Assembly: GCA_965637545.1 (NCBI GenBank)
Contig: OZ281500.1
Coordinates: 2,356,001-2,420,000, forward strand
Length of the DNA stretch: 64,000 bases
Reading direction: 5' to 3'
Source of the DNA: Phallusia mammillata
Taxonomy: Eukaryota
Below are positions 1 to 64,000 of the stretch, piece after piece. The position numbers and the translations under genes were made by a program. The notes under the pieces are model-generated. The model was given only the letters and a program-made list of their open reading frames with translations. It was not told where the DNA came from and did no database searches. The stretch's first letter is position 1. Each line of letters opens with the position of its first letter.

Positions 1-1486
1 TGCTGCATATCTTTGCAAGCGTTTAACTTAAAACAAACTAATAACTGTTGTGAGTAAAAGAAGGTACTGTTCTGGAATGATCGCACGAAAAACGAATACC
101 AGTTTAAAAGCCAATGTTTATCGTTAATCTTTCTCTTTTCCATCATATCCTTTCCTTGAGATAAATGAGACTTGATGTGTGTTGCGTAACCAGAATAAAA
201 GACAAGAACTGAATTGATCTTTTGTGGATCATGTCGGCTCTATGCAGCAAGCGTTAAGAATCGTAATAATGAACTTACTCGCTACTGCAGACGAGCAATA
301 CGAGCCACGACAAGCAGAAGAAATAACAAGCTTTAAAGTAAACAATAACACAGCAGCTCCGCGCAACCTAGCCACCGCAAATGTAATACACTGAGGTTTA
401 AATCAAATGCAATAAACTATGGTAAAACTAAAACAACAACTCAACAAAATCATTTAAAACCCATTTTTCATGAGGTTTAGTGTAGTGTTGCTTCCTACAG
501 AAAGATTTACCATTTACAAAATTGTGTTTTGTTCAATTTTTTATGCTATACAAATGTCTCAGCTACACATGGCATATATTCTTGGTAAATTAGGGTAGCA
601 GTGAAAGTACTTATGCCACTAAAATCAACATTTGGGATAAGTGTACAACAGAGGCAGTAGTGAACTTGTAATCCAAGTGTTTTGCTCTCTAAACTGCAAC
701 TAAACATTTACAAAGTTGCTATTGCTGCCTATTGTGGCAATCGGCATTTCCTACTATGTGATACTATTTTGAAAATGTCACCCCTTGCATTGTTGTTGCA
801 GAATCTTGTTGTTTTTAAGTGAAGTATGGTCAACACATCATTAAATCCAAATCTGCTTCTCATCCCCTTGTTTCCATTGCTGGTTATAAAACTTAAAAAA
901 GGCTGGATTTATTTTCAATTTATCTATTTTGATACATGAGCTAGAAAGACACTGGTAAGTTTTATCTTCATTGGTTTAATTTTATTGTTGGCAGTGGTTA
1001 GCAAACTTTTACTCATCACAAAGTTATAAGCAGTAAAAGTTTTTAATGGCCTTTGCAATACTTATGTTATTCTCAAGTTATTTATTTAAGCCTGTATATT
1101 GATATGAAGAAACATAGCACAATGTGAAACTTTGCATTGTGGTAGAATAGGTTACACAGGAAATAAAGTACAAGCATATTACAGTAAAAAAGTTATGAAA
1201 CAATAAAGCTAAGCAAAATTACTGAAGTAAGGTAAAGTGTGCAGCACATAATCTGAAGAATCACAACATACAAGAAAAGTAATGCAGCAAAATGCTAGCA
1301 TACATGATATTAGCTTAGCTTTGATTTTAAGACATTTCTAATGGTAAATAGAGCTGCTTATAATCACCTGGTTTGTGATGATACAAATTGCTGGAACAGA
1401 AAAGCACATAAAACTATTTTCCTATCTCATTCATAAGCATGTTGATAAGGATTAAATTGGTCACATCTTTTTAATTTTACATGGGT

Positions 1487-4400
1487 TCAGTATGCCACAG
1501 TGTAGTTGCCATGCATACTAGCCAGTTCCATGTTGTATCTGTAAGGTGCGTCATAGAATATTGATGGTGTACAATCATAAGGTAAAGTTGGTTCAATTTT
1601 CATTTGATTTTCACAATGTGCATAGGCTGAAACAATTTCAAACATATCCACACTAAAAAAATTTTCACAAAAAAACTGGCAAAATTTGATGCCAAATTTT
1701 GCTGCCGAAAGCCCCTCTTTGTAGCGATATAGTGCAATGAAGTTTTTAATAAGGTTTACAATTGCATGGATGCTTGAATTGATATATTGTGATGTGCTTG
1801 TATAAATCAGAATGACATAGGCTTTTTTAGAATAACGAATCGCTTCTTGGTACCGGCTCATTTGAATAAGGCAAGCGGAAATACCATTATAACACCAACA
1901 GTTGTATTCAGCATACATCAGCATAAAAAAGTCTGTCTCTATTTTTGAAAAAAGAAGTATAGCTCTTTTGTAATAAATCAAAGCTTCATCCAATCTTCTT
2001 TTTTCGAACAAACCACTGGCCTTTCTGATCAGATGCATTATTTCCACTTTAAAATCTGATCGGATTTGCTTTTTTTCATTCTCGTTTAACATTTGATCAC
2101 CATAATTGTTGATTTTCTGTGTAAGTTCTTGATTAGCTGCTTCACTATAGCCCAGGATATTGTTGCACATGATGCTGGCTTCGTAAAACCCTGATTGTTG
2201 AAATGCTTCCGATAATTGTTGCAAAGCAAAATTTTTGTTCAATGAAGTTGTAAATTTGTGGTCAAAAAAGTACTGAGAAATTAATTCAATTGCTTCCATT
2301 GACCTTCCCAATTTTCTCAGACACAGAGCTTTGTTTAAAACATTACCAACACTTGTTTCACTTAAAAAGTCAGTTCTAATCTCTGGGCACTTCCATGACT
2401 TATCAAAATAAACAAGAGCCTCTTCATATTTCTCCAGAGCACACAATATACCTCCCATACGATTGTATGCAAAATTTATTGAAATATCTGATTCCTCATT
2501 GACGTGGATGGTTTGTCTTCTGTTTATGAGATCCTGACAAACAATTCTTGCTTCTTCATTTTGACCCAACCTTTCAAGGCATATTGTATAGTTTATCATT
2601 ATCGGAAAGTATTCGTCACGTATATTTTCATTCTGTGGGTCATCTTTTATTTCATCATAAGCACATTTTATGTATTTTAGAGCTTTTTTGTTGCGTCCAA
2701 GTTTTTTAAAGCAATCACCCATATCATTACTAATTTTATGCTTAGGAATGGAACATGAAACTTTAAAAAACTGATAAAAGTTTAGTTTCCTGAAGTATTT
2801 CAGGGCTCCTTTAAACTTCTTTAATTCAATCAAGCAAAGGGCACATTGCCTCATAAGTTCACATTTGGTATCAATAAGACCAAGCTGTTGCAATTTTGGT
2901 AAATTTAATTTTATTACTTTGATGCACTCTCTGTATTTCTCAAGACCATGCAAACTTTTTGCATATGAAGTAAGCAGTACAATTTGATCAGGCAGATTCT
3001 TATGGTCTGGATCATCTTTAAGTTCATGTACCAGCCTTTCAGCAAAACCATATAGTTTTAACCGTGCTGCCAGCTCCACTTCAGATATTGGTAATGGTGA
3101 AATATATATGTGATCAAATAAATGAAAGTTTTGGAAACAAATGCTAACATAGTTTTGTAGGGTCATTGCAATATTTAGCCCTTCCACAAATGCTTTAGTG
3201 CCTATGAAGGATGAAATATTTTGTATACATGATGGCATTCCATTATAATTACTTTGATGGAGAATATCATCTTGGCTTGATGCATTGCTGTACAACCTTA
3301 GTCTTGTTTCACAAGCAACTGCCAATGAAAACAGAAGTTTTTCAACCAGTGCCTTGCTTACAACATTACGTGTCTTTAAGTCATCAATAATGTCAAAACA
3401 GTTTAGTAGCTTGCTGTGGTGCAAGTACCCAAAGGCCTCGACAAACAAGGAACAACTTCTGTAAACCAATCGTTTGATGTCTAGGGTGAAAATGTTTTTG
3501 GTCCACATTATTGAGAAGAGATCGTAGTCACTTTGAACTTGCTGCTGTTTCTGCAAATTAAAAATCGGCAGATTAGCAGATTTCCGCTTGGCTTCAGTTC
3601 TAAACTCTTCAAAAACTTCTAAGTCTCCAAAAACATAACTCGATCTGCTTAACATATCGGCTAAATGATATCCATTTTTTAAATCCACTTCACTGTCCAA
3701 GTACTTTACCATTTCACTGATTGGTTTGATCAGCTCGGTTGTCCACGGCTTATTCTGTGTCTTTGTTTGTCTTCCCAATGGATTCTTACTTGCTTGAGGA
3801 GCAAATCCATCTGGACAAATTCCACATAGAGTGTATTTATCATAAAACCAATCTTCTGTTTTGTTTAAGGGATTGTTAAGACATGGAATAGCCAAGAATT
3901 TGAGTATTGTTTCCCCCAGACGAACCAAGATGATTTGAAAAACAGTTGAAAACCACTGAAAATACTCCAAATGTTTTTGATAATTGGGATCTTTCTTAAC
4001 TTTGTCTTCCAATACAATAATGCTTTCAAAATCAGAATATGGAGTAATTTCTTTTTTGGCCAATGAACCCATTCCTACCAGAGCAAACTTACAAGGTGCT
4101 TCCCCTAAGATGAACAGTGTCCGATTTGCTATAAGTTGCATAATGCTGGTGTATGTTTTTGTGACATAATCCTGTATTTTCCTTACATCTGCAACTCTGA
4201 TTTGCATTTCCCTGTTTCTTTCGATACCTTTTAAATCATCACAGATTGGTTTCAATTTGTTTAGCATGCTTTTGGTTGTTTTACGAAGCAATGTAATTTT
4301 CTGCTTCGCTTCAGCAACTGCATTGTCAGTAAATGTAGTATCTAACTTTGAAGCTTTGGCTGAAGCTAATATATCCATGCATACATCATTAAGGTCTTGT

Positions 4401-4612
4401 TTAATTGCTTCAACATTGTCTGGCTGCCGTAACACAGCTGATGTCATTAAAGCAACACTTTGAATGAGACTGATCTTATCTGGACTTTTTTCTTTGTACA
4501 CAAGTCCCAACTGATGCAAAGTTTTTGCTGATTCCTTTGGATTAATTTCCACTCCATTGGATGAACATTGTTCATTTTTTAACTTTTCTGCCAAAACACT
4601 TTCAGAAAGCAT
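1487..4612 (-). CDS. Nucleotidyltransferase (GlnD/DUF294-like)-TPR protein, copy 1 (1041 aa, most divergent, longest TPR region)
   Basis: Single open frame. ALVGMGSLAKKEITPYSDFESIIVL fits the Pol-beta NTase signature hG[GS]x9-13Dh[DE]h. Followed by CPDGFAPQASKNP, DIKR..R helical region, multiple TPR-like repeats (e.g. YEEALVYFDKS) and PSIFYDA. Splice acceptor TTTTGTTATTCAG|G ends at 4652, 40 nt before the ATG. Confidence 0.9.
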   Translation of the reverse strand: MLSESVLAEKLKNEQCSSNGVEINPKESAKTLHQLGLVYKEKSPDKISLIQSVALMTSAVLRQPDNVEAIKQDLNDVCMDILASAKASKLDTTFTDNAVAEAKQKITLLRKTTKSMLNKLKPICDDLKGIERNREMQIRVADVRKIQDYVTKTYTSIMQLIANRTLFILGEAPCKFALVGMGSLAKKEITPYSDFESIIVLEDKVKKDPNYQKHLEYFQWFSTVFQIILVRLGETILKFLAIPCLNNPLNKTEDWFYDKYTLCGICPDGFAPQASKNPLGRQTKTQNKPWTTELIKPISEMVKYLDSEVDLKNGYHLADMLSRSSYVFGDLEVFEEFRTEAKRKSANLPIFNLQKQQQVQSDYDLFSIMWTKNIFTLDIKRLVYRSCSLFVEAFGYLHHSKLLNCFDIIDDLKTRNVVSKALVEKLLFSLAVACETRLRLYSNASSQDDILHQSNYNGMPSCIQNISSFIGTKAFVEGLNIAMTLQNYVSICFQNFHLFDHIYISPLPISEVELAARLKLYGFAERLVHELKDDPDHKNLPDQIVLLTSYAKSLHGLEKYRECIKVIKLNLPKLQQLGLIDTKCELMRQCALCLIELKKFKGALKYFRKLNFYQFFKVSCSIPKHKISNDMGDCFKKLGRNKKALKYIKCAYDEIKDDPQNENIRDEYFPIMINYTICLERLGQNEEARIVCQDLINRRQTIHVNEESDISINFAYNRMGGILCALEKYEEALVYFDKSWKCPEIRTDFLSETSVGNVLNKALCLRKLGRSMEAIELISQYFFDHKFTTSLNKNFALQQLSEAFQQSGFYEASIMCNNILGYSEAANQELTQKINNYGDQMLNENEKKQIRSDFKVEIMHLIRKASGLFEKRRLDEALIYYKRAILLFSKIETDFFMLMYAEYNCWCYNGISACLIQMSRYQEAIRYSKKAYVILIYTSTSQYINSSIHAIVNLIKNFIALYRYKEGLSAAKFGIKFCQFFCENFFSVDMFEIVSAYAHCENQMKIEPTLPYDCTPSIFYDAPYRYNMELASMHGNYTVAY

Positions 4613-4924
4613 GCCAATTTTGTTTTTAAACTAATCACAATGTGGGAAAACCTGAATAACAAAACATGGATTTAAGTTGTTAGTTATCATACGGGTGTGT
4701 TGAAATGATTTACCGGTTACTACAACAGCATTTGGTTTTTAATGATTGTGGATTTTAATTGACATTTTAGTATGCATATTAAAATGTAAATATTTATACA
4801 GTTGTAATACATTAATTGCATTTGTCTTATCATTTATTAAAAAATGAGATTTTTAAGTTTTAGTAGTCAAGGTCATTGTTAATTTGTTATTAATTGTGTT
4901 TGCGTTTTGTCATTGCACTGCAGC

Positions 4925-5210
4925 CAAACAGGGGTTTGCATAAAACAAGGTCCGAAATTCTTATCCCATCTCGGTCGCTTGTGTTTCCCTGAGCAAGAAA
5001 CTTAAGCGGCATTGCTCCAACCCAGTGGTTTCCAATGGGTTGAACTAAATTGAAGTCACCAACTGCCTAAAATCGAAAAAATCAAATAAAAAATGATCAT
5101 CGGACTTGCAATAAAACAGGCAGCTCGACGGCGGACTCATTGTGAGCATAACGCATTCAGGCGTTGGCCGCCCACCGAGGATAAAGATGAAACAAACAAA
5201 CAAACAAACA
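4925..5210 (+). mobile_element. SINE, CORE-like/ascidian-type, with (AAAC)n tail
   Basis: Central TGTGTTTCCCTGAGCAAGAAACTTAAGCGGCATTGCTCCAACCCAGTGG resembles the CORE-SINE box (TGTGxCCTTGGGCAAGxCACTTAAC) and, from recall, Ciona SINEs. Ends GAGGATAAAGATG(AAAC)5. 5' boundary approximate. Confidence 0.65.
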
Positions 5211-5213
5211 ATA

Positions 5214-5290
5214 CAGTGGTTCCCAACCGGGAAGGAATTCCTCCCTAGGGAGGAATTTTATGAGTTCAGGGGGGGAATTTCATAAAAAAT
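5214..5290 (+). mobile_element. Solo terminus of a hAT-type non-autonomous transposon
   Basis: Starts CAGTGGTTCCCAACC (hAT/Charlie-like TIR), followed by a perfect 22-bp palindrome AATTCCTCCCTAGGGAGGAATT, analogous to the subterminal palindrome of the 37.4-38.0 kb MITE. No matching right TIR found. Confidence 0.55.
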
Positions 5291-5734
5291 GTAATAAAAT
5301 TGCATTGGAAATGTTACAGAATATTTTTGTATTTACATTATTATGTCCATTATAATTTGGACCCGGTTCACCGAGTGAGTATGCCTTTTCTAATTGTGCG
5401 ATTAATAGTAAATTTAATAAATTCTGTACAAGGAGGGTACACTGGCTCTCCACTGAAAAACAGCCAAGCACAAGAGTTCGGGTTGAGTGTACAGACTAAA
5501 CTCGTTACTTCATTAAGTTTTGCATCATTACAAAATTATTCTCAACATTTTATCGGTAATTAAACGTTGTTATAAAAATTCAAGCAATTGCTTAATCAAA
5601 CTTTAAAAAAAACTCTAAGATTTTTGTCTTGAACAAACCATCCATCCTGGCTTAAACACTTCCAGTTTGATAACTTTCACAAGCCCACCTCTAAATAAAA
5701 TAAATCACTATGTACTAGTATCTAACGGGTCAAT

Positions 5735-8070
5735 ATTACATATCAGCATGACTGGCGAGCTCCCTGTACATTGTGCGTGACGAGTATGTTTGTGGAACAG
5801 AACTGCGTTCATGGTTCATGTTCTCACGCTTGAGAAGACTTGCTAAAGCGACACACCTGAAATTAAAACCCGGCCCAGGTATTTTTACCTGCGTTGAGGT
5901 TTGGTCGCAGTTTTACTGTTTCTTGTTCACTGTAGCGAGACGAAGTTTAAAATTTTACTGATAGTTGAAAAGGCACACCTTTTAATCAGGCTGTATGTGT
6001 GTCACTGATAGGTATTCGATCATTCTTGGTATTACTTTTTATGGACAATACTGCGTTCCGTGATTAACAAAAAAAAATAATAATGCAAAAAAACTGATTG
6101 TTTTTTTTCTCTGCTTTTTTTCTTTTTCCTATTTTGTACTTTTGGACGCCACACCCTGAACGTATCTGATAAATACACTGGGTTGTCCTATCCCCAATCA
6201 ACTTATGTATTTGCGACGTGTTGTGGTCCGTGAGTACCAAGATTATTCTACATCTATTTTATCCAGTTTTTTTGTTTTTTTTGTTTACATTTTATCTATA
6301 TGTGTCATTTCAAAGCAACCCATATTAATACACTTTTTGCAGAACGAAAGTCAGATGAAAGATCCAGGAACTAACTGCTATTGACACACACATGTATCGT
6401 TTGAAGGTAACTGTGTTACTTACTTGACTGCATCGTTGGCTACCATTAGTCCATGCTTTTCTGCAAACTTTATTTTGTACCGCTATGCAACAAGATCACT
6501 ATATGTCCCATAATCAGCCAGTAAGAATGGTCACAATACCGTGGACTTGTTTTGGCCGGATGTTGCTAAATGCTTTGCTCCGAAAATGTTGTTTTCTATT
6601 CACTTAAATTCAGGCCAACGCCGTAATCTGTTATGGACATCGGTAACTTGCAATTAAATGACTTACTAATAGTTAAGGTTGTCGAAAGTCAAATGCACAA
6701 GATGTTCTGCTACCGAACGCACAACTGCACGGTTGTTTGTAAATCAGGCCCGTAAAAAATGTACGTGTGCAGCGTAGTTTTACAATGTAAAAGAGCGTGT
6801 GCCACCCGGCAACAGTTAATGTTGTAATTTTACACGCTAGGTGGAGTAAAAGATGTGTTAGCAGACACGAACCGGCCCGGTATGTGTACAATGGCACTCC
6901 AGTTTGAAATATGCGTTTAGCGTTTAACATGCAGATTGCCTTTGTAGCTTTGTGCTTATCAAGTAATCAGGTATACATACAGCAACTGTAATGCCTCTCA
7001 TTTCTATTTTGTACTGCTATGTTGTACAACCAACCGTGAACTACAAAGATCCTGATTTTTACGAACAGAAATCTTATAAACTATAAGTCTGTCTGCTTTT
7101 TATGAAAGGTGTCATCACCAACCGTCACGCTGTTTTTACTGTGTTCCTTGTAAACGAGAGTACTTTTAGCTATTTAACGGGGCTTACATTCAATCCGTAG
7201 CTTACTACTATTACACCGGTTTGTATGCTTGTTTGTTGTTCGAAACCCACACAAAAGTTAGCGCGAATTGACTTGAGAATCGTTTCGTTACATAACAATG
7301 GCAACATGTTGTACTAACAGACAGTTTGTAAGCACGTCATGAACTACCGGTAATACCGGTGTTTCGGTTTTCTAAGGGTGCGCGAAACATGGTTTTTATC
7401 GAGGTGATGTTGTCACTTATTATCGTGACCGAGGAGTTGGGGCTGATTTACGAAAAAGGCAATCGTCAAAAAAATCACCACCCTGACATTGTGGAAGCAA
7501 AACGTGTTACACAGCAATATTTACAAACACAACAACGCAACAAAAGGAAATCTTTGAATAATACGTTAGCACCGCAGAATCTAAATGGAAAATTAACGCC
7601 TAACATAAAAGTATTTATGCAAGTGCGAGGAATGGTATGACGACCTTTGTGGCATAGTTTGTAATGTTTAATTATGACCAAAGCTCTATTAACGAATATA
7701 CAGGACCAACGCCTTTTTTAATCAGTTTCGGCTCCAGATATCTTGTTCTTAAGAAATAACGACCTGTTATGTTATCCTTGCTACCAACACAACACAAAAC
7801 AAAAACGTTTTTGTAAGGCATACAGCGACAAATCAAATCTCTTTATAGAATCAGAGCACAACAAAGAGCAAAGTGTCACAGCCAGCTTACAAAAAATACA
7901 AGAATAACATGATATTTACACAATTTGTGTAACATTAGTGCCCTTGATAAAAACTACACAGTCATCGTATTGTTTTGGTGTGTTTCGCTTGACTGTGCAT
8001 CTTCTGTTGCGCAGATTTGGCGAAAAACAAGCAAATTGTGAATTGAATTCAAATCGGTGAACCATTAGTT
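5735..8070. repeat. Segmental duplication block (3' flank of copy 2), paralogous to ~22240-24790 (3' flank of copy 5)
   Basis: Colinear shared sequence, e.g. GACTGGCGAGCTCCCTG, CACCTTTTAATCAGGCTGTATGTGTGTC, GCAACAAGATCACTATATGTCCC, GGGTGCGCGAAACATG..TTTATCGAGGTGATGTTGTCACTTATTATCGTG, in both places. Confidence 0.9.
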
Positions 8071-10872
8071 TCAAAGTGTGTCTGCATGGTAAAATATGGA
8101 GGGGGAGCATTCGTAGAGTGGGATTGGTGACGTGATTTTTAACTCCCATTCACACAGGGTCAACATTTTGATAAGCAAAACAAACTTGTCTTCTACACAG
8201 CAATTCTCATACACAAACTGACAAAGTTTTATTCCATGTTTTGCGGCAGCAAGGCACTCCTCGTGGCGTCGTAGCCTTAATAAGTTTGAAACCAGAGAGA
8301 AAGCAGAAAGTACGGACATATCAAGATTTTTCAGACTTAAATATATCGACAATTGGAACGACATTTTGTAAAACCTAATTGCATCGTGTCGTCGACCGTC
8401 CTCAACCAGCTTTGCAGAAACATTCTGATGAACTACATAATGTTTTGCAAAGTCTTGTAAAGATAGCTTGGTTGTATTTTCTTTACGAAGTAGTTCCATC
8501 TTTTCATGCCAAAGTTTTTTTATTAACATTTCTGATTCTGTTAAGTGACCCACTTTTAGTAGGAAGTCAGCTTTATCCGCAAAGAAATGCTCAACTTTTC
8601 CAGAGGTCTTGCATTTTAATGCTTCGTCACAGTAAACAAGAGCTTCTTCGTATCTCTTTAAGTGGTACAGACTTTCAATTTTATGAAAAAACGCTGCGTT
8701 TAGAAATGTGTCGGTTTCCTCGGGTATACGCTCTTTTCGTATTTGGGATATTAATTCTTCATTTATCGAAAGAGCTTTGTTATAACAACCCGCACAATTT
8801 AGGCTGAAAAGAAACGGAACTAACAGTGCGCAATAACCGTAATTTGTTAAATTTATGGTAGGATCTTTTTTGGTCTCATTGTATGCGAGCTCGAAATAAT
8901 GCCGAGCCTTTTCGTAATCTTCGTGCATCATGTAGCAACCCCCAATCGTTCCGTAGGCATTCACCCTTAATTCACCTGCAATTCCATTTGAATGAACATC
9001 AGGTAACATTTCTATATATTTTAATGCTTGTCTGTGCTTTTTCAACATAGTTGCACTCCAAGCGCCCTGCATCAAGCATATAATTCGCTTACCGATTAAA
9101 CTTGGCGTATCAAGACGTGTTATTTCGTCGTCACAGATTTTGAGGACTTCTTCATATTCCCCAATTTGAGCCAAACATCCCACGCGCATTGTCTGCAAGA
9201 AACGTCGATCATCCTCATCAGTGGGTTTCCATTCATCTAATAACTTTAGAAGAAATGTGGATTCGTGCAATAAGTATGCCAGCCATACTTTACGAGATTG
9301 CGACTCCTCCAAATCAATGGGTATCTTACTTCTTGCATTTTCAAAGCAATCAATAACGTAGTCTTGGAGCGATGTTATTATATCTATTCCAACTATAACT
9401 GCTTTGTTGCCTATATTTTTCGTAAAGTATTCAGTACCCGATCGAGATGAAGAATATGGGCGATGTACAATGTCATTTTGTCCTGAAGTCCTGCTGTACC
9501 ACCTCAAACGCATTTCACATGCTATTGCCAACGAAAACTGAAGTTTGCACTGTAACATTTTATCGATAACACCACGATCTGCTAGTTCGTCAATGATTTC
9601 AAAACAGGTGAAATTGTAACATTTGTGCAAACGACCCAAAGCCAACACGAAAAGTGAAGAACTCCTTAACACAACACGCTTTATGTCTACTTTTCCATAT
9701 AAATCAAAGGTCTTTGGTTGGTAAAGGTCGAAATATTCTTTGATATTTTGCTGTGCCCGTTGATTGAAGATGGGCATCTGACTTAGTTTTTGCTGGGTTT
9801 TTGATTTAAACTGTTCAGAAACAACAACATCTCCAAATACGAAACAAGTTGTAGTCAACATATCTGCTAAATGATATCCGTTTTTCAAATCCTCTTCTGT
9901 TTCCAAGTACTTCACCATCTCACTGACTGGTTTGATCAGCTCAGTTGTCCACGGCTTCTTCTGTGTCTTTGTTTGTCTTCCCAATGGATTCTTACTTGCT
10001 TGAGGAGCAAAGCCATCAGGACAAATTCCACATGGAGTGTATGTGTCATAAAACCAATCTTCTTTTTCACTCAAGGGATTGTTAAGACATGGAATAGCCA
10101 AGAATTTAAGTATAGTTTCCCCCAGACGAACCAGTATCAATTGGAAAACAGTTGCAAACCATCGAAAGTAATCTAAAACAACATTGTAATTCTCTTGGTT
10201 TTTAATTTCTTCTTCCAATACAATGATGCTCTCAAAATCAGAATATGGAGTAACTTCTTTCTTGGCCAACGAACCCATTCCTACCAGAGCAAACTTGCAA
10301 GGTGGCTGTCCCATTATATAAACAGTGCGTCTTCCAATAAGACCCATTGTTTGCTTGTATGTTTCAGTAACATAATCCTGTATTTTCCTTACTTGCTTAA
10401 CTCTCTGCCTCTGTATTGCATTTAGTTCTTCGCCTTTCAAATCATCAGATATTGGTTTCAGCTCACTAAGTCTTATTTTTGTATTTTCACGAAATGTTTG
10501 AATTTGTTTTTTGGTTTCGGCAACAGCTTTATTTATCAGCTCTGCATCTGGATTTGCAGCGTTTGCCAACTTCATAATATGCGTGCACACGTCATCAAGA
10601 TCTCTTTTAATGTCATCTGCATTGTCAGGCTGCCTTAACACAGCTGATGTCATTAGAGCAACACTTTGAATGAGACTGATCTTATCTGGACCTTTTTCTT
10701 TGTACGCAAGTCCCAACTGATGCAAAGTTTTTGCTGATTCTTTTGGATCTTTTTCCACGCCATTGGGATAACATTGTTTCTTCAACTTAGTTGCTAAATC
10801 GTTGATTACTACGCCTGTTATTATGTCGTTCAAGCAATCGGATAAATTTTCGCATGCGGACATTTTTAGCAT
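8071..10872 (-). CDS. NTase-TPR protein, copy 2 (933 aa)
   Basis: Intact ORF with GSLAKKEVTPYSDFE, long active-site loop (GRQTKTQKKPWTTELIKP), TPRs and PSIFYHA. Acceptor TTTATTTGCAG|G ends at 10890. Confidence 0.92.
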   Translation of the reverse strand: MLKMSACENLSDCLNDIITGVVINDLATKLKKQCYPNGVEKDPKESAKTLHQLGLAYKEKGPDKISLIQSVALMTSAVLRQPDNADDIKRDLDDVCTHIMKLANAANPDAELINKAVAETKKQIQTFRENTKIRLSELKPISDDLKGEELNAIQRQRVKQVRKIQDYVTETYKQTMGLIGRRTVYIMGQPPCKFALVGMGSLAKKEVTPYSDFESIIVLEEEIKNQENYNVVLDYFRWFATVFQLILVRLGETILKFLAIPCLNNPLSEKEDWFYDTYTPCGICPDGFAPQASKNPLGRQTKTQKKPWTTELIKPVSEMVKYLETEEDLKNGYHLADMLTTTCFVFGDVVVSEQFKSKTQQKLSQMPIFNQRAQQNIKEYFDLYQPKTFDLYGKVDIKRVVLRSSSLFVLALGRLHKCYNFTCFEIIDELADRGVIDKMLQCKLQFSLAIACEMRLRWYSRTSGQNDIVHRPYSSSRSGTEYFTKNIGNKAVIVGIDIITSLQDYVIDCFENARSKIPIDLEESQSRKVWLAYLLHESTFLLKLLDEWKPTDEDDRRFLQTMRVGCLAQIGEYEEVLKICDDEITRLDTPSLIGKRIICLMQGAWSATMLKKHRQALKYIEMLPDVHSNGIAGELRVNAYGTIGGCYMMHEDYEKARHYFELAYNETKKDPTINLTNYGYCALLVPFLFSLNCAGCYNKALSINEELISQIRKERIPEETDTFLNAAFFHKIESLYHLKRYEEALVYCDEALKCKTSGKVEHFFADKADFLLKVGHLTESEMLIKKLWHEKMELLRKENTTKLSLQDFAKHYVVHQNVSAKLVEDGRRHDAIRFYKMSFQLSIYLSLKNLDMSVLSAFSLVSNLLRLRRHEECLAAAKHGIKLCQFVYENCCVEDKFVLLIKMLTLCEWELKITSPIPLYECSPSIFYHADTL

Positions 10873-13800
10873 TTATCGTTAATACTGACCTGCAAATAAA
10901 TCATTAGCACATGTGAACCCTTTTACATTAAACAATTCGTTCGTCTTTCTACCCTTTTTTCATGCGAAGTTTTCTGCAGTTTTCTTGATTGTAACATGTT
11001 ATCTTTCGAAATTTGACGTAGGATCTGTTTTTCAAAGAATGTATCATTTGATGATAGCATGAAACTCAAGCTCTCTTGTACTGGTAGTGTTTATAAACTT
11101 CAGTCAACCACCTCTTTCTCATCAGCTCTCCGGCTAAAACTTCGCGTGTAGTTAGGTCAACAAAGACAGTTTCATTCGATACGCCTCTACATCGCTTCAA
11201 GCTTGTAACAATAGTTTACAAAAGACGACGCTTTTGTTCTCCTATAAACCACGCCACCTGATATTGACGCGTTGTGTAGGAGAAATTATTGCAGTGTAGC
11301 CATCCGTTCCCATACGACGCCATTCTGACACAGAAAGGGTTTTGCTAAAAACTTCTTTGTTAAAAAATAACGAAGCTTGTCAAAGTACCCCATCATTAAA
11401 CATATATCTACAGAAGTCTAGGTCATAGCACAAACTATTTCATTAAAAAATAGGGGTAAACACCTTTTTATACAAAGACAGTAATGCCAAAGTTGGATTT
11501 TTGAAGCGCATTTGGCCTTGTCTTCTTCTTATAAACAAACATGCATTGGTAACCGTCACATGGGTGTTTTGGTAAGTTATATTGTATTTCGACCACACTA
11601 AATACCTTTTTTTGTATTTTGCAAATGTTAGTTTCAAGCTACTTTAACACATCCTATTTTGGAGTTATATTTCGTAGTTGTATACATTGATACTTGCTAT
11701 ATAAAAGGTGGTTGACGTATTAAATTATATCTGTCGGTTCTGTTATTTTTTCAGTGCTATCCGTTCCCACGTCCGTTGGCTGACTGCAAGTTATACACAT
11801 TGTGCATTTCAAAATTCACTTTAAAATCTTTCATCGAAGTTACTATGTGGCAAAAATGTAAAACCCGTTTTCGAAAATCGCAAAAAGCTTTATAAGTACA
11901 AACAAAAATAACTAAGTATTGCCTTGTTTTGATTTTGCTGGTTGGGTGGACTTTCGTCTGTTACAGACAAAGCAGCATGGCAACATGGGATTTACGATTT
12001 ATTCTTGGGTATTGTAGTTTGAAACAAGTCGAATACCTGGCGCAGACCAACGCTGACACCGGAGATGGATAAATACATTCCAAAGTTCGAAGTCGCTCCC
12101 GCTACGAAATATAAACACACAGTTTACCATTGTAAGGTGTTAGAAATCTTTTAGTGGTTTTTAGGAACTAAAAATTGCGAGTTTTTTCGCTCTTGAGTAA
12201 CTGAGCACACCAAATGAGGCCAACCTTTTTACACATAACACCTGTTCTAATTTTACAAAACGTTGTAACTTTTACATGTTTAAACTTTAAACCCATTATT
12301 TTAGATTTTTAATCACCTGAGTGTTAGACTGCACGATCATGTGCACGGTAACGACGAGGGATTTAAAACGTATCAGATACCGTACAGTATGCTGGTACAT
12401 TATTTGTGGCGAGGGCGCATCTGGCAGAACAACCAGGATGGAAATTAACTTTCACATCGTATTGACACATATCATGTTTAAATTGATTAAAATTTTTCTA
12501 AAGATACGTCGGCCTAAAGTAACATTCAGTCTAAATACCATGGCGTATCAATAGCACAGAGCAAATTAAATTTGACACAACAGATCACTTTTCCAGGTCG
12601 CGTGGCTCTATTGTGACAAAACGTTTGGTCCAACCCACGATTTCTTTCAAAACATTTTTAGTATCCTGTAAAACGTACAGCAACGAGCAGAGCTTTTCGA
12701 TTTTTCACCTACCCCATTACACAAAAGATTGTGGCTTTTGTCCCTTTTAACCTGTTAAACAAAGCTACGGTGACGAAACAAAGAACAAAACGTCACAACA
12801 CTAAATGAGCATGCTGTGAAATGTATTTAACAAAAACCTGGTGAAACGATCTCCAACCCGTAACAATGACAAACATGTTCCGACTCGCGAGGGTATTCTG
12901 AAACTACTTGGTTTGCAATGACAGTCGGATGTTACACTTATAACAATGTACCTTATTTTTGTAATATGATAACACTATAATTCGAACAAAAATAACGTTA
13001 CAAACATTTTTTTCTATTGTTGTTCATGTAAGGACAAAAACATTTTCTCTGTCGTTAAATGTATCAACGGGAAATTCATTTCTTTCATATTTGTTAGAGG
13101 GCGCTGCAACTTTGTACGCAAAATGCATAATAGCGGTTTTCTTAAAAATGATTTTTTTAACTGGTGCAAAAACTGTTGTAACTGCCCCAAACAAATTTGT
13201 ACACCTGTATATGATGCCGGTATTAATTCCAGTTTTGCAAAATTATTAACACTTACCTTTTTTCCCTGGCTAGCAAATTACTTTTGACCCTTTTTTTGAA
13301 ATACTACAGCAATTGGCCTGGATAATGATAAAGTCCACACAACACAAATGCATGTGTATAATGTTCTTGGGTGTAGGTTTTTGACTACAACATTGTGACC
13401 AAAAATAGTTTGATCAAGCTAAATTTCAGTTAACGGGGCTTGTGCTTCTAGAACAGTGATAATTTACGATGTTTGTGATCTATTGCGTCATCTAGTGGCA
13501 ACATATTTTAGCTCTGTTTAAAACAAAGATGTGACCAGAACTTTGTAACTTTGTACGCAGCTTTAGGTGCAATCTTTGTGATTTATATGTGCTCAGCTTA
13601 ACATAAACCTTTTCTATTTTTGCTAAAACTTCTGAATATCGATATATTTTGGTACAATTAAAACTTTGTCTATACGTGGCTTAATATATCACCAATTTGC
13701 AAATGCCTATGAACTTGTGCAATAAGTATTTGCATATAACCTCATTATCACTTTTAAATAGTTGACTCGCAGGAAATAGGTTATTACCACCTTTGCTGTT

Positions 13801-14900
13801 TTTGTATTTGTATTATGTACAGAGGTCATAAAAATAGACTTAGTTTCCATTTGTTTATTCTTTCCTTCATGAACGTAACCTTCTGTTCTATCAGGATTAT
13901 CACGTTTAAACTGTTTTTAGTTCAGAAGATGTTTTGTACAATCCTAAGAGGGACGACGGAATATAGATGAAAATGCGAATGACACAAGCTTAGAAAACAA
14001 ACAGGTGATGTCACTGTAATACCGTTGGTTGATGCTTTAACCGTCGTTAAAGATATATATTTAACATTATTTGAAGTATTATAGTATAAGTTCTTGTACA
14101 AGTCTTTCTTCGTTGTTTAGTATATGTGTTTTTCGCATTAACACAGCTTGAAAGCGTTGAAGTTACAACCACAAGAAGAACATATTTAGCAAAACTGCCT
14201 TCCAAATACACTTTACTACTCCACATTTCTTTTGTAAATTTGTCGCTAGGTGGAGTTAAAGATAATTACAGAACAAAACTGGCTGAATATGAGTATACAG
14301 TACCATCGTGATTTAAAGTCGTACTTCAGCGTCTGTCATGCATGTTTTCATTTGCGTCTCTTAGCTCTGTGCTTTGGGACCTAACGCAGCGGCAACGACA
14401 GGAGCGTATATTGTATTAGTATTTTTAACTCGGGCCAAATCAGTAAACCTAAGCAGTCTTGCAGAGTTTGCGATAATATTACATTTTGTTTGGTTTACTG
14501 AAATATTTACTTTTGGTTTGTTTGTACACAGAAGCTGCCTACTCGTGAACTAACGAAGATTCGAACTTTCCTTGAGCTGCAGAAATCTCGAACAAACTGT
14601 GAGTAAATCTGCTTTTGTAATTAATGCTTTAGAAACAGACAATCCGTGTTTTTGCTAGATGCTGAGGCCAATGAACTTTCTATTGACTTTTTATGTATTA
14701 TTTTAATTCTTTATGATTTACGTAGTTGTCTTATCCTTTTACCTTCTGTAAATTTTCGCATGAATATCGTAACCTGCGCTATAACATTTATCAACACTAT
14801 AAGGGAGTACAACGGTTTTCTGGCAACACTTGAAATCCTTACGCATTTTGTGAGAAGAAAACATGTTTTAATGTACTTTCTACAAGCCACAGTACATTAA
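10700..14900. repeat. Segmental duplication: intergenic region between copies 2 and 3 is colinear with that between copies 7 and 8 (~42260-47150)
   Basis: Near identity at 10700-11290 vs 42260-42845, then looser colinear similarity (e.g. 13760-14000 vs 45300-45560; 14150-14700 vs 45860-46390). Partial copies of the same upstream modules lie at ~27780-29930 and ~34800-35900. Confidence 0.88.
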
Positions 14901-15260
14901 CTATTATATCCAACATTTTTAAGTCAGCACAAATTGGGACCCTCAAAGCACAAGCGAAGTGCAAAACGCAGAAAAATGCGAATCATTAAAATATGTACTG
15001 AAACACATAGGACGATGTGATTACTTATTTGCAACAAACTTTTTTTAAATGCCTATGTTGCTCTTGTCTGCGAAAACGAAAACATTAAGGTAACTTTTAA
15101 ACTTTTTTAGTATAAATGACTGAAGACATGTTATTTGGTTATCAATTTTTTAAAGTTACAAATAAAATTTAAAAAAAGATGAGCAATTGGCAAAAGAAGC
15201 AAAAGCAAAAGAACAAAGGCAGATAAAAATTAGAAAAATTCTTGTCGAAACAATTTCGTT

Positions 15261-18027
15261 TTAGCAGCTCCGAAATGTTCCCGCATGGTAAAATATGGAG
15301 GGAGTGCAAACGCAGGGGAGATTTGTTGGTCTGATTCCTAATTCCTCCTCGCAGCGTGAAAATATGTGAACGAGTTTAACAGAGTTTCCCTCCATCCAGT
15401 AGTTCTTACATGCAAATTGCCAAAGTTTTAATCCATGTTTTGCGGCGGCAAGACACTCCTCGAAGCGTCGTAAAACGAGTAAAATTGTGACAAGTAACTG
15501 TGAAGCTTTTAGAAAAATTTTGATCGATTTAAGGCTCCCTAAATGAAATGATTTTTTGGCAAACCAAATTGCATCATTTGGTCGTTTATCTTCAAAATGC
15601 GATTCAGCAATGGCTTGATATACTAAACAGCAGAAGTCTGAATATTCTATCGTAGGTAGCTCCGCTTGAAACTCCATACGAATATGTTCTATCCTTTCTT
15701 GCCAAAAATCTTTCATGAAACTTTCTGCTTCTGCTAACCTCCCCAATTTTATCAAGCATTCAACTTTAGGAGAAACTACAAACATTGCATTGGCACTTGT
15801 GAAGGTATTTATTATAATGTTCCTTGATTTGTCAAGATACACAAGAGCTTCTTCGTATTTCTTCAATCCACGCAGACAGACGCCTTTGGAAAAAAATGCC
15901 CCATTTATATCAGGATCGGTGTCTTCATTTACATGCCGTTTTCGAATTTCGGATATCCATTCTTCATGTACCGAAAGGGCTTTTTCATAACAACATGATA
16001 AATTGAGGCACAAGCTATACTCTTGCAAAAGTTGTTTATAAGACTTATCGCTGCAGGTATGAGATAGTTCTTTCGATTGATTGTATGCTCGCTCTAAATA
16101 TTTTCGCGCATTTGTGTTGTCTTCAAGCTTCACATAGCATCTTCCCATGTGTGCATTGATCTCTATTTGTGATACAGACTGTATTCCTCGGGAAGAGTCC
16201 ACTAACATCAGTTTTGCATATTCCAATGCTTCTTTAAACCTGTTTAAACGAAATAGGCATCTGTGGGATAGGTGCAAGTACAAACCTCTCATGTCAACTG
16301 CAGGCGAAGTGAGTCGGGTCAGTTCGGTTTCACAAACTTCGAGACTTTTTTTATTTTCACCGCATTCGTGCAAAGACTTCGCATTAATATACTGTAGTTG
16401 ATCACGGACATGCTCAATCCTGCACTCTGCCGAGTCTTTACATTCCTTTATTAGTTTTAAAGCGAGACTATGCATATCAAATTGATATGCCAGCACAACA
16501 GTTCTAAACTGCGAGTCTAAAATAAACTTTTTTTTTCGTTTTTTCAATAAAGGATGATACGACATACTGTTGAAGTGGTTCAATGATAATAATTAATCCA
16601 TCTACAACTGCTCTGCTTCCTATGTCTTTGGAAACCTTTTCCATACTCGTTGGCCGACCGATTAATAATTCTGGAATTATAATGTCGCTTTGGCTTGAAG
16701 TCTTGCTGTACCATCTTAAACGGATTTCACATGCAACTGCCAAAGAAAATTGAAGTTTATCATGTAACACCTTGTCTATAATTTCGCGATCACTTAGTTC
16801 TTTAAGGATATTAAAACAGTTTATTTTCTTACAATCGTACAAACGACCAAGAGCCAAAACGAAAAGCGTACAACTCCTTAACGCAACACGTTTTATATCC
16901 ACTTTATGATCTGCTTTCAGGCCTACTACTTTGTATAGATCATAATCTTTTTTAATATTTTGCTGCACTCGTTGGTTAAAGATGGGGATCTGGTTTATTT
17001 TTTCTTCATTTTTTGAGTCAAACTCTTTGTAAACAGAAAAATCGCCGAACACAAAACAAGTTGTGGTCAACATATCTGCTAAATGATATCCGTTTTTCAA
17101 ATCCTCTTCTGTTTCTAAAATCTCCACCATTTTACTGACTGGTTTAATCAGCTCGATTGTTGTGTTTCCCAAGGGATTTTTGCTAGCTTGAGAAGCAAAT
17201 CCATCAGGACAAATACCACATGGGGTATATGCGTCATAAAACCAGTCTTCTTTTTTGTTTAAGGGATTGTTAAGACATGGAACAGCCAAGAATCGTAGTA
17301 ATGTTTCACCCAAACGAACCAGTATCATTTGGAAAACAGTTGCAAACCACCGAAAGTAATCTAAAACAATATTGTAATTCTCTTGGTTTTGAATTCCTTG
17401 CTCCAACACAATGATGCTCTCAAAGTCAGAATATGGAGTAATTTCTTTTTTGGCCAGTGAACCCATTCCTACCAAAGCAAATTCGCACAGTGGTTTCCCC
17501 ATAATGTGAACAGTATGTGTGGCAATAAAATTCATTACATTTCTAAACGTTTCAGTGACATAATTCTGTATTTCCCGTACTTGTTCAACTCTTTGCTTTC
17601 GCACGTTATTAAGTTCTTTACCTTTCAAGTCATCAGACATTCGTTTCAGCTTACTAAGTTTGTCTTTTGTGTTTTCACGAAGTGTTTGAATTTGTGCTTT
17701 GGTTTCGGCAACAACTTTACTCACCAGCTCTGCATCTGGATTTGCAGCGTCAGCCAACTTCATAATATGCATGCACACGTCATCAAGATCTTTCTTAATA
17801 TCATCTACATTGTCGGGCTGCCTCAACACAGCTGATGTCATTAAAGCAACACTTTGAATGAGACTGATCTTATCTGGACTTTTTTCTTTGTACACAAGTC
17901 CCAACTGATGCAAAGTTTTTGCTGATTCTTTTGGATTAATTTCCTCTCCATTGTCATAACATTGTTCATGTCTTAACTTATTTGCTAATTCAGTTTCTCT
18001 ACTCATGTCAACTCTCGCCATAAACAT
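15261..18027 (-). pseudogene. NTase-TPR copy 3, split by one frameshift at the enzyme/TPR junction (507-aa enzyme ORF plus TPR ORF)
   Basis: ORFs 16504-18027 and 15261-16583 overlap in different frames. Relative to copy 7 there are 19 nt instead of 21 between the homologous Thr and Asp/Glu codons (2-nt loss near 16518-16522), giving TAG at 16504-16506. Both halves are otherwise open. Acceptor TTTTCTTTGTTTTAG|G ends at 18066. Confidence 0.85.
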
Positions 18028-19245
18028 TCGCGCAAAGTTTTAAGCACCTATTTGGTTTAACAATCCTAAAACAAAGAAAATCGTATTTAAATTTTTATTT
18101 GTGGCACTGTTTGTTTATCTTCATTTTTCGTGGTATTCCGCTCTTAACTATACTTTCTCTCACTAATAACACTTGTGATATTACGAATGGGAAAACGAAA
18201 CTGAGTAGGTATATATAAATACTTCGGTCAACTACTCTTTCTCGTCAACTATCCTAAACAAAACCTCCAGTACGGTTTGAACAACAAAGGCAGTCCTCAC
18301 CTACGACGCGTCTACATCCCGTTTCTCATGACTCGAAACAATCACTTACAAGCGTACAAAAGCTGACTGCTGTTATTCTTGAATCTTACTCATCTGATGT
18401 TGACGATTTTTGTGGGAGATTTTGCCAACATGCATGGCAGAGTTGTTTTTACTTTTGGGTTAGATGGCAACTTCTGTGTTTTTTCTTCAAATAGTCAATT
18501 TATTGCTGTGAGGCCGACGACCCCTCTACCGCAACATACAAGTCCCTTAAAGATGGTAACATCTGCAAATTTCGCAGTGCAATAGCAAAGCGATATTTCT
18601 AATTCTCGCTCAAAACTTTTTTTAACAAAAACGTGATCGATTTAGTTAAATACCATCGCGTGCTAAAAAAATACAAAAAAAATGTGCCTTCTGAATTTTG
18701 TGGCTTGAATTTGCCAGACACAACTTTTGTTAAATCAGCAAATTTGTTATAAACAGCCTAAATACCAAGTATACCATGCGAACATCGTACAGGATTGAGT
18801 GATGGGTTGATTAACTGTGCCTGAATGTGTTGTGGGTGGAAACAACACTACAATGACCCAGCAAAGGTTTACGCGCTATAATACAGAATTAGGATACTGT
18901 TACAGGTATTTAGTTAGCGCTTCGGGGAACTGTGACCAACCTCTACCTATGTGCCTGTAACTTTATACAATTCGCCTTTGTTTCGGTAGAAATAAAAAGA
19001 CCCATACAGTTGGGCTAAATAACGTTAGAGTCGCGCCAAAGTATAATTCAGATAACACAAACCAGTTGACTTTTCTGTCATAATACCTCTTTGTTACCTT
19101 TTTGTTAAAGTTTTGATTAAATCGGTTCTATCACCCTTGATATATTACGTAAAATTTGTAAGGAATTTAAGACGAAGCTAAATAGTGCCCGTTGTAACAA
19201 GTCATTGAAAGCAAGTATTTAACTTGTCATCAATGGTGTCTATAG

Positions 19246-19625
19246 TAACTTGTTGCATTTGTACAATCGACCTAGAATCAAAACGAAAAGAGAACAACTT
19301 CGTGAAACAACACGCTTTATGTCTACTTTTCCAAACAAATTGCTGGGCTTTATTTTGAAGAGATCGAAATCTTTTTCAAGATTCTGTTGTGCTCGTTGGT
19401 TGAAGATGGGCATCTGATTTAGTTTTTTTTTATCAAGATCTTTACTATGTCATCTGCATTGCTGGGCTGCCTTAACACAGCTGATGTCATTAAAGCAACA
19501 CTTTGAATGAGACTGATCTTATCTGGACTTTTCTCTTTGTACTCAAGTCCCAACTGATGCAAAGTTTTTTCTGATTCTTTTGGATCTTTTTCCACACCAT
19601 TAGGATAACATTGTTTCCTTAACAC
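19246..19625 (-). pseudogene. NTase-TPR copy 4: fragment with the catalytic core deleted
   Basis: 19432-19622 encodes the N-terminal KQCYPNGVEKDPKESEKTLHQLG...RQPSNADDI segment. It is joined at ~19431 directly to LNQMPIFNQRAQQNLEKDFDLFKIKPSNLFGKVDIKRVVSRSCSLFV, which closely matches copy 9. Homology ends at ~19246 and no TPR region remains. Confidence 0.9.
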
Positions 19626-20585
19626 TTTTCTAAAACAGTTTCTTTATCCATGGTAACTATGTTAAAGATTCAATAATTCCGACACACTTGCGTTTACAGA
19701 AATCATTTGCCATATCATTTTCACTTCGCACAGTAGATAGGGTTTCAAACCATCAAAATTATTAGCCTTCACTCTGTATTTTACTATAGAGCCTGTTCGG
19801 CAACACAACAGTAATAACATCTCGTCTAGAATGCAAGATTGACTCAACCTTGCCACTGTAGAATCAACGCACCAACGCTAACCCTTTTATATCATACCGT
19901 GTTTATTTATTTTATTGTATCTTTTTCTCGTCAACTATCAAATCAGTGTGTGATGATTTCATCAAAAAAGACAACTGTGAAGCAAAACATAAGGCAGCAT
20001 GAAAACAAAACATTCTTTATTAAAGTACTCTCGTCACTGCGAAGCACCCAATACCGAGTCTCTATTCACGAACATACATTGTTCAATAAGTATACAATAC
20101 GTTTTGTGTCAATAAGACGCGACGCTGCACTCTGAAAAGAATTTGTTTTAAACCGTTGTATGGTTTCTATGAAAGCAGCATTCACAGACTTTCCTATTGC
20201 CCTGGTTAAAGCTGTCTACCCTTTCGATATGTAGCAGCGTTTTATTTGCTGTTGCCCTCAACATCAAACACATACAGGTATACACAAACCATTTGTGTTG
20301 GTCGCGTGTAGACTTGTGTATGCATTTATGTGGCCTACACGGACGTTAATTACTCACAAAATATTGAAATGTGAAATATAACTTATTGAAGCAACAAATA
20401 TTGTCTGACGTCAGACACCATAGGCTTTCAAGATGTAGTGACTGCCTAAACTAGACCAATAGTGACTGAACCGCTCGACCTCTTATAATTCTCATGTTAT
20501 GATATCTCTGTTTGGAAGCGTTAAATTAGGCAATGTAAAGTATATTTAGCTTCTCAAAATGCTTTTACTTACATTTTAAAATGTG

Positions 20586-20644
20586 CTGCCTCCCAATCAC
20601 AACGTTTTTTAAAAACTGCCTCCCAATCACAACGTTTTTCAAAA
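20586..20644. repeat. Two-copy 30-bp tandem duplication
   Basis: CTGCCTCCCAATCACAACGTTTTT(T/C)AAAA repeated twice. Confidence 0.85.
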
Positions 20645-21323
20645 TGCCGTGTTTAAACCTTCGGCAAATCTGTTATTTTGGAACAAATAAACTATGTTAC
20701 GAACACAACTGGTTCAAACGTCAGTGTCGATATTATGTGGTACCAGAAACTACAAATTAGCGCTCGTTATATTCTTACAGTACTATCGGGATAACCCCCA
20801 TTGTTAACGCAACTGCTTGCCTTAGAGTTTCGAACCAACCTAAAACAAACATTTTTAACGATATAAGCCGTGACGTACGACTAAATAACAAATTGTGTAC
20901 TTAATGAACAGCGTATATTATTCGATAAAGGTTCAGTCTAAGGCTCAGGCATTTTATCCTAAAAACGGTTTGTTTCAGGTTCCTTTTTTATACGGCTTCC
21001 TTTTTTAGAAACATAATTATAGATATTCCCATTACCAGGGCCAAGATTTTTGGCCTAATATTGTACTGAGTAAAGTATGGTTGGTTTTGTTCTTGCCAAC
21101 ATGTTCAACTAGGCGTTACGCCTTACAGACACAGTTTATTCATAGGCTTTTATTCGTTTTATTACACACACTCCCATATTTCGCTGCACTTGTGGTTTCT
21201 GCTGGTATTGACAATTTAAAAACCAAAACTTTCAAGCTACTGTAACTTTTTTGGTAAATTTTATGCCCAGAAAGTTTAACCAGGGAATCTCTCTGTTAGA
21301 AGTTTTCGGGAACTAGGCAAATG

Positions 21324-21595
21324 TATACGACTATCAATTCTGGTCCAGTTCACCATAGCTTTGGGACCAGGAGGGGCAGCCAGACTAGCATCTCCTTTTA
21401 AACCTTTTGGTGCCTGTTCTCAAGGTCAGCCTGGGTCCTCCTATGGTTGAATGGTTAGTAGATCTTGAAGGTTGTTGTTCAAACAAGGAATCAAGCAGTC
21501 GACAAACCTAATAATTTTGTTGGTGGTTAAAATTAAAATGACTATAAGACTTGTCCTTCAACTGGAATACCACACCCAGCAACATCGTATCTCAT
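21324..21595 (-). pseudogene. Decayed first coding exon of a collectin-like gene (paralogue of 52420-53444)
   Basis: Translates piecewise as SYSHFNFNHQQNY*VCRLLDSLF...STIGGP / GLKGDASLAAPPGPKAMVNWTRIDSRI, versus intact YSHLNHQQNYLVCRPLDSLF...STIRGP...GLKGATGPEPMVNWTRIDHRI. TAG at 21508-21510 plus frameshifts. Upstream homology continues to ~21780 (CCAAGTGGCGCCAGTCTG). No lectin exons seen downstream. Confidence 0.85.
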
Positions 21596-23169
21596 AAAGC
21601 AACACATACTTTAACGCTGCTTAAAGAAAGACTCACCAGCGAAAATGACTTGACAAAACAACAAAAGTTGTTGTTCAGGCATTTTTTTATTTTAATCGTC
21701 GTGTTACTGCAGATTTGACAGTTTTTAAGTGTAGCCTACTTGACCAAGTGGCGCCAGTCTGTTATATTACGAAAGCCAAGTATTTAGTTGTTTTGTACAC
21801 ATTGTACTATTTTGGTAAATAATTTAAAGTTGTTTAAAAAATGTACACAATAATGTAAACACTGTACACAGTAATATTATGACCGCTACACTAGCAAACC
21901 CTGTCACATAATTTGTTGATACCAGGTTACATATTTAACAAAGTTATTGCCCAACACGTGTTGTGCTAGACAAAAACAAAACAACATGACAAACGACAGC
22001 GGGATAAAAAAAAATGTATAATAAATGCACAAAACATATGCCGTGAAACGAAAGGGCGGAGACGTGAGCCAACATAGTTCGAAGATTTCAAGCTAAAACT
22101 TGACTAGCAGTTATACCAACTTTTGTACATTCGAATATTACTCAATAATTGCAGATTTTGATAAAATAAAATAGTATTTGTATGGTAAACTGTTGCAGAG
22201 AGCGTATATGAGAGACTGTTAACCTGCCCAAAGAGTTAAATATTACATGTCAGCTTGACTGGCGAGCTCCCTGGCGAGACGAGTACGTTTGTGGAATAGA
22301 GCTGCGCTCATGGTTCATGTTCTCACGCTTAAAGAGACTTGCTAAAGCGAAACATCTGGCAATGAAACCCTGCCCGCGTATTTTTAGCTGCGCTGAGAAT
22401 TGGTTTTGGGAACAGTTCTGTTTAAACTTAATTCACCTCGATCAAAGCAGTTCCATATTGGTACCACTTTTTGAAAATTTAATGATAGTTTGAATAGGCA
22501 CACCTTTTAATCAGGCTGTATGTGTGTCGTCGGTTAGGTGTTCCCTTATCCTTGGTATTACTTTTTGTGTACAATACTGCGTTCCGTGATTATCAGAAAA
22601 TGTTTGTTAATGCAAAAAACTAATTGGTATTTTTTCTTTGTTTTTTTTATACACTTGACCGCCGCACCTTGAACCTATGTGATAAATATATTCACAATCA
22701 ACTTATGTACTTGCGAAGTGTTGTGTTTCGTGAATACCAAGGTTATTCTACTACTAGTTTATCCAGTTGTTTTTTTGCACTTTGTCGTTAGGCCTATGTG
22801 TCTTTTCAAAGCAACCCATATTAATACATTTCTTTGCAGAACTGAAGCAGGATGAAAGCTCAAGGAACTAACCGCTATAACCATACATACACCGTTTACA
22901 GGTAACAGTGTTACTTGACTGCATTGTTGGTTACCATACTGGTTTAATGCTCAGAACAAGGTCCATGATATTTTGCTCAAACTTTATATGTACCGCTAGG
23001 CGCTAAGCAACAAGATCACTATATGTCCCGTAACTTGCCACTAAGAATGATCACAATACTGTGGACTTGTTTTGGTGCAATGTTGCCAAATGCTTTGCGC
23101 TTTAATGTTTTTATGATGTTCCGCTACCGACCGCACAACTACAGATAACGGTTGTCTGTAGTATCAGAC

Positions 23170-23345
23170 AAGTGGTGGGATTTAGCCGGTTCGCACCGGT
23201 TCTATAAAACTGTCTCACGAATGTTTATGAGATCAGCGAACCGGTTAGCATAACTGGTTACTGTCAATGGATTTTGTAATAGAACCGGCTAAAATATGAC
23301 TTTTGTGATAGAACCGGCTGACAAAAAATTTGAATCTCACCACTG
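23170..23345. mobile_element. hAT-type MITE (176 bp)
   Basis: Imperfect TIRs AAGTGGTGGGATTT / GAATCTCACCACTG, repeated internal GAACCGG motifs, degenerate 8-bp flanks TATCAGAC / CATTAAAC. Absent from the paralogous site at ~6740-6750 (empty site). Confidence 0.8.
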
Positions 23346-24790
23346 CATTAAACCCGTAAAAATGGAAGTGTGCAGCGTAGTTTTACAATGTAAAAGAGCG
23401 AGTGTCACCCGGCGACAGTTAAAGTTGTAATATTACACGCTAGGTGGAGTAAAAGATTTGTTAGCAAACCCGCACCGACCAGGTATGTGTACAACGCCAC
23501 TCTCGTTAAAAATATAGGCGTTCATCGTTTAACATGCATATTCCTATTGCGGCATTTTTCTTTGTGCTTATCAGGCTATCAGGTATACATACAGGCAACT
23601 GTAATGCCTCTTATTTCTATATTGTTTTGCTATTTTGTATAACCAACCGTGAACTACGAAGAAACTGTAAATATGTCTGCTTTTTTATGAAAGATCTCAT
23701 CAACAACCATCCCGCTGATTTTGTGTTCCTTGGAAACGGAAGTACTTTCCAGTTACCTAATGTGACTTATATTCAAATCATAGCCGACCGCTGATAGATA
23801 GGTTGGAATGCTTGGTTTGGTGTTCAAAACCACATAAAAGTTTACGCGAATTGACTTGAGAATCGTTTCATTGCGTAACAATGACCACATGTTATACTAA
23901 CATACATTTGGTAAGCACGTCATGAACCACCGGTATTACCGGGGCTTCAGTTTTCTAAGGGTGCGCGAAACATGATTTTTATCGAGGTGATGTTGTCACT
24001 TATTATCGTGGCCGAGGAGGTTAGGCTGATGTACTGAAAAGGCAATCGTCGAAAAAATCGCCACAAAACGTGTTCCACAGCAATATTGAAAATCGTTTAA
24101 ATAGGAAGTTAGCATCGCAGAATCTAAATAAAAAATATAAAAAAGTATTTATCATAGTGCGAAGAATGAAATGACGACCCTTGTGGCATAGTTTATCATG
24201 TTCAATTATGGCTATGGCTATATTGATAAATATAGAGGCCCAGCGCTTTTTTTAAAATCGGTTTCGGCCCAGTTTTCGTAACAAAAGTTCTCAATAAACA
24301 AAGACGTGTTATGTTACTCTTGCAGCACAACACAAGACCAAAACGTTTTTTTTGTAGGGCACAGTGCAACCATTCCAGAGCATAGCTTTATAGCATTGAA
24401 ACCGCAAGGACAGAGCACACCAAAGGGCAAAGCGTCAAAGCCAGCTTGTACAAACAATACGAGAAAGACACAATAACTACGCAATTCGTGTAACATCTTT
24501 GTCTGATAAAAACAACACAGTCATGGTCAGGGTTTTTTTAAGGTTTGGTTTGGGTGACCGCTAAGTAGTTTTAATAGACCGCAAGTGTTTTATTTAAATA
24601 CCAAAAATAGCCATATTTGCTTTCTCCCAAATTTTGGGAAACCGCTGGAAAAATTTGGACCGAAACGATCCCCCAAAACACCTTAAAAAAACACTGGTCA
24701 TGGTATTGTTTTGGTGTGTTTCGCCATGCTTAGCATCTTGTGTGGTGTATATTTGGCAAAAACACAACTACGTTATAGACAATTGTGAAT

Positions 24791-27607
24791 TTAATCGGCC
24801 AACGGCTCTTGCAAGACAGTTCCTGCATGGTAAAATATAGAGGGGGTGTTTGGGTAGGGTGGAGTTGGTGGCCTGATTTTTAACTCCCATTCACACTTCG
24901 CCAACATTTTGGCAATATTCACGAAGTTTTTTTCCAAACAGCAGTTCTCATACACAAACTGACAAAGTATTATTCCATGTTTTGCGGCAGCAAGGCCCTC
25001 CTCATAGCGTTGTAGCCTACATAAGTTGATAACCAGAGTACATGCAGCAGTTACGGACCTGTTTGAATATTTAAGACTTTCCAAATAAATCGACAACTGA
25101 AACGCCATTTTGTCAAACATAACCGCATCATGGGGTCGGCCGTTCTGAACCAGGTGTGTAGAAATATCGTGATAACGCACATCGAGTTCGGGAAAGTCTG
25201 TCACAGATTGCTTAGGTATATTTTTTTTACGAAGTAATTCCGTCTTTTCTTTCCAAAGTTCTTTTAATAACACCTCTGCTTCTGTTAGCCGGCCCGATCG
25301 TGCCAGGGAATCAGCTTTATACGCAAGCAAAGTGTCAACTCTTTCCGAGGTCTTGCATTGTAATGCCTTATCACAGTTAACAAGAGCTTCTTCGTATCTC
25401 TCTAGGTTGTACAGACTTTCACATCTATGATATAATGCGCAACTTAGAAATGTGTCGGTTGCTTCATTTACATGTTCTTTTCGTATTTGCGTTATTATTT
25501 CTTCATTCACCGAAAGAGCTTCGTTATAACAACCCACACGATTTAAGCTGTTATTAAGCGCAACTGACATTGAAAAATAACCGTGATTGTTTGAGTTCGT
25601 GGTTCGGTCCATTTTGGTTTCATTGTATGCGAGCTCCAAATAATACCGCGCTTTTTTGTGATCTCCATGCATAACGTAACAATATCCAAATGTTTTGTTG
25701 ATGTCGATCCTTAATTCACCAACAATTTCATGGGAATAAACGTCAAGAATTTTTTTTATGTTGTTCAATGCTTGTCCGTGCCTGTTTAACATACTTAAAG
25801 ATAAGCAATATTGTCGCAAGAAATTGAAACGGATTTGGGCTAAATTTGGTGAATTAAGTCGTGTTAATTCGTCGTTACAGACTTTAAGGATTTCTTCATA
25901 TTTCCCAGTTTCAAACAAACAACTCACACGCATTAACTGCAAATCAAGTCGTTCATCCTCATCAAAGGGTTTACAGTGATTTAATAGTTTTAATGCAAGT
26001 GTGGATTTACGCAATGTGTAGGCCAGCATTGCTGCACGAACTGGCGACTCCTCAAAATCAATGGTTTCCTTACTTATTTTTTCTTCAAAGCAACAAACAA
26101 CAACCTGTTGAAGTGATGCTGCGATATTCATTCCAGATATAACTGCTCTGTTGCCTATGTTTTTCATGAGATGTACTGTATGCGATGGTTGGGATAAAAA
26201 AAATGGTTGGTGTAAAATGTCATTTTGTCCTGAGGTTTTGCTGTACCACCTCAAACGCATTTCACATGCAATTGCCAATGAAAATTGAAGGTTACCGTGC
26301 AACATCTCATTTATTATATGACGATCCAGCAGTTCGTCAATGATATCGAAACAGGTTAGCTTGTTACATTGGTTTAAACGACCCAAAGCCAACACGAAAA
26401 GCGAACAACTCCTTAACACAACACGCTTTATGTCTACTTTTTTGTATAAACCATTGTCCAAATTGAAGAGATCAAAATTTTCTTTGATATTATGATGCGC
26501 TCGTTGGTTGAAGACAGGCATCTGATTTAGATTATGTTCAACTTTTGATTCAAACTCATCAAAAACACCAGAATCTCCAAATACAAAACAAGTTGTGGTC
26601 AACATATCTGCTAAATGATATCCGTTTTTTAAATCTTCTTCTGTTTCCAAGTACTTCGCCATCTCACTGACTATTTTAATTAGCTCAGTTGTCCACGGCT
26701 TCTTCTGTGTCTTTGTTTGTCTTCCCAATGGATTCTTACTAGCTTGAGGAGCAAATCCATCAGGACAAATTCCACATGGAGTGTATGCGTCATAAAACCA
26801 ATCTTCTTCCTTGTTACACGGATTGTTAAGACATGGAATAGACAGAAATTTAAGCAAAGTTTCACCAAGACGAACCAGTATCATTTGGTAAATAGTTGCA
26901 AACCATCGGAAGTAGTTTAAAACAATATTGTAGTTTTCATAGTTTTGAGCACCTTCTTCCAGCACAATAATGCTTTCAAAATCAGAATATGGAGTAACTT
27001 CTTTTTTGGCCAACGAACCCATTCCTACCAAAGCAAACTTACACAGTGGTTCCCCAATTATCTGCTCGGTATATTCAGCAATGAGCGCCATTGTATCTGT
27101 GTATGTTTTACTGACATAATCCTGTATTTTTCTCATTTGTTCAACTCTCTGCCTCCGTATTGCATTAAGTTGGTCGCCTTTCAAGTCATCAGACATTGGT
27201 TTCAGCTCACGAAGCTTATCTTTTGTGTTTTCACGAAGATTTTGTATTTTTGCTTTGGTGTCTGTAACAGCTTTATTCACCAGCTCTACGTCTGTACTTG
27301 CAGCATTAGCCAACGTCATAATATGCATGCACACGTCATCAAGATCTTTCCTAATGTCATTTGCATTGTCAGGTTGCCTTAACACAGCTGATGTCATTAA
27401 AGCAACACTTTGAATGAGACTGATCTTATCTGGACTTTTCTCTCTGTACACAAGTCCCAACTGATGCAAAGTTTTTGCTGATTCTTTTGGATCTTTTTCC
27501 ACTCCATTATCATAACATTGTTTTTTCAATGTATTTGCTAAGTCGTTGATGACAACGTCTGTTATTATATCGTTCAAGCAATCGTACGAATCTTTACAGG
27601 CATACAT
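24791..27607 (-). CDS. NTase-TPR protein, copy 5 (938 aa)
   Basis: Intact ORF with GSLAKKEVTPYSDFE, TPRs and PSIFYHA. Acceptor TTTTAATACAG|G ends at 27636. Confidence 0.92.
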   Translation of the reverse strand: MYACKDSYDCLNDIITDVVINDLANTLKKQCYDNGVEKDPKESAKTLHQLGLVYREKSPDKISLIQSVALMTSAVLRQPDNANDIRKDLDDVCMHIMTLANAASTDVELVNKAVTDTKAKIQNLRENTKDKLRELKPMSDDLKGDQLNAIRRQRVEQMRKIQDYVSKTYTDTMALIAEYTEQIIGEPLCKFALVGMGSLAKKEVTPYSDFESIIVLEEGAQNYENYNIVLNYFRWFATIYQMILVRLGETLLKFLSIPCLNNPCNKEEDWFYDAYTPCGICPDGFAPQASKNPLGRQTKTQKKPWTTELIKIVSEMAKYLETEEDLKNGYHLADMLTTTCFVFGDSGVFDEFESKVEHNLNQMPVFNQRAHHNIKENFDLFNLDNGLYKKVDIKRVVLRSCSLFVLALGRLNQCNKLTCFDIIDELLDRHIINEMLHGNLQFSLAIACEMRLRWYSKTSGQNDILHQPFFLSQPSHTVHLMKNIGNRAVISGMNIAASLQQVVVCCFEEKISKETIDFEESPVRAAMLAYTLRKSTLALKLLNHCKPFDEDERLDLQLMRVSCLFETGKYEEILKVCNDELTRLNSPNLAQIRFNFLRQYCLSLSMLNRHGQALNNIKKILDVYSHEIVGELRIDINKTFGYCYVMHGDHKKARYYLELAYNETKMDRTTNSNNHGYFSMSVALNNSLNRVGCYNEALSVNEEIITQIRKEHVNEATDTFLSCALYHRCESLYNLERYEEALVNCDKALQCKTSERVDTLLAYKADSLARSGRLTEAEVLLKELWKEKTELLRKKNIPKQSVTDFPELDVRYHDISTHLVQNGRPHDAVMFDKMAFQLSIYLESLKYSNRSVTAACTLVINLCRLQRYEEGLAAAKHGIILCQFVYENCCLEKNFVNIAKMLAKCEWELKIRPPTPPYPNTPSIFYHAGTVLQEPLAD

Positions 27608-30600
27608 TTTTTTAGCATTACTACTTAATACTGTCCTGTATTAAAATCACGTAAACAAACGAACTCTTTTTTGGACAATAATATCTGTTGTAATAAACGT
27701 AATATCTGTTTCTCGGCTACTGTGTCATCTGACGAGGATATACAAATATAATATATTTCTACACTTAAATCAACCACCCATTTTCACTTCCGAACAAATC
27801 TTCTCGTGCTGTTATGTCAAAAGAGGCAGAGGTTTCAACTGATATACCTCTACATCGCTTCAAGCTTTTTCTCACAATTCGAATCAATCGCTTACAGATT
27901 GTGACGCTTAAGTTCTCTTATACGCAAGCAAAGTGACGCTTAAATTCTTGCCACCTGATACTGACGCTTTGTGTTGGAGAAACATTATAAAAAACCTATT
28001 TGTGCCAATACGACCCCACAGTGCACTCTAAAATAGCACTGCTTAAATCTTCAAATTGTCATTGTTGTGAAAACAACGAGGTCTATGCTTGTATTAAGAT
28101 AAATCACATATCTACAAAACCTTATGTCGTTAATAAAATTGTTCACTGCGTATTTTGGAATAAAAATTTATTTTGATCCAATTTCGAAACTGACATTTCA
28201 TACTTTAAACGGATTTGACTTTGCTTCCAACAAACAGATAAAACTTGTGGTCTGGTAGTAAATATTCTGCATAAAAGTTCGATCTACATTAAATCAGGCT
28301 AGATTCGTTGATTTTGATTCATCCAATCTTTGTTTAAAGTCATTTTGAAGACCTTGTGCGAAGGAATAGATAGGCTACTTGCGTCTTATAACAAGTGTGG
28401 TTGGTCTATTTGACAACATTTGGTCAGTTTTGTTTATTCCCAACAACCGTTGAAAAAAGCAAAAGCATGGACTCGCTGACTGATAATAAGATTCCTGCAT
28501 GGTTAATTTGACCTGAATACAAAGTTTCGTTGTCTTGTATCCATCAAAAACCTTATAATTTAATGTTGCAGTTTTGTTTACTATTTTGCTGGGTTTATGT
28601 ACCGTAAATTTATTAGATATAAATCGAAACCACGATTTACGAAAAACACACAATTAAACAAGAATATCGTGTGTCTCTTGTACACTGCTTTTGCTGTGAG
28701 TTGTGTTGCAGAATGTTTACTATTTTGTTTATATTTCTTCCCTCTCTTTCAGAACGAAGCGATATGATAGTTGTACATTTTCATCTTGCAGCCTGAAACA
28801 AGTCGAGCGCCTGACGCGGACCAATGCGGTCTCTGTGTCTCTGACGGCAAATGGTTGCCACGTGATGGCGTGTCAAAGAGTTGATGAAACTTTTCGAAAT
28901 TGCTTCCGCACAAAAAAAAAAACTTCATGGTAAGTATTTGCATCAATGTGGCGACGCATCCGATATAACAACTAGGATCGATATTACCATTGAGCTTGAA
29001 TTGCGTGATTATTTTCATTCTCCCAGATGTAACTTATTTAAAACCAAGTGTTAGGTGGCACATTTCACAGCATGTTAGCACAGCACCATTAAAAAAATGC
29101 TCGCAAAGGTGACACGGGTAAATGCCATCACGTACCAATAACACAGACCAAAAGAAATATGATATACCAGGTACCTTTCCCATGCCGCGTGGCTTCATTG
29201 TGCGAAACTTTTATTAAAACCACGACTTTTTTTAAATCAGCTAAGGTCACCGGCTAAACACAAAAACAACGTGCGGAGGTTTGTGAGTTTGCCTCACTAC
29301 ACAAAGCTCCCGTGGGTGTGGGGAGTAACTTTGCTTTTGTCTCTTTCAACCTGTTAAAACAAACCTCCAGTAACAAAGCAAAGAATGAAACGCCACGGCA
29401 CCAAACGAGCTGTGAAATGTATTGGACAAAAACTTGGCGAAAACAACCCCCAACTCTAAAAATAACAAACATGTTTCGATCCGCTAGGGTTTGCGAAAAT
29501 AACTTTGTTTGCAATGCCATCTAGAGGTTACACTTGTTGGGATGCCTCGTATTTATGCTTTTTGAATTTCCAAAAACAGCTCCAAGATGGCTTTATTGTT
29601 TGTATCCCCTAATAGTTTCCCCGATTTTTGTCCCGCTAACGAATTGATTTACACCCCCCTTTTTGTACAAGTGATGCAGAAATCGGTCCAAAAGTTTAAA
29701 CAACACAAACGTAGGTGAATAATGTCAATGCCAAAAGTATAGGTTTTGAATTCAATAATATGTTCAATGATTCACATCGTTTACAACACAACACAGCGAA
29801 CTACAATTAAACCCCTTAAACTGTATGAGTAAAGCGAAAGTCCAGTTGACGAGGATTAAATGAACAAATAGCCTAAATTTGCGATGTTTGTAATCTACTG
29901 CGCCGTCAAGTGGCAACATAAATCGTCCCTTTTAACTTGGTTTTTGATTTAGGTAAAACTGAGTCGTAACTAGAACCTCATAGTGCGACGAGCGTTTAAA
30001 GGCTTTATACCAAAGCAAGCTTCAGGTTTAATCCCAGTGATGTATATATGTTTATTTTGACTTTAAAGGATTCTTTTTAGTACACAAAAAAAACTTTCTT
30101 TTTAGGTGGTCTAAAGATCACAAGTCGGAAAGTGCCTGCCATGAAGCAGATGTCAACACACAGCACATGAGTTGAAAGCAAAGCAGAGCGGACTCGTTAA
30201 GTGAGCATTAGTTTATAGCCTCACCATCACTCTATACGTGCAATTTTGCTTGTTATGGCTATACACTTTCTTTGTAACGCTAGATTTATAAGGAAATATG
30301 CGGTACACAAGAATGGTTAATTATCAAGTTAGACTGAGTATAAGCGAAATAGCACGTTCGTTTGCAATCAGACTCAAGTCGTCCCGCCTTGCATTTAGTT
30401 CTTTCGTGTATTTTAGCTCTGAGCTTTGTAGTAGAGGTAACACTGGGGCCCTTTTACATCGCTTTTGAATATTACATCAGTAACTTCGCTAAATGTACGT
30501 AAATGTACTATCAGTTTATTTAGTGGAACATTTATCGTGGTTTTGTTTACAGAACAAAACGTATGCTACATAAATCCTAATGGAACTGCAGGTGAATCTG

Positions 30601-31822
30601 CGTACATTTCAAGAATGTGTCTGGTTGGACTGTGTTTCTTTCCAACGGTTTAAAGTTTAGAGGATTTAGGATTTAATCATTCGTTATCTACTAACAGTTA
30701 GTTTAGGGATCCCAATAAAATCAAAATATCTTTAAAGCGTTTACTTGTTTAGTCTGTTTACCGACACATTACGGACTAAGGAATTGTTTAAATACAACTG
30801 TAGTGGTGGTTGTACAATGTTACAGATAGTCGTGTGTCACGTGATAACAATTCACGTGCACACCCTAGAGGGAGTAAAAGATCTATTAACTGTCATATAG
30901 TTGCTAAGTTTTAAAGCGTAACACCCTCGTCTAAAATTGGTGCAGCTCATTTAGCGTGTTTTGATGCATATTCCCTTTGCTGGTTTTTGCTTCAATATCA
31001 GGCATACAAAGAGGCAACTGCAGTGCCTATCATTTATGCTTTGCACTAGCATATTATTGATGAAAATTTTAATAAACATCTAGTTTGTATGCTGGAATAA
31101 CTATGTTCGATTTATTTGTTTACAGAAGCTGACTATTGGCGAACTACGTGCAGCAATTCGTCTCTATTTTTAGCTACGGAAATCTCAATTTAGTTGTAAG
31201 TAAGTCTGCTTTTGATTATAGGTCTTAGTCGCCAACCGTCTGGTGATTTAACTGTGGTTCATAATAAATATTTGCCTATTTCAAAGCCACTTAATTGTCA
31301 AGATGATAACGTGTTAGACGATATTATTTACAAACACAACAACACAGCGACCGTTTTGGAATCGTTTATATGTGGACTTTTGCACAACAAAAACCCGAAA
31401 AGGAATTTAACACGAAACTTAAATGCGCAACAAAAGGGCGAAACCTAATTTGTCAAAAAATATGTGTTATATTATCATTTTTAATCATAACTAACATTAC
31501 AACAAAAGCCAACAATAGTTACTGGGTCTTGACTAATTTGTTAATTAAACAATCGTTCCCAGTATTTATCACATACACTTTGTGAAATAAACGTGTTATG
31601 CTACCATTTCTACTGGAGCGTAACGAACAAACGAAGAAAAATCACAAATATCACAGTAGCAAAAATAACAGAAGGAATCGCACCAAAGTAAAATAAGGGG
31701 CAAAGCGTCGAAATTTAGCGTGCAAAAACAACACACAAACAATATGAAATTTTCGTATTGCGTGTAATATTATTAGCTTTGACAAACACAATACACGTGG
31801 TAACACATGGTAATAGTATCAC

Positions 31823-34750
31823 TTATAGTGGTTTGATTTGCAACTTTCGGTTGTGTAGCGCTTTTTTGAGCATCTTGTGTGCCGCGCATTTTGCAAAAAC
31901 GTAACTACGTAATGGAAAATTGTAAATTGAACTTGAATCGGTCAACCGCTTGTGCAAAATTGATCCTGCATGGTAAAATATGGAGGGGGTGGATTCGTAG
32001 GATGGAGTTGGTGGCCTGACTTTTAACTTCCATTCACACTTCGCCAACGTTTTGACAATTTCAACAAATATTTCTTCCACACAGCAGTTCTCATAAGCAA
32101 ACTGACAAAGTTTTATTCCATGTTTTGCGGCAACAAGGCACTCCTCGTAACGTCGAAGCTTGAATATGTGTGTAACCACAGAGCATGTAGCAGTTACGTT
32201 CATTTCAAGATCTTCGAAATATTGATTCATATTTTCCAAATAAATCGGCAACTGAAACGCCATTTTGTCAAATATATCTGCATAGCCATGTACGACGTCC
32301 TTAACCAGGTCTTCAGTAATTACTGCGAGTTCGGGAAAATCTGTCACAGTTTGCTTGGTTGGAACCATTATTTTGAAGCAAATTTCTGTAAATGCCATCT
32401 TTGCTTCCGCTAACCGATCCAATTTTTTTAAGGAATTCATTTTAAACTCGAACAAACAGTCTAATGTTCCCAAATCCATGCATTTTAATGCTTCATCACA
32501 GTAAACAAGAGTTTCCTCGTACCTCTTTAGTGCGTACAAACTCACATATCTATTATGAAATGCTGAATTTAGTACTGTGTCGGTTTCCTCATCTACATGC
32601 TCTTTTCGTCGTTCGGATATTAATTCGTCATTCACCGAAATAGCTTCGTCATAACAACCCCCAAAATTAAGGCATACATTAAAACCATTTAAGAGTACGA
32701 AATAAATCCAATTGAACTTTATGTCAAAGTCGTTTTTAAATTCATTGTATGCGAGCTCTAAATAATGCCGAGCTTTTGCGTAGTTTTCATTCACCATGTA
32801 GTAATTCCCAATCGCTATGTTGATTTCTGTTCTTAGTTCACCCGAAATTTCATTTGAATCAACGTCAGATAACATTTTTATATATTTCGATTCTTGTTGG
32901 TACTTTTTTAACATATTTAAAGATCCGCAATATATCAGCAAGACACGAACACGCATGACGAATAATCTTGGTGCACTAAGTCTTGGTAACTCGTTCTCAC
33001 AAATTTTAACGATTTCTTCATACTTCCCAGTTTGAAACAAACATACTGCTCGCATAACCTGCAATACATGTTGGCCTTGCTCATCCAATTCATCATCAGA
33101 GGTTTTACATTCATCTAATAGTTCTAAAGCAAGTGTGAATAGTTGCCATAGTAATGCCTGCCACGCTGCAAGAAATGGCGACTCCACAATATCAATGGTT
33201 TCCTCAATTCTTTCATTTTCAAAGCAATCAAGAACGTAGTGTTGGAGGGATGTTATGATATTTATTCCAACTATAACTGCTCTGTCACCTATGTCTTTTG
33301 TAAGGTGATTAGTGCCCGATTGATGTAAAGAGAATGGGCGATGTACAATGTCGTTTTGACCTGATGTCCTGCTGTACCACCTCAAACGCTTTTCACATGC
33401 CACTGCCAACGAAAATTGTAGTTTGCTATGCAATGTATCGTCCACAATATCGCGACCCAAAAGTTCGTCAAGGATTTCAAAACAGGTAAAATTTTTACAT
33501 TTGTATAAACGTCCAAGAGCCAAAACAAAAAGAGAACAACTCCGGAACACAACTCGCTTTATGTCTACTTTCCCTAATAAATCCAAGGAGTTTAGTTGGT
33601 AAAGATCGAAATCTTTTTTAATATTTTGCCGTGCCCGTTGGTTGAAAATGGACATTACATTCAGTTTTTGCTTGATTTTTGATTTGAACTCCTCATAAAC
33701 ACCAGAATCGCCAGCAACGGAACATGTTTCGGTCAACATGTCGGCTAAATGATATCCATTTTTTAGATCCTCTTCTGTTTCCAAGTACTTTACCATCTCA
33801 TTGACGGGTTTAATAAGCTCGGTTGTCCACGGCTTCTACTTTGTCTTTGTTTGTCTTCCCAATGGGTTCTTACTTGCTTGGGGAGCAAATCCATCAGGAG
33901 AAATTCCACAAGTAGTGTGTGCGTCATAAAACCAATTTTCTTCCTTCTTTAAGGGATTGTTGAGACATGGAATGGCCAGGAATGTGAGTAAAGTTTCACC
34001 GAGCCGAACCAGTATCATTTGGAAAACAGTTGCAAACCAACGAAAATATTCCAAAATGTTTTTGTAATCAGGCCGTTCCTTACATTTTCCCTCCAACACA
34101 ATAATGCTCTCGAAGTCAGAATATGGAGTAATTTCTTTTTTGGCCAACGAACCCATTCCTAACAAGGCAAACTTACAAGGTGATTCCCCAATTATCTGCT
34201 CGGTATGTTCAGCAATAAGCTCCATAATCTTAGTGTATGCTTTACTTACGAAATTTTGAATTTCTCTCATGTTTTCAACTCTTTTCCTCTGATTTGCATC
34301 AAGCTGTTCGCCTTTTAAGTCGTCAGACATTGGTTTGAGCTCACTAAGTTTATCTTTTGTGTTTTCACGAAGTATTTGAATTTTTGCTTTTGTCTCGACA
34401 ACAGCTTTACTCACCAAATCTGCATCTAGGTTTGCAGCGTTAGCCAACGTCATAATATGCATGCACACGTCATTAAGGTCTTGTTTAATTGCTTCAACAT
34501 TGTCTGGCTGCCTTAACACAGCGGATGTCATTAAAGCAACACTTTGAATGAGACTGATCTTATCTGGACTTTTCTCTTTGTACACAAGTCCCAACTGATG
34601 CAAAGTTTTTGCTGATTCCTTTGGTTCAATTTCCACTCCATTGTTATAACATTGTTTTCTCAACTTAGTTGCCAAATCGCTGATGACTACTTCTGTTATT
34701 ATATCGTTTAAACAATCGTACGAATCTTTGCATGCATACATTTTTGGCAT
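31823..34750 (-). pseudogene. NTase-TPR copy 6 with one in-frame nonsense codon
   Basis: ORFs 33836-34750 and 31823-33796 are in the same frame. TAG at 33836-33838 replaces the AAG (Lys) of TKTQKKPW seen in other copies, and the 13 intervening codons (KPWTTELIKPVNE) are intact. Acceptor TTTAATACAG|G ends at 34768. Confidence 0.88.
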
Positions 34751-35944
34751 CTCTACTTAATACTGTCCTGTATTAAACTCACAAGCACAGGCGAACCTTT
34801 TCATATTGAACTACTCGTTTGCCATTGAACGGAAGCTAAACAAAACTTCCTCTGTTTAGTTAGGTCAACAAAGGCAAAGTTTCCACCTGATACGCTTCAT
34901 CGGTTCACGCTTTTCTCACAACTTTAAAAAATAGCTTATAAATGTGACTCCTATGTTCTTTTGTGAATTCTCGCCAATAACTGACAATACTGCCGCTTTA
35001 TGTAGGAGAAACCACTGTACATATGTGCCTACTTGTTTCAGTTCGACCCTGGAACGCACACTTATATAGCTTTGATTACATCTTCAAACGGATATTGTTG
35101 CGAAAATAACGTCTACTCATTCGTTAAAATACCATTCTTAAAGTGTTTTAAAATAATGATTTTAACAACTTTTTTTTCAATGGCAGTATTGGCCAAATGT
35201 TATATTCAAGACAGGGTGGCATTGCCTCCAATCCAACCGTTTTTACACAACTATTTTTTTCTCGTTTAAGACACGTATGTGACCATGGCGCATGTGTGGA
35301 CTATTGAGTATTGTGTGCTTAAAAGCGACGATGTTTGAAAAACGTCTTACTCTCGTTACCAAAAATCAAAACTCCCGGCAATGAGTACTTGTGTCATTCC
35401 GAATGAACTACTTGGATCGGTATTAACTTTGTGTTGAAATTGCGTGATTGTTTTTCTGTCTCCTGGATTTACTTTGAAAATACGAAAACCCGATTGCCAG
35501 GCTATTTTTTTCAGCATTTCAGCATAGCACCATTTTACAAAATTGCCCCCAAAGGAAAGCACAGTTAAAATACCACTGCGTACCAAAAACACAGACCAAA
35601 AGAAATATGATACAAAAGATGCCCTTTCTCATGTAGCGTGACTCTATTGTGTGAAAAACCTTTTGTTACCACCAACACTTCTTCTAAAACTGTTAAAAAA
35701 ATATAGTGATGAAAACAAAAAATGAAACGTCACAACACCAAATAAGCATGCTGGGAAATTCATTTCACAAAACTTTGGTAAAACAATCCCCATCCAGTAA
35801 CAATGATAAACTTGTTCTGATCCGCGAGGGTGTCCATCAATAACTTGGTTTGCAATGACAGTCAGGGGTTTCACTTGTTGACAATCCTCCTCCTCCTATG
35901 GTATAATTATATATTTAATTATTCTTATTTCTCACCCCACCGCC

Positions 35945-35992
35945 AAAAAGCTTTGACATAATTCTTATAAAAGCTTTGTCATAATTCTTATA
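35945..35992. repeat. Two-copy 23-bp tandem duplication
   Basis: AAAAGCTTTG(A/T)CATAATTCTTAT repeated twice. Confidence 0.8.
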
Positions 35993-37364
35993 ACGTGTTT
36001 GATCAAGTAGTCTGAGGTATTCGGCCAAACATTAAGACACAAAAAAGTCACCAGGTCTTATACTACGAAGCGTTCTGTGGTCAAACGTCAAAAAACTATC
36101 CAACTCTTTCCTTCTTCATAATATAATATGAAATGACACAAATAGTTGTTTACTATCTGACAACGACAGGTTTTAATATTTTTTTTTCGCTACGTGGGGC
36201 AAATGATTCATTTATCAAAACAACTCTTGTGCGGTTTAACATGTATGATTTACCGAAGTTAAAATTATAAACGCAAATATAGTTTTATATTGTTGTATCA
36301 CACAAACGCCATCCCTCTGGTAAAATAGAGTGTTTATTTATCTGGTATAACCCTTTTTTATTGAGTATCCTTAAATAAACAATATATGGGTCTGACTAGC
36401 AAAAGTCGGACCTATACTTGATAATAGGTTTCTTTACAAGAAGACCTCTACAAACTTAAGGTTTTTTTGTCGTTCGTTTTTTAGAGAATGAGACATGTGT
36501 TTAACAATCGCCTTGTTCTTTTTTCCTCGTTTGCTGGCAAATAGTTCATTGAAATTCCACCGCTGATCTATGGATCCTTGTACTGACGCTCAAAACAAAA
36601 TATTTATAAACTTTTTGACAATACGACCCGACGCTTCCACCTGAAAAGGCTTTCCTAAAACCATTGTGCACAGGAATGGAGTCTGTAATTGAGAAGATAC
36701 AAATCTTATTATTTCAGTTTAAAGTTTGTGTCCTAAAATCCTTGTATTTAAAATGTGGTATATTTTTGCAGCAAAAAGGCCGACACATCCGTGTGTCTGT
36801 TAAAACTTCTCCTCTTATAACCTTGTTTTAGAAGTTTTAATCGTTGTGGCTGAACGATAACAATTTTTCTACAGTAACCGTGCAAGCCTAAACATGCTTG
36901 TATATGTTTAATGTTTTACTATGTTTATCAACCCTTTTTACCCACATTACAACTATTAAAAAAATTGTGTTTTTTGATAGTACACTGTATTAGCACAGCA
37001 AAAATTAAAAAATTGAACAAAAACCCAACCTAAGAGACAATACAGTCAAACCAACCCATCCCAAAACACAGGACGAAAGAAATACGATTCAATAGGTGCT
37101 CTTCCCTCGTGGCATCATTGTGTCAAAACAAAACAACGACTTCTATCAAAACAGCTTGGACTTAAACTGAAACATACTCACAATTGGCATAGTTGTGTGA
37201 TTTTTGGTCTTACTCACTAAACAAAAGATTACGTTGTAGTGTTAAGAATAACATTGCCATGTTTTCGTACCTTTCAACTGGTGGAAAACTAAACAAGAGT
37301 AATTTGACATTTGTTGATATTTGTCCAAAGTACAACAAAGGCCAGGGCTATTCACTATCTAAGC

Positions 37365-38015
37365 CAGTGGTTCTTAACCTTTTTGGTGTGGTTTCCCACT
37401 TAAGTAAATCACCAAGTTCGAATTTCCCCCTCTGTTATTTTTATACTGATGTTTTGTGCCCAACATTAACAAAAACATATTCTTTAATCGAAACAATTTT
37501 GTGAAGCGATTTTGTCGGGACCTTAAAGGCATACTGCAATCTTATTTAGTTTAAATAGTGATTTCGTGAGAAAGTAAAATCAGGTGGAATTTTGAAAAAT
37601 CCCATGTGCTTGCATTAGTCGTTTATTGCATGACAATCAACAGATCAAATGCATTTATTCGCGAACAATAACAAAGTCATTGATACTTTTAGCAATGTCT
37701 GTGACGTAACAAACGATTTTTTGGATTTTTTTGCGCCTTGTAAAACTAGGTGAAGTTAATCTTACATGTTGTTGCGGAAAATTGTGTATTAAATTAACTT
37801 TCAACGGTTAGTTTCAACCCACGGGCCCGAGTTTGGTGACTTCTGACTCACACAATTTCCCTCCAAAAACATTAAATTTCCCACTGGTGGGAAATTTCCC
37901 AGCGGTTAAGAACCAGTGGAGTACACATGGAACAACAAACCCAACTTCAAATTACCCACTTGAAATCCTCAAATTCCCCACTAGTGGGTAATTACACACC
38001 GGTTAAGAACCACTG
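37365..38015. mobile_element. hAT MITE (651 bp) with perfect TIRs and 8-bp TSD
   Basis: TIRs CAGTGGTTCTTAACC / GGTTAAGAACCACTG. Identical 8-bp flanks ATCTAAGC at 37357-37364 and 38016-38023. An extra internal right-end copy sits at ~37875-37918. Confidence 0.95.
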
Positions 38016-39606
38016 ATCTAAGCTGTCCTTGATAGAACATGGTTGTGTAAAAAAAGCTTTGCGAAAAAATATTTGATTAACTTTCCTCTGAACTGTTGCG
38101 GGCTAGGATTATGCATACTACCGTATATGTATATAAGTATAGATTTTGATTGAAACGCAATACGTACAACATATGTGCGCGGTACGCTGATTACAGTACA
38201 ATGCTTTATGATTTGAGGTTATTACGCCCTGGATAAAGCAAAACTCCTTTTGACCGGGGTCGCATTCCGCCAACAGACAAATTTAATGATATTCGTGATA
38301 TTCTGCGTCATCTAGTTGCAAAAGCAATCGTCTCTTGCTTCAGAATTAACTTTCTGTGAACGCTTTGCAGGCTTGCATGCATCACCAATTCTGAAAGTGG
38401 TGGCAACTTCGACGGGTACACCAAACAGATGCTAAAAGAACAGGAGACAAACCAATTTGTATTGTGAGTAATTACTGAACCACCTGGTGGTGGAATAGAT
38501 TGTTAGGTAATTTTTGTACCTTCGTAAGTATAGTTTTAAAAACAAACTTTACTTAACTATTGGTTTTAACATAGACTCGCGTAAAACAAGTTGATTTGTT
38601 CCGCCCTGCACCACAGCTTGACGAACCCAACGTTTCGTAAGTTTTGCATAAAGAAACGCCTTCGTAATAACAATTATTAACTCGTACCGTACAGAATAGA
38701 GGTTTCATTTTCTTTGTATCCGTGTTTTTATTTTACCACATGCAAAGTTCAAATAAAAAAAACTTCGCATTGCATGTTTATTTTTTTAGTTTTTTACTTC
38801 TTAATCAACCTAAACCTTTTGTATGAAATCCAGGATTACGACCTGAAGTTGGTGTTTACAAAGACACTTTAGACTACCCTACAAAAGGTAAAAGAGCCAC
38901 TATAACAGGATGCAACAGAAGAAGACAAATCCGTCGAAACACAGGTGCTTTTGGCTTATAAACGGTTTGATGCTTCGTTGAGTATTATTGTAGATACAGT
39001 CATTAGTAAGTTCGATCTCATACAATACCCTTTGGCCTGTTCTTGTCTCTCATGTACCGCTTTTGCATGCTTAATGTTACTTTGTGAACTTCAAATTAAC
39101 ATTACGCTTTTTTAACTAAGTGGTTTTAGTGATTTAAGTTTTGTAATCCTCTTTTAGGGGTGTAAAATTATTGATGTAAATTGTCTTCGCTATAACGAGT
39201 TATATAAAACTTCTGTGGCTTTTTTCCGTATCCTACGCTGGAACTTTATGCAAACGTATAAGGGGTGCGATTGTTTCCCCGGCAACACCTATAATCCTCA
39301 CGATTTTTAATGAGAAAACGTTTTTTTTAATACAATTTACAAGCAATAGCACATCAACAAATATGTCTAACATTCGTAAATGGGCACAGCTGCAACCGTT
39401 GAAGCACAAGCGAAGTACAAAATCCATCAAAAAGCAAAACATGCACAAAAACACATAAATATAACCTAATTGTTTTTTCTTGAATAATGAATTTTAAATG
39501 CCTGTTGCGTAAAGTTTTCAAAACAATCTTGTGTGCGACAAAACAAAAACATTAAACTAACTATTAAACGCTTGCTTTAAGTTATTTTAGTACCATATTT
39601 TTCTTC

Positions 39607-42426
39607 TTACAACTCAAGGAAATGTCGCAACCAACATGTTCCCGCGTGGTAAAATATCGAGGGAGTGCAATCGTAGGGGAGTTTTGTTGGGCTGCTTCCT
39701 AATTCCAATTCGCTGCGTGAAAATTTGTGGACGAGATCAACAAACGTTTCCTCCACCCAGTAGTTCCCACATGCAAATTGCCAAAGTTTTATTCCATATT
39801 TTGCGGCGGCAAGACACTCCTCGAAGCGTCGTAAATCGAATAAAATTGCGGCAAGTAAGTGGGAAGCTTTCAGAAAACATTTGATCGATTTAAGGCTCCC
39901 GAAATGAAATGATTTTTTGGCAAACCAAATTGCATCGTTGGGTCGTTTATCTTCAAACTGCTGTTCAGAAATGCACTGGTATGTTAAGCAGCAGAAGTCT
40001 GAATATTCTATCATCGATAGCTCCGCTTCAAACTCCATACGAATATGTTCCATCCTTTCTTGCCAAATATCTTTCAAGAAACTTTCTGCTTCCGCTAACC
40101 GGCCCAATTTTATCAAGCATTCAACTTTAGGATAAACTAACGACATTGTATCAGTACTTTTGAAGTTATTCATTACAACGTTTCTTGATTTGTCAAGATA
40201 CACAAGAGCTTCTTCGTACTTCTTCAAACCATGCAGACTGATGCCTTTAGAATAAAATGCCCAATTCATATCAGGATCGGTGTCTTCATTTACGTGCAGT
40301 TTTCGTATCTCGGATATCCATTCGTCATGTACCGAAAGGGCTTTGTCATAACACCCCGAAAAATTTAGGCAAAGGCTATAGCTATATAAAATATTTTTAT
40401 ATATGTACTCGCCGTAGTTATGAAATTGTTTTTCTTTCGTTTCGTTTAATGCAAGCTCTAAATATTTTCGCGCATTTTTCTTGTGGTTGAGGTGCAGATA
40501 GCATCTTCCCATGTATACATTGATCTCTATTTGTGAGACAGACTTCATTCCACGGTTAGAGTCCACTAATAGCATTTTTGTATATTCCAATGCTTCTTTG
40601 AACCTATTTAAATGGCACAGGCATTGGTAGCATAGTTCCAAGTACCAACATCGTATGTTGACTAAAGTAGTAAGGGTTAATCGGGTCAGTTCGTCTTTAC
40701 AGACTTTGAGACTGTTTTCATGATCGCCGCACTGATGCAAAGACTTTGCATACATAAGCTGCAGTTTAACACGGACATGCTCATTTTTGCACTCTTCCGA
40801 CTCTTCACATTCCTTTATAAGTTTTAAAGCGAGATCAAACATAAGAAGTTTCCATGCCAACACAGCAGCTCTAAACGGCGATTCTGAAAACTGAATTTTT
40901 TGTTTTGTTTTTTCAATAAAGGATGTTACGACATATTGTTGCAGTGATTCATTGATAACTAATCCATCCACAACTGCTCTGTTTCCGATGTCTTTTGATA
41001 CCTTTTCCATACTCGATGGCCGACCAAATACTGTTTCTTGATTTATAATATCGCTTTGACTTGAAGTCTTGCTGTACCACCTTAACCGGATTTCACATGC
41101 AACTGTCAACGAAAATTGAAGTTTATTACGCAACATCTGGTCTATAATACCACGATCACTCAGTTCGTCAAGGATATCAAAACACCTCAAATTCTTACAA
41201 TCGTACAAACGACCAAGAGCTAAAATGAAAAGAGTACAACTCCTTAACGCAACACGCTTTACATCCATCTTTAGACGTATGTCCAGGCTTCCCACGTTGT
41301 AAAGTTCATAATCTTTTTTAATATTTTGCTGCACTCGTTCGTTAAAGATAGGCATCTGGTTTATTTTTTTTTCAATTTTTGAGTCAAACTGTTTATAAAC
41401 AGAAAAATCGCCATACACAAAACAAGTTGTGGTCAACATATCTGCTAAATGATATCCGTTTTTCAAATCTGTTTTTGTTTCCAAGAACTTCACCATCTCA
41501 CTGACGGGTTTAATCAACTCAAGTGTTGTATTTCCCAGTGGATTCTTGCTTGCTTGAGGCGCAAAACCATCAGGACAAATTCCACATGGAGTAAATGCGT
41601 CATAAAACCAATCTTCTTCTTTATTCAAAGGATTATTAAGACACGGAATCGCCAAGAACCTAAGCAAGGTTTCACCGAGACGAACCAATATCATTTGATG
41701 AACTGTTGCAAACCATCGAAAGTGATTTAAAACCATATTGTAATTCCAACAATTGTGAATTTCATTTTCCAATACAATAATGCTTTCAAAATCGGAATAA
41801 GGAGTAATTTCTTTTTTAGCCAACGAACCCATTCCTACCAAAGCAAACCTACATGGTTCTTTCCCCATTATGTTGGCAGTGTGTTTTCCGATGAGAGCCA
41901 ATATGTCTTTGTATGTTTCAGTGACGTAATCCTGTATTTTTCTCACTTGTTCAACTCTTAGCCTCCGTATTGCAATAAGCTCTTGGTCTTTTAAGTCGTC
42001 AGACATTGCCTTCAGTTCACACAGTTTATCTTTTGTGTTTTCACGAAATTTTGTAATTTCTTCTTTGGTTTCTGTAACTGCTTTACTCACCAGTTTGGCA
42101 TCTGAATTTGCAGCGTTGGCCAACGTCATGATATGCAAGCACACGTCATCAAGGTCTTTCCAAATGTCATCTGCATTGTCGGGTTGCCTTAACACAGCTG
42201 ATGTCATTAAAGCAACACTTTGAATGAGACTGATGTTATCTGGACTTTTCTCTTTGTACGCTAGTCCCAACTGATGCAAAGTTTTTGCTGATTCTTTTGG
42301 ATCTTTTTCCACGCCATTGGGATAACATTGTTTCTTCAACTTAGTTGCTAAATCGTTGATTACTACGCCTGTTATTATGTCGTTCAAGCAATCGGATAAA
42401 TCTTCGCATGCGGACATTTTTAGCAT
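39607..42426 (-). CDS. NTase-TPR protein, copy 7 (939 aa; short-loop type)
   Basis: Intact ORF with GSLAKKEITPYSDFE, short loop ASKNPLGNTTLELIKP, TPRs most like copy 3, and PSIFYHA. Acceptor ends at 42444. Confidence 0.92.
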   Translation of the reverse strand: MLKMSACEDLSDCLNDIITGVVINDLATKLKKQCYPNGVEKDPKESAKTLHQLGLAYKEKSPDNISLIQSVALMTSAVLRQPDNADDIWKDLDDVCLHIMTLANAANSDAKLVSKAVTETKEEITKFRENTKDKLCELKAMSDDLKDQELIAIRRLRVEQVRKIQDYVTETYKDILALIGKHTANIMGKEPCRFALVGMGSLAKKEITPYSDFESIIVLENEIHNCWNYNMVLNHFRWFATVHQMILVRLGETLLRFLAIPCLNNPLNKEEDWFYDAFTPCGICPDGFAPQASKNPLGNTTLELIKPVSEMVKFLETKTDLKNGYHLADMLTTTCFVYGDFSVYKQFDSKIEKKINQMPIFNERVQQNIKKDYELYNVGSLDIRLKMDVKRVALRSCTLFILALGRLYDCKNLRCFDILDELSDRGIIDQMLRNKLQFSLTVACEIRLRWYSKTSSQSDIINQETVFGRPSSMEKVSKDIGNRAVVDGLVINESLQQYVVTSFIEKTKQKIQFSESPFRAAVLAWKLLMFDLALKLIKECEESEECKNEHVRVKLQLMYAKSLHQCGDHENSLKVCKDELTRLTLTTLVNIRCWYLELCYQCLCHLNRFKEALEYTKMLLVDSNRGMKSVSQIEINVYMGRCYLHLNHKKNARKYLELALNETKEKQFHNYGEYIYKNILYSYSLCLNFSGCYDKALSVHDEWISEIRKLHVNEDTDPDMNWAFYSKGISLHGLKKYEEALVYLDKSRNVVMNNFKSTDTMSLVYPKVECLIKLGRLAEAESFLKDIWQERMEHIRMEFEAELSMIEYSDFCCLTYQCISEQQFEDKRPNDAIWFAKKSFHFGSLKSIKCFLKASHLLAAILFDLRRFEECLAAAKYGIKLWQFACGNYWVEETFVDLVHKFSRSELELGSSPTKLPYDCTPSIFYHAGTCWLRHFLEL

Positions 42427-43468
42427 TTATCGTTAATACTGACCTGCAAATAAATCATTAGCACATGTGAACCCTTTTACATTAAACAATTTGTTCGTCT
42501 TTCTGCCCTTTTTTCATGAGAAATTTTCTACAGTTTTTTTGATTGTAACATGTTATCTTTCGAAATTTGACGTAGGATCTGTTTTTCAAAGAATGTATCA
42601 TTTGATGATAGCATGAAACTCAAGCTCTCTTGTACTGGTAGTGTTTATAAACTTCAGTCAACCACCCCTTTCTCATCAGCTCTCCGGCTAAAACTTCGCG
42701 TGTAGTTAGGTCAACAAAGACAGTTTCACTCGATACGCCTCTACATCGCTTCAAGCTTGTAACAATAGTTTACAAAAGACGACGCTTTTGTTCTCCTATA
42801 AACCACGCCACCTGATATAGACGCGTTGTGTAGGAGAAATTATTGCAGCGTAGCCATCTGTGCCCATACAAAGCTATTCTGACACCGAAAGGGTTTTGCT
42901 AACTTCTTTGTTAATAAATAACGAAGCTGGTCAAAGTATCTCATCATCAAACATATATCCACAGAAGATTTGGTCGTGGCACAAAATATTTCATTAAAAA
43001 ATGGGAGTAAACACTTTTTTAATCCAAATACATTAATGCCAAAAGTTGGATGTTTCAAGTGCATTTGGCCTTGTCTTCGATCCAAACGTTTTTCCACATA
43101 GTATTGTATTGTTGTTTTTCAAAGCAAAAATCCAGAGGCGATCCTTCAATAGGTGTTTTATATTTCATATCTCGATCCACACTAAAAGCCTTTTTCACAA
43201 ATGTTTGTTTTAAGCTACTTTTAACATATCTTATTTCAGGGTTGCATACATTAATACTTGCGTGGTATATGAAAGGTGGTTGACATATTTATCAACATTC
43301 AGTTGGTTCTGTTTGTTTTTTCAGTACTATTCGTTCTCACGCCCGTTGACTGACTGCAAGTTATACACATCGTGCATTTTGCTATAAAATGTTTCATCGA
43401 TGTTATTTTGTGTCAGAAATATAAAACCTTTTTCCAAAAATGTAAAAGCATAGAGCCAATAAATTATA

Positions 43469-43621
43469 AGCTGCAGACAGTGCACACTGTTTCGACCTAT
43501 AAGGTCTCATTAGTACAGCTGGTGACGAGAGATCGGCAAACTGGAGTGCCGTTGAATGGTTACGTCACCAGCTGCACTGATAAGACCTTATAGGCCGAAA
43601 CAGTGTGCACTCTCCACAGTT
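43469..43621. ncRNA. Inverted pair of minimal type I hammerhead-ribozyme motifs (Penelope-like pLTR remnant), each with core mutations
   Basis: Minus 43520-43469: AGCUGUA CUAAUGA GACC-UUAUA-GGUC GAA ACAGU-GUGC-ACUGU C UGCAGCU. Plus 43570-43621: AGCUGCA CUGAUAA GACC-UUAUA-GGCC GAA ACAGU-GUGC-ACUCU C CACAGUU. The 49-bp inverted arms (43479-43527 / 43563-43611) have 4 mismatches. It is an insertion relative to the paralogous site at ~11880. Confidence 0.8.
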
Positions 43622-46600
43622 TTTCCAATAAGCTCGAAATTTAAAGCTTTATAAATACAAATGAAAATAGTTAAGTATTGCCTTGTTTTGATTTTGCTGG
43701 TTTTGGGTGGACATGTGCTGTTACAGTATTTGTAGCGAGGGCGCATCTGACATAGCAACCATGATTGAACTTTTACAGCGTATTAACATAACATCGTTTT
43801 TGTATTTCTGAAAAGTTTCCTAACAAAAGTCGTCCCAAAGGACCATTGGGTTGAAATTCCATCGCGTATCATAACGCAGACAAAAAGAAATATGAAACAA
43901 GAGATCACTTTCCCAGGTCGCCTGGTTCCATTGTGTAGGAAAACGTTTTGTCAAACCCTCGACTTCTTTTGAAACATCTTGGGTTTCCCGTAAATCGTAC
44001 AACAACATGTGGAGACAATGACAAACATGTTCCAATCCTAAAATAACTGGGTTTGCAATGACATGTAGAGGATACACTTGTTGACAATATGCCTTATTTT
44101 TTTAATATGATAATACTAAGATTCAAACAAAAGAACGCTGCAAGGTGTTTTTTTAAATTGTAAATTATTTTGTTGTTTATGTAAGGACAAAACATTTTCT
44201 CTGTCGATAAATGTCACTACGGGAAATTCATTTGTTTTATGTTTGTTGGAGGACGCACCAACTTTGTATTTATTTCAAATGCAAAAAAGAGGTTTTCTCT
44301 GATTTTTCAACTGGTGCAAATACTGTCATAACTGCTCCTAACAAAATTTTAAGTGAAGCCAGTATTAATTCCACTTTTGCAAAATTATAACACTGATTTT
44401 TTTCTCCGGCTCGCAAATTACTTAAACCCCTTTGATGGACTGAAACGGCTAGAAATGGGTCTGGATTTTAATAAAGTCCACACAACACAAACGCGTGTGT
44501 ATAATGTTCTTGGACATAGGTTTTGATCTCAACATTATGACCAAAATTGATTCTAATGGAAAAAGCTAAATTCCAGTAAACGTGGCTGATCTGCTTTTAA
44601 TACACTGAAAATGTGCCTTGTTTGTGATCAACTGCGTCATCTAGTGGCAACATATGTTTTGCTTTTTTTAAAACAAAGATGTGACTAGAACCTCGTAGTA
44701 TGCCGAGCCTGGTGAAGATTTTATACATAATGAAGCTTTAGGTCAAATCCTAATGATGTATACATGCTCATTATAACTTACCTTTCGTTTTTGCTCCAAC
44801 TTCCAACTATTGTTTCTTTTTGCTACAAAGAACTTTGTGCGTAGGTGGCCTGAAATATCTCGAACTCGCAAAGTGGCTGCGATTACCCAGATAAAACCTA
44901 CTGGATACCAACACGCAAAAGCAGAGCGGATAGCACAGAAGCAGAAGAATAACAGAGCGAACTTGTGCAGTGAGTATTAGCATATAACCTCATCATCACT
45001 TTAATTAGTTGTTCTGGTATGTGACAAACCTTTAATGTTGAAAATTAATAGTTAAGATCATTTTTTTATTTTAGTTTTGGACCTAACGTATTGCGTAACA
45101 TTCATGGTGTGTCCGTATCACATAATATGTGCTTTTTGTGGAAATCGTCGCTTTGAGACTAATTATGTGTGCGGGTTACGCTTTGTGGGTAAAATGTTAA
45201 GCTTCACAAGACATGACAGACACCCGACACACACATCATTGAACAGTTGGCCTGTGTGTTGTTCACTGCACGTAAATTGGAAATAATAAGTACAGTGGTT
45301 GTGGCTCTCGCAGAAAACAGGTTTATCACCACCTTTGCCAACCCAGTCTTTATATCATGTACAGAAGTCAAATAAATGACTTATTACTTCCCATTTGTAT
45401 GTTCTTCGTGAATGTAAACTTCTGTTCCATAAGGATTATCACGTTCAAACTGTGTTTTATATTCAGAAGATATTCTGTACGACCCTGAGTTGGGCGACGA
45501 AATATAGATGGAGGATGCAAAGATAAAAGCTTAACAAAAACAGGTGATGTCAATTTGTAAACTGTTATTTTGTTGATGTATTAGCGTTTTTATAGGTACA
45601 TATTTAACATTAGTGAAGGATTTTAGTATAAGCGCGAGATCCTTTCGAGAACTGCTCTGTATGCTTGACGCCGTTTTGCAAATATGTCTTGAGTAAAGCT
45701 CTTTTAAAATTAAATTTCTTGTTTCGGAATAATAACTATTTCTGCGGTTGTAATATTTACCTCATACTTTTCTTGTGCAATTTTTACAAGTTTTTGTTCA
45801 GTATTTTTCACTGACAAAAACTGCTGTGTTTTTCTCATTTTCACAGCCTAAAAGCGTTTAAGTTGCGGTCACAAGAAGACCATGTTTAGCAAAACTGCCT
45901 TCCAAATACTTTTTATTACTCCACGTTTCTTTAAAACATTGGTCGCTAGGTGGAGTTAAAGATGTGTTACCTAGCCAAAACTGGCTGAATATGAGTATAC
46001 AGTACCATCGTGATTTAAAATCCCACTTCAGCGTCTATCATTTATGTTTCCATTTGCGTCTTTTAGCTTCGTGCTTTGGAACGCAGCGGCAACGGCAGGG
46101 GCGCACATTTGTGTATTGTATTAGAACATTGCTTACTGAGGCCAAATCAGCAAACCTAAGCAGTTTACTGAGTTTGCAAAAAAATACATGTTTTTTTTAC
46201 TAAAATATTTACCTTTGGTTGTTTACAGAAGCTGACTACTCGTGAACTACGAAGATTCGAACTCTTCTTTAGCTGCAGAAATTTCGAACAAACTGTGAGT
46301 AAATCTGTTTTTATAATTAATGTTTCAGAAACAGACGATCAGAGTTTGTACTAGATACAGAGGACAAATAAATGAACTTTTCGTTGACATTTTATTTATT
46401 TTTTAAACGTAAAACGTAAACATTTTGTATGAAATCCAGAATTACTGCCCAGAAGACGGTTTATACAAGCTGGAAGTCACCTTATACGTGCCTAAAGAGA
46501 AAGAGGAGCTGCTGCAGCAAAAAGAATCCGTCGAACCAAGGTGATGTGAGCTTATTAACCGTTCGTTGTTGCTTCATTAGGTGTTAGTACAGATACATAG

Positions 46601-47511
46601 TTATTAGGAAGTTGAGTGTCGTAACATAACTGCCGGTGTGTTCTCATGTACTTTATTTAATGACTTTTTTGCGTTTTTATACGCGAGACACTTTGGAATC
46701 CGCTTTGGATGTGTAATATTTTTGATGTGAATGGTCTTCGCAGTAACGAGCAAAGTATAACGGCTGCTGCTGTTTTCCATATGGCTCCAATTTTATTTTG
46801 CTTCCACGACTCGTTTAGATGGACTTATTAATATAACACTGCAACAGGTGAATTATCAGGGTAGCCCTAATATTATGATTGTACAATTTCCAAACTTTTT
46901 AAACTATTTTACACTGTAAAAATAGTTGATAAAAATCAGTGTACCTGTGATTTATGTAGTTGGCTTGTTCTTTTACCTTACATATATTGTCGCATGAGTA
47001 CTGCAAACTGCGCTACAACATTTATGAGCACCTTTAGGGCGTGCGATGGTTTTCTGACAGCGCTTGAAATCCTCACGCATTTTGTGAGATATAAACGTGT
47101 ACTTTAACAAATATTTCCAACATTTTTGAGTCAGCACAATTACTTTATTAAAGTTGATTGAGGAGCTCATAACAATGACAAAGGCGATTATTAACCAGGG
47201 AAACAGGTCATAATACTTAGACTGCGTCATATGGGTCACTGGCTTTGATAAAAACACGCACCCTGCTGCTGCTAACAAAACCGCTTTCAGAAACTGATCA
47301 ATAAAATTTGTAAGAAGATAACCTGTTTGCCATTGTCGAAAACCAATAAAGTTTAGGATAGAGCAAGGCGCCAAAAGGTTCTAACCAACTAAAGGCTAAT
47401 CTGATTAGAAATGCTCTGAAAACGGATCTACTTTCTACATTATCATGTATTTTGGCTTAGTTAATTTTATGCAAGCAATCACAATTTTGACAAATACAAG
47501 CCGGCAAAATA

Positions 47512-50355
47512 CTAAACAAATGTAATTTCTAAGTCTTCGTTAAAAAAATTCTCAGCATGGTAAAATATGGAGGGAGTGTGATGATACGGTAGTGTTGTTT
47601 CGACTTTTAACTGCCGTTCGCAACGTGCAAATATGTTGGCAATGGTAACAAAATTTTCTTCAACACAGCAATTCTCATACACAAATTGACAAAGTTTAAT
47701 TCCATGTTTTGCGGCAGCAAGTCCTTCTTTGTATCGTTTTACTTTGAATAAAATTGCTGCAAGACCAAGGGCAACACGTACCGACAATTTCACCGATTTT
47801 TGGCAACCCGAGTAAAATGATAAATGAAACGACTTTTTGGCAAACTTAACTGCATAGTGGAGTTGGCCATCCTTATAATAGAACTTAAAAATTTCATGAT
47901 AAATAAGACTGCAGAATTCAGAGTATTCTTTTACACAGAGCCCCGTGTCATTTTTTTTACGAAGCAATTCTATCTTTTCCTGCCAAACATGTTTTAAGAA
48001 ACTTTGTGCTTTTGATAAACGACCCAGTTTTTTCAGGCATGCATATTTCTGATGAGCAAACAAGACAATGCTTCTTCCTTTTTCGTTGAAAAACTTACAC
48101 TTCCACGATTTGTCAAGGTAAACAAGGGCTTCTTCATATCTCTTTAAGCCAAATAGAATGAAACCTCTATCATAAAGTGCCCTACTTAGTAGTTGGTCGG
48201 TTTCCTCTCGCACATGCAATTTTCGTCTTTCTGATATTAATCTTTCATTAACCGAAAGAGCATTGTGATAACAACTTAAACGAAGAAGACATGTTGTGTA
48301 GTCAGCCAACAGTCCAGTATACTGGCGAATGTCTGCGGGTTTGGAAAGTCTGTCTTTTCTATCGTTGTATGCAAGCTTGAAGTAATATTGCGCTTTTTCG
48401 TCGTCATGAAGGCCGTAATAACACTTTCCCATACATGTGTTGATATCTACTATTGATACGGATTGCATTCCTTTAGAATGGACCTCAAATAAATTTCTTG
48501 CATATTCCAAAGCCTCTTCGTATTTGTTCAATTCAATTAGGCATAAGCAGCATTGTTTCATGTGATAAGCACAAATATCGGTTAAACCAGGCGAATCGAG
48601 TCTTGCTAATTCATCTTCACTGACCTTCAGGCCTTCTTTGAATTTGCCCATATTACTCAAACAACCAGCGTACAATAACTGCAATTCTCTGCGTTGTTCT
48701 TCATTTTTACACATATGCAGGTTTTTGCATTCTATCAACAACTTTGAAGCCAATTTGTGCATTTGCAATATACAAGCAAGCTTTGGTGCTTCCAATGGCG
48801 ATTCCACAAAATTGATTTTTTTCCTTCTATCCCTTTTTAAGTATTCAACAACATATTTTTGAAGAGATAATGAGACGTTTATTCCATCTACTACCGCTCT
48901 GCATCCAACTGTTTTTGTAAAGTCCTCCATATTTGATGGCTCGCCGAAATACGTTTGGGGATACAAAATGTCATTTTGACCTGACGTCGTGCTGTACCAC
49001 CTTAAACGCATTTCACATGCAACTGCCAACGAAAATTGCAGTTTTCCATGTATTGTCTCATCCAAAATAGCACGATCTCTCAATTCATCAAGAATATCAA
49101 AACAGGTTAAATTCTTACAGTTGTACAAATGACCTAATGGTAAAATGAAAAGAGAGCATCTCCTTAATGCCACTCGTTTGATATCTATTTTGTGAAGTGA
49201 AAACATTTTCACATTGTATAGTTTATAATCTTTTTCAATATTTTGTTGAACTCGTTGGTTAAAACTAGGGATCTGATTTAGCTTGTGTTGAATTTCTAAT
49301 TCAAATTCATTGAAAACAAAATAATCACCGTATACAAAGCAAGTTGTGGTCAACATATCTGCTAAATGATATCCGTTTTTTAAATCCTCTTCTGTTTCCA
49401 AGTACTTCACCATCTCACTGACTGGTTTAATAAGCTCAGTTGTCCACGGCTTCTTCTGTGTCTTCGTTTGTCTTCCCAATGGATTCTTACTTGCTTGAGG
49501 TGCAAATCCATCAGGACAAATTCCACATGGAGTATGTGCGTCATAATACCAATCCTTTTCTTTATTTAACGGATTATTAAGACATGGAATAGCCAAGAAT
49601 TTAAGTATAGTTTCTCCCAGACGAACTAATATCACTTGGAAAACAGTTGCAAACCATCGAAAATATTCCAAACTTTTTGGGTATTTTGAGTAATTCTGAA
49701 TTCCTTCTTCTAACACAATAATGCTCTCAAAGTCAGAATAAGGAGTGACCTCTTTATTGGCCAATGAACCCATTCCTACCAAAGCAAACTTACAAGGTGC
49801 TTTTCCCATTATGTCAACAGTGTGTCTTCCAATAAGACCCATTATTTGCTTGTATGTTTCAGTAACATAATCCTGTATGTCCTTTACTTGCTTAACTCTT
49901 TGCCTCCGTATTGCATTAAGCTCTTCTCCTTTTAAGTCGTCAGACATTGGTTTCAGCTCACTAAGTTTATCATTTGTGTTTTCACGAAGTACTTGAATTT
50001 GTGCTTTGGTTTCGGCAACAGCTTTACTCACCAGCTCTGCATCTGGGTTTGCAGCATTAGCCAACGTCATAATATGCATGCACACGTCATCAAGATCTTT
50101 TCTAATGTCATCTGCATTTTCGGGTTGCCTTAACACAGCTGATGTCATTAAAGCAACACTTTGAATGAGACTGATGTTATCTGGACTTTTCTCTTTGTAC
50201 GCAAGTCCTAACTGATGCAAAGTTTTTGCTGATTCCCTTGGTTCAATTTCCACTCCATTGTCATAACATTGTTTTCTCAACTTAGTTGCTAAATCGCTGA
50301 TGACTACTTCTGTTATTATATCGTTTAAGCAATCGTACGAATCTTTGCATAGCAT
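47512..50355 (-). CDS. NTase-TPR protein, copy 8 (947 aa from MLCKDSYD)
   Basis: The ORF track starts at a GTG (50403); the first in-frame ATG, homologous to other copies, is at 50355. GSLANKEVTPYSDFE, TPRs and PSIFYHA present. Confidence 0.9.
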   Translation of the reverse strand: MLCKDSYDCLNDIITEVVISDLATKLRKQCYDNGVEIEPRESAKTLHQLGLAYKEKSPDNISLIQSVALMTSAVLRQPENADDIRKDLDDVCMHIMTLANAANPDAELVSKAVAETKAQIQVLRENTNDKLSELKPMSDDLKGEELNAIRRQRVKQVKDIQDYVTETYKQIMGLIGRHTVDIMGKAPCKFALVGMGSLANKEVTPYSDFESIIVLEEGIQNYSKYPKSLEYFRWFATVFQVILVRLGETILKFLAIPCLNNPLNKEKDWYYDAHTPCGICPDGFAPQASKNPLGRQTKTQKKPWTTELIKPVSEMVKYLETEEDLKNGYHLADMLTTTCFVYGDYFVFNEFELEIQHKLNQIPSFNQRVQQNIEKDYKLYNVKMFSLHKIDIKRVALRRCSLFILPLGHLYNCKNLTCFDILDELRDRAILDETIHGKLQFSLAVACEMRLRWYSTTSGQNDILYPQTYFGEPSNMEDFTKTVGCRAVVDGINVSLSLQKYVVEYLKRDRRKKINFVESPLEAPKLACILQMHKLASKLLIECKNLHMCKNEEQRRELQLLYAGCLSNMGKFKEGLKVSEDELARLDSPGLTDICAYHMKQCCLCLIELNKYEEALEYARNLFEVHSKGMQSVSIVDINTCMGKCYYGLHDDEKAQYYFKLAYNDRKDRLSKPADIRQYTGLLADYTTCLLRLSCYHNALSVNERLISERRKLHVREETDQLLSRALYDRGFILFGLKRYEEALVYLDKSWKCKFFNEKGRSIVLFAHQKYACLKKLGRLSKAQSFLKHVWQEKIELLRKKNDTGLCVKEYSEFCSLIYHEIFKFYYKDGQLHYAVKFAKKSFHLSFYSGCQKSVKLSVRVALGLAAILFKVKRYKEGLAAAKHGIKLCQFVYENCCVEENFVTIANIFARCERQLKVETTLPYHHTPSIFYHAENFFNEDLEITFV

Positions 50356-51720
50356 TTCTTGTTTGTGTTTGACGTTACAGCTTTCGTACAAAACCACAAA
50401 CACATTTAAGTTTGTTGATATGTTACTTAGTTTAACTAATCACCCTGTTGAAAAACAAGAGCGATTGTATATCCTTTAGCCAGGTTCACCATTTTATTAT
50501 TCATTCTGATTTAGCACTGAATAAATTCAAAATCTGTTTCTGGGCGTTAATGCTACCTGACAGTTTAACTGGTGAGCTGCTTGTACATTGTGCTGGATAA
50601 ATATGATTGTCCAATAAAGCTTTTGGTTAATGATTTACGTTGAGTAAACCTATAACGCCTCGCTTGACAACTGAACATAAAGCGGTCTCGGGGAACATTA
50701 AAGAATGGTTCATCACAAAAGCATACCACATGGCTTACTGTTTGGCTTCGAGTGAAGTTCTACAAAATTTAAGATTATCTGAACTGACAAAATGCGTGGT
50801 TACCAACCTTTGTCGACGAATTCCTCCCTTAACAATTCAAACATTTTTATCCCTGCCCAATAGACTACATAGTATAGATGCTATACAAAGATCATTAAAA
50901 TTTAGGTCTTTTTTTCTTGATAGGTTATATTCTGAGAGCTGAACTGTGTATTTACGCACCACATTTCCTCCTAGGTTGGAAACCATTGACCTACACAATT
51001 TCAAGTTAATACAATGTTACATAAAAAAATGTTCTCGACAGGTCATAAGTACGACCTAAGTTTTTTCCAACACGCTTTACAGACGCAGGATGGCCCCACT
51101 AAACGTTTTTATACTTTTCGATAGATACAACCTCAAAAAACTTACGCTGGGAACTAAATGAAAGGGATTGTACAACGTACATCGGCCACAAGCACAACGT
51201 TTTATGCCTGCATCGAAATCGACAGGTTAACGTTCTTATGGATGTTTTTAGACGACCGATTGTCCCAGCTCATCCTTTCTGTTTTGCAACAGGGCGTACC
51301 AGTTGCCGCGCACACACCAACGCAAAACACTTGCTGCCGGGGTTGTATGCGGCACGTACTTTCCTTACACTAGCGGACTTATTTTTTGCTTACTGAGTAC
51401 ATTTAGTGGCTGTGTACTTTAAAGTTGGCATCAGTGTAAAACACGAGTTTGGTGGATATAGTAGTTTGTTTACCTTTACGTTTGTGCACTTGGACCATTA
51501 GTTCCAGGGGCCATATTAGGGCAAATGGGCATAACAGTCAATGGACTTACCCCTGACTTATACCTTTTTCACGATTGTAATCCTTCCCATTGATCTATGC
51601 CCTTGGGACGGTATTGTTCAGGTTTTATCACTGTTAACTAAAACTGTTGGTTTGTTTCTGTTATTGGTGTTGTACAGATGCAAATCAAACGTATTTTTAC
51701 TTGATGAAATGTTGTTAAAT
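50356..51720. repeat. 5' flank of copy 8, paralogous to the 5' flank of copy 9 (~61662-63050)
   Basis: Colinear shared blocks, e.g. GCTACCTGACAGTTT.ACTGGTGA and AAAACACGAG..TGGTGGATATAGTAG...GATTGTAATCCTTCCCATTGATCTATG. Confidence 0.85.
50445..50556 (-). other. Predicted 5' UTR intron of copy 8 (112 nt)
   Basis: CAG|GTAGCA donor at 50556 and TCTTGTTTTTCAACAG|G acceptor at 50445. Both are conserved in copy 9. Confidence 0.6.
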
Positions 51721-52419
51721 AGATTTGTGTAAGTGACTGTGTACCTTGAATAATGCAACCATTAGATGTTAGTAGTGAAACTGTGTTTAATTGTTTTTGT
51801 GTCTCTACCTCAAACCAACAGAAGCCAAAAAATAAGTTTTTTTAAAAAAAAACTTTGTGCCAAGGCTATTGCTCTTTCGTAAATTGCTTTTGACCAGTAT
51901 ACATATATGTTTCAAGCTATATGGAGCTATATGGCTATATGGCATGTGTTATACACGTTGTGCTCACGAATTATAAACCCTCGTATTCAGGGAGTCTAAC
52001 GGCTCCTTGTATAGATTGAGGTTCGAATTCTTGTTCGAATTGAGGTTCCAGCTAATGAGAATTAGTTTGTCTGTGGGATTGACAATGTAAACAAATATAA
52101 GTTTACAACACTGTTATGCCTTTACAAGTTTAATAGTGTATGATAACATAAGCTTTGTACAGTTTAACTATTAATAGTTCATTCAAAATACAAACAGAAA
52201 ATTGGGCAATCAAACGCCGGAGAAATAATGTTGATATAAATTTCCAGAAACTTTAGTAAACTAATTCGAAACACTAATGCAAAGAATTATTGTAGAAAAA
52301 CAAAGAATTTTTGGACAAGTGTAAACGTTTGTGCTTTCAAATTAGACAATTATTAAACTTTTATCATTAAAATTCATGTAATTGTTTTTTACCAAGCTAA
52401 CCAATTTTAACTTATTTGT

Positions 52420-53444
52420 TTACAAACGACAAAGGGGCACAGGGCGTCCATAAGTCTCGCGTGTTGTGAACATCCCGATATCAAGGGGAACCCGTTTAGA
52501 TTTGGTCGAAACAGTCCATCCGATACCAGTGTCACTCGAAGGATGGCTTTGATACCATTGTGTATAAACGTTTCCACCACTGGAACTCACAGTATTTCCA
52601 TTCTATGAGTAAACATCACCAAATAGTAAACTCAAATCCAAAATCCACAAGGTTTTTTTGGTGCTTGAAGTTGAATTTGGCAAAGTGACATAGTAGGCCT
52701 AGTGTAACTCAATAGTTTATTCTTTTATCAATGGGTTCCGGTTTTATGCAAAAAAAATGAAATTGAAATGGTATAAGTGGGTTTTACAGTGTATGCATGT
52801 AGACCTATCACAATGCAGTCTACCTGGTGCATAGAAGCAAGCCACACGTCGACATAATCGAATGTCGGTTGATCAACGTACATTATCCATACTTTCTGTA
52901 TGTACTTGAAAAGTACATCATAGATTTCAGAAGTTTCTATATCAACCAATGTAGCTCCGTATGAGCTGCAAACACTCGCGGCTGCTGACTTTCCACCGTT
53001 ACTGGCTGTTTCTACAATCGATGGTAGCCAATAGCAATGACCTCTGTACACAACTCCTGAACATATTCTTTTTTCTGCCATTAAAAACATGTTTAAGGAT
53101 TTTTTTTATAACCTGTAGTTGCAGTCGTAAATACAAAATATAATTGACCGTTGTTATAGTCATGTCATACCGTTTATTATTTCCTCGATACGATGATCAA
53201 TTCTGGTCCAGTTTACCATAGGTTCAGGACCAGTAGCTCCTTTCAAACCTTGTGGTCCTTGTTTTCCGGGTCTGCCTGGAGGACCCCGTATTGTTGACTG
53301 GTTCGAAGGAATTGACAATTGGGACACAAACAGCGAGTCAAGGGGTCGGCAAACTAAATAATTCTGTTGGTGATTCAAATGGCTATAACACTTGTATACA
53401 ACTATCAAGAGGAGAGTTAGCCTACATAACACGTACAGAGGCAT
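52420..53444 (-). CDS. Collectin-like secreted protein: signal peptide + 7 Gly-X-Y triplets + C-type lectin-like domain (235 aa, 3 exons)
   Basis: Exons 53444-53171 (G|GTATGA, phase 1), 53074-52824 (AATGGCAG|AA, CAG|GTAGAC, phase 0) and 52602-52420 (CTCATAG|AAT...CRL TAA) splice in frame to 708 nt. Sequence includes MPLYVLCRLTLLLIVVYKCYS, GPPGRPGKQGPQGLKGATGPE, ICSG..RGHCYW..A..VC..YGATLVDIET..IYD.L..YI..VW..VWL..W...PLC. Confidence 0.88.
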
Positions 53445-54589
53445 CCTGTCTAGTTAATAAATCAACACGCGCTGTTGCGTTGCTTAAACAGAGTGACTGG
53501 CAAAAACGATTCGACGAAACACAGCAAAAGTTGATGTTCAAGCCAACCCACTTTATGTATAAATTTAGAAGTACTGCGGCATGTTTGACATTTCAATCGT
53601 CGTACTACTACATATTTGTTGGCCAAGTGGCGCCAGTCTGTATTAGAACGATTGCTGCACAGGATTTTCTTGCACGAATTGCAGCATTTCGAATGACGCA
53701 AATGACTTCAAGTTGGTGATTTTTTTATTGAATTACAAAAACGTCGCTGACAAAACATAAATGTAGCCCACTTTGCTTGTTAAACTTCATGATGTAAAGT
53801 ACCTTAAAAGTTTTTATCATTTCCGACGTTTATTCGTTAACAACTAAAATCACGTTTGTTTGGAAAACATATTTTTATTGCAGTGTAAATATTTCGCAAC
53901 TTAGGGGATCTCCGGTGGTATTTCAAGTTTTCACAGCGCGCAGTTTCGAAATTCTGTGATTTTGTCTGGGATAAAAGTCAAAAAACGTATATATATATAT
54001 AATATACTTTGAGGGAAAAAATGAGTAAACGAGACAATAGTTTGCACTTGCAGGCAGAAACAAAACTCAGGGACATTTAAGAAATGTTTATTTTGAATAA
54101 ACACTTTGTCTAGTTTTTGCTAATGTTTAATTGTACCATAGATTTGCACAAAATAGGTGTCTCTTTTTTGTCTAATACTGACCAGCGTTTAATTGGTAGG
54201 TTTTGATGATACAAAAAGGTTTTCATGTTCGAAAAATAATTTTGTATAAAAGTGTTGCAATTGGTACCTCAAAACAACCAAACCTTAGTTTTTAAACATT
54301 GTTAAGTTCCTAAACTTTTCAATCCATTATCATAATGGTGGTAGGAAAATATAAAAACATAAAACTTTGTGCCTGTGTTATTTATACCTGCAACAAAACT
54401 TATAATTGGTATATCTGGCAGTGGCACGAATATTGTAAACCATTATGACTATAATTATAAATATTTAGGTTGCTTTAACCCAAGTTGGGATAGTCAATAT
54501 GTAGGGTCACAAACTGGCCTTGAGCTGTGAAGTGTTGTCTGGGAATGGGGTGGCTTCTAAAATATTCAGGATTGCTTGGATCATTTGTG

Positions 54590-54850
54590 TTGTTTGGTGC
54601 ATTATTATCACCACTTGGTGCACCTTTATACTGCTCACTTAGTGCGGCCTTACACCACTTGGTTCACCTATACGTCACTTGGCACACCTTTCTATTACTA
54701 GATAAAGTTGCACCTAGCATTTTAAAGTTGCACCAAGCGATATAAATCAGCCCAAGGGCTATATAGGTGCACCAAGTGATATTAAGGTGCAAAAAGTTGT
54801 CCACATTATCCTATATATTTTAGATGCACCACTGGGAATAGGTGTACAAA
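54590..54850. repeat. Degenerate foldback/inverted array of CACTTGGTGCACC-like motifs (probable decayed MITE)
   Basis: CACTTGGTGCACCT (54612-54625) and variants at ~54656 and ~54677 face the reverse-orientation AGGTGCACCAAGTG (54765-54778), with further GTTGCACC/GTGCACC variants. No clean TIR or TSD found. Confidence 0.45.
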
Positions 54851-56923
54851 ACATCATTATAACTATAAGACATAACTATAGCTAGTAGTTCTGCCCGTGA
54901 GAAACAAATACATAGTTAAAATTAATGTACATGAAATCGGAATATAGGTACCTATTGTTAAAGTTTTGTACTCTTTGTTATGTAACTATTTCAGTAGCTG
55001 CAGATGAGGTTTAACAAACTTTATTAGCCACCAGTTTTACTTATATAATATACGTTCAGTTGTTTGACTTGCAATTGAAAGTTGTAAAGTTTATGAGGTT
55101 TGTGTTTTAAAGTTTAGTTTGTCTGTTGAAATAGTTGTGATCACTGTGATAAATTAAAATGAGAAAAGTGGTTACAGCATTTATCCATACTCCAACTTGT
55201 CTGTACTGACTGAAAACGTTTGTGGTTTAAAATAATATGGACAGTTGTTGTAATAAAGTACACAAGAAAGCAAATTGGCAGCATTTTTGAAAAAAGTATA
55301 GAAATTTTATTACTCATACATACCATGATGAAAACCATTGTCATAATTATTGAAATACTACAAAAGCGTGTTTATTAAGAATAATGTAACAAAAAAAGAG
55401 ATCAATGATCATTTTAATGCTCTTGTTTTTGTTTCTGCACTTTTTAACTGATAACGGCAATTGTTTTTGTTGAAGCTAAAATGTTAATGTTTTATCCTAC
55501 AGTAATGTCATAACAAGGTTTTAAACATTTACCCATGAATATTGTAGATAAACTTGGGTAGTGCTTTTTTTGTTTAGTTAGCCATAATGTTTTGGTGTCT
55601 GTAAATGAAAAGCTATGGGTCCACTTTTTGGAGTAACAGTAGTGTTTTTATTGTGCTGGTGTTTAGAGTCCTTGCAATTGCAGTAATATTTGTGAAGATG
55701 CTGGCCATTGTTTGCATGTTACATTCAATTTTATGTTATATAAATAACTTTTTTTTCATTAACCAGTAATAGTTTGTTGCAGCATAATGTGGATATGACT
55801 GTTGTAAAAATGCATAGCTTTTCACCAAATACAATTTTGTTAACCACGAGGCCTTCCAAGACTGGATTATTTTATGTGCAACTTGGTTAATACAGAAGCT
55901 AAGTGGACACAGGTAAGTTAAAATCTGTACAAGTTTTTTTTAATTATTACAGTGTTGACAAACTGTAGGTTACAGTCTGATTGTGAGGCCCGGGTGTCAC
56001 TTAACAATGCCTAATAAAGGTTTTAAAGTATTTAGGTTTGAAAATGATGGAACTAAAGCATTATGCTATTTATGAATTTTTAGTTAATAGCTGATATTAC
56101 ACACATGTCATGTGACTTTTTTGTATGTCTATTTGTTTAAAGTTACAACACCTTAAATATGTAAATACAAATGAATCCCTTTAATTGCATACTGATTATT
56201 TGCACACTTAATTTTATTGCATAGGCATGGTGATACCATTGCATCAGTTGTCTAGAATATTTCCTGTTTATTTAACCATATGATAAAGTTATTCACATAA
56301 AAAGCTCTGCAAATAGGTTAAATGGGTAACCACATATACATAAATTGTCTTTTTTTACAAACTATAGACCTAAACGTGAATTTGATTGGACGAATGTTGT
56401 AAGCAAGGGTAGACTCAATTTGACCAGTCAAATTTGTGTTAAAAGTGAACAGTTTGTAAAAATCATGTCATAGGGATTTATAGCACATTTGAAACCCTGT
56501 GATAAAAGGTTGGTACACAGTATGTAAAATGTTGGCTACCTGCTTTACATCATTTTTTTCATCACATGTTACACTAATAATCACATGTTGCTATTTATCT
56601 CATGTTACACTAACTTTGCCGCTGATTTAAAGATCATAAATTGGAAACTTTTAAACATTAAATCGATTATGGTAATAAAGAAGTTTTACATTCATATTTG
56701 GGAGTTTGCCTGCAATCAGATTTAATTAAACAACATTATTTTTTAACAGCAGGTTTTGTAACAAGTTTTATGTCAATAAACTTTTTTAACCAAACTTTAC
56801 TTTGCTTCTTTTCCTGTTGCTTGGGTTTATTTTTTCTCAGTGTTTGAAGCAAATTAAAAAAAACCTGTTTTGTGTTGTTTTAAAATAATTTATACTCCTG
56901 TTATTTCCAGAAAGGTTTTAGAC

Positions 56924-57241
56924 CAGGGGTGGGCAACCTTTGTCGCTGTGGGGCCAAATACAATTGCTATGATTAGATCGCAGGCCGCACCTTTATGACA
57001 CAAGGTGATTTTACTTCGTTGCATACCAAAAATGCCCTACTACAAGTAAAATTCGCATTTGTTTCTAGCAGCATATTGTCAGGTCGCCGAAAAATAGCAC
57101 CGAGCGCACTATAATCTGCTCAAAAAATATTATATTTGGACTCGTTTGCCGGGACATTTGAAATCCAAGCGTCTCTGCGGGCTGCACAACCTTTAATCAA
57201 GGGCCGCATATGGCCTGCGGGCCGCAGGTTGCCCACCCCTG
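56924..57241. mobile_element. hAT MITE (318 bp) with perfect TIRs and 8-bp TSD
   Basis: TIRs CAGGGGTGGGCAACCT / AGGTTGCCCACCCCTG. Identical flanks TTTTAGAC at 56916-56923 and 57242-57249. Confidence 0.95.
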
Positions 57242-57719
57242 TTTTAGACACTCTTTGATGTAAAATATAATCTTAGTTGCCATAAATTTTGGTTTAAGCA
57301 GTGACATTAGTGGGTTATATACTGTAGGTAATTGACAATGTCATCTGTTACATATATATAAATCTATTTTTACCTATAGACATCTTGGAAAGTAAAAAAG
57401 ATGTGTTAAGTGGCATAAATGGACTGGGTATAAGCAGAACATCATTCCCACTTTGAAATTAGTCTTAACCTATGCAGCATTTATTTTATGCATATTCTTT
57501 ATTCTTGTCTTTCAGTTCTTTTATTTTTAAGTAGCCTGTAGTTACTGACTAAGCATACATTTCTGTTTATTTCGTGAAGTGTTTACTGGCTTAAAAATTG
57601 AACATAATTAGGACTTAATCATTTGGCTTCTACTTCCAGATAGTTTGCGTGGTTCTGATTTAGTTTAAACCTATTCGAGTACTTGGGCTGTTTGCCTGAA
57701 TAAAAACTAACTGAGGAAT

Positions 57720-58730
57720 TGTTTGGCTACACAACTGTTGTGGTGGCTGGTCTATGGAAGGTCTATTAACAAGCGTAGACTGGCCTAGTTTTAAAGCTTT
57801 ACCACCCTCCTTTAAACTTGGATGTAAATAGTTCAGGTTCTAACATGCATATTCCATTTGCTGCTTTTTGCTTCGTCCTTTATCAGGTTTACAAAGTGGC
57901 AACTATAGTGGCTATTTGTGTTTTGCAGTAGCATTTTGCCAATGATTTTTTTGCCTAATCAGTAAATGTAGAGAATCTTGTTGGATACAACATTAAGTTT
58001 GTATGCTGGAATAACTATGTTCGATTTATTTGTTTACAGAAACTAGTTACTTGCGAACTACGTGCAAAGATTCGTCTCTTTATTTAGCAACAGAAATCTC
58101 CAATCAACAGTAAGTAAATCTGCTTGATAATATTAGTCTCAGTCGCCAACGTTTGGTTGATTTAAATGTGTTTCAAAAAAAGTTTTGCCAATTTGCTAGC
58201 CACGCAATTGTCAAGATGAATTATCACTCTGACTTTGTCAGCAAAAACGTGTTGCACATATTATTTACAAACACTGTAACACAGCGATCGTTTCGGAAGC
58301 GTTTAAATGTGGACTTTAGCACAACAAAAACCCGAAAAGGTATTTACACGAAACAGAAAAGCGCAACAAAGGGGGAAACTTAATGTGTCAAGAAATATGT
58401 GTTGTATTGTCATTTTTAAGCATACGGTTATTTTGTTGATTAAACAACCGTCCCCAGTATTTATCACATATACTTTGTGAAATAAACGTGTTATGCCACC
58501 ATTTCTACCAGTGCGTAACGAACGCTTAGGTATTAAAAAATGCACACAAATCAAGAATATCACAGCTGCAAAAATAACGGAAATGATTCCCACCAAAGTA
58601 AAATAAAGGACAAAGCATCGAAATTTACCGTGCACAAACAATACACAAACAATAATGACAAAATCTACGTATTGCGTGTAATATTATTAGCTTTGACAAT
58701 ACACGTGGTAACACATGGTAATGGTATCAC
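57720..58730. repeat. 3' flank of copy 9, paralogous to the 3' flank of copy 6 (~30780-31822)
   Basis: Colinear sequence, e.g. GTTTGTATGCTGGAATAACTATGTTCGATTTATTTGTTTACAGAA and CACAACAAAAACCCGAAAAGG, in both. Confidence 0.9.
57845..58112 (+). pseudogene. Decayed plus-strand partner unit (signal-peptide-like exon plus 70-nt exon); one of six related copies
   Basis: ATG at 57845 (MHIPFAAFCFVLYQVYKVATI), then TTTGTTTACAG|58040-58109|GTAAGT. Homologues start at 6929, 14342, 23534, 30964 and 46044, with AG/GT-bounded second exons at 14532-14598, 31126-31195 and 46229-46294. Confidence 0.45.
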
Positions 58731-61661
58731 TTACAGTGGTTTGATTTGCAACTTTCGATCATGCAGAGCTTTTTTGAGCATCTTGTGTGCCGCACATTTT
58801 GCAAAAACGTAACTACGTAATGGAAATGTATGAATTGAACTTGAATTGGTCAACCGCTTGTGCAGAAGAGATCCTGCATGGTAAAATATGGAGGGAGTGA
58901 ATTCGTAGGGTAGAGTTGGTGGCCTGATTTTTAACTCCCATTCACACTTCGTCAACAGCTTGACAATTTCCACAAAGTTTTCTTTCACACAGCAGTTGTC
59001 ATGCACAAACTGATAAAGCTTTATTCCATGTTTTGCGGCAGCAAGGCATTCCTCGTAGCGTTGTAGCCTGTGCAAGATTACAACCACATAGCATGCACCA
59101 GTTAGGGACATTTCAGGATATTTTATGTTTTCCGGATAAATCGACAATTGAAACACAACCTTGTAAAACCTAACTGCATCGTGGAGTCGGCCGTACTTAA
59201 CCAGTTCTGTAGATATTTCAAAATAAAGTACAAAGATTTGGGAATAATATGTACCAAACAGATCGGTTGTATTTTCTTGAAGTAATTTGATCGTTTCTTG
59301 CCACAGTTTTTTCAATAATATTTCTGCTTCAATTAATCGGTCCAAACGTATCAACGAATTAGCTTTATACCCAAGCAAAAGGTGAATTCTTCCTGGGGTT
59401 CCCCTTTTTAATGCTTTGTCACAGTAAAAAAGAGATTCTTCATATCTCTCTAGTTGGTACAGACCTGCGCATCTATGAACAAATGCCACTTCTAAAAATG
59501 AGTCGGTTTCCTCATCTACGTGCTCTTTTAGTCGTTCGGATATCAATTCTTGATTTACCGAAAGAGCGTTGACATAACAACCCATATAGTTTAGGCAATA
59601 AGTAAAGTTAATCAACATATAAAAATAAAAGTGATTGTCTAACTTTGTGGCAGGATCCATTTTTGTTTCATTGTATGCGAGCTTAAGAGCATTCAGCGCT
59701 GTTTCGTAGTCTTCATGTAACATGTGGCAATATCCAATAACCGTGTTGATGTGCATCCTTGATTGACTCGTAATTTCATTTAAATCAACTTCAGATAACA
59801 TTTCTATGTATTTCAATGCTTGTCCGTGCCTGTTTAACATACTTGAACATACGCAGCATTGCACCAAGAAATGGACACGGCATTGGACTAAACTTGGCGA
59901 ATCAAGTCGGGTTAATGCGTCATCACAGATTTTAAGTGCTTCCTCATATTTCCCAACTTGAAACAAACATACCACATGTAAAAATTCCCATTCGTTTTTC
60001 TCGTTTAAATCCTGGTGAGAGATTTTACATTTATCAATTAGTTTTAAAGCGAACGCAAACAAATGCAAACTGTATGCCAGCGTCGCTGCATTACTTGGTG
60101 ACTCCTCAAAATCAATGGTTGCCACACTTCTTTCTCCTTTAAAGCAATCAACGACGTAATGTTGAAGTGCTACTGAGATATTTATTCCGCTTATAACTGC
60201 CCTGTTGCCGATGTCTTTCGCAATGTATTCCATATCCGATAATTGACACTCAGTCAATGGGTGATGTAAAATGTCATCTTGACCTGAAGTCCTGCTGTAC
60301 CGTCTCAAACGCATTTCACATGCAACTGCTACCGAAAATTGAAGTTTACCGTGCAATGTCTCATTCATTAAACGACGATCCAGCAGTTCGTCAAGGATAT
60401 CAAAACAAGTTAACTTGTTACATTTGTACAAACGACCTAGAGCAAAAACGAAAAGCGAACAACTTCGTGAAACAACACGCTTTATGTCTACTTTTCCAAA
60501 CAAATTGCTGGGCTTTATTTGGAAGAGATCGAAATCTTTTTTAAGATTTTGTTGTGCTCGTTGGTTGAAGATGGCCATCTGATTTAGTTTTTGTTCGACT
60601 TTTGACTCAAACTCTTCAGAAACAATAGAATCCGCAAATACAAAACAAGTTGTGGTCAACATATCTGCCAAATGATATCCATTTTTCAAATCCTCTTCTG
60701 TTTCCAGGCACTTTACCATCTCACTGACTGGTTTAATTAGCTCCATTGTCCACGGCTTGTCTCGTGTCTTTGTTTGTCTTCCCAATGGATTCTTGCTTGC
60801 TTGAGGAGCAAACCCATCAGGACAAATTCCACATGGAGTGTATGCGTCATAAAACCAATTTTCTTCCTTGCTCAAGGGATTGTTAAGACATGGAATTGTC
60901 AGAAATTTGAGTAAAGTTTCACCTAGGCGAACCAGTTTCATTTGGTAAACTGTTGCAAACCATTCAAAATATTCCAAAACGTTTAAGTAATTAGGCTGAA
61001 TGTGAACTCCTTCCTCCAACACAATAATGCTCTCGAAGTCAGAATATGGAGTAACTTCGTTTTTGGCCAACGAACCCATTCCTACCAAAGCAAACTTACA
61101 AGGTGATTTTCCCATTATGTAAAGCGTATGTTTTGCGATAACACTCATTATGTCTTTGTATGTTTCAGTAACACAATCCTGTATTTTCCTCACTTGTTCA
61201 ACTCTCTGCCTCCGTATTGCATTAAGCTCGATTTCTTTCAGGTCATCAGATATTGGTTTTAATTCACTAAGATTATCTTCTGTGTTTTCACGAAATCTTT
61301 GAATATTTTTTTTGATTTCGGCAACAGCTTTACTCACCAGCTCTGTATCGGGATTTGCAGCGTTAGCCAACGTCATGATATGCATGCACACGTCATCAAG
61401 ATCTTTACTAATGTCTTCTGCATTGTCAGGTTGCCTCAACACAGCTGATGTCATTAAAGCAACACTTTGAATGAGACTGATCTTGTCTGGACTTTTCTCT
61501 TTGTACACAAGTCCCAACTGATGCAAAGTTTTTGCTGATTCTTTTGGATCTTTTTCCTCTCCATTGTCATAACATTGATTTCTCAACTTAGTTGCTGTAT
61601 CACTGATGACTACGTCTGTTATTATATCATTCAAGCAATCGTACGAATCTTTGCATAGCAT
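58731..61661 (-). CDS. NTase-TPR protein, copy 9 (976 aa from MLCKDSYD, extended C-terminal tail)
   Basis: The ORF track starts at a GTG (61718); the homologous ATG is at 61661. GSLAKNEVTPYSDFE, TPRs and PSIFYHA followed by a ~44-aa tail. Predicted 5' UTR intron 61758-61871 (CAG|GTAGCA...TTTTCTAACAG|G). Confidence 0.9.
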   Translation of the reverse strand: MLCKDSYDCLNDIITDVVISDTATKLRNQCYDNGEEKDPKESAKTLHQLGLVYKEKSPDKISLIQSVALMTSAVLRQPDNAEDISKDLDDVCMHIMTLANAANPDTELVSKAVAEIKKNIQRFRENTEDNLSELKPISDDLKEIELNAIRRQRVEQVRKIQDCVTETYKDIMSVIAKHTLYIMGKSPCKFALVGMGSLAKNEVTPYSDFESIIVLEEGVHIQPNYLNVLEYFEWFATVYQMKLVRLGETLLKFLTIPCLNNPLSKEENWFYDAYTPCGICPDGFAPQASKNPLGRQTKTRDKPWTMELIKPVSEMVKCLETEEDLKNGYHLADMLTTTCFVFADSIVSEEFESKVEQKLNQMAIFNQRAQQNLKKDFDLFQIKPSNLFGKVDIKRVVSRSCSLFVFALGRLYKCNKLTCFDILDELLDRRLMNETLHGKLQFSVAVACEMRLRRYSRTSGQDDILHHPLTECQLSDMEYIAKDIGNRAVISGINISVALQHYVVDCFKGERSVATIDFEESPSNAATLAYSLHLFAFALKLIDKCKISHQDLNEKNEWEFLHVVCLFQVGKYEEALKICDDALTRLDSPSLVQCRVHFLVQCCVCSSMLNRHGQALKYIEMLSEVDLNEITSQSRMHINTVIGYCHMLHEDYETALNALKLAYNETKMDPATKLDNHFYFYMLINFTYCLNYMGCYVNALSVNQELISERLKEHVDEETDSFLEVAFVHRCAGLYQLERYEESLFYCDKALKRGTPGRIHLLLGYKANSLIRLDRLIEAEILLKKLWQETIKLLQENTTDLFGTYYSQIFVLYFEISTELVKYGRLHDAVRFYKVVFQLSIYPENIKYPEMSLTGACYVVVILHRLQRYEECLAAAKHGIKLYQFVHDNCCVKENFVEIVKLLTKCEWELKIRPPTLPYEFTPSIFYHAGSLLHKRLTNSSSIHTFPLRSYVFAKCAAHKMLKKALHDRKLQIKPL

Positions 61662-64000
61662 TACTTGTTTGTGTTTGACATTACAGCTTTCGTACAAAAC
61701 TTCAAAACTACAACACACTTAAATTTGTGAACACGTTACCCAATTTAACTAACCACCCTGTTAGAAAAACAAGAACGAGTGTAAATCCTTTGGCCAGGTT
61801 TACCATTTTTATTTGTTCATTCTAATTTGGCACTGACAAAAGCAAAATCTATTTCTGGGAGTTAATGCTACCTGACAGTTTGACTGGTGATCTGCTTAAA
61901 CATTGTGCTGGATAGGTATGATTGTCCAATAAAGCTTCTTGGTTAATGATTTACGTTAAGTAAACCTAAAACGTCACTCCTGACAACAGTGCATAAACGC
62001 CCCTCGTGATTTTAATCGCGCCATTGTTCTTTACAGTTGATGTTGTTTAGTATCAAAATTTTACCTGTAGCCATGCTTTGTATACTGTAGCAAAACATGG
62101 TGAAATAGAACTTATATGTAAAGGAACGTGAAAGAATGGTTCATCACTAACGAAAACCGCATCACTTACCGGTTTGACTTCAAGTCAAGTTCTATAAAAT
62201 TTAAAATAGTCTGAATAGACATAATCCGCTCTCTTTTAATGCCTAAGTGTCCCAGCCTATCCTATCTGTTTTGCAACAGGGCGTACTGGTTACCGCACAC
62301 ACACGAGCGTAAAACGCTGGCTGTCTGGGGATTGTATGCGGCGCGTACTTTCTTGACACTAGCAGACTTGCTCAAAACCACACGCGGCACGTATATTGAT
62401 CTAGTTGACGCAATTCGTGCCTAAGGTCGGTTTAATACTTTCTCCATTCACTCAAATTCGTGTCAAGTCACTTTTTTTGTTCATTTTGACGCGATTGCAG
62501 GTATGCCCACTTGATATTGTTTTACATTGCTTTTTTGAAGGCTTGATCAGATATCAGTATATCAGACTTTGAAACATCCGTTTCCTAAAAAAATATGTAT
62601 TTTGTGAATTATTGATGAATATAGAGGATTCAATCTTTGTTTCAAAATGAGTTTGGCAAAGTTAGGGGGCACTGCTTAAGCTTTGGGTTTATGTTGTTGC
62701 GTAAGTAATTTGAATTGTTATAACTATTGGGCTCGTGCCGTATGCAACTGAACCTGTTTTTTTTGCTCAATGAGTACATCTAGTGGCTGTTTACTTTAAA
62801 GTTATCACCAATGTAAAACACGAGTATGGTGGATATAGTAGTTTTTTACCTTTACTTTTCTGCACTTGGACCAGTAGCTCCAGGAGTCATATTAAGGCAA
62901 ATGGGAATAACAGTCTATAGACTTATCCCTGGCATTACCTTTTTACGATTGTAATCCTTCCCATTGATCTATGACCTTTAGACGTTTTTTTTTCAGGTGT
63001 TATCACTGTTAGTAAAAACTGTTAGATTGTTTCTAGTGTTGGTATATTAGCGGATAATCATTTATACTTTTCTGGTATAACGCTGACATTGTTGAAATTA
63101 GTCTTGAAAAGGGGTTTTCTACTCGTGTTTCAGTTTTGGGCCTCATACTCAGGTACGTTTAAGTTTTTAACACCGTGGGCTTAACAACTTACAATGCAAC
63201 ATGTAAATGGTCGGTAAACTAGTTAACAGTAAACAGTGTGTAGGACATAAAGGTGGTATTACCTTGGCTTGTACGTATACTGGTCGAACATAGCCAATTT
63301 GTGTTCAAAAGCGTTAATGAAACCAATATTGAATGTTTAATACCTTGCTTATGCAATGGTCAACATTTGTTATCCAGGGTTACGACCTGGATACGGTGTT
63401 TTCTGACAAAAAGATGCTCCGTGCGATCCTGAGGATGACTAGGAGATGTAGTAGCCGGCCATTTCTTCATGACTTTCAGAAACTGGTTAGAAAAACATGA
63501 TCAAGGTAAAGCTATTATGTGAATCACCTCACCAAAGCCCTTTCAAAGTGTAATCTATGTTTTGTCCTTTTTGATGCAAAATCTTATTTGCTCCTGACTT
63601 GGTTTTATTTTTGGAAATGTATTTACTTTCCTTATGAAACGTATCATCTTATTTTTTTCATCTTTTTTAAACACTGATATTAGTGGGTCACTTTATGTAG
63701 TATTCCAAAGTTTTATTTTGGGAAATTCCCTAATGACGTCATTATACGTAAAAACGACGCGTTAAGCGCTTTGTCCAAAATTGTAAGCAGGCCCAAAACC
63801 GAAACCCGGCCCAACTTTCTGCGGTTTTTCTACCTGTCCAATTGACAGAACGACAAATTATTTTAGCAAAAGCTTTGTAGTTTTCTAAACCCGCCGCTGC
63901 TATTTAGCTTACTCAGCAAAACTGCAGTCAGGCAATCAAAATCGTTGCTTAAAAACGGACAGCAATTTCTAAAGAACTGAACGCCTTTCTGAAGCGGCAA

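What the first reader, a model, noticed from the sequence alone, without database searches (positions are those of the whole stretch)
1487..61661. Expanded tandem array of GlnD/DUF294-type nucleotidyltransferase-TPR genes: candidate undescribed animal immune sensor-enzyme system
Seen: nine same-strand paralogues in 60 kb. All eight copies that retain the region keep GSL..KE/NE.TPYSDFE and PDG..ASKNP. The N-terminal ~470 aa align residue for residue, while the TPR half diverges strongly between copies. Established: hG[GS]x9-13Dh[DE]h is the Pol-beta NTase signature shared by cGAS, OAS, CD-NTases, GlnD/GlnE and MNT antitoxins. The GSxAxxExTxxSD spacing, the ASxNP motif and the DIKR/LR helical bundle are of the GlnD/GlnE/DUF294 type rather than the cGAS/Mab21 or OAS type, and GlnD/GlnE nucleotidylate protein tyrosines. 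Inference: a conserved enzyme, a variable repeat sensor, birth-and-death evolution and a neighbouring lectin are the architecture of NLR-like innate receptors. The TPRs may recognise diverse ligands and switch on protein AMPylation/UMPylation or nucleotide second-messenger synthesis. I do not recognise a characterised animal family with this architecture.
Basis: partly seen in the sequence, partly recalled or inferred. Interest (0 to 1): 0.92.

Follow-up and report, generated by a model that had tools for sequence, protein, structure and literature searches.

The report
Tandem AMPylase-like enzyme–TPR gene array
A sea-squirt-type genome carries a tandem cluster of nine intron-free genes that join a conserved bacterial-style protein-tagging enzyme (GlnE/DrrA type) to a fast-evolving repeat domain whose binding groove is under diversifying selection. 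This looks like an undescribed animal sensor-enzyme family, but an immune role is not shown.

Summary
There are nine minus-strand paralogues: six intact, one with a single frameshift, one with a single in-frame stop, and one internally deleted fragment. All full-length copies keep GSLA..E.TPYSDFE, PDGFA.QASKNP and D[IV]KR.

The enzyme assignment holds. Pfam DUF294 scores above its cut-off in 6 of 6 intact copies. A confident AlphaFold model (pLDDT 89.5) matches E. coli GlnE and the Legionella DrrA AMPylase at Z 22-25, with the next hit at 10.7. The loop aligns with the G-x11-D-x-D catalytic loop of GlnE and GlnD. It is not cGAS/OAS-like and has no NTPase, so "NLR-like" is only an analogy.

The selection prediction is supported among the paralogues. 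M0 omega is 0.32 for the enzyme and 0.70 for the TPR. In the TPR, 7% of sites have omega 4.4 (LRT 47.7). All 13 such sites lie on the A helices, mostly at TPR positions 2, 5, 6 and 9 of the groove.

The window copies form one recent clade that grew by segmental duplication. The family is hugely expanded in tunicates and amphioxus. It also occurs in octocorals and in intracellular bacteria (Holosporaceae, Parachlamydiaceae).

I found no paper on it. Reviews list only FICD and SelO as eukaryotic AMPylases. Enzyme activity, substrates and any immune role are untested.

First readers noted the same family in the adjacent window and at two other sites in this genome (unchecked).

The parts
1487..4612 (-). 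Copy c1. Intact, 1041 aa, the most divergent copy. It has a ~98-residue extra TPR insertion.
   Evidence: ORF; Pfam DUF294 31.3 bits (cut-off 21) and TPR_12 57.7 bits; alignment
8071..10872 (-). Copy c2. Intact, 933 aa. Used as the reference for models and residue numbering.
   Evidence: AlphaFold models
10552..10872 (-). c2 residues 1-107: N-terminal helical-hairpin cap resembling TPR or 14-3-3. It contains the segment with unusually low synonymous divergence.
   Evidence: VIA-align matches to LGN TPR and 14-3-3 at Z 7-10 over residues 1-111; pS 0.16-0.19 against ~0.45-0.6 elsewhere
9373..10551 (-). c2 residues 108-500: GlnE/DrrA/DUF294-type nucleotidyltransferase module, made of the NTase core plus a HEPN-like helical domain.
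   Evidence: Z 25.3 (1v4a GlnE-N), 24.9 (6yx5_B DrrA), 22.2 (3k7d GlnE-C); Foldseek E 6e-7 to 2e-5; residues 368-500 match HEPN/MNT-partner structures at Z ~8-9
10231..10281 (-). c2 residues 198-214, GMGSLAKKEVTPYSDFE: the G-[GS]-x10-D-x-E catalytic loop.
   Evidence: hhalign places it on the GlnE D173/D175, GlnE D701/D703 and GlnD SDVD loops; G200, S201, D212 invariant and E214 nearly invariant in 48 sequences
8143..9300 (-). c2 residues 525-910: TPR array of ~8-9 helical hairpins. The sites under diversifying selection lie on the A helices.
   Evidence: DSSP of the full-length model; Pfam TPR hits; codon models
8080..8103 (-). Conserved C-terminal tail motif [ST]PSIFY[HD]A, in a low-confidence and probably disordered tail.
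   Evidence: Alignment; C[TS]PS[ILV][FY]Y-like motif also present in the nearest foreign relatives P0001, P0003 and P0009; pLDDT <50 at residues 920-933
15261..18027 (-). Copy c3. Full length but broken by one frameshift near 16517-16525. Sister of c6; the two share an 8-residue deletion.
19243..19628 (-). Internally deleted fragment that keeps only residues ~30-88 and ~360-418. One half is 94% identical to c8 and the other 93% to c4.
   Evidence: tblastn; blastn
24791..27607 (-). Copy c4. Intact, 938 aa.
31823..34750 (-). Copy c5. Full length with a single in-frame stop at codon 305 (33836-33838).
39607..42426 (-). Copy c6. Intact, 939 aa.
47512..50403 (-). Copy c7. Intact; the likely ATG start is at 50355.
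58731..61718 (-). Copy c8. Intact; the likely ATG start is at 61661.
52407..53444 (-). Neighbouring multi-exon collectin-like gene: signal-like N-terminus, a short collagen-like Gly-X-Y stretch and C-type lectin exons. Only weak profile support.
   Evidence: Pfam Collagen E 0.002 and Lectin_C E 0.012, both below cut-off; ORF translations; a decayed similar exon at 21325-21554

Best explanation
Shown:
- The window holds a young, species-specific tandem array of single-exon genes that grew by segmental duplication.
- Each gene encodes a protein with no obvious signal peptide (read by eye only). It has four parts: a short helical cap, a GlnE/GlnD/DrrA/DUF294-type Pol-beta nucleotidyltransferase module with an intact catalytic loop, an array of ~8-9 TPR hairpins, and a conserved tail motif containing tyrosine.
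- The enzyme half evolves under purifying selection.
- The exposed face of the TPR A helices, which forms the ligand-binding groove, evolves under diversifying selection among the copies.

Inferred mechanism:
- Each paralogue is a protein nucleotidylyltransferase. The characterised members of this fold clade add or remove AMP or UMP on protein tyrosines, so AMPylation or UMPylation is the most likely chemistry.
- The variable TPR groove decides which peptide or protein is bound. That partner could be the substrate to be modified, or a ligand that switches the enzyme on.
- The combination of lineage-specific expansion, gene loss and groove diversification fits a role in a biological conflict. 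Innate immunity is the leading candidate; allorecognition or another self/non-self system is also possible. That step is inference only.
For: Copies and lesions.

Enzyme identity:
- Pfam DUF294 scores above its cut-off in 6 of 6 intact copies.
- The model of residues 1-500 has pLDDT 89.5 and pTM 0.91.
- Foldseek top hits are DrrA and both halves of GlnE. VIA-align gives Z 25.3, 24.9 and 22.2 against a next-best 10.7.
- All 30 top Swiss-Prot models are GlnE.
- The catalytic loop aligns to GlnE and GlnD.
- Invariant G200, S201, D212, E252, D276, D286, K398 and R455 across 48 homologues.
- DUF294_C scores above its cut-off in amphioxus relatives.

Selection:
- NG86 omega is 0.29 for the enzyme module and 0.48 for the TPR.
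- Codon models give M0 omega 0.32 against 0.70. TPR M2a places 7% of sites at omega 4.4, with LRT 47.7; the maximum null LRT in 16 simulations was 8.3.
- 13 of 13 selected sites lie on A helices (binomial p 4e-6). Mean posterior omega is 1.27 on A helices and 0.62 on B helices.
- The result holds without the two broken copies (LRT 14.7, 8 of 8 sites on A helices) and with segment-specific trees.
- The sites map to TPR positions 2, 5, 6 and 9.

Array history:
- Homologous flanks between units.
- The window copies form one clade with 100% support.
- The family has 1494 clusters at 50% identity. It is found in Ciona, Clavelina, Branchiostoma and octocorals.
Against: - No expression, induction, activity or substrate data exist.
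- No fusion to a known immune signalling domain was seen, here or in the amphioxus relatives checked.
D286 is the likeliest from spacing and motif similarity to GlnE VDMRLRP.
- The best structural match is the adenylyl-REMOVING half of GlnE, so the direction of the reaction is open.
- Gene conversion is evident and can inflate site-model likelihood-ratio tests.
- The codon code is my own, uses NEB rather than BEB posteriors, and ran on only seven paralogues.
- Diversification among paralogues can also reflect subfunctionalisation on endogenous substrates.
- The lectin neighbour is weak, circumstantial evidence.
Confidence: 0.6

Rival explanations
1. These are endogenous regulatory enzymes rather than immune proteins. 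After duplication, each paralogue specialised on a different host substrate or client, with the TPR acting as a targeting module as in FICD or in Hsp70/90 co-chaperones. The groove changes would then reflect subfunctionalisation.
For: The TPR-enzyme architecture is common in housekeeping co-chaperones. No immune domains are fused. Overall TPR omega is below 1.
Against: The family is absent from vertebrates and patchy across animals. The window copies are a species-specific clade with recent losses. 7% of TPR sites have omega ~4 and are concentrated on the binding face. This pattern is unusual for stable endogenous partnerships.
Confidence: 0.2
2. The genes belong to a conflict system other than immunity, or are selfish. 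They could descend from, or have been donated to, effectors of intracellular bacteria, and now act in allorecognition, gamete or self-incompatibility, or a toxin-antidote drive.
For: The same enzyme-TPR architecture and family-specific motifs occur in Holosporaceae 'Namur' (33% identity over 196 aa), in Parachlamydiaceae and in the 50-member Neochlamydia NEX2 family (PMC4209131). Bacterial, octocoral and amphioxus sequences intermix in the tree. DrrA, a fold relative, is a host-targeting effector (PMC3710099).
Against: Tunicate sequences form one well-supported clade on a long stem, so any transfer is old. No mobile-element genes were seen in the flanks. There is nothing specific linking the genes to allorecognition loci.
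Confidence: 0.12
3. The enzyme does not add nucleotides to proteins. It could remove them, as the GlnE N-terminal half does, or it could be a catalytically silent scaffold.
For: The top VIA-align hit is the deadenylylating domain of GlnE (1v4a, Z 25.3). The second acid is Glu rather than the usual Asp.
Against: DrrA, an AMP-adding enzyme, matches equally well (Z 24.9). D-x-E occurs in active Pol-beta enzymes such as kanamycin nucleotidyltransferase (my recollection, not tested here). Invariant active-site residues and an omega of 0.2 in the core argue against a dead enzyme.
Confidence: 0.08
4. The enzyme is a nucleotide second-messenger synthase, like cGAS, OAS or CD-NTases, switched on when the TPR binds a ligand.
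For: It belongs to the same Pol-beta superfamily, and the sensor-plus-NTase logic resembles cGAS and CBASS.
Against: No Mab21, OAS or CD-NTase profile hit. No PADLOC defence-family hit above noise. No cGAS or OAS structure appears among the top PDB matches, whereas GlnE and DrrA stand far above everything else. No member of the GlnE/GlnD/DrrA clade is known to make cyclic or linear oligonucleotide signals.
Confidence: 0.05

Closest known systems
E. coli GlnE (glutamine synthetase adenylyltransferase / adenylyl-removing enzyme) and GlnD (PII uridylyltransferase)
   Same: Same fold over ~310 aligned residues (Z 22-25). The G-x11-D-x-[DE] loop aligns. The following HEPN-like helical domain carries a D-I-K motif; GlnD has PDIK.
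   Different: Sequence identity is only 9-13%. There is a single module rather than two. There are no ACT, HD or PII-binding regions. The module is fused to a TPR array, the host is an animal, the gene family is large, and there is no link to nitrogen control.
Legionella DrrA/SidM N-terminal AMPylase (6yx5, 3nku)
   Same: Best Foldseek hit (E 6e-7) and Z 24.9. Weak Pfam SidM_N hits. DrrA is a protein-tyrosine AMPylase used in a host-microbe conflict.
   Different: DrrA carries GEF and PI4P-binding domains rather than TPRs, and it is a secreted bacterial effector. Identity is 14%.
Pfam DUF294 / DUF294_C proteins (bacterial CBS- or cNMP-linked putative nucleotidyltransferases)
   Same: PF03445 scores above the gathering cut-off in all intact copies (26-31 bits against 21). 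Atlas structural neighbours at TM ~0.55.
   Different: DUF294_C is below its cut-off in the window copies. The sensor module is a TPR array instead of CBS, cNMP or Cache domains. DUF294 itself has no known function.
Neochlamydia NEX2 family (F-box - DUF294 - TPR; Domman et al. 2014, PMC4209131) and the Holosporaceae/Parachlamydiaceae DUF294-TPR proteins
   Same: Same order of domains (DUF294 then TPR) and same large lineage-specific expansions. The Holosporaceae protein shares the family motifs EITPYSDFE, LGET, WFYD and DG..P.A.K.PLG.
   Different: No F-box or OTU domain in the animal proteins. The hosts are bacteria, where the proteins are presumed to be secreted effectors. The direction of any gene transfer is unresolved.
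NLR/STAND innate receptors and other expanded repeat receptors of invertebrate deuterostomes
   Same: Conserved signalling part plus variable repeat part, tandem arrays, pseudogenes, and diversifying selection on the ligand-binding face.
   Different: No NACHT or NB-ARC NTPase and no Death, CARD, TIR or PYD adaptor domain. The output would be an enzymatic modification rather than oligomerisation-driven adaptor recruitment.
FICD/HYPE (TPR + Fic AMPylase) and SelO, the only eukaryotic AMPylases listed in reviews (PMC12409994)
   Same: FICD also joins TPRs to an AMPylase. The expected chemistry, NMP on a protein side chain, is the same.
   Different: The catalytic fold is unrelated (Fic or kinase-like against Pol-beta). 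FICD is a single-copy, conserved gene rather than an expanded family.

Membership tests
Pol-beta superfamily nucleotidyltransferase, GlnE/GlnD/DrrA/DUF294 clade | hG[GS]-x9-13-D-x-[DE] catalytic loop | tested here: met
   GMGSLAKKEVTPYSDFE is present in all 8 full-length copies. It aligns to the GlnE and GlnD loops. G200, S201 and D212 are invariant and E214 is nearly invariant in 48 sequences.
Pol-beta superfamily nucleotidyltransferase, GlnE/GlnD/DrrA/DUF294 clade | Profile match to a family model above the curated threshold | tested here: met
   PF03445 DUF294 scores 26.3-31.5 bits against a cut-off of 21 in 6 of 6 intact copies. The GlnE and SidM_N models match only weakly.
Pol-beta superfamily nucleotidyltransferase, GlnE/GlnD/DrrA/DUF294 clade | Three-dimensional fold of the NTase core plus the following helical domain | tested here: met
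   The predicted model (pLDDT 89.5) matches 1v4a, 6yx5_B and 3k7d at Z 25.3, 24.9 and 22.2 over 301-314 residues, with the next hit at 10.7. This rests on a prediction, not a solved structure.
Pol-beta superfamily nucleotidyltransferase, GlnE/GlnD/DrrA/DUF294 clade | Third catalytic carboxylate on a neighbouring strand | tested here: inconclusive
   E252, D276 and D286 are invariant candidates. D286 in GICPDGFAP resembles GlnE VDMRLRP in context. No residue-level structural alignment or model coordinates were available.
Pol-beta superfamily nucleotidyltransferase, GlnE/GlnD/DrrA/DUF294 clade | C-terminal HEPN-derived 'substrate-binding' helical domain (DUF294_C / GlnD_UR_UTase) | tested here: inconclusive
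   PF10335 scores only E 0.08-0.12 in the window copies but is above its cut-off in amphioxus relatives (34.7 and 49 bits). Residues 368-500 match HEPN structures at Z 8-9, which is in the grey zone for helical bundles.
Pol-beta superfamily nucleotidyltransferase, GlnE/GlnD/DrrA/DUF294 clade | Nucleotidyl transfer to (or removal from) a protein side chain | not testable with these tools
   Needs biochemistry.
TPR repeat proteins | Tandem 34-residue helix-turn-helix repeats matching TPR profiles | tested here: met
   TPR_12 scores above its cut-off in c1 (57.7), c4 (40.2) and c7 (31.3), and near the cut-off in the others. The full-length model shows ~8-9 helical hairpins. The consensus positions 4, 7, 8, 11, 20, 24 and 27 are recognisable in several repeats.
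NLR / STAND receptors | Central NACHT or NB-ARC P-loop NTPase | tested here: not met
   No such Pfam hit in any copy or in the amphioxus relatives checked. The fold search of residues 1-500 shows no P-loop NTPase.
cGAS / OAS / CD-NTase (Mab21-type) signalling nucleotidyltransferases | Mab21, OAS or CD-NTase profile or fold match | tested here: not met
   No profile hit. No cGAS or OAS chain among the top PDB matches.
Neochlamydia NEX2 family | N-terminal F-box (± OTU) before DUF294-TPR | tested here: not met
   No F-box or OTU hit in the window proteins. Only the DUF294-TPR core is shared.

The most novel reading that the evidence does not exclude
These genes would be a new class of animal cytosolic pattern-recognition or self/non-self receptors. 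A hypervariable TPR groove captures pathogen-derived or allogeneic peptides. A GlnE/DrrA-type enzyme then signals or disarms by AMPylating or UMPylating proteins. That would make them a third, massively expanded family of eukaryotic AMPylases, shared with or exchanged with intracellular bacteria.
Probability: 0.3. Interest if true: 0.92.

Novelty: new variant of a known kind. Interest (0 to 1): 0.78.

Why it matters
Reviews of protein AMPylation list only two eukaryotic writer enzymes, FICD and SelO, and treat the GlnE/DrrA adenylyltransferase type as bacterial (PMC12409994). This window shows that invertebrate chordates carry hundreds of genes of that type, each joined to a TPR array.

In this array the binding groove diversifies while the catalytic site stays fixed. 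That evolutionary signature is shared with immune receptor families.

If activity and induction are confirmed, this would add a new enzymatic output to animal innate recognition. It would also offer a natural library of TPR specificities, and an example of a conflict module shared between animals and their intracellular bacteria.

If the genes turn out to be endogenous regulators, they would still be the first large animal family of Pol-beta-type protein nucleotidylyltransferases.

Tried and rejected
- Sequence searches of PDB with one protein and with the 48-sequence profile gave nothing significant.
- hhalign against single E. coli GlnE and GlnD sequences aligned only the catalytic loop. It could not settle the third acid.
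- Model coordinates are not exposed, so I could make no active-site geometry check and no direct concave/convex surface mapping. I used helix A/B assignment and the TPR register instead.
- PADLOC and NCBIfam gave only noise-level hits.
- Rfam found no family at gathering score in the window. At 43200-43900 it found only a hairpin-like sub-threshold match and no hammerhead.
- Literature searches for DUF294, PF03445, GlnE/DrrA plus TPR/metazoan, Branchiostoma plus nucleotidyltransferase, and uridylyltransferase plus Ciona found no description of the animal family.
- I rejected bacterial contamination. The window is 32-39% GC. It holds a multi-exon collectin-like gene. The copies sit inside a tunicate-only clade.
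- I rejected retroposition as the way the array grew, because the flanks of different units are homologous and collinear.
- The species could not be named. The nearest named relatives are from Clavelina and Ciona, at 35-47% identity.
Full report
**What is in the window**

The window is AT-rich (32-39% GC). It holds a series of long minus-strand ORFs of 933-1041 codons. A tblastn of these proteins against the window finds nine related units.

- Six are intact: c1 1487-4612, c2 8071-10872, c4 24791-27607, c6 39607-42426, c7 47512-50403 and c8 58731-61718.
- c3 (15261-18027) is full length but has one frameshift near 16517-16525.
- c5 (31823-34750) is full length but has one in-frame stop at codon 305.
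- A short remnant at 19243-19628 keeps only residues ~30-88 and ~360-418.

The first ~500 columns are nearly gap-free. The C-terminal half is much more divergent, and c1 has a ~98-residue insertion there.

**Identity of the enzyme half**

- Pfam DUF294 (PF03445) scores 26-31 bits against a cut-off of 21 in all six intact copies. TPR models hit the C-terminal half.
- Sequence searches of PDB gave nothing significant.
- An AlphaFold model of c2 residues 1-500, built on a 48-sequence alignment, is confident (pLDDT 89.5, pTM 0.91).
- Foldseek's only significant PDB hits are the Legionella DrrA AMPylase and both halves of E. coli GlnE.
- VIA-align gives Z 25.3 (GlnE N-terminal domain), 24.9 (DrrA) and 22.2 (GlnE C-terminal domain) over ~300-314 residues. 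The next hit is at 10.7.
- All 30 best Swiss-Prot models are GlnE.
- Residues 1-111 look like a TPR or 14-3-3-type helical cap. Residues 368-500 resemble HEPN domains. This agrees with the published view that the helical domain after GlnD/GlnE/DUF294/DrrA nucleotidyltransferases is HEPN-derived (PMC3710099).
- hhalign against E. coli GlnE and GlnD, fetched from NC_000913, places FALVGMGSLAKKEVTPYSDFE on the G-x11-D-x-D loops. D212 and E214 correspond to GlnE D173/D175 and D701/D703.
- Across 48 homologues, G200, S201, D212, E252, D276, D286, K398 (the DIK lysine) and R455 are invariant.

D286 in GICPDGFAP is the best candidate, by analogy with GlnE VDMRLRP. No cGAS, OAS or CD-NTase signal was seen.

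**The repeat half**

The full-length c2 model (pLDDT 82.8, pTM 0.76) shows eight to nine helical hairpins between residues ~553 and 910. These are followed by a low-confidence tail carrying the conserved motif [ST]PSIFY[HD]A. A similar C[TS]PS[ILV][FY]Y motif ends the repeat region in the closest foreign relatives.

**Selection**

Pairwise Nei-Gojobori estimates give a median omega of 0.29 for the enzyme module (0.20 in the core) and 0.48 for the TPR half. Close pairs reach up to 0.87.

I wrote a Goldman-Yang codon likelihood (M0, M1a, M2a with F3x4 frequencies) and ran it on c2-c8. c1 was left out because its synonymous sites are saturated.

| Region | M0 omega | M2a positive class | LRT M2a vs M1a |
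|---|---|---|---|
| Enzyme | 0.32 | 1.2% of sites (one site) | 16.0 |
| TPR | 0.70 | 7% of sites at omega 4.4 | 47.7 |

Sixteen data sets simulated under the fitted M1a gave LRTs of 8.3 or less and recovered the simulated parameters, which checks both the code and the test.

All 13 sites with posterior above 0.8 fall on the first (A) helix of a hairpin and none on the B helices or loops (binomial p 4e-6). Mean posterior omega is 1.27 on A helices, 0.62 on B helices and 0.91 in loops.

I set the TPR register from the conserved G15/Y17/A20 positions. On that register the sites are at position 2 (four repeats), 5, 6 (two repeats) and 9 (two repeats). This is the face of helix A opposite the packing residues 4, 7, 8 and 11. 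In TPR superhelices that face lines the ligand-binding groove. From my own recollection, positions 2, 5, 9, 12, 13 and 33 were reported as the hypervariable ligand-contact positions of TPRs (Magliery and Regan 2005); I did not check this here.

The signal survives removal of the two broken copies (LRT 14.7, 8 of 8 sites on A helices). It also survives the use of separate trees for three segments, where the central segment gives LRT 30.7.

Caveats:
- There are only seven paralogues.
- Site posteriors are NEB rather than BEB.
- Gene conversion is evident (next section).
- Divergence among paralogues shows functional diversification, not necessarily an arms race.

**History of the array**

- Intergenic regions of different units are homologous and collinear. 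Examples are 10873-15260 with 42427-47511, 50406-51668 with 61719-63043, and 30878-31822 with 57758-58730. The array therefore grew by segmental duplication, not retroposition.
- The pairing of flanks does not follow the coding-region tree. c3 and c6 have less synonymous divergence in the TPR (0.26) than in the enzyme half (0.52), whereas most other pairs show the reverse.
- Synonymous divergence drops to 0.16-0.19 in alignment columns 51-100, even when c1 is included, against ~0.45-0.6 elsewhere. All of this points to recombination or gene conversion, which contributes to the uniformity of the N-terminal half.
- In a maximum-likelihood tree of the enzyme module, the six window copies form one clade (100% SH-aLRT) inside a tunicate-only clade (100%). 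The expansion is therefore species- or genus-specific.

**Wider family**

- An exhaustive phmmer search finds 1494 clusters at 50% identity, 403 of them below E 1e-30.
- Named members come from Clavelina lepadiformis, Ciona intestinalis and three Branchiostoma species. In Branchiostoma some proteins hold up to three modules.
- Other members come from octocorals (Paramuricea, Xenia, Dendronephthya).
- In Clavelina two DUF294 genes lie next to each other, and the gene asked for spans more DNA than its CDS needs. In the closest metagenomic relatives the gene is again a single ORF.
- The same architecture and family-specific motifs occur in a Holosporaceae bacterium (1295 aa, 33% identity over 196 residues) and in Parachlamydiaceae.
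- The architecture matches the description of the 50-member Neochlamydia NEX2 family, F-box - DUF294 - TPR (PMC4209131).
- Bacterial, octocoral and amphioxus sequences intermix in the tree. Horizontal transfer is therefore likely, but its direction is unresolved.

**Literature**

Seven full-text searches found no paper describing the animal family. The Aravind-lab paper on metazoan and bacterial immunity domains does not mention it. A 2025 review names only FICD and SelO as eukaryotic AMPylases and treats the G-x11-D-x-D adenylyltransferase type as bacterial (PMC12409994). Databases carry only automatic names, such as 'Protein-PII uridylyltransferase N-terminal domain-containing protein', or misnomers driven by the TPRs, such as KLC1, TTC28 and OGT.

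**Interpretation**

The following are shown:
- the copies and their lesions;
- the fold and catalytic loop;
- purifying selection on the enzyme against diversifying selection on the TPR groove;
- segmental duplication with conversion;
- lineage-specific expansion;
- relatives in intracellular bacteria.

The following are inferred:
- protein AMPylation or UMPylation as the chemistry, based on the characterised members of the fold clade;
- the TPR groove as the determinant of substrate or activating ligand;
- a role in a biological conflict.

The immune-sensor reading is plausible but untested. The single collectin-like neighbour adds little. The genes are not NLRs (there is no NTPase) and are not cGAS-like. 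First-stage notes say the array continues just beyond the window and that further copies exist elsewhere in this genome. I did not check this.

Noticed in passing
window 4431-4534 in c1 and the equivalent ~150 nt in every copy (alignment columns ~51-100; c2 residues ~43-85): Synonymous divergence falls to 0.16-0.19 here, even against the otherwise saturated copy c1, compared with ~0.45-0.6 elsewhere. This suggests either a gene-conversion hotspot or a constraint at the nucleotide level. The peptide (SPDK.SLIQS.AL...) is also the most conserved stretch across species.
   Followed up: partly
window 52407-53444 (-), and 21325-21554: A multi-exon collectin-like gene with a signal-like start, a short Gly-X-Y collagen-like run and C-type lectin exons ending in a CPFVVC-type motif. 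Pfam support is below cut-off. A ~69% similar collagen-like exon remnant lies at 21325-21554.
   Followed up: partly
window 19243-19628 (-): The internally deleted copy is a mosaic. One half is 94% identical to c8 and the other 93% identical to c4, which is closer than any two full-length copies are to each other. It points to recent non-allelic recombination.
   Followed up: partly
window 10873-15260 vs 42427-47511; 4613-8070 vs 22239-24527; 50406-51668 vs 61719-63043: Whole intergenic blocks are collinear between units at 70-86% identity, but their pairing disagrees with the coding-sequence tree. The repeat units are therefore recombinant mosaics.
   Followed up: partly
The only result is a sub-threshold match to a long-hairpin miRNA precursor model (30 bits against a cut-off of 160), so an inverted repeat is all that is supported.
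   Followed up: partly
c2 residues 924-931 (window 8080-8103) and equivalents: A conserved tail motif [ST]PSIFY[HD]A lies in a predicted disordered C-terminus and is shared with the nearest foreign relatives. Enzymes of this fold clade modify tyrosines, so it could be an auto-modification or pseudo-substrate site. This is pure speculation.
   Followed up: no
L003:39-3587 (Holosporaceae bacterium 'Namur'): The gene just upstream of the bacterial DUF294-TPR gene encodes an 1182-aa pentapeptide-repeat protein. A second DUF294-TPR-like paralogue (P0256) lies on the same 22-kb contig.
   Followed up: no

What the first reader, a model, noticed from the sequence alone, without database searches (positions are those of the whole stretch)
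8071..42845. Paralogues are mosaics: 5' end, active-site loop, TPR type and 3' flank give conflicting groupings
Seen: 5' ends group as {2,7}, {5,6}, {8,9}. The short loop and TPR type group {3,7}, while TPR type groups {2,5,6,9}. 3' flanks group {2,5}, {6,9}, {3,8}. Copy 7 shares a nearly identical ~600-bp tract with copy 2 (42260-42845 vs 10700-11290, mostly non-coding), yet its enzyme and TPR parts resemble copy 3. Copy 6 carries the patch RQPDNVEAIKQDLNDVCM, otherwise found only in copy 1. Inference: unequal crossing-over and conversion shuffle promoters, enzyme variants and sensor repeats, which is a combinatorial diversification mechanism.
Basis: partly seen in the sequence, partly recalled or inferred. 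Interest (0 to 1): 0.7.

Follow-up and report, generated by a model that had tools for sequence, protein, structure and literature searches.

The report
Recombinant mosaic genes in enzyme-TPR array
Neighbouring copies of an unstudied sea-squirt gene (a bacterial-style protein-tagging enzyme joined to a TPR binding arm) have swapped pieces, mainly their upstream regions and first third, which is the usual way tandem gene clusters evolve.

Summary
The window holds eight full-length copies and one relic of an intronless GlnE/DrrA-fold nucleotidyltransferase-TPR gene, part of a family of at least 52 copies in a tunicate-type genome.

- **Tree-like part:** from about nt 1000 to the stop, that is the enzyme's C-lobe, the TPR arm and the proximal 3' flank. 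It defines stable lineages: {3,7} plus 8, {2,5,6,9}, and copy 1 outside.
- **Conflicting part:** the 5' flank and the first ~1000 nt have conflicting histories. AU tests reject each other's trees (p below 1e-4). PHI gave 0 of 1000 permutations.
- **Copies 3 and 7:** dS is 0.16-0.34 in the body but 1.14 at alignment columns 500-900.
- **Recent tracts:** three tracts of 96.7-98% identity over 0.4-1.6 kb (2/7, 9/L005, 3/L001) cover the 5' flank plus the first ~165-250 coding nt. All end in a nearly invariant ~100-nt island. A second hinge lies at about nt 830-1030.

The cause is ectopic recombination, meaning gene conversion and unequal crossing-over. This is well known from plant NLR and other arrays. 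The "combinatorial diversification mechanism" is only partly supported. Upstream and N-terminal modules are reassorted, but I saw no TPR type reassorted away from its enzyme C-lobe, and no adaptive role is shown. The scan already met this family elsewhere in this genome; the mosaic analysis is new.

The parts
1487..4612 (-). Copy 1: intact 1041-aa NTase-TPR gene of a different subfamily (nearest relative L010). It serves as the outgroup.
4388..4428 (-). Copy 1 side of the c1/c6 micro-tract (about 41 nt identical to c6 about 34472-34512). It encodes the patch NVEAIKQDLND.
8071..10872 (-). Copy 2: intact 933-aa gene. The body belongs to clade II. The 5' end is c7-like and the 3' flank is c5-like.
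10709..11294 (-). Copy 2 side of the recent exchange tract with copy 7 (98.3% identity, 10 differences in 586 nt). It covers the 5' flank plus the first ~165 coding nt.
10633..10740 (-). Conserved island 1 (c2 nt 133-240), nearly invariant across the family. Mean synonymous difference is 0.09 against ~0.5 elsewhere. It is the common 3' end of the recent 5' tracts.
9842..10040 (-). Conserved island 2 (c2 nt ~833-1031), 95-96% identical among c2, c5, c8, L002-L004. It holds the loop that is 8 codons shorter in clade I and is a second recurrent hinge.
11884..14986 (.). The c3-c2 spacer, collinear at 72-87% with the c8-c7 spacer (43643-47107). This is evidence for an old block exchange or duplication that spanned the spacer.
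15261..18027 (-). Copy 3: pseudogene with a 2-nt deletion near 16523. The body is clade I (c7-like), the distal 3' flank is c8-like, and the 5' end is L001-like.
17801..18825 (-). Copy 3 side of the recent 5' tract shared with L001, the next part of the array about 54 kb away. Identity is 96.7% over the core 389 nt (17801-18189) and mostly 91-100% per 100 nt out to 18825.
19246..19623 (-). Copy 4: a 380-bp relic made of the island-1 region plus a piece from ~800 nt further 3', with an internal deletion between them.
24791..27607 (-). Copy 5: intact 938-aa gene of clade II, with a c2-like 3' flank.
31823..34750 (-). Copy 6: clade II body with an in-frame TAG at 33836-33838. The 3' end and flank are c9/L007-like, and it carries the c1-like micro-tract near 34472-34512.
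39607..42426 (-). Copy 7: intact 939-aa three-part mosaic. The stretch from 42900 to 42190 is c2-like, 42181 to 41385 is like neither, and 41383 to 39631 is c3-like (clade I, short loop).
42263..42848 (-). Copy 7 side of the recent tract shared with copy 2. Its upstream edge is seen in contigs of independent public runs.
43643..47107 (.). The c8-c7 spacer, collinear with the c3-c2 spacer.
47512..50355 (-). Copy 8: intact gene with a very divergent TPR arm (at most 66% to any copy examined). The 5' end is L006- and c9-like, and the 3' flank is c3-like.
58731..61661 (-). Copy 9: intact gene. Its body is nearest to L007, about 800 kb away (83-94%), and its 3' flank is c6-like.
61417..62976 (-). 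Copy 9 side of a 1.56-kb tract at 97.8% shared with L005 (about 48 kb away). The TPR arms of the two genes are only ~50% identical.

Best explanation
The window is part of a large tandem array of intronless genes. Each gene encodes a GlnE/DrrA-fold nucleotidyltransferase joined to a TPR arm. The paralogues are true recombinants.

**Shown:**
- From about nt 1000 to the stop, plus the proximal 3' flank, the copies follow one tree and fall into stable types.
- The 5' flank plus the first ~240 nt follows a different history, and nt ~240-1000 follows yet another.
- Three very recent exchange tracts link copies 30-55 kb apart.
- Breakpoints pile up at two highly conserved coding islands.

**Inferred:**
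- The exchanges are ectopic homologous recombination in the germ line. Short bounded tracts are gene conversions. Larger events, including unequal crossing-over, copied whole spacers.
- The islands act as hinges because they are the only stretches identical enough for strand invasion and resolution between copies that differ by 15-40% elsewhere.

The net effect is twofold. Upstream and N-terminal modules are placed in front of different enzyme/TPR bodies. The 5' third evolves in concert, while the TPR arms keep diverging (pairwise dN/dS about 0.5).
For: **Family and fold:**
- Pfam DUF294 scores above its cut-off, together with TPR hits.
- The model of c2 aa 1-520 has pLDDT 88, and its best PDB matches are DrrA and GlnE.
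- G200, S201, D212 and E214 are invariant.
- The genome holds at least 52 copies.

**Incongruence:**
- PHI on the whole CDS: 0 of 1000 permutations.
- The {3,7} and {3,7,8} splits rest on 80 and 56 sites, nearly all at column 900 or beyond.
- AU tests with 8 copies and with 21 copies give p below 1e-4 between 5' and body partitions. The two body partitions are nearly congruent with each other.
- c3-c7 dS is 1.14 at columns 500-900 against 0.34, 0.33 and 0.16 afterwards.
- The c7 triplet test gives chi-square 405, 0 of 300 permutations, with three zones.

**Recent tracts, including non-coding DNA:**
- c2/c7: 586 nt at 98.3%.
- c9/L005: 1561 nt at 97.8%, with TPR arms ~50% identical.
- c3/L001: 389 nt at 96.7%, with mostly 91-100% identity further upstream.
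- These flanks occur only upstream of family members, so they are not transposons.

**Hinges:**
- Mismatch density jumps at c2 nt ~243-254 in four pairs, and at ~1021 in c2/c8.
- Island 1 has mean synonymous difference 0.09.

**Other:**
- The c3-c2 and c8-c7 spacers are collinear.
- The flank of c3 switches from c8-like to clade-I-like near 14850.
- Contigs from three other studies carry the upstream edge of the c7 tract.
Against: - No read or contig bridges the downstream edge of the c2/c7 tract. It lies in the island shared by all copies, where short-read contigs break. That junction rests on the assembly alone.
- Conversion cannot be separated from reciprocal unequal crossing-over for most events, and no donor or direction is known.
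- The hinge role of the islands is an inference. Islands have few informative sites, so breakpoints can only be placed in or next to them. Their conservation could be a result of overlapping conversions rather than a cause.
- PHI within nt 330-900 of 21 copies shows no local signal. That region's conflicts could be partly homoplasy.
- There are no expression data and no population data.
Confidence: 0.85

Rival explanations
1. There was no recombination. The conflicting groupings come from uneven selective constraint and chance convergence along a single duplication history.
For: The 5' third is strongly conserved at protein level across tunicates (consensus). In nt 330-900 of 21 copies PHI finds no distance-dependent signal. 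Relations among c2, c5, c6 and c9 are poorly resolved everywhere.
Against: Constraint cannot make c3-c7 synonymous divergence drop from 1.14 to 0.16-0.34 along the gene. It also cannot make non-coding flanks 98% identical in just one pair while other pairs are 64-85%. AU tests reject a common tree.
Confidence: 0.03
2. The mosaics are assembly artefacts: reads from different paralogues were joined through the conserved islands.
For: The breakpoints sit exactly at the most repeated stretches. Contig depth rises about 40-fold at 42072-42405, and no short-read contig crosses that stretch.
Against: The islands are only 100-200 nt, far shorter than the reads behind a 25-Mb contig. An independent 1180-nt contig (X5) and tiling unitigs (X1, X2) carry the upstream edge of the c7 tract at 98-100%. 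The same kind of mosaic recurs in many copies, and older events have aged junctions.
Confidence: 0.05
3. The array is a selected module-shuffling system. Exchange is favoured because it creates new promoter-enzyme-sensor combinations for defence.
For: The architecture looks like an immune receptor: a conserved enzyme and a fast-diverging TPR arm with dN/dS ~0.5. Exchange of 5' modules at a fixed hinge is recurrent and recent. Pseudogenes take part (c3).
Against: TPR types stay linked to the enzyme C-lobe. Exchange mainly homogenises the 5' third. No immune role, expression pattern or selection for chimeras has been shown. The pattern is what any tandem array produces.
Confidence: 0.1
4. Most of the pattern comes from reciprocal unequal crossing-over and block duplication, with gene conversion playing little part.
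For: The c3-c2 and c8-c7 spacers are collinear over ~3 kb. Flank groupings look like duplication units. The family shows copy-number expansion and relics such as c4.
Against: The c2/c7 tract is a bounded island of 98% identity inside older 70-90% homology on both sides. The c1/c6 tract is only 41 nt. Both are hallmarks of conversion. The two processes probably act together.
Confidence: 0.25

Closest known systems
Plant NLR (R-gene) clusters evolving by birth-and-death with gene conversion, e.g. the coffee SH3 CNL cluster (PMC3113787)
   Same: Both are tandem arrays of sensor-type genes. Both show conversion between paralogues, duplications and deletions, and a faster-evolving repeat (ligand-binding) domain next to a conserved enzymatic or switch domain.
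   Different: The protein here is a GlnE/DrrA-fold nucleotidyltransferase with TPRs in an animal, not NB-ARC with LRRs. Exchange is concentrated in the 5' flank and first third. I did not test site-wise positive selection, and no immune role is known.
Concerted evolution of part of a gene by ectopic conversion with fixed boundaries (my own knowledge, not checked here: globin and RHD/RHCE-type paralogue pairs)
   Same: High-identity tracts are bounded by diverged sequence, synonymous sites are homogenised, and tract ends recur at the same places.
   Different: Here many copies tens of kb apart take part, and the tracts include the upstream region.
Antigen gene families that recombine at conserved homology blocks (my own knowledge, not checked here: Plasmodium var, trypanosome VSG)
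   Same: Conserved blocks flank variable modules, the genes are mosaics, and pseudogenes can take part.
   Different: Those systems show high-rate mitotic recombination or programmed expression-site switching. Nothing here indicates somatic or programmed exchange.
GlnE / GlnD / Legionella DrrA (SidM) protein nucleotidyltransferases
   Same: They share the fold (Foldseek E 7e-7 to 4e-6), the Pfam DUF294 hit and the G-S...D-x-E catalytic motif.
   Different: Sequence identity is only 10-14%. The protein is fused to a TPR arm, is encoded in an animal genome in at least 52 intronless copies, and has an unknown substrate.

Membership tests
DUF294 / GlnE-DrrA-type nucleotidyltransferase | Pfam PF03445 hit above the curated cut-off | tested here: met
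   26-31.5 bits against a cut-off of 21 in all six intact copies scanned
DUF294 / GlnE-DrrA-type nucleotidyltransferase | Pol-beta-type catalytic motif G-[GS]-x(9-13)-D-x-[DE] | tested here: met
   G200, S201, D212 and E214 are invariant in 30 sequences
DUF294 / GlnE-DrrA-type nucleotidyltransferase | Fold similarity to solved members | tested here: met
   Model pLDDT 88 and pTM 0.89. Top PDB matches are 6yx5_B (DrrA), 3k7d and 1v4a (GlnE) at probability 1.00, with TM only 0.41-0.59
DUF294 / GlnE-DrrA-type nucleotidyltransferase | Nucleotidyl transfer to a protein substrate | not testable with these tools
   Needs a biochemical assay
Tandem arrays shaped by ectopic gene conversion / unequal crossing-over | Different segments of the paralogues give significantly different trees | tested here: met
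   AU tests and PHI
Tandem arrays shaped by ectopic gene conversion / unequal crossing-over | Bounded tracts of near identity that include synonymous and non-coding sites, inside older diverged homology | tested here: met
   c2/c7, c9/L005 and c3/L001 tracts, and the dS shift in c3/c7
Tandem arrays shaped by ectopic gene conversion / unequal crossing-over | Junctions confirmed on single molecules, and new chimeras or copy-number variants among individuals | tested here: inconclusive
   Only short-read contigs were available. The upstream edge of the c7 tract is confirmed in three studies, but the downstream edge is not bridged
Programmed diversification systems (expression-site conversion, somatic shuffling) | Somatic or high-rate directed exchange from silent donors into an expressed site | not tested
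   No RNA or somatic DNA data were available, and nothing in the sequence points to it
Immune-receptor-like families under diversifying selection | Positive selection in the repeat (sensor) domain | tested here: inconclusive
   Pairwise dN/dS is 0.46-0.53 in the TPR part against 0.21-0.37 in the enzyme part. No site-wise test was run

The most novel reading that the evidence does not exclude
The two nearly invariant coding islands (about nt 133-240 and 830-1030) may be kept identical at the nucleotide level, synonymous sites included, because they serve as recombination hinges. The family would then have a built-in modular architecture: upstream/N-terminal module, catalytic N-lobe, and C-lobe with TPR arm. 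These modules would be reassorted across the array, as happens at the homology blocks of antigen gene families, but in the germ line of a chordate.
Probability: 0.12. Interest if true: 0.75.

Novelty: new member of a known kind. Interest (0 to 1): 0.4.

Why it matters
It shows how a very large, unstudied invertebrate-chordate gene family evolves. The family joins a bacterial-type protein nucleotidyltransferase to a TPR arm. The enzyme's front third and the upstream regions are exchanged and homogenised within the array, while the TPR arm and enzyme C-lobe persist as diverging types.

There are three practical consequences:
- Trees of this family must be built from the region after about nt 1000.
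- Orthology cannot be read from flanks or N-termini.
- Any expression difference between copies may follow the swapped upstream module rather than the body.

The recurrent hinge at an island with almost no synonymous change is a concrete, testable oddity.

Tried and rejected
- **Transposon origin of the tracts:** I checked whether the near-identical 5' tracts are young transposon insertions. They occur only upstream of family members, with graded identity, so I rejected this.
- **Megablast filter:** megablast at 93% identity or more missed the tracts because the alignments run on into diverged sequence. I replaced it with a sliding scan inside the blastn alignments.
- **Failed runs:** MAFFT G-INS-i on whole units timed out, and the first IQ-TREE run failed on its thread setting.
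- **PDB by sequence:** this found nothing. The search by fold did.
- **Literature:** two searches found no paper on this family.
- **Single-molecule check:** the available runs are short-read contigs that break in the conserved island.
- **tRNA scan:** nothing found.
- **History of the array:** I considered a simple two-gene block duplication, (c8,c7) to (c3,c2). It explains the spacers but not the bodies, so further exchanges are needed.
Full report
**What is there.**
- The window is C7:2356001-2420000 of a 240-Mb eukaryotic genome. It contains no N and no tRNA gene.
- On the minus strand lie eight full-length intronless open frames of 933-1041 codons, spaced about 7-11 kb apart, plus one 380-bp relic.
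- Six are intact. Copy 3 has a 2-nt deletion near 16523. Copy 6 has an in-frame TAG at 33836-33838.
- Each protein has a DUF294 nucleotidyltransferase hit above Pfam's cut-off, and TPR repeats.
- A model of residues 1-520 of copy 2 is confident (pLDDT 88). Its only significant PDB matches are Legionella DrrA and E. coli GlnE. The G-S...D-x-E motif is invariant in 30 homologues.
- Named homologues are from the tunicates Clavelina and Ciona.
- The genome has at least 52 copies, mostly on this contig.
- Other reports of this scan reached the same reading of the family on other windows. I found no paper on it.

- N-terminal peptides group {2,7}, {5,6}, {8,9}.
- The 8-codon short loop is shared by copies 3 and 7.
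- TPR indels and trees separate {2,5,6,9} from {3,7}, with 8 near the latter.
- 3' flanks group {2,5}, {6,9}, {3,8}.
- The c2/c7 tract has 10 differences in 586 nt at exactly the stated coordinates.
- The c1/c6 patch is unique among 21 copies examined.

Two corrections apply. Copy 7 is c3-like only from about nt 900-1000 onward. The {5,6} 5' grouping is weak.

**It is more than chance.**
- PHI on the whole coding alignment gives 0.364 against 0.405 +/- 0.0025 for permuted site orders, 0 of 1000.
- Sites supporting {3,7} (80) and {3,7,8} (56) lie almost entirely at alignment column 900 or later.
- Trees of columns 900-1700, 1700-2438 and 2746-3200 share the same main clades, and most of the AU comparisons among them do not reject. 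Trees of columns 110-500 and 500-900 are rejected by those data at p-AU 1e-4 or less. All the reverse comparisons but one also reject.
- I added 13 paralogues from elsewhere on the contig and from another contig. The four partitions still reject each other, except that the two body partitions are nearly congruent.
- The clearest single number is synonymous divergence between copies 3 and 7. It is 0.29, 0.58 and 1.14 in columns 110-300, 300-500 and 500-900, then 0.34, 0.33 and 0.16 in the last three regions. Selective constraint cannot produce that pattern.
- A triplet walk shows copy 7 in three zones (chi-square 405, 0 of 300 permutations):
  - 42900-42190 is c2-like, at 230 of 240 informative sites.
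  - 42181-41385 is like neither parent.
  - 41383-39631 is c3-like, at about 85% of sites.

**Recent tracts and a common hinge.** Scanning all pairs for windows of 96% identity or more and profiling the pairs gave three recent tracts:

| Pair | Tract | Identity | Rest of the pair |
|---|---|---|---|
| c2/c7 | 586 nt | 98.3% | 65-88% |
| c9/L005 | 1561 nt | 97.8% | TPR arms only ~50% identical |
| c3/L001 | 389 nt | 96.7%, then mostly 91-100% further upstream | 57-84% |

- Each tract covers the 5' flank and the first ~165-250 coding nucleotides. The partners lie 30-55 kb apart in the same array.
- These flanks are not transposons. They occur only upstream of family members, with graded identity.
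- In c2/c7, c9/L005, c3/L001 and c6/c8 the mismatch density jumps at c2 nt ~243-254. That is the 3' edge of an island (nt 133-240) that is nearly invariant across the family. In that island the mean synonymous difference is 0.09, against about 0.5 elsewhere.
- A second island (nt ~833-1031) holds the variable loop. It marks the start of the c3/c7 shared block, and c2/c8 divergence jumps there from about 12% to 30-45%.
- I infer that the islands are where exchange tracts start or end, because only there are diverged copies identical enough. The reverse, that overlapping conversions keep the islands identical, is not excluded.

**Older, larger events.**
- The c3-c2 spacer (11884-14986) is collinear with the c8-c7 spacer (43643-47107) at 72-87%.
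- The distal 3' flank of copy 3 is c8-like up to about 14850. Its proximal flank and body are clade I. So a clade-I body now sits in a c8-type setting.
- Bodies form lineages that cross arrays. Clade I, with the short loop, contains c3, c7, L008, L009 and L015. The nearest body to copy 9 is L007, about 800 kb away.
- The first 330 nt pair copies within this array: c2 with c7, c3 with L001, c9 with L005, all strongly supported, and c8 with L006 more weakly.
- Segment by segment, every window copy has a different nearest relative.

**Are the junctions real?**
- Only short-read contigs of public runs were available.
- An 1180-nt contig from one study spans 42283-43464 at 98%. Exact unitigs from another study tile 42668-43483, and a third study adds shorter contigs across the same stretch. 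So the upstream edge of the c7 tract exists in other samples.
- No contig crosses 42138-42296, the island, where depth rises about 40-fold because all paralogues share it. The downstream junction therefore rests on the assembly.
- Misassembly through a 100-200-nt repeat in a 25-Mb contig is unlikely, but it is not excluded here.
- Contigs assigned to copy 7 carry the c2 state at 42505, 42530, 42538 and 42667, four of the ten c2/c7 diagnostic positions. All four appear together on the X5 contig. This could reflect polymorphic or repeated conversion. It could also come from c2-derived contigs being laid on this stretch.

**Interpretation.**
- The cause is non-allelic homologous recombination, meaning gene conversion together with unequal crossing-over. 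This is the classical behaviour of tandem arrays. It is documented, for example, for plant NLR clusters (PMC3113787).
Upstream and N-terminal modules and the catalytic N-lobe are reassorted. The loop type, C-lobe, TPR arm and proximal 3' flank stay together.
- In the 5' third the exchange homogenises. Median dS is 0.25-0.42 there, against 0.7-1.0 further on.
- There is some recombination signal inside the TPR part with 21 copies (z = -4.3). It is weak with the 8 window copies.
- TPR arms evolve faster (dN/dS about 0.5 against 0.2-0.37), but I ran no site-wise selection test.
- No adaptive or immune role has been shown.

**Verdict.** This is a well-supported but ordinary evolutionary process in an unstudied family. 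Its one distinctive feature is the recurrent hinge at an island with almost no synonymous change.

Noticed in passing
window 43408-43741: Contig depth in all four public runs is about 1000-4000 times that of neighbouring DNA, for example 658,781 against ~150 in X1. Many contigs break or skip 33-81 nt here. It is a very abundant short repeat and coincides with the hammerhead-like pair noted by another first-stage finding (s1-349190).
   Followed up: no
window 10633-10740 and the same segment in every copy (e.g. 42148-42334, 61378-61581, 27298-27524): This coding island has a mean synonymous difference of 0.09 against about 0.5 elsewhere. It is 95-96% identical even to copies Mb away that are otherwise 67-78% identical. 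Protein constraint alone does not explain it.
   Followed up: partly
window 42505, 42530, 42538, 42667: At four of the ten positions that distinguish the c2 and c7 tracts, contigs from other samples that extend into c7-specific upstream DNA carry the c2 state. At 42530 and 42538 all four runs do. This may be polymorphic or repeated conversion, or c2-derived contigs laid on this stretch.
   Followed up: partly
window 38800-39606 and L009 (C7:3208000-3216000): The 3' flank of copy 7 is nearest (77% over 736 nt) to the 3' flank of a clade-I copy about 800 kb away, not to any copy in the window. This links the two arrays.
   Followed up: no
window 31832-31991 and L007 5322-5481: The 3' end of copy 6 is 96% identical over ~155 nt to a copy about 800 kb away, while the two genes are 74% identical overall. 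It looks like a short 3' exchange tract or a conserved tail.
   Followed up: no
L003 1-1006 and L004 1296-2302 (C7:2445500-2462000): A 1-kb stretch of 95.5-97% identity is shared by two neighbouring loci of the next part of the array. In L004 it lies 3' of the gene, and a TPR-like remnant sits inside it in both loci. It is another recent exchange or duplication.
   Followed up: no
window 12527-12939, 29119-29535, 35562-35876, 43850-44014: A ~400-bp element recurs at 69-79% in four spacers of the array. It is either part of the ancestral repeat unit or an old mobile element.
   Followed up: no
window 33836-33838 and 16523: The stop codon of copy 6 lies inside the very loop (RQTKTQKKPW) that is shortened in clade I. 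Copy 3 is broken by a 2-nt deletion, yet it has a very recent 5' tract shared with L001. So pseudogenes take part in exchange.
   Followed up: partly
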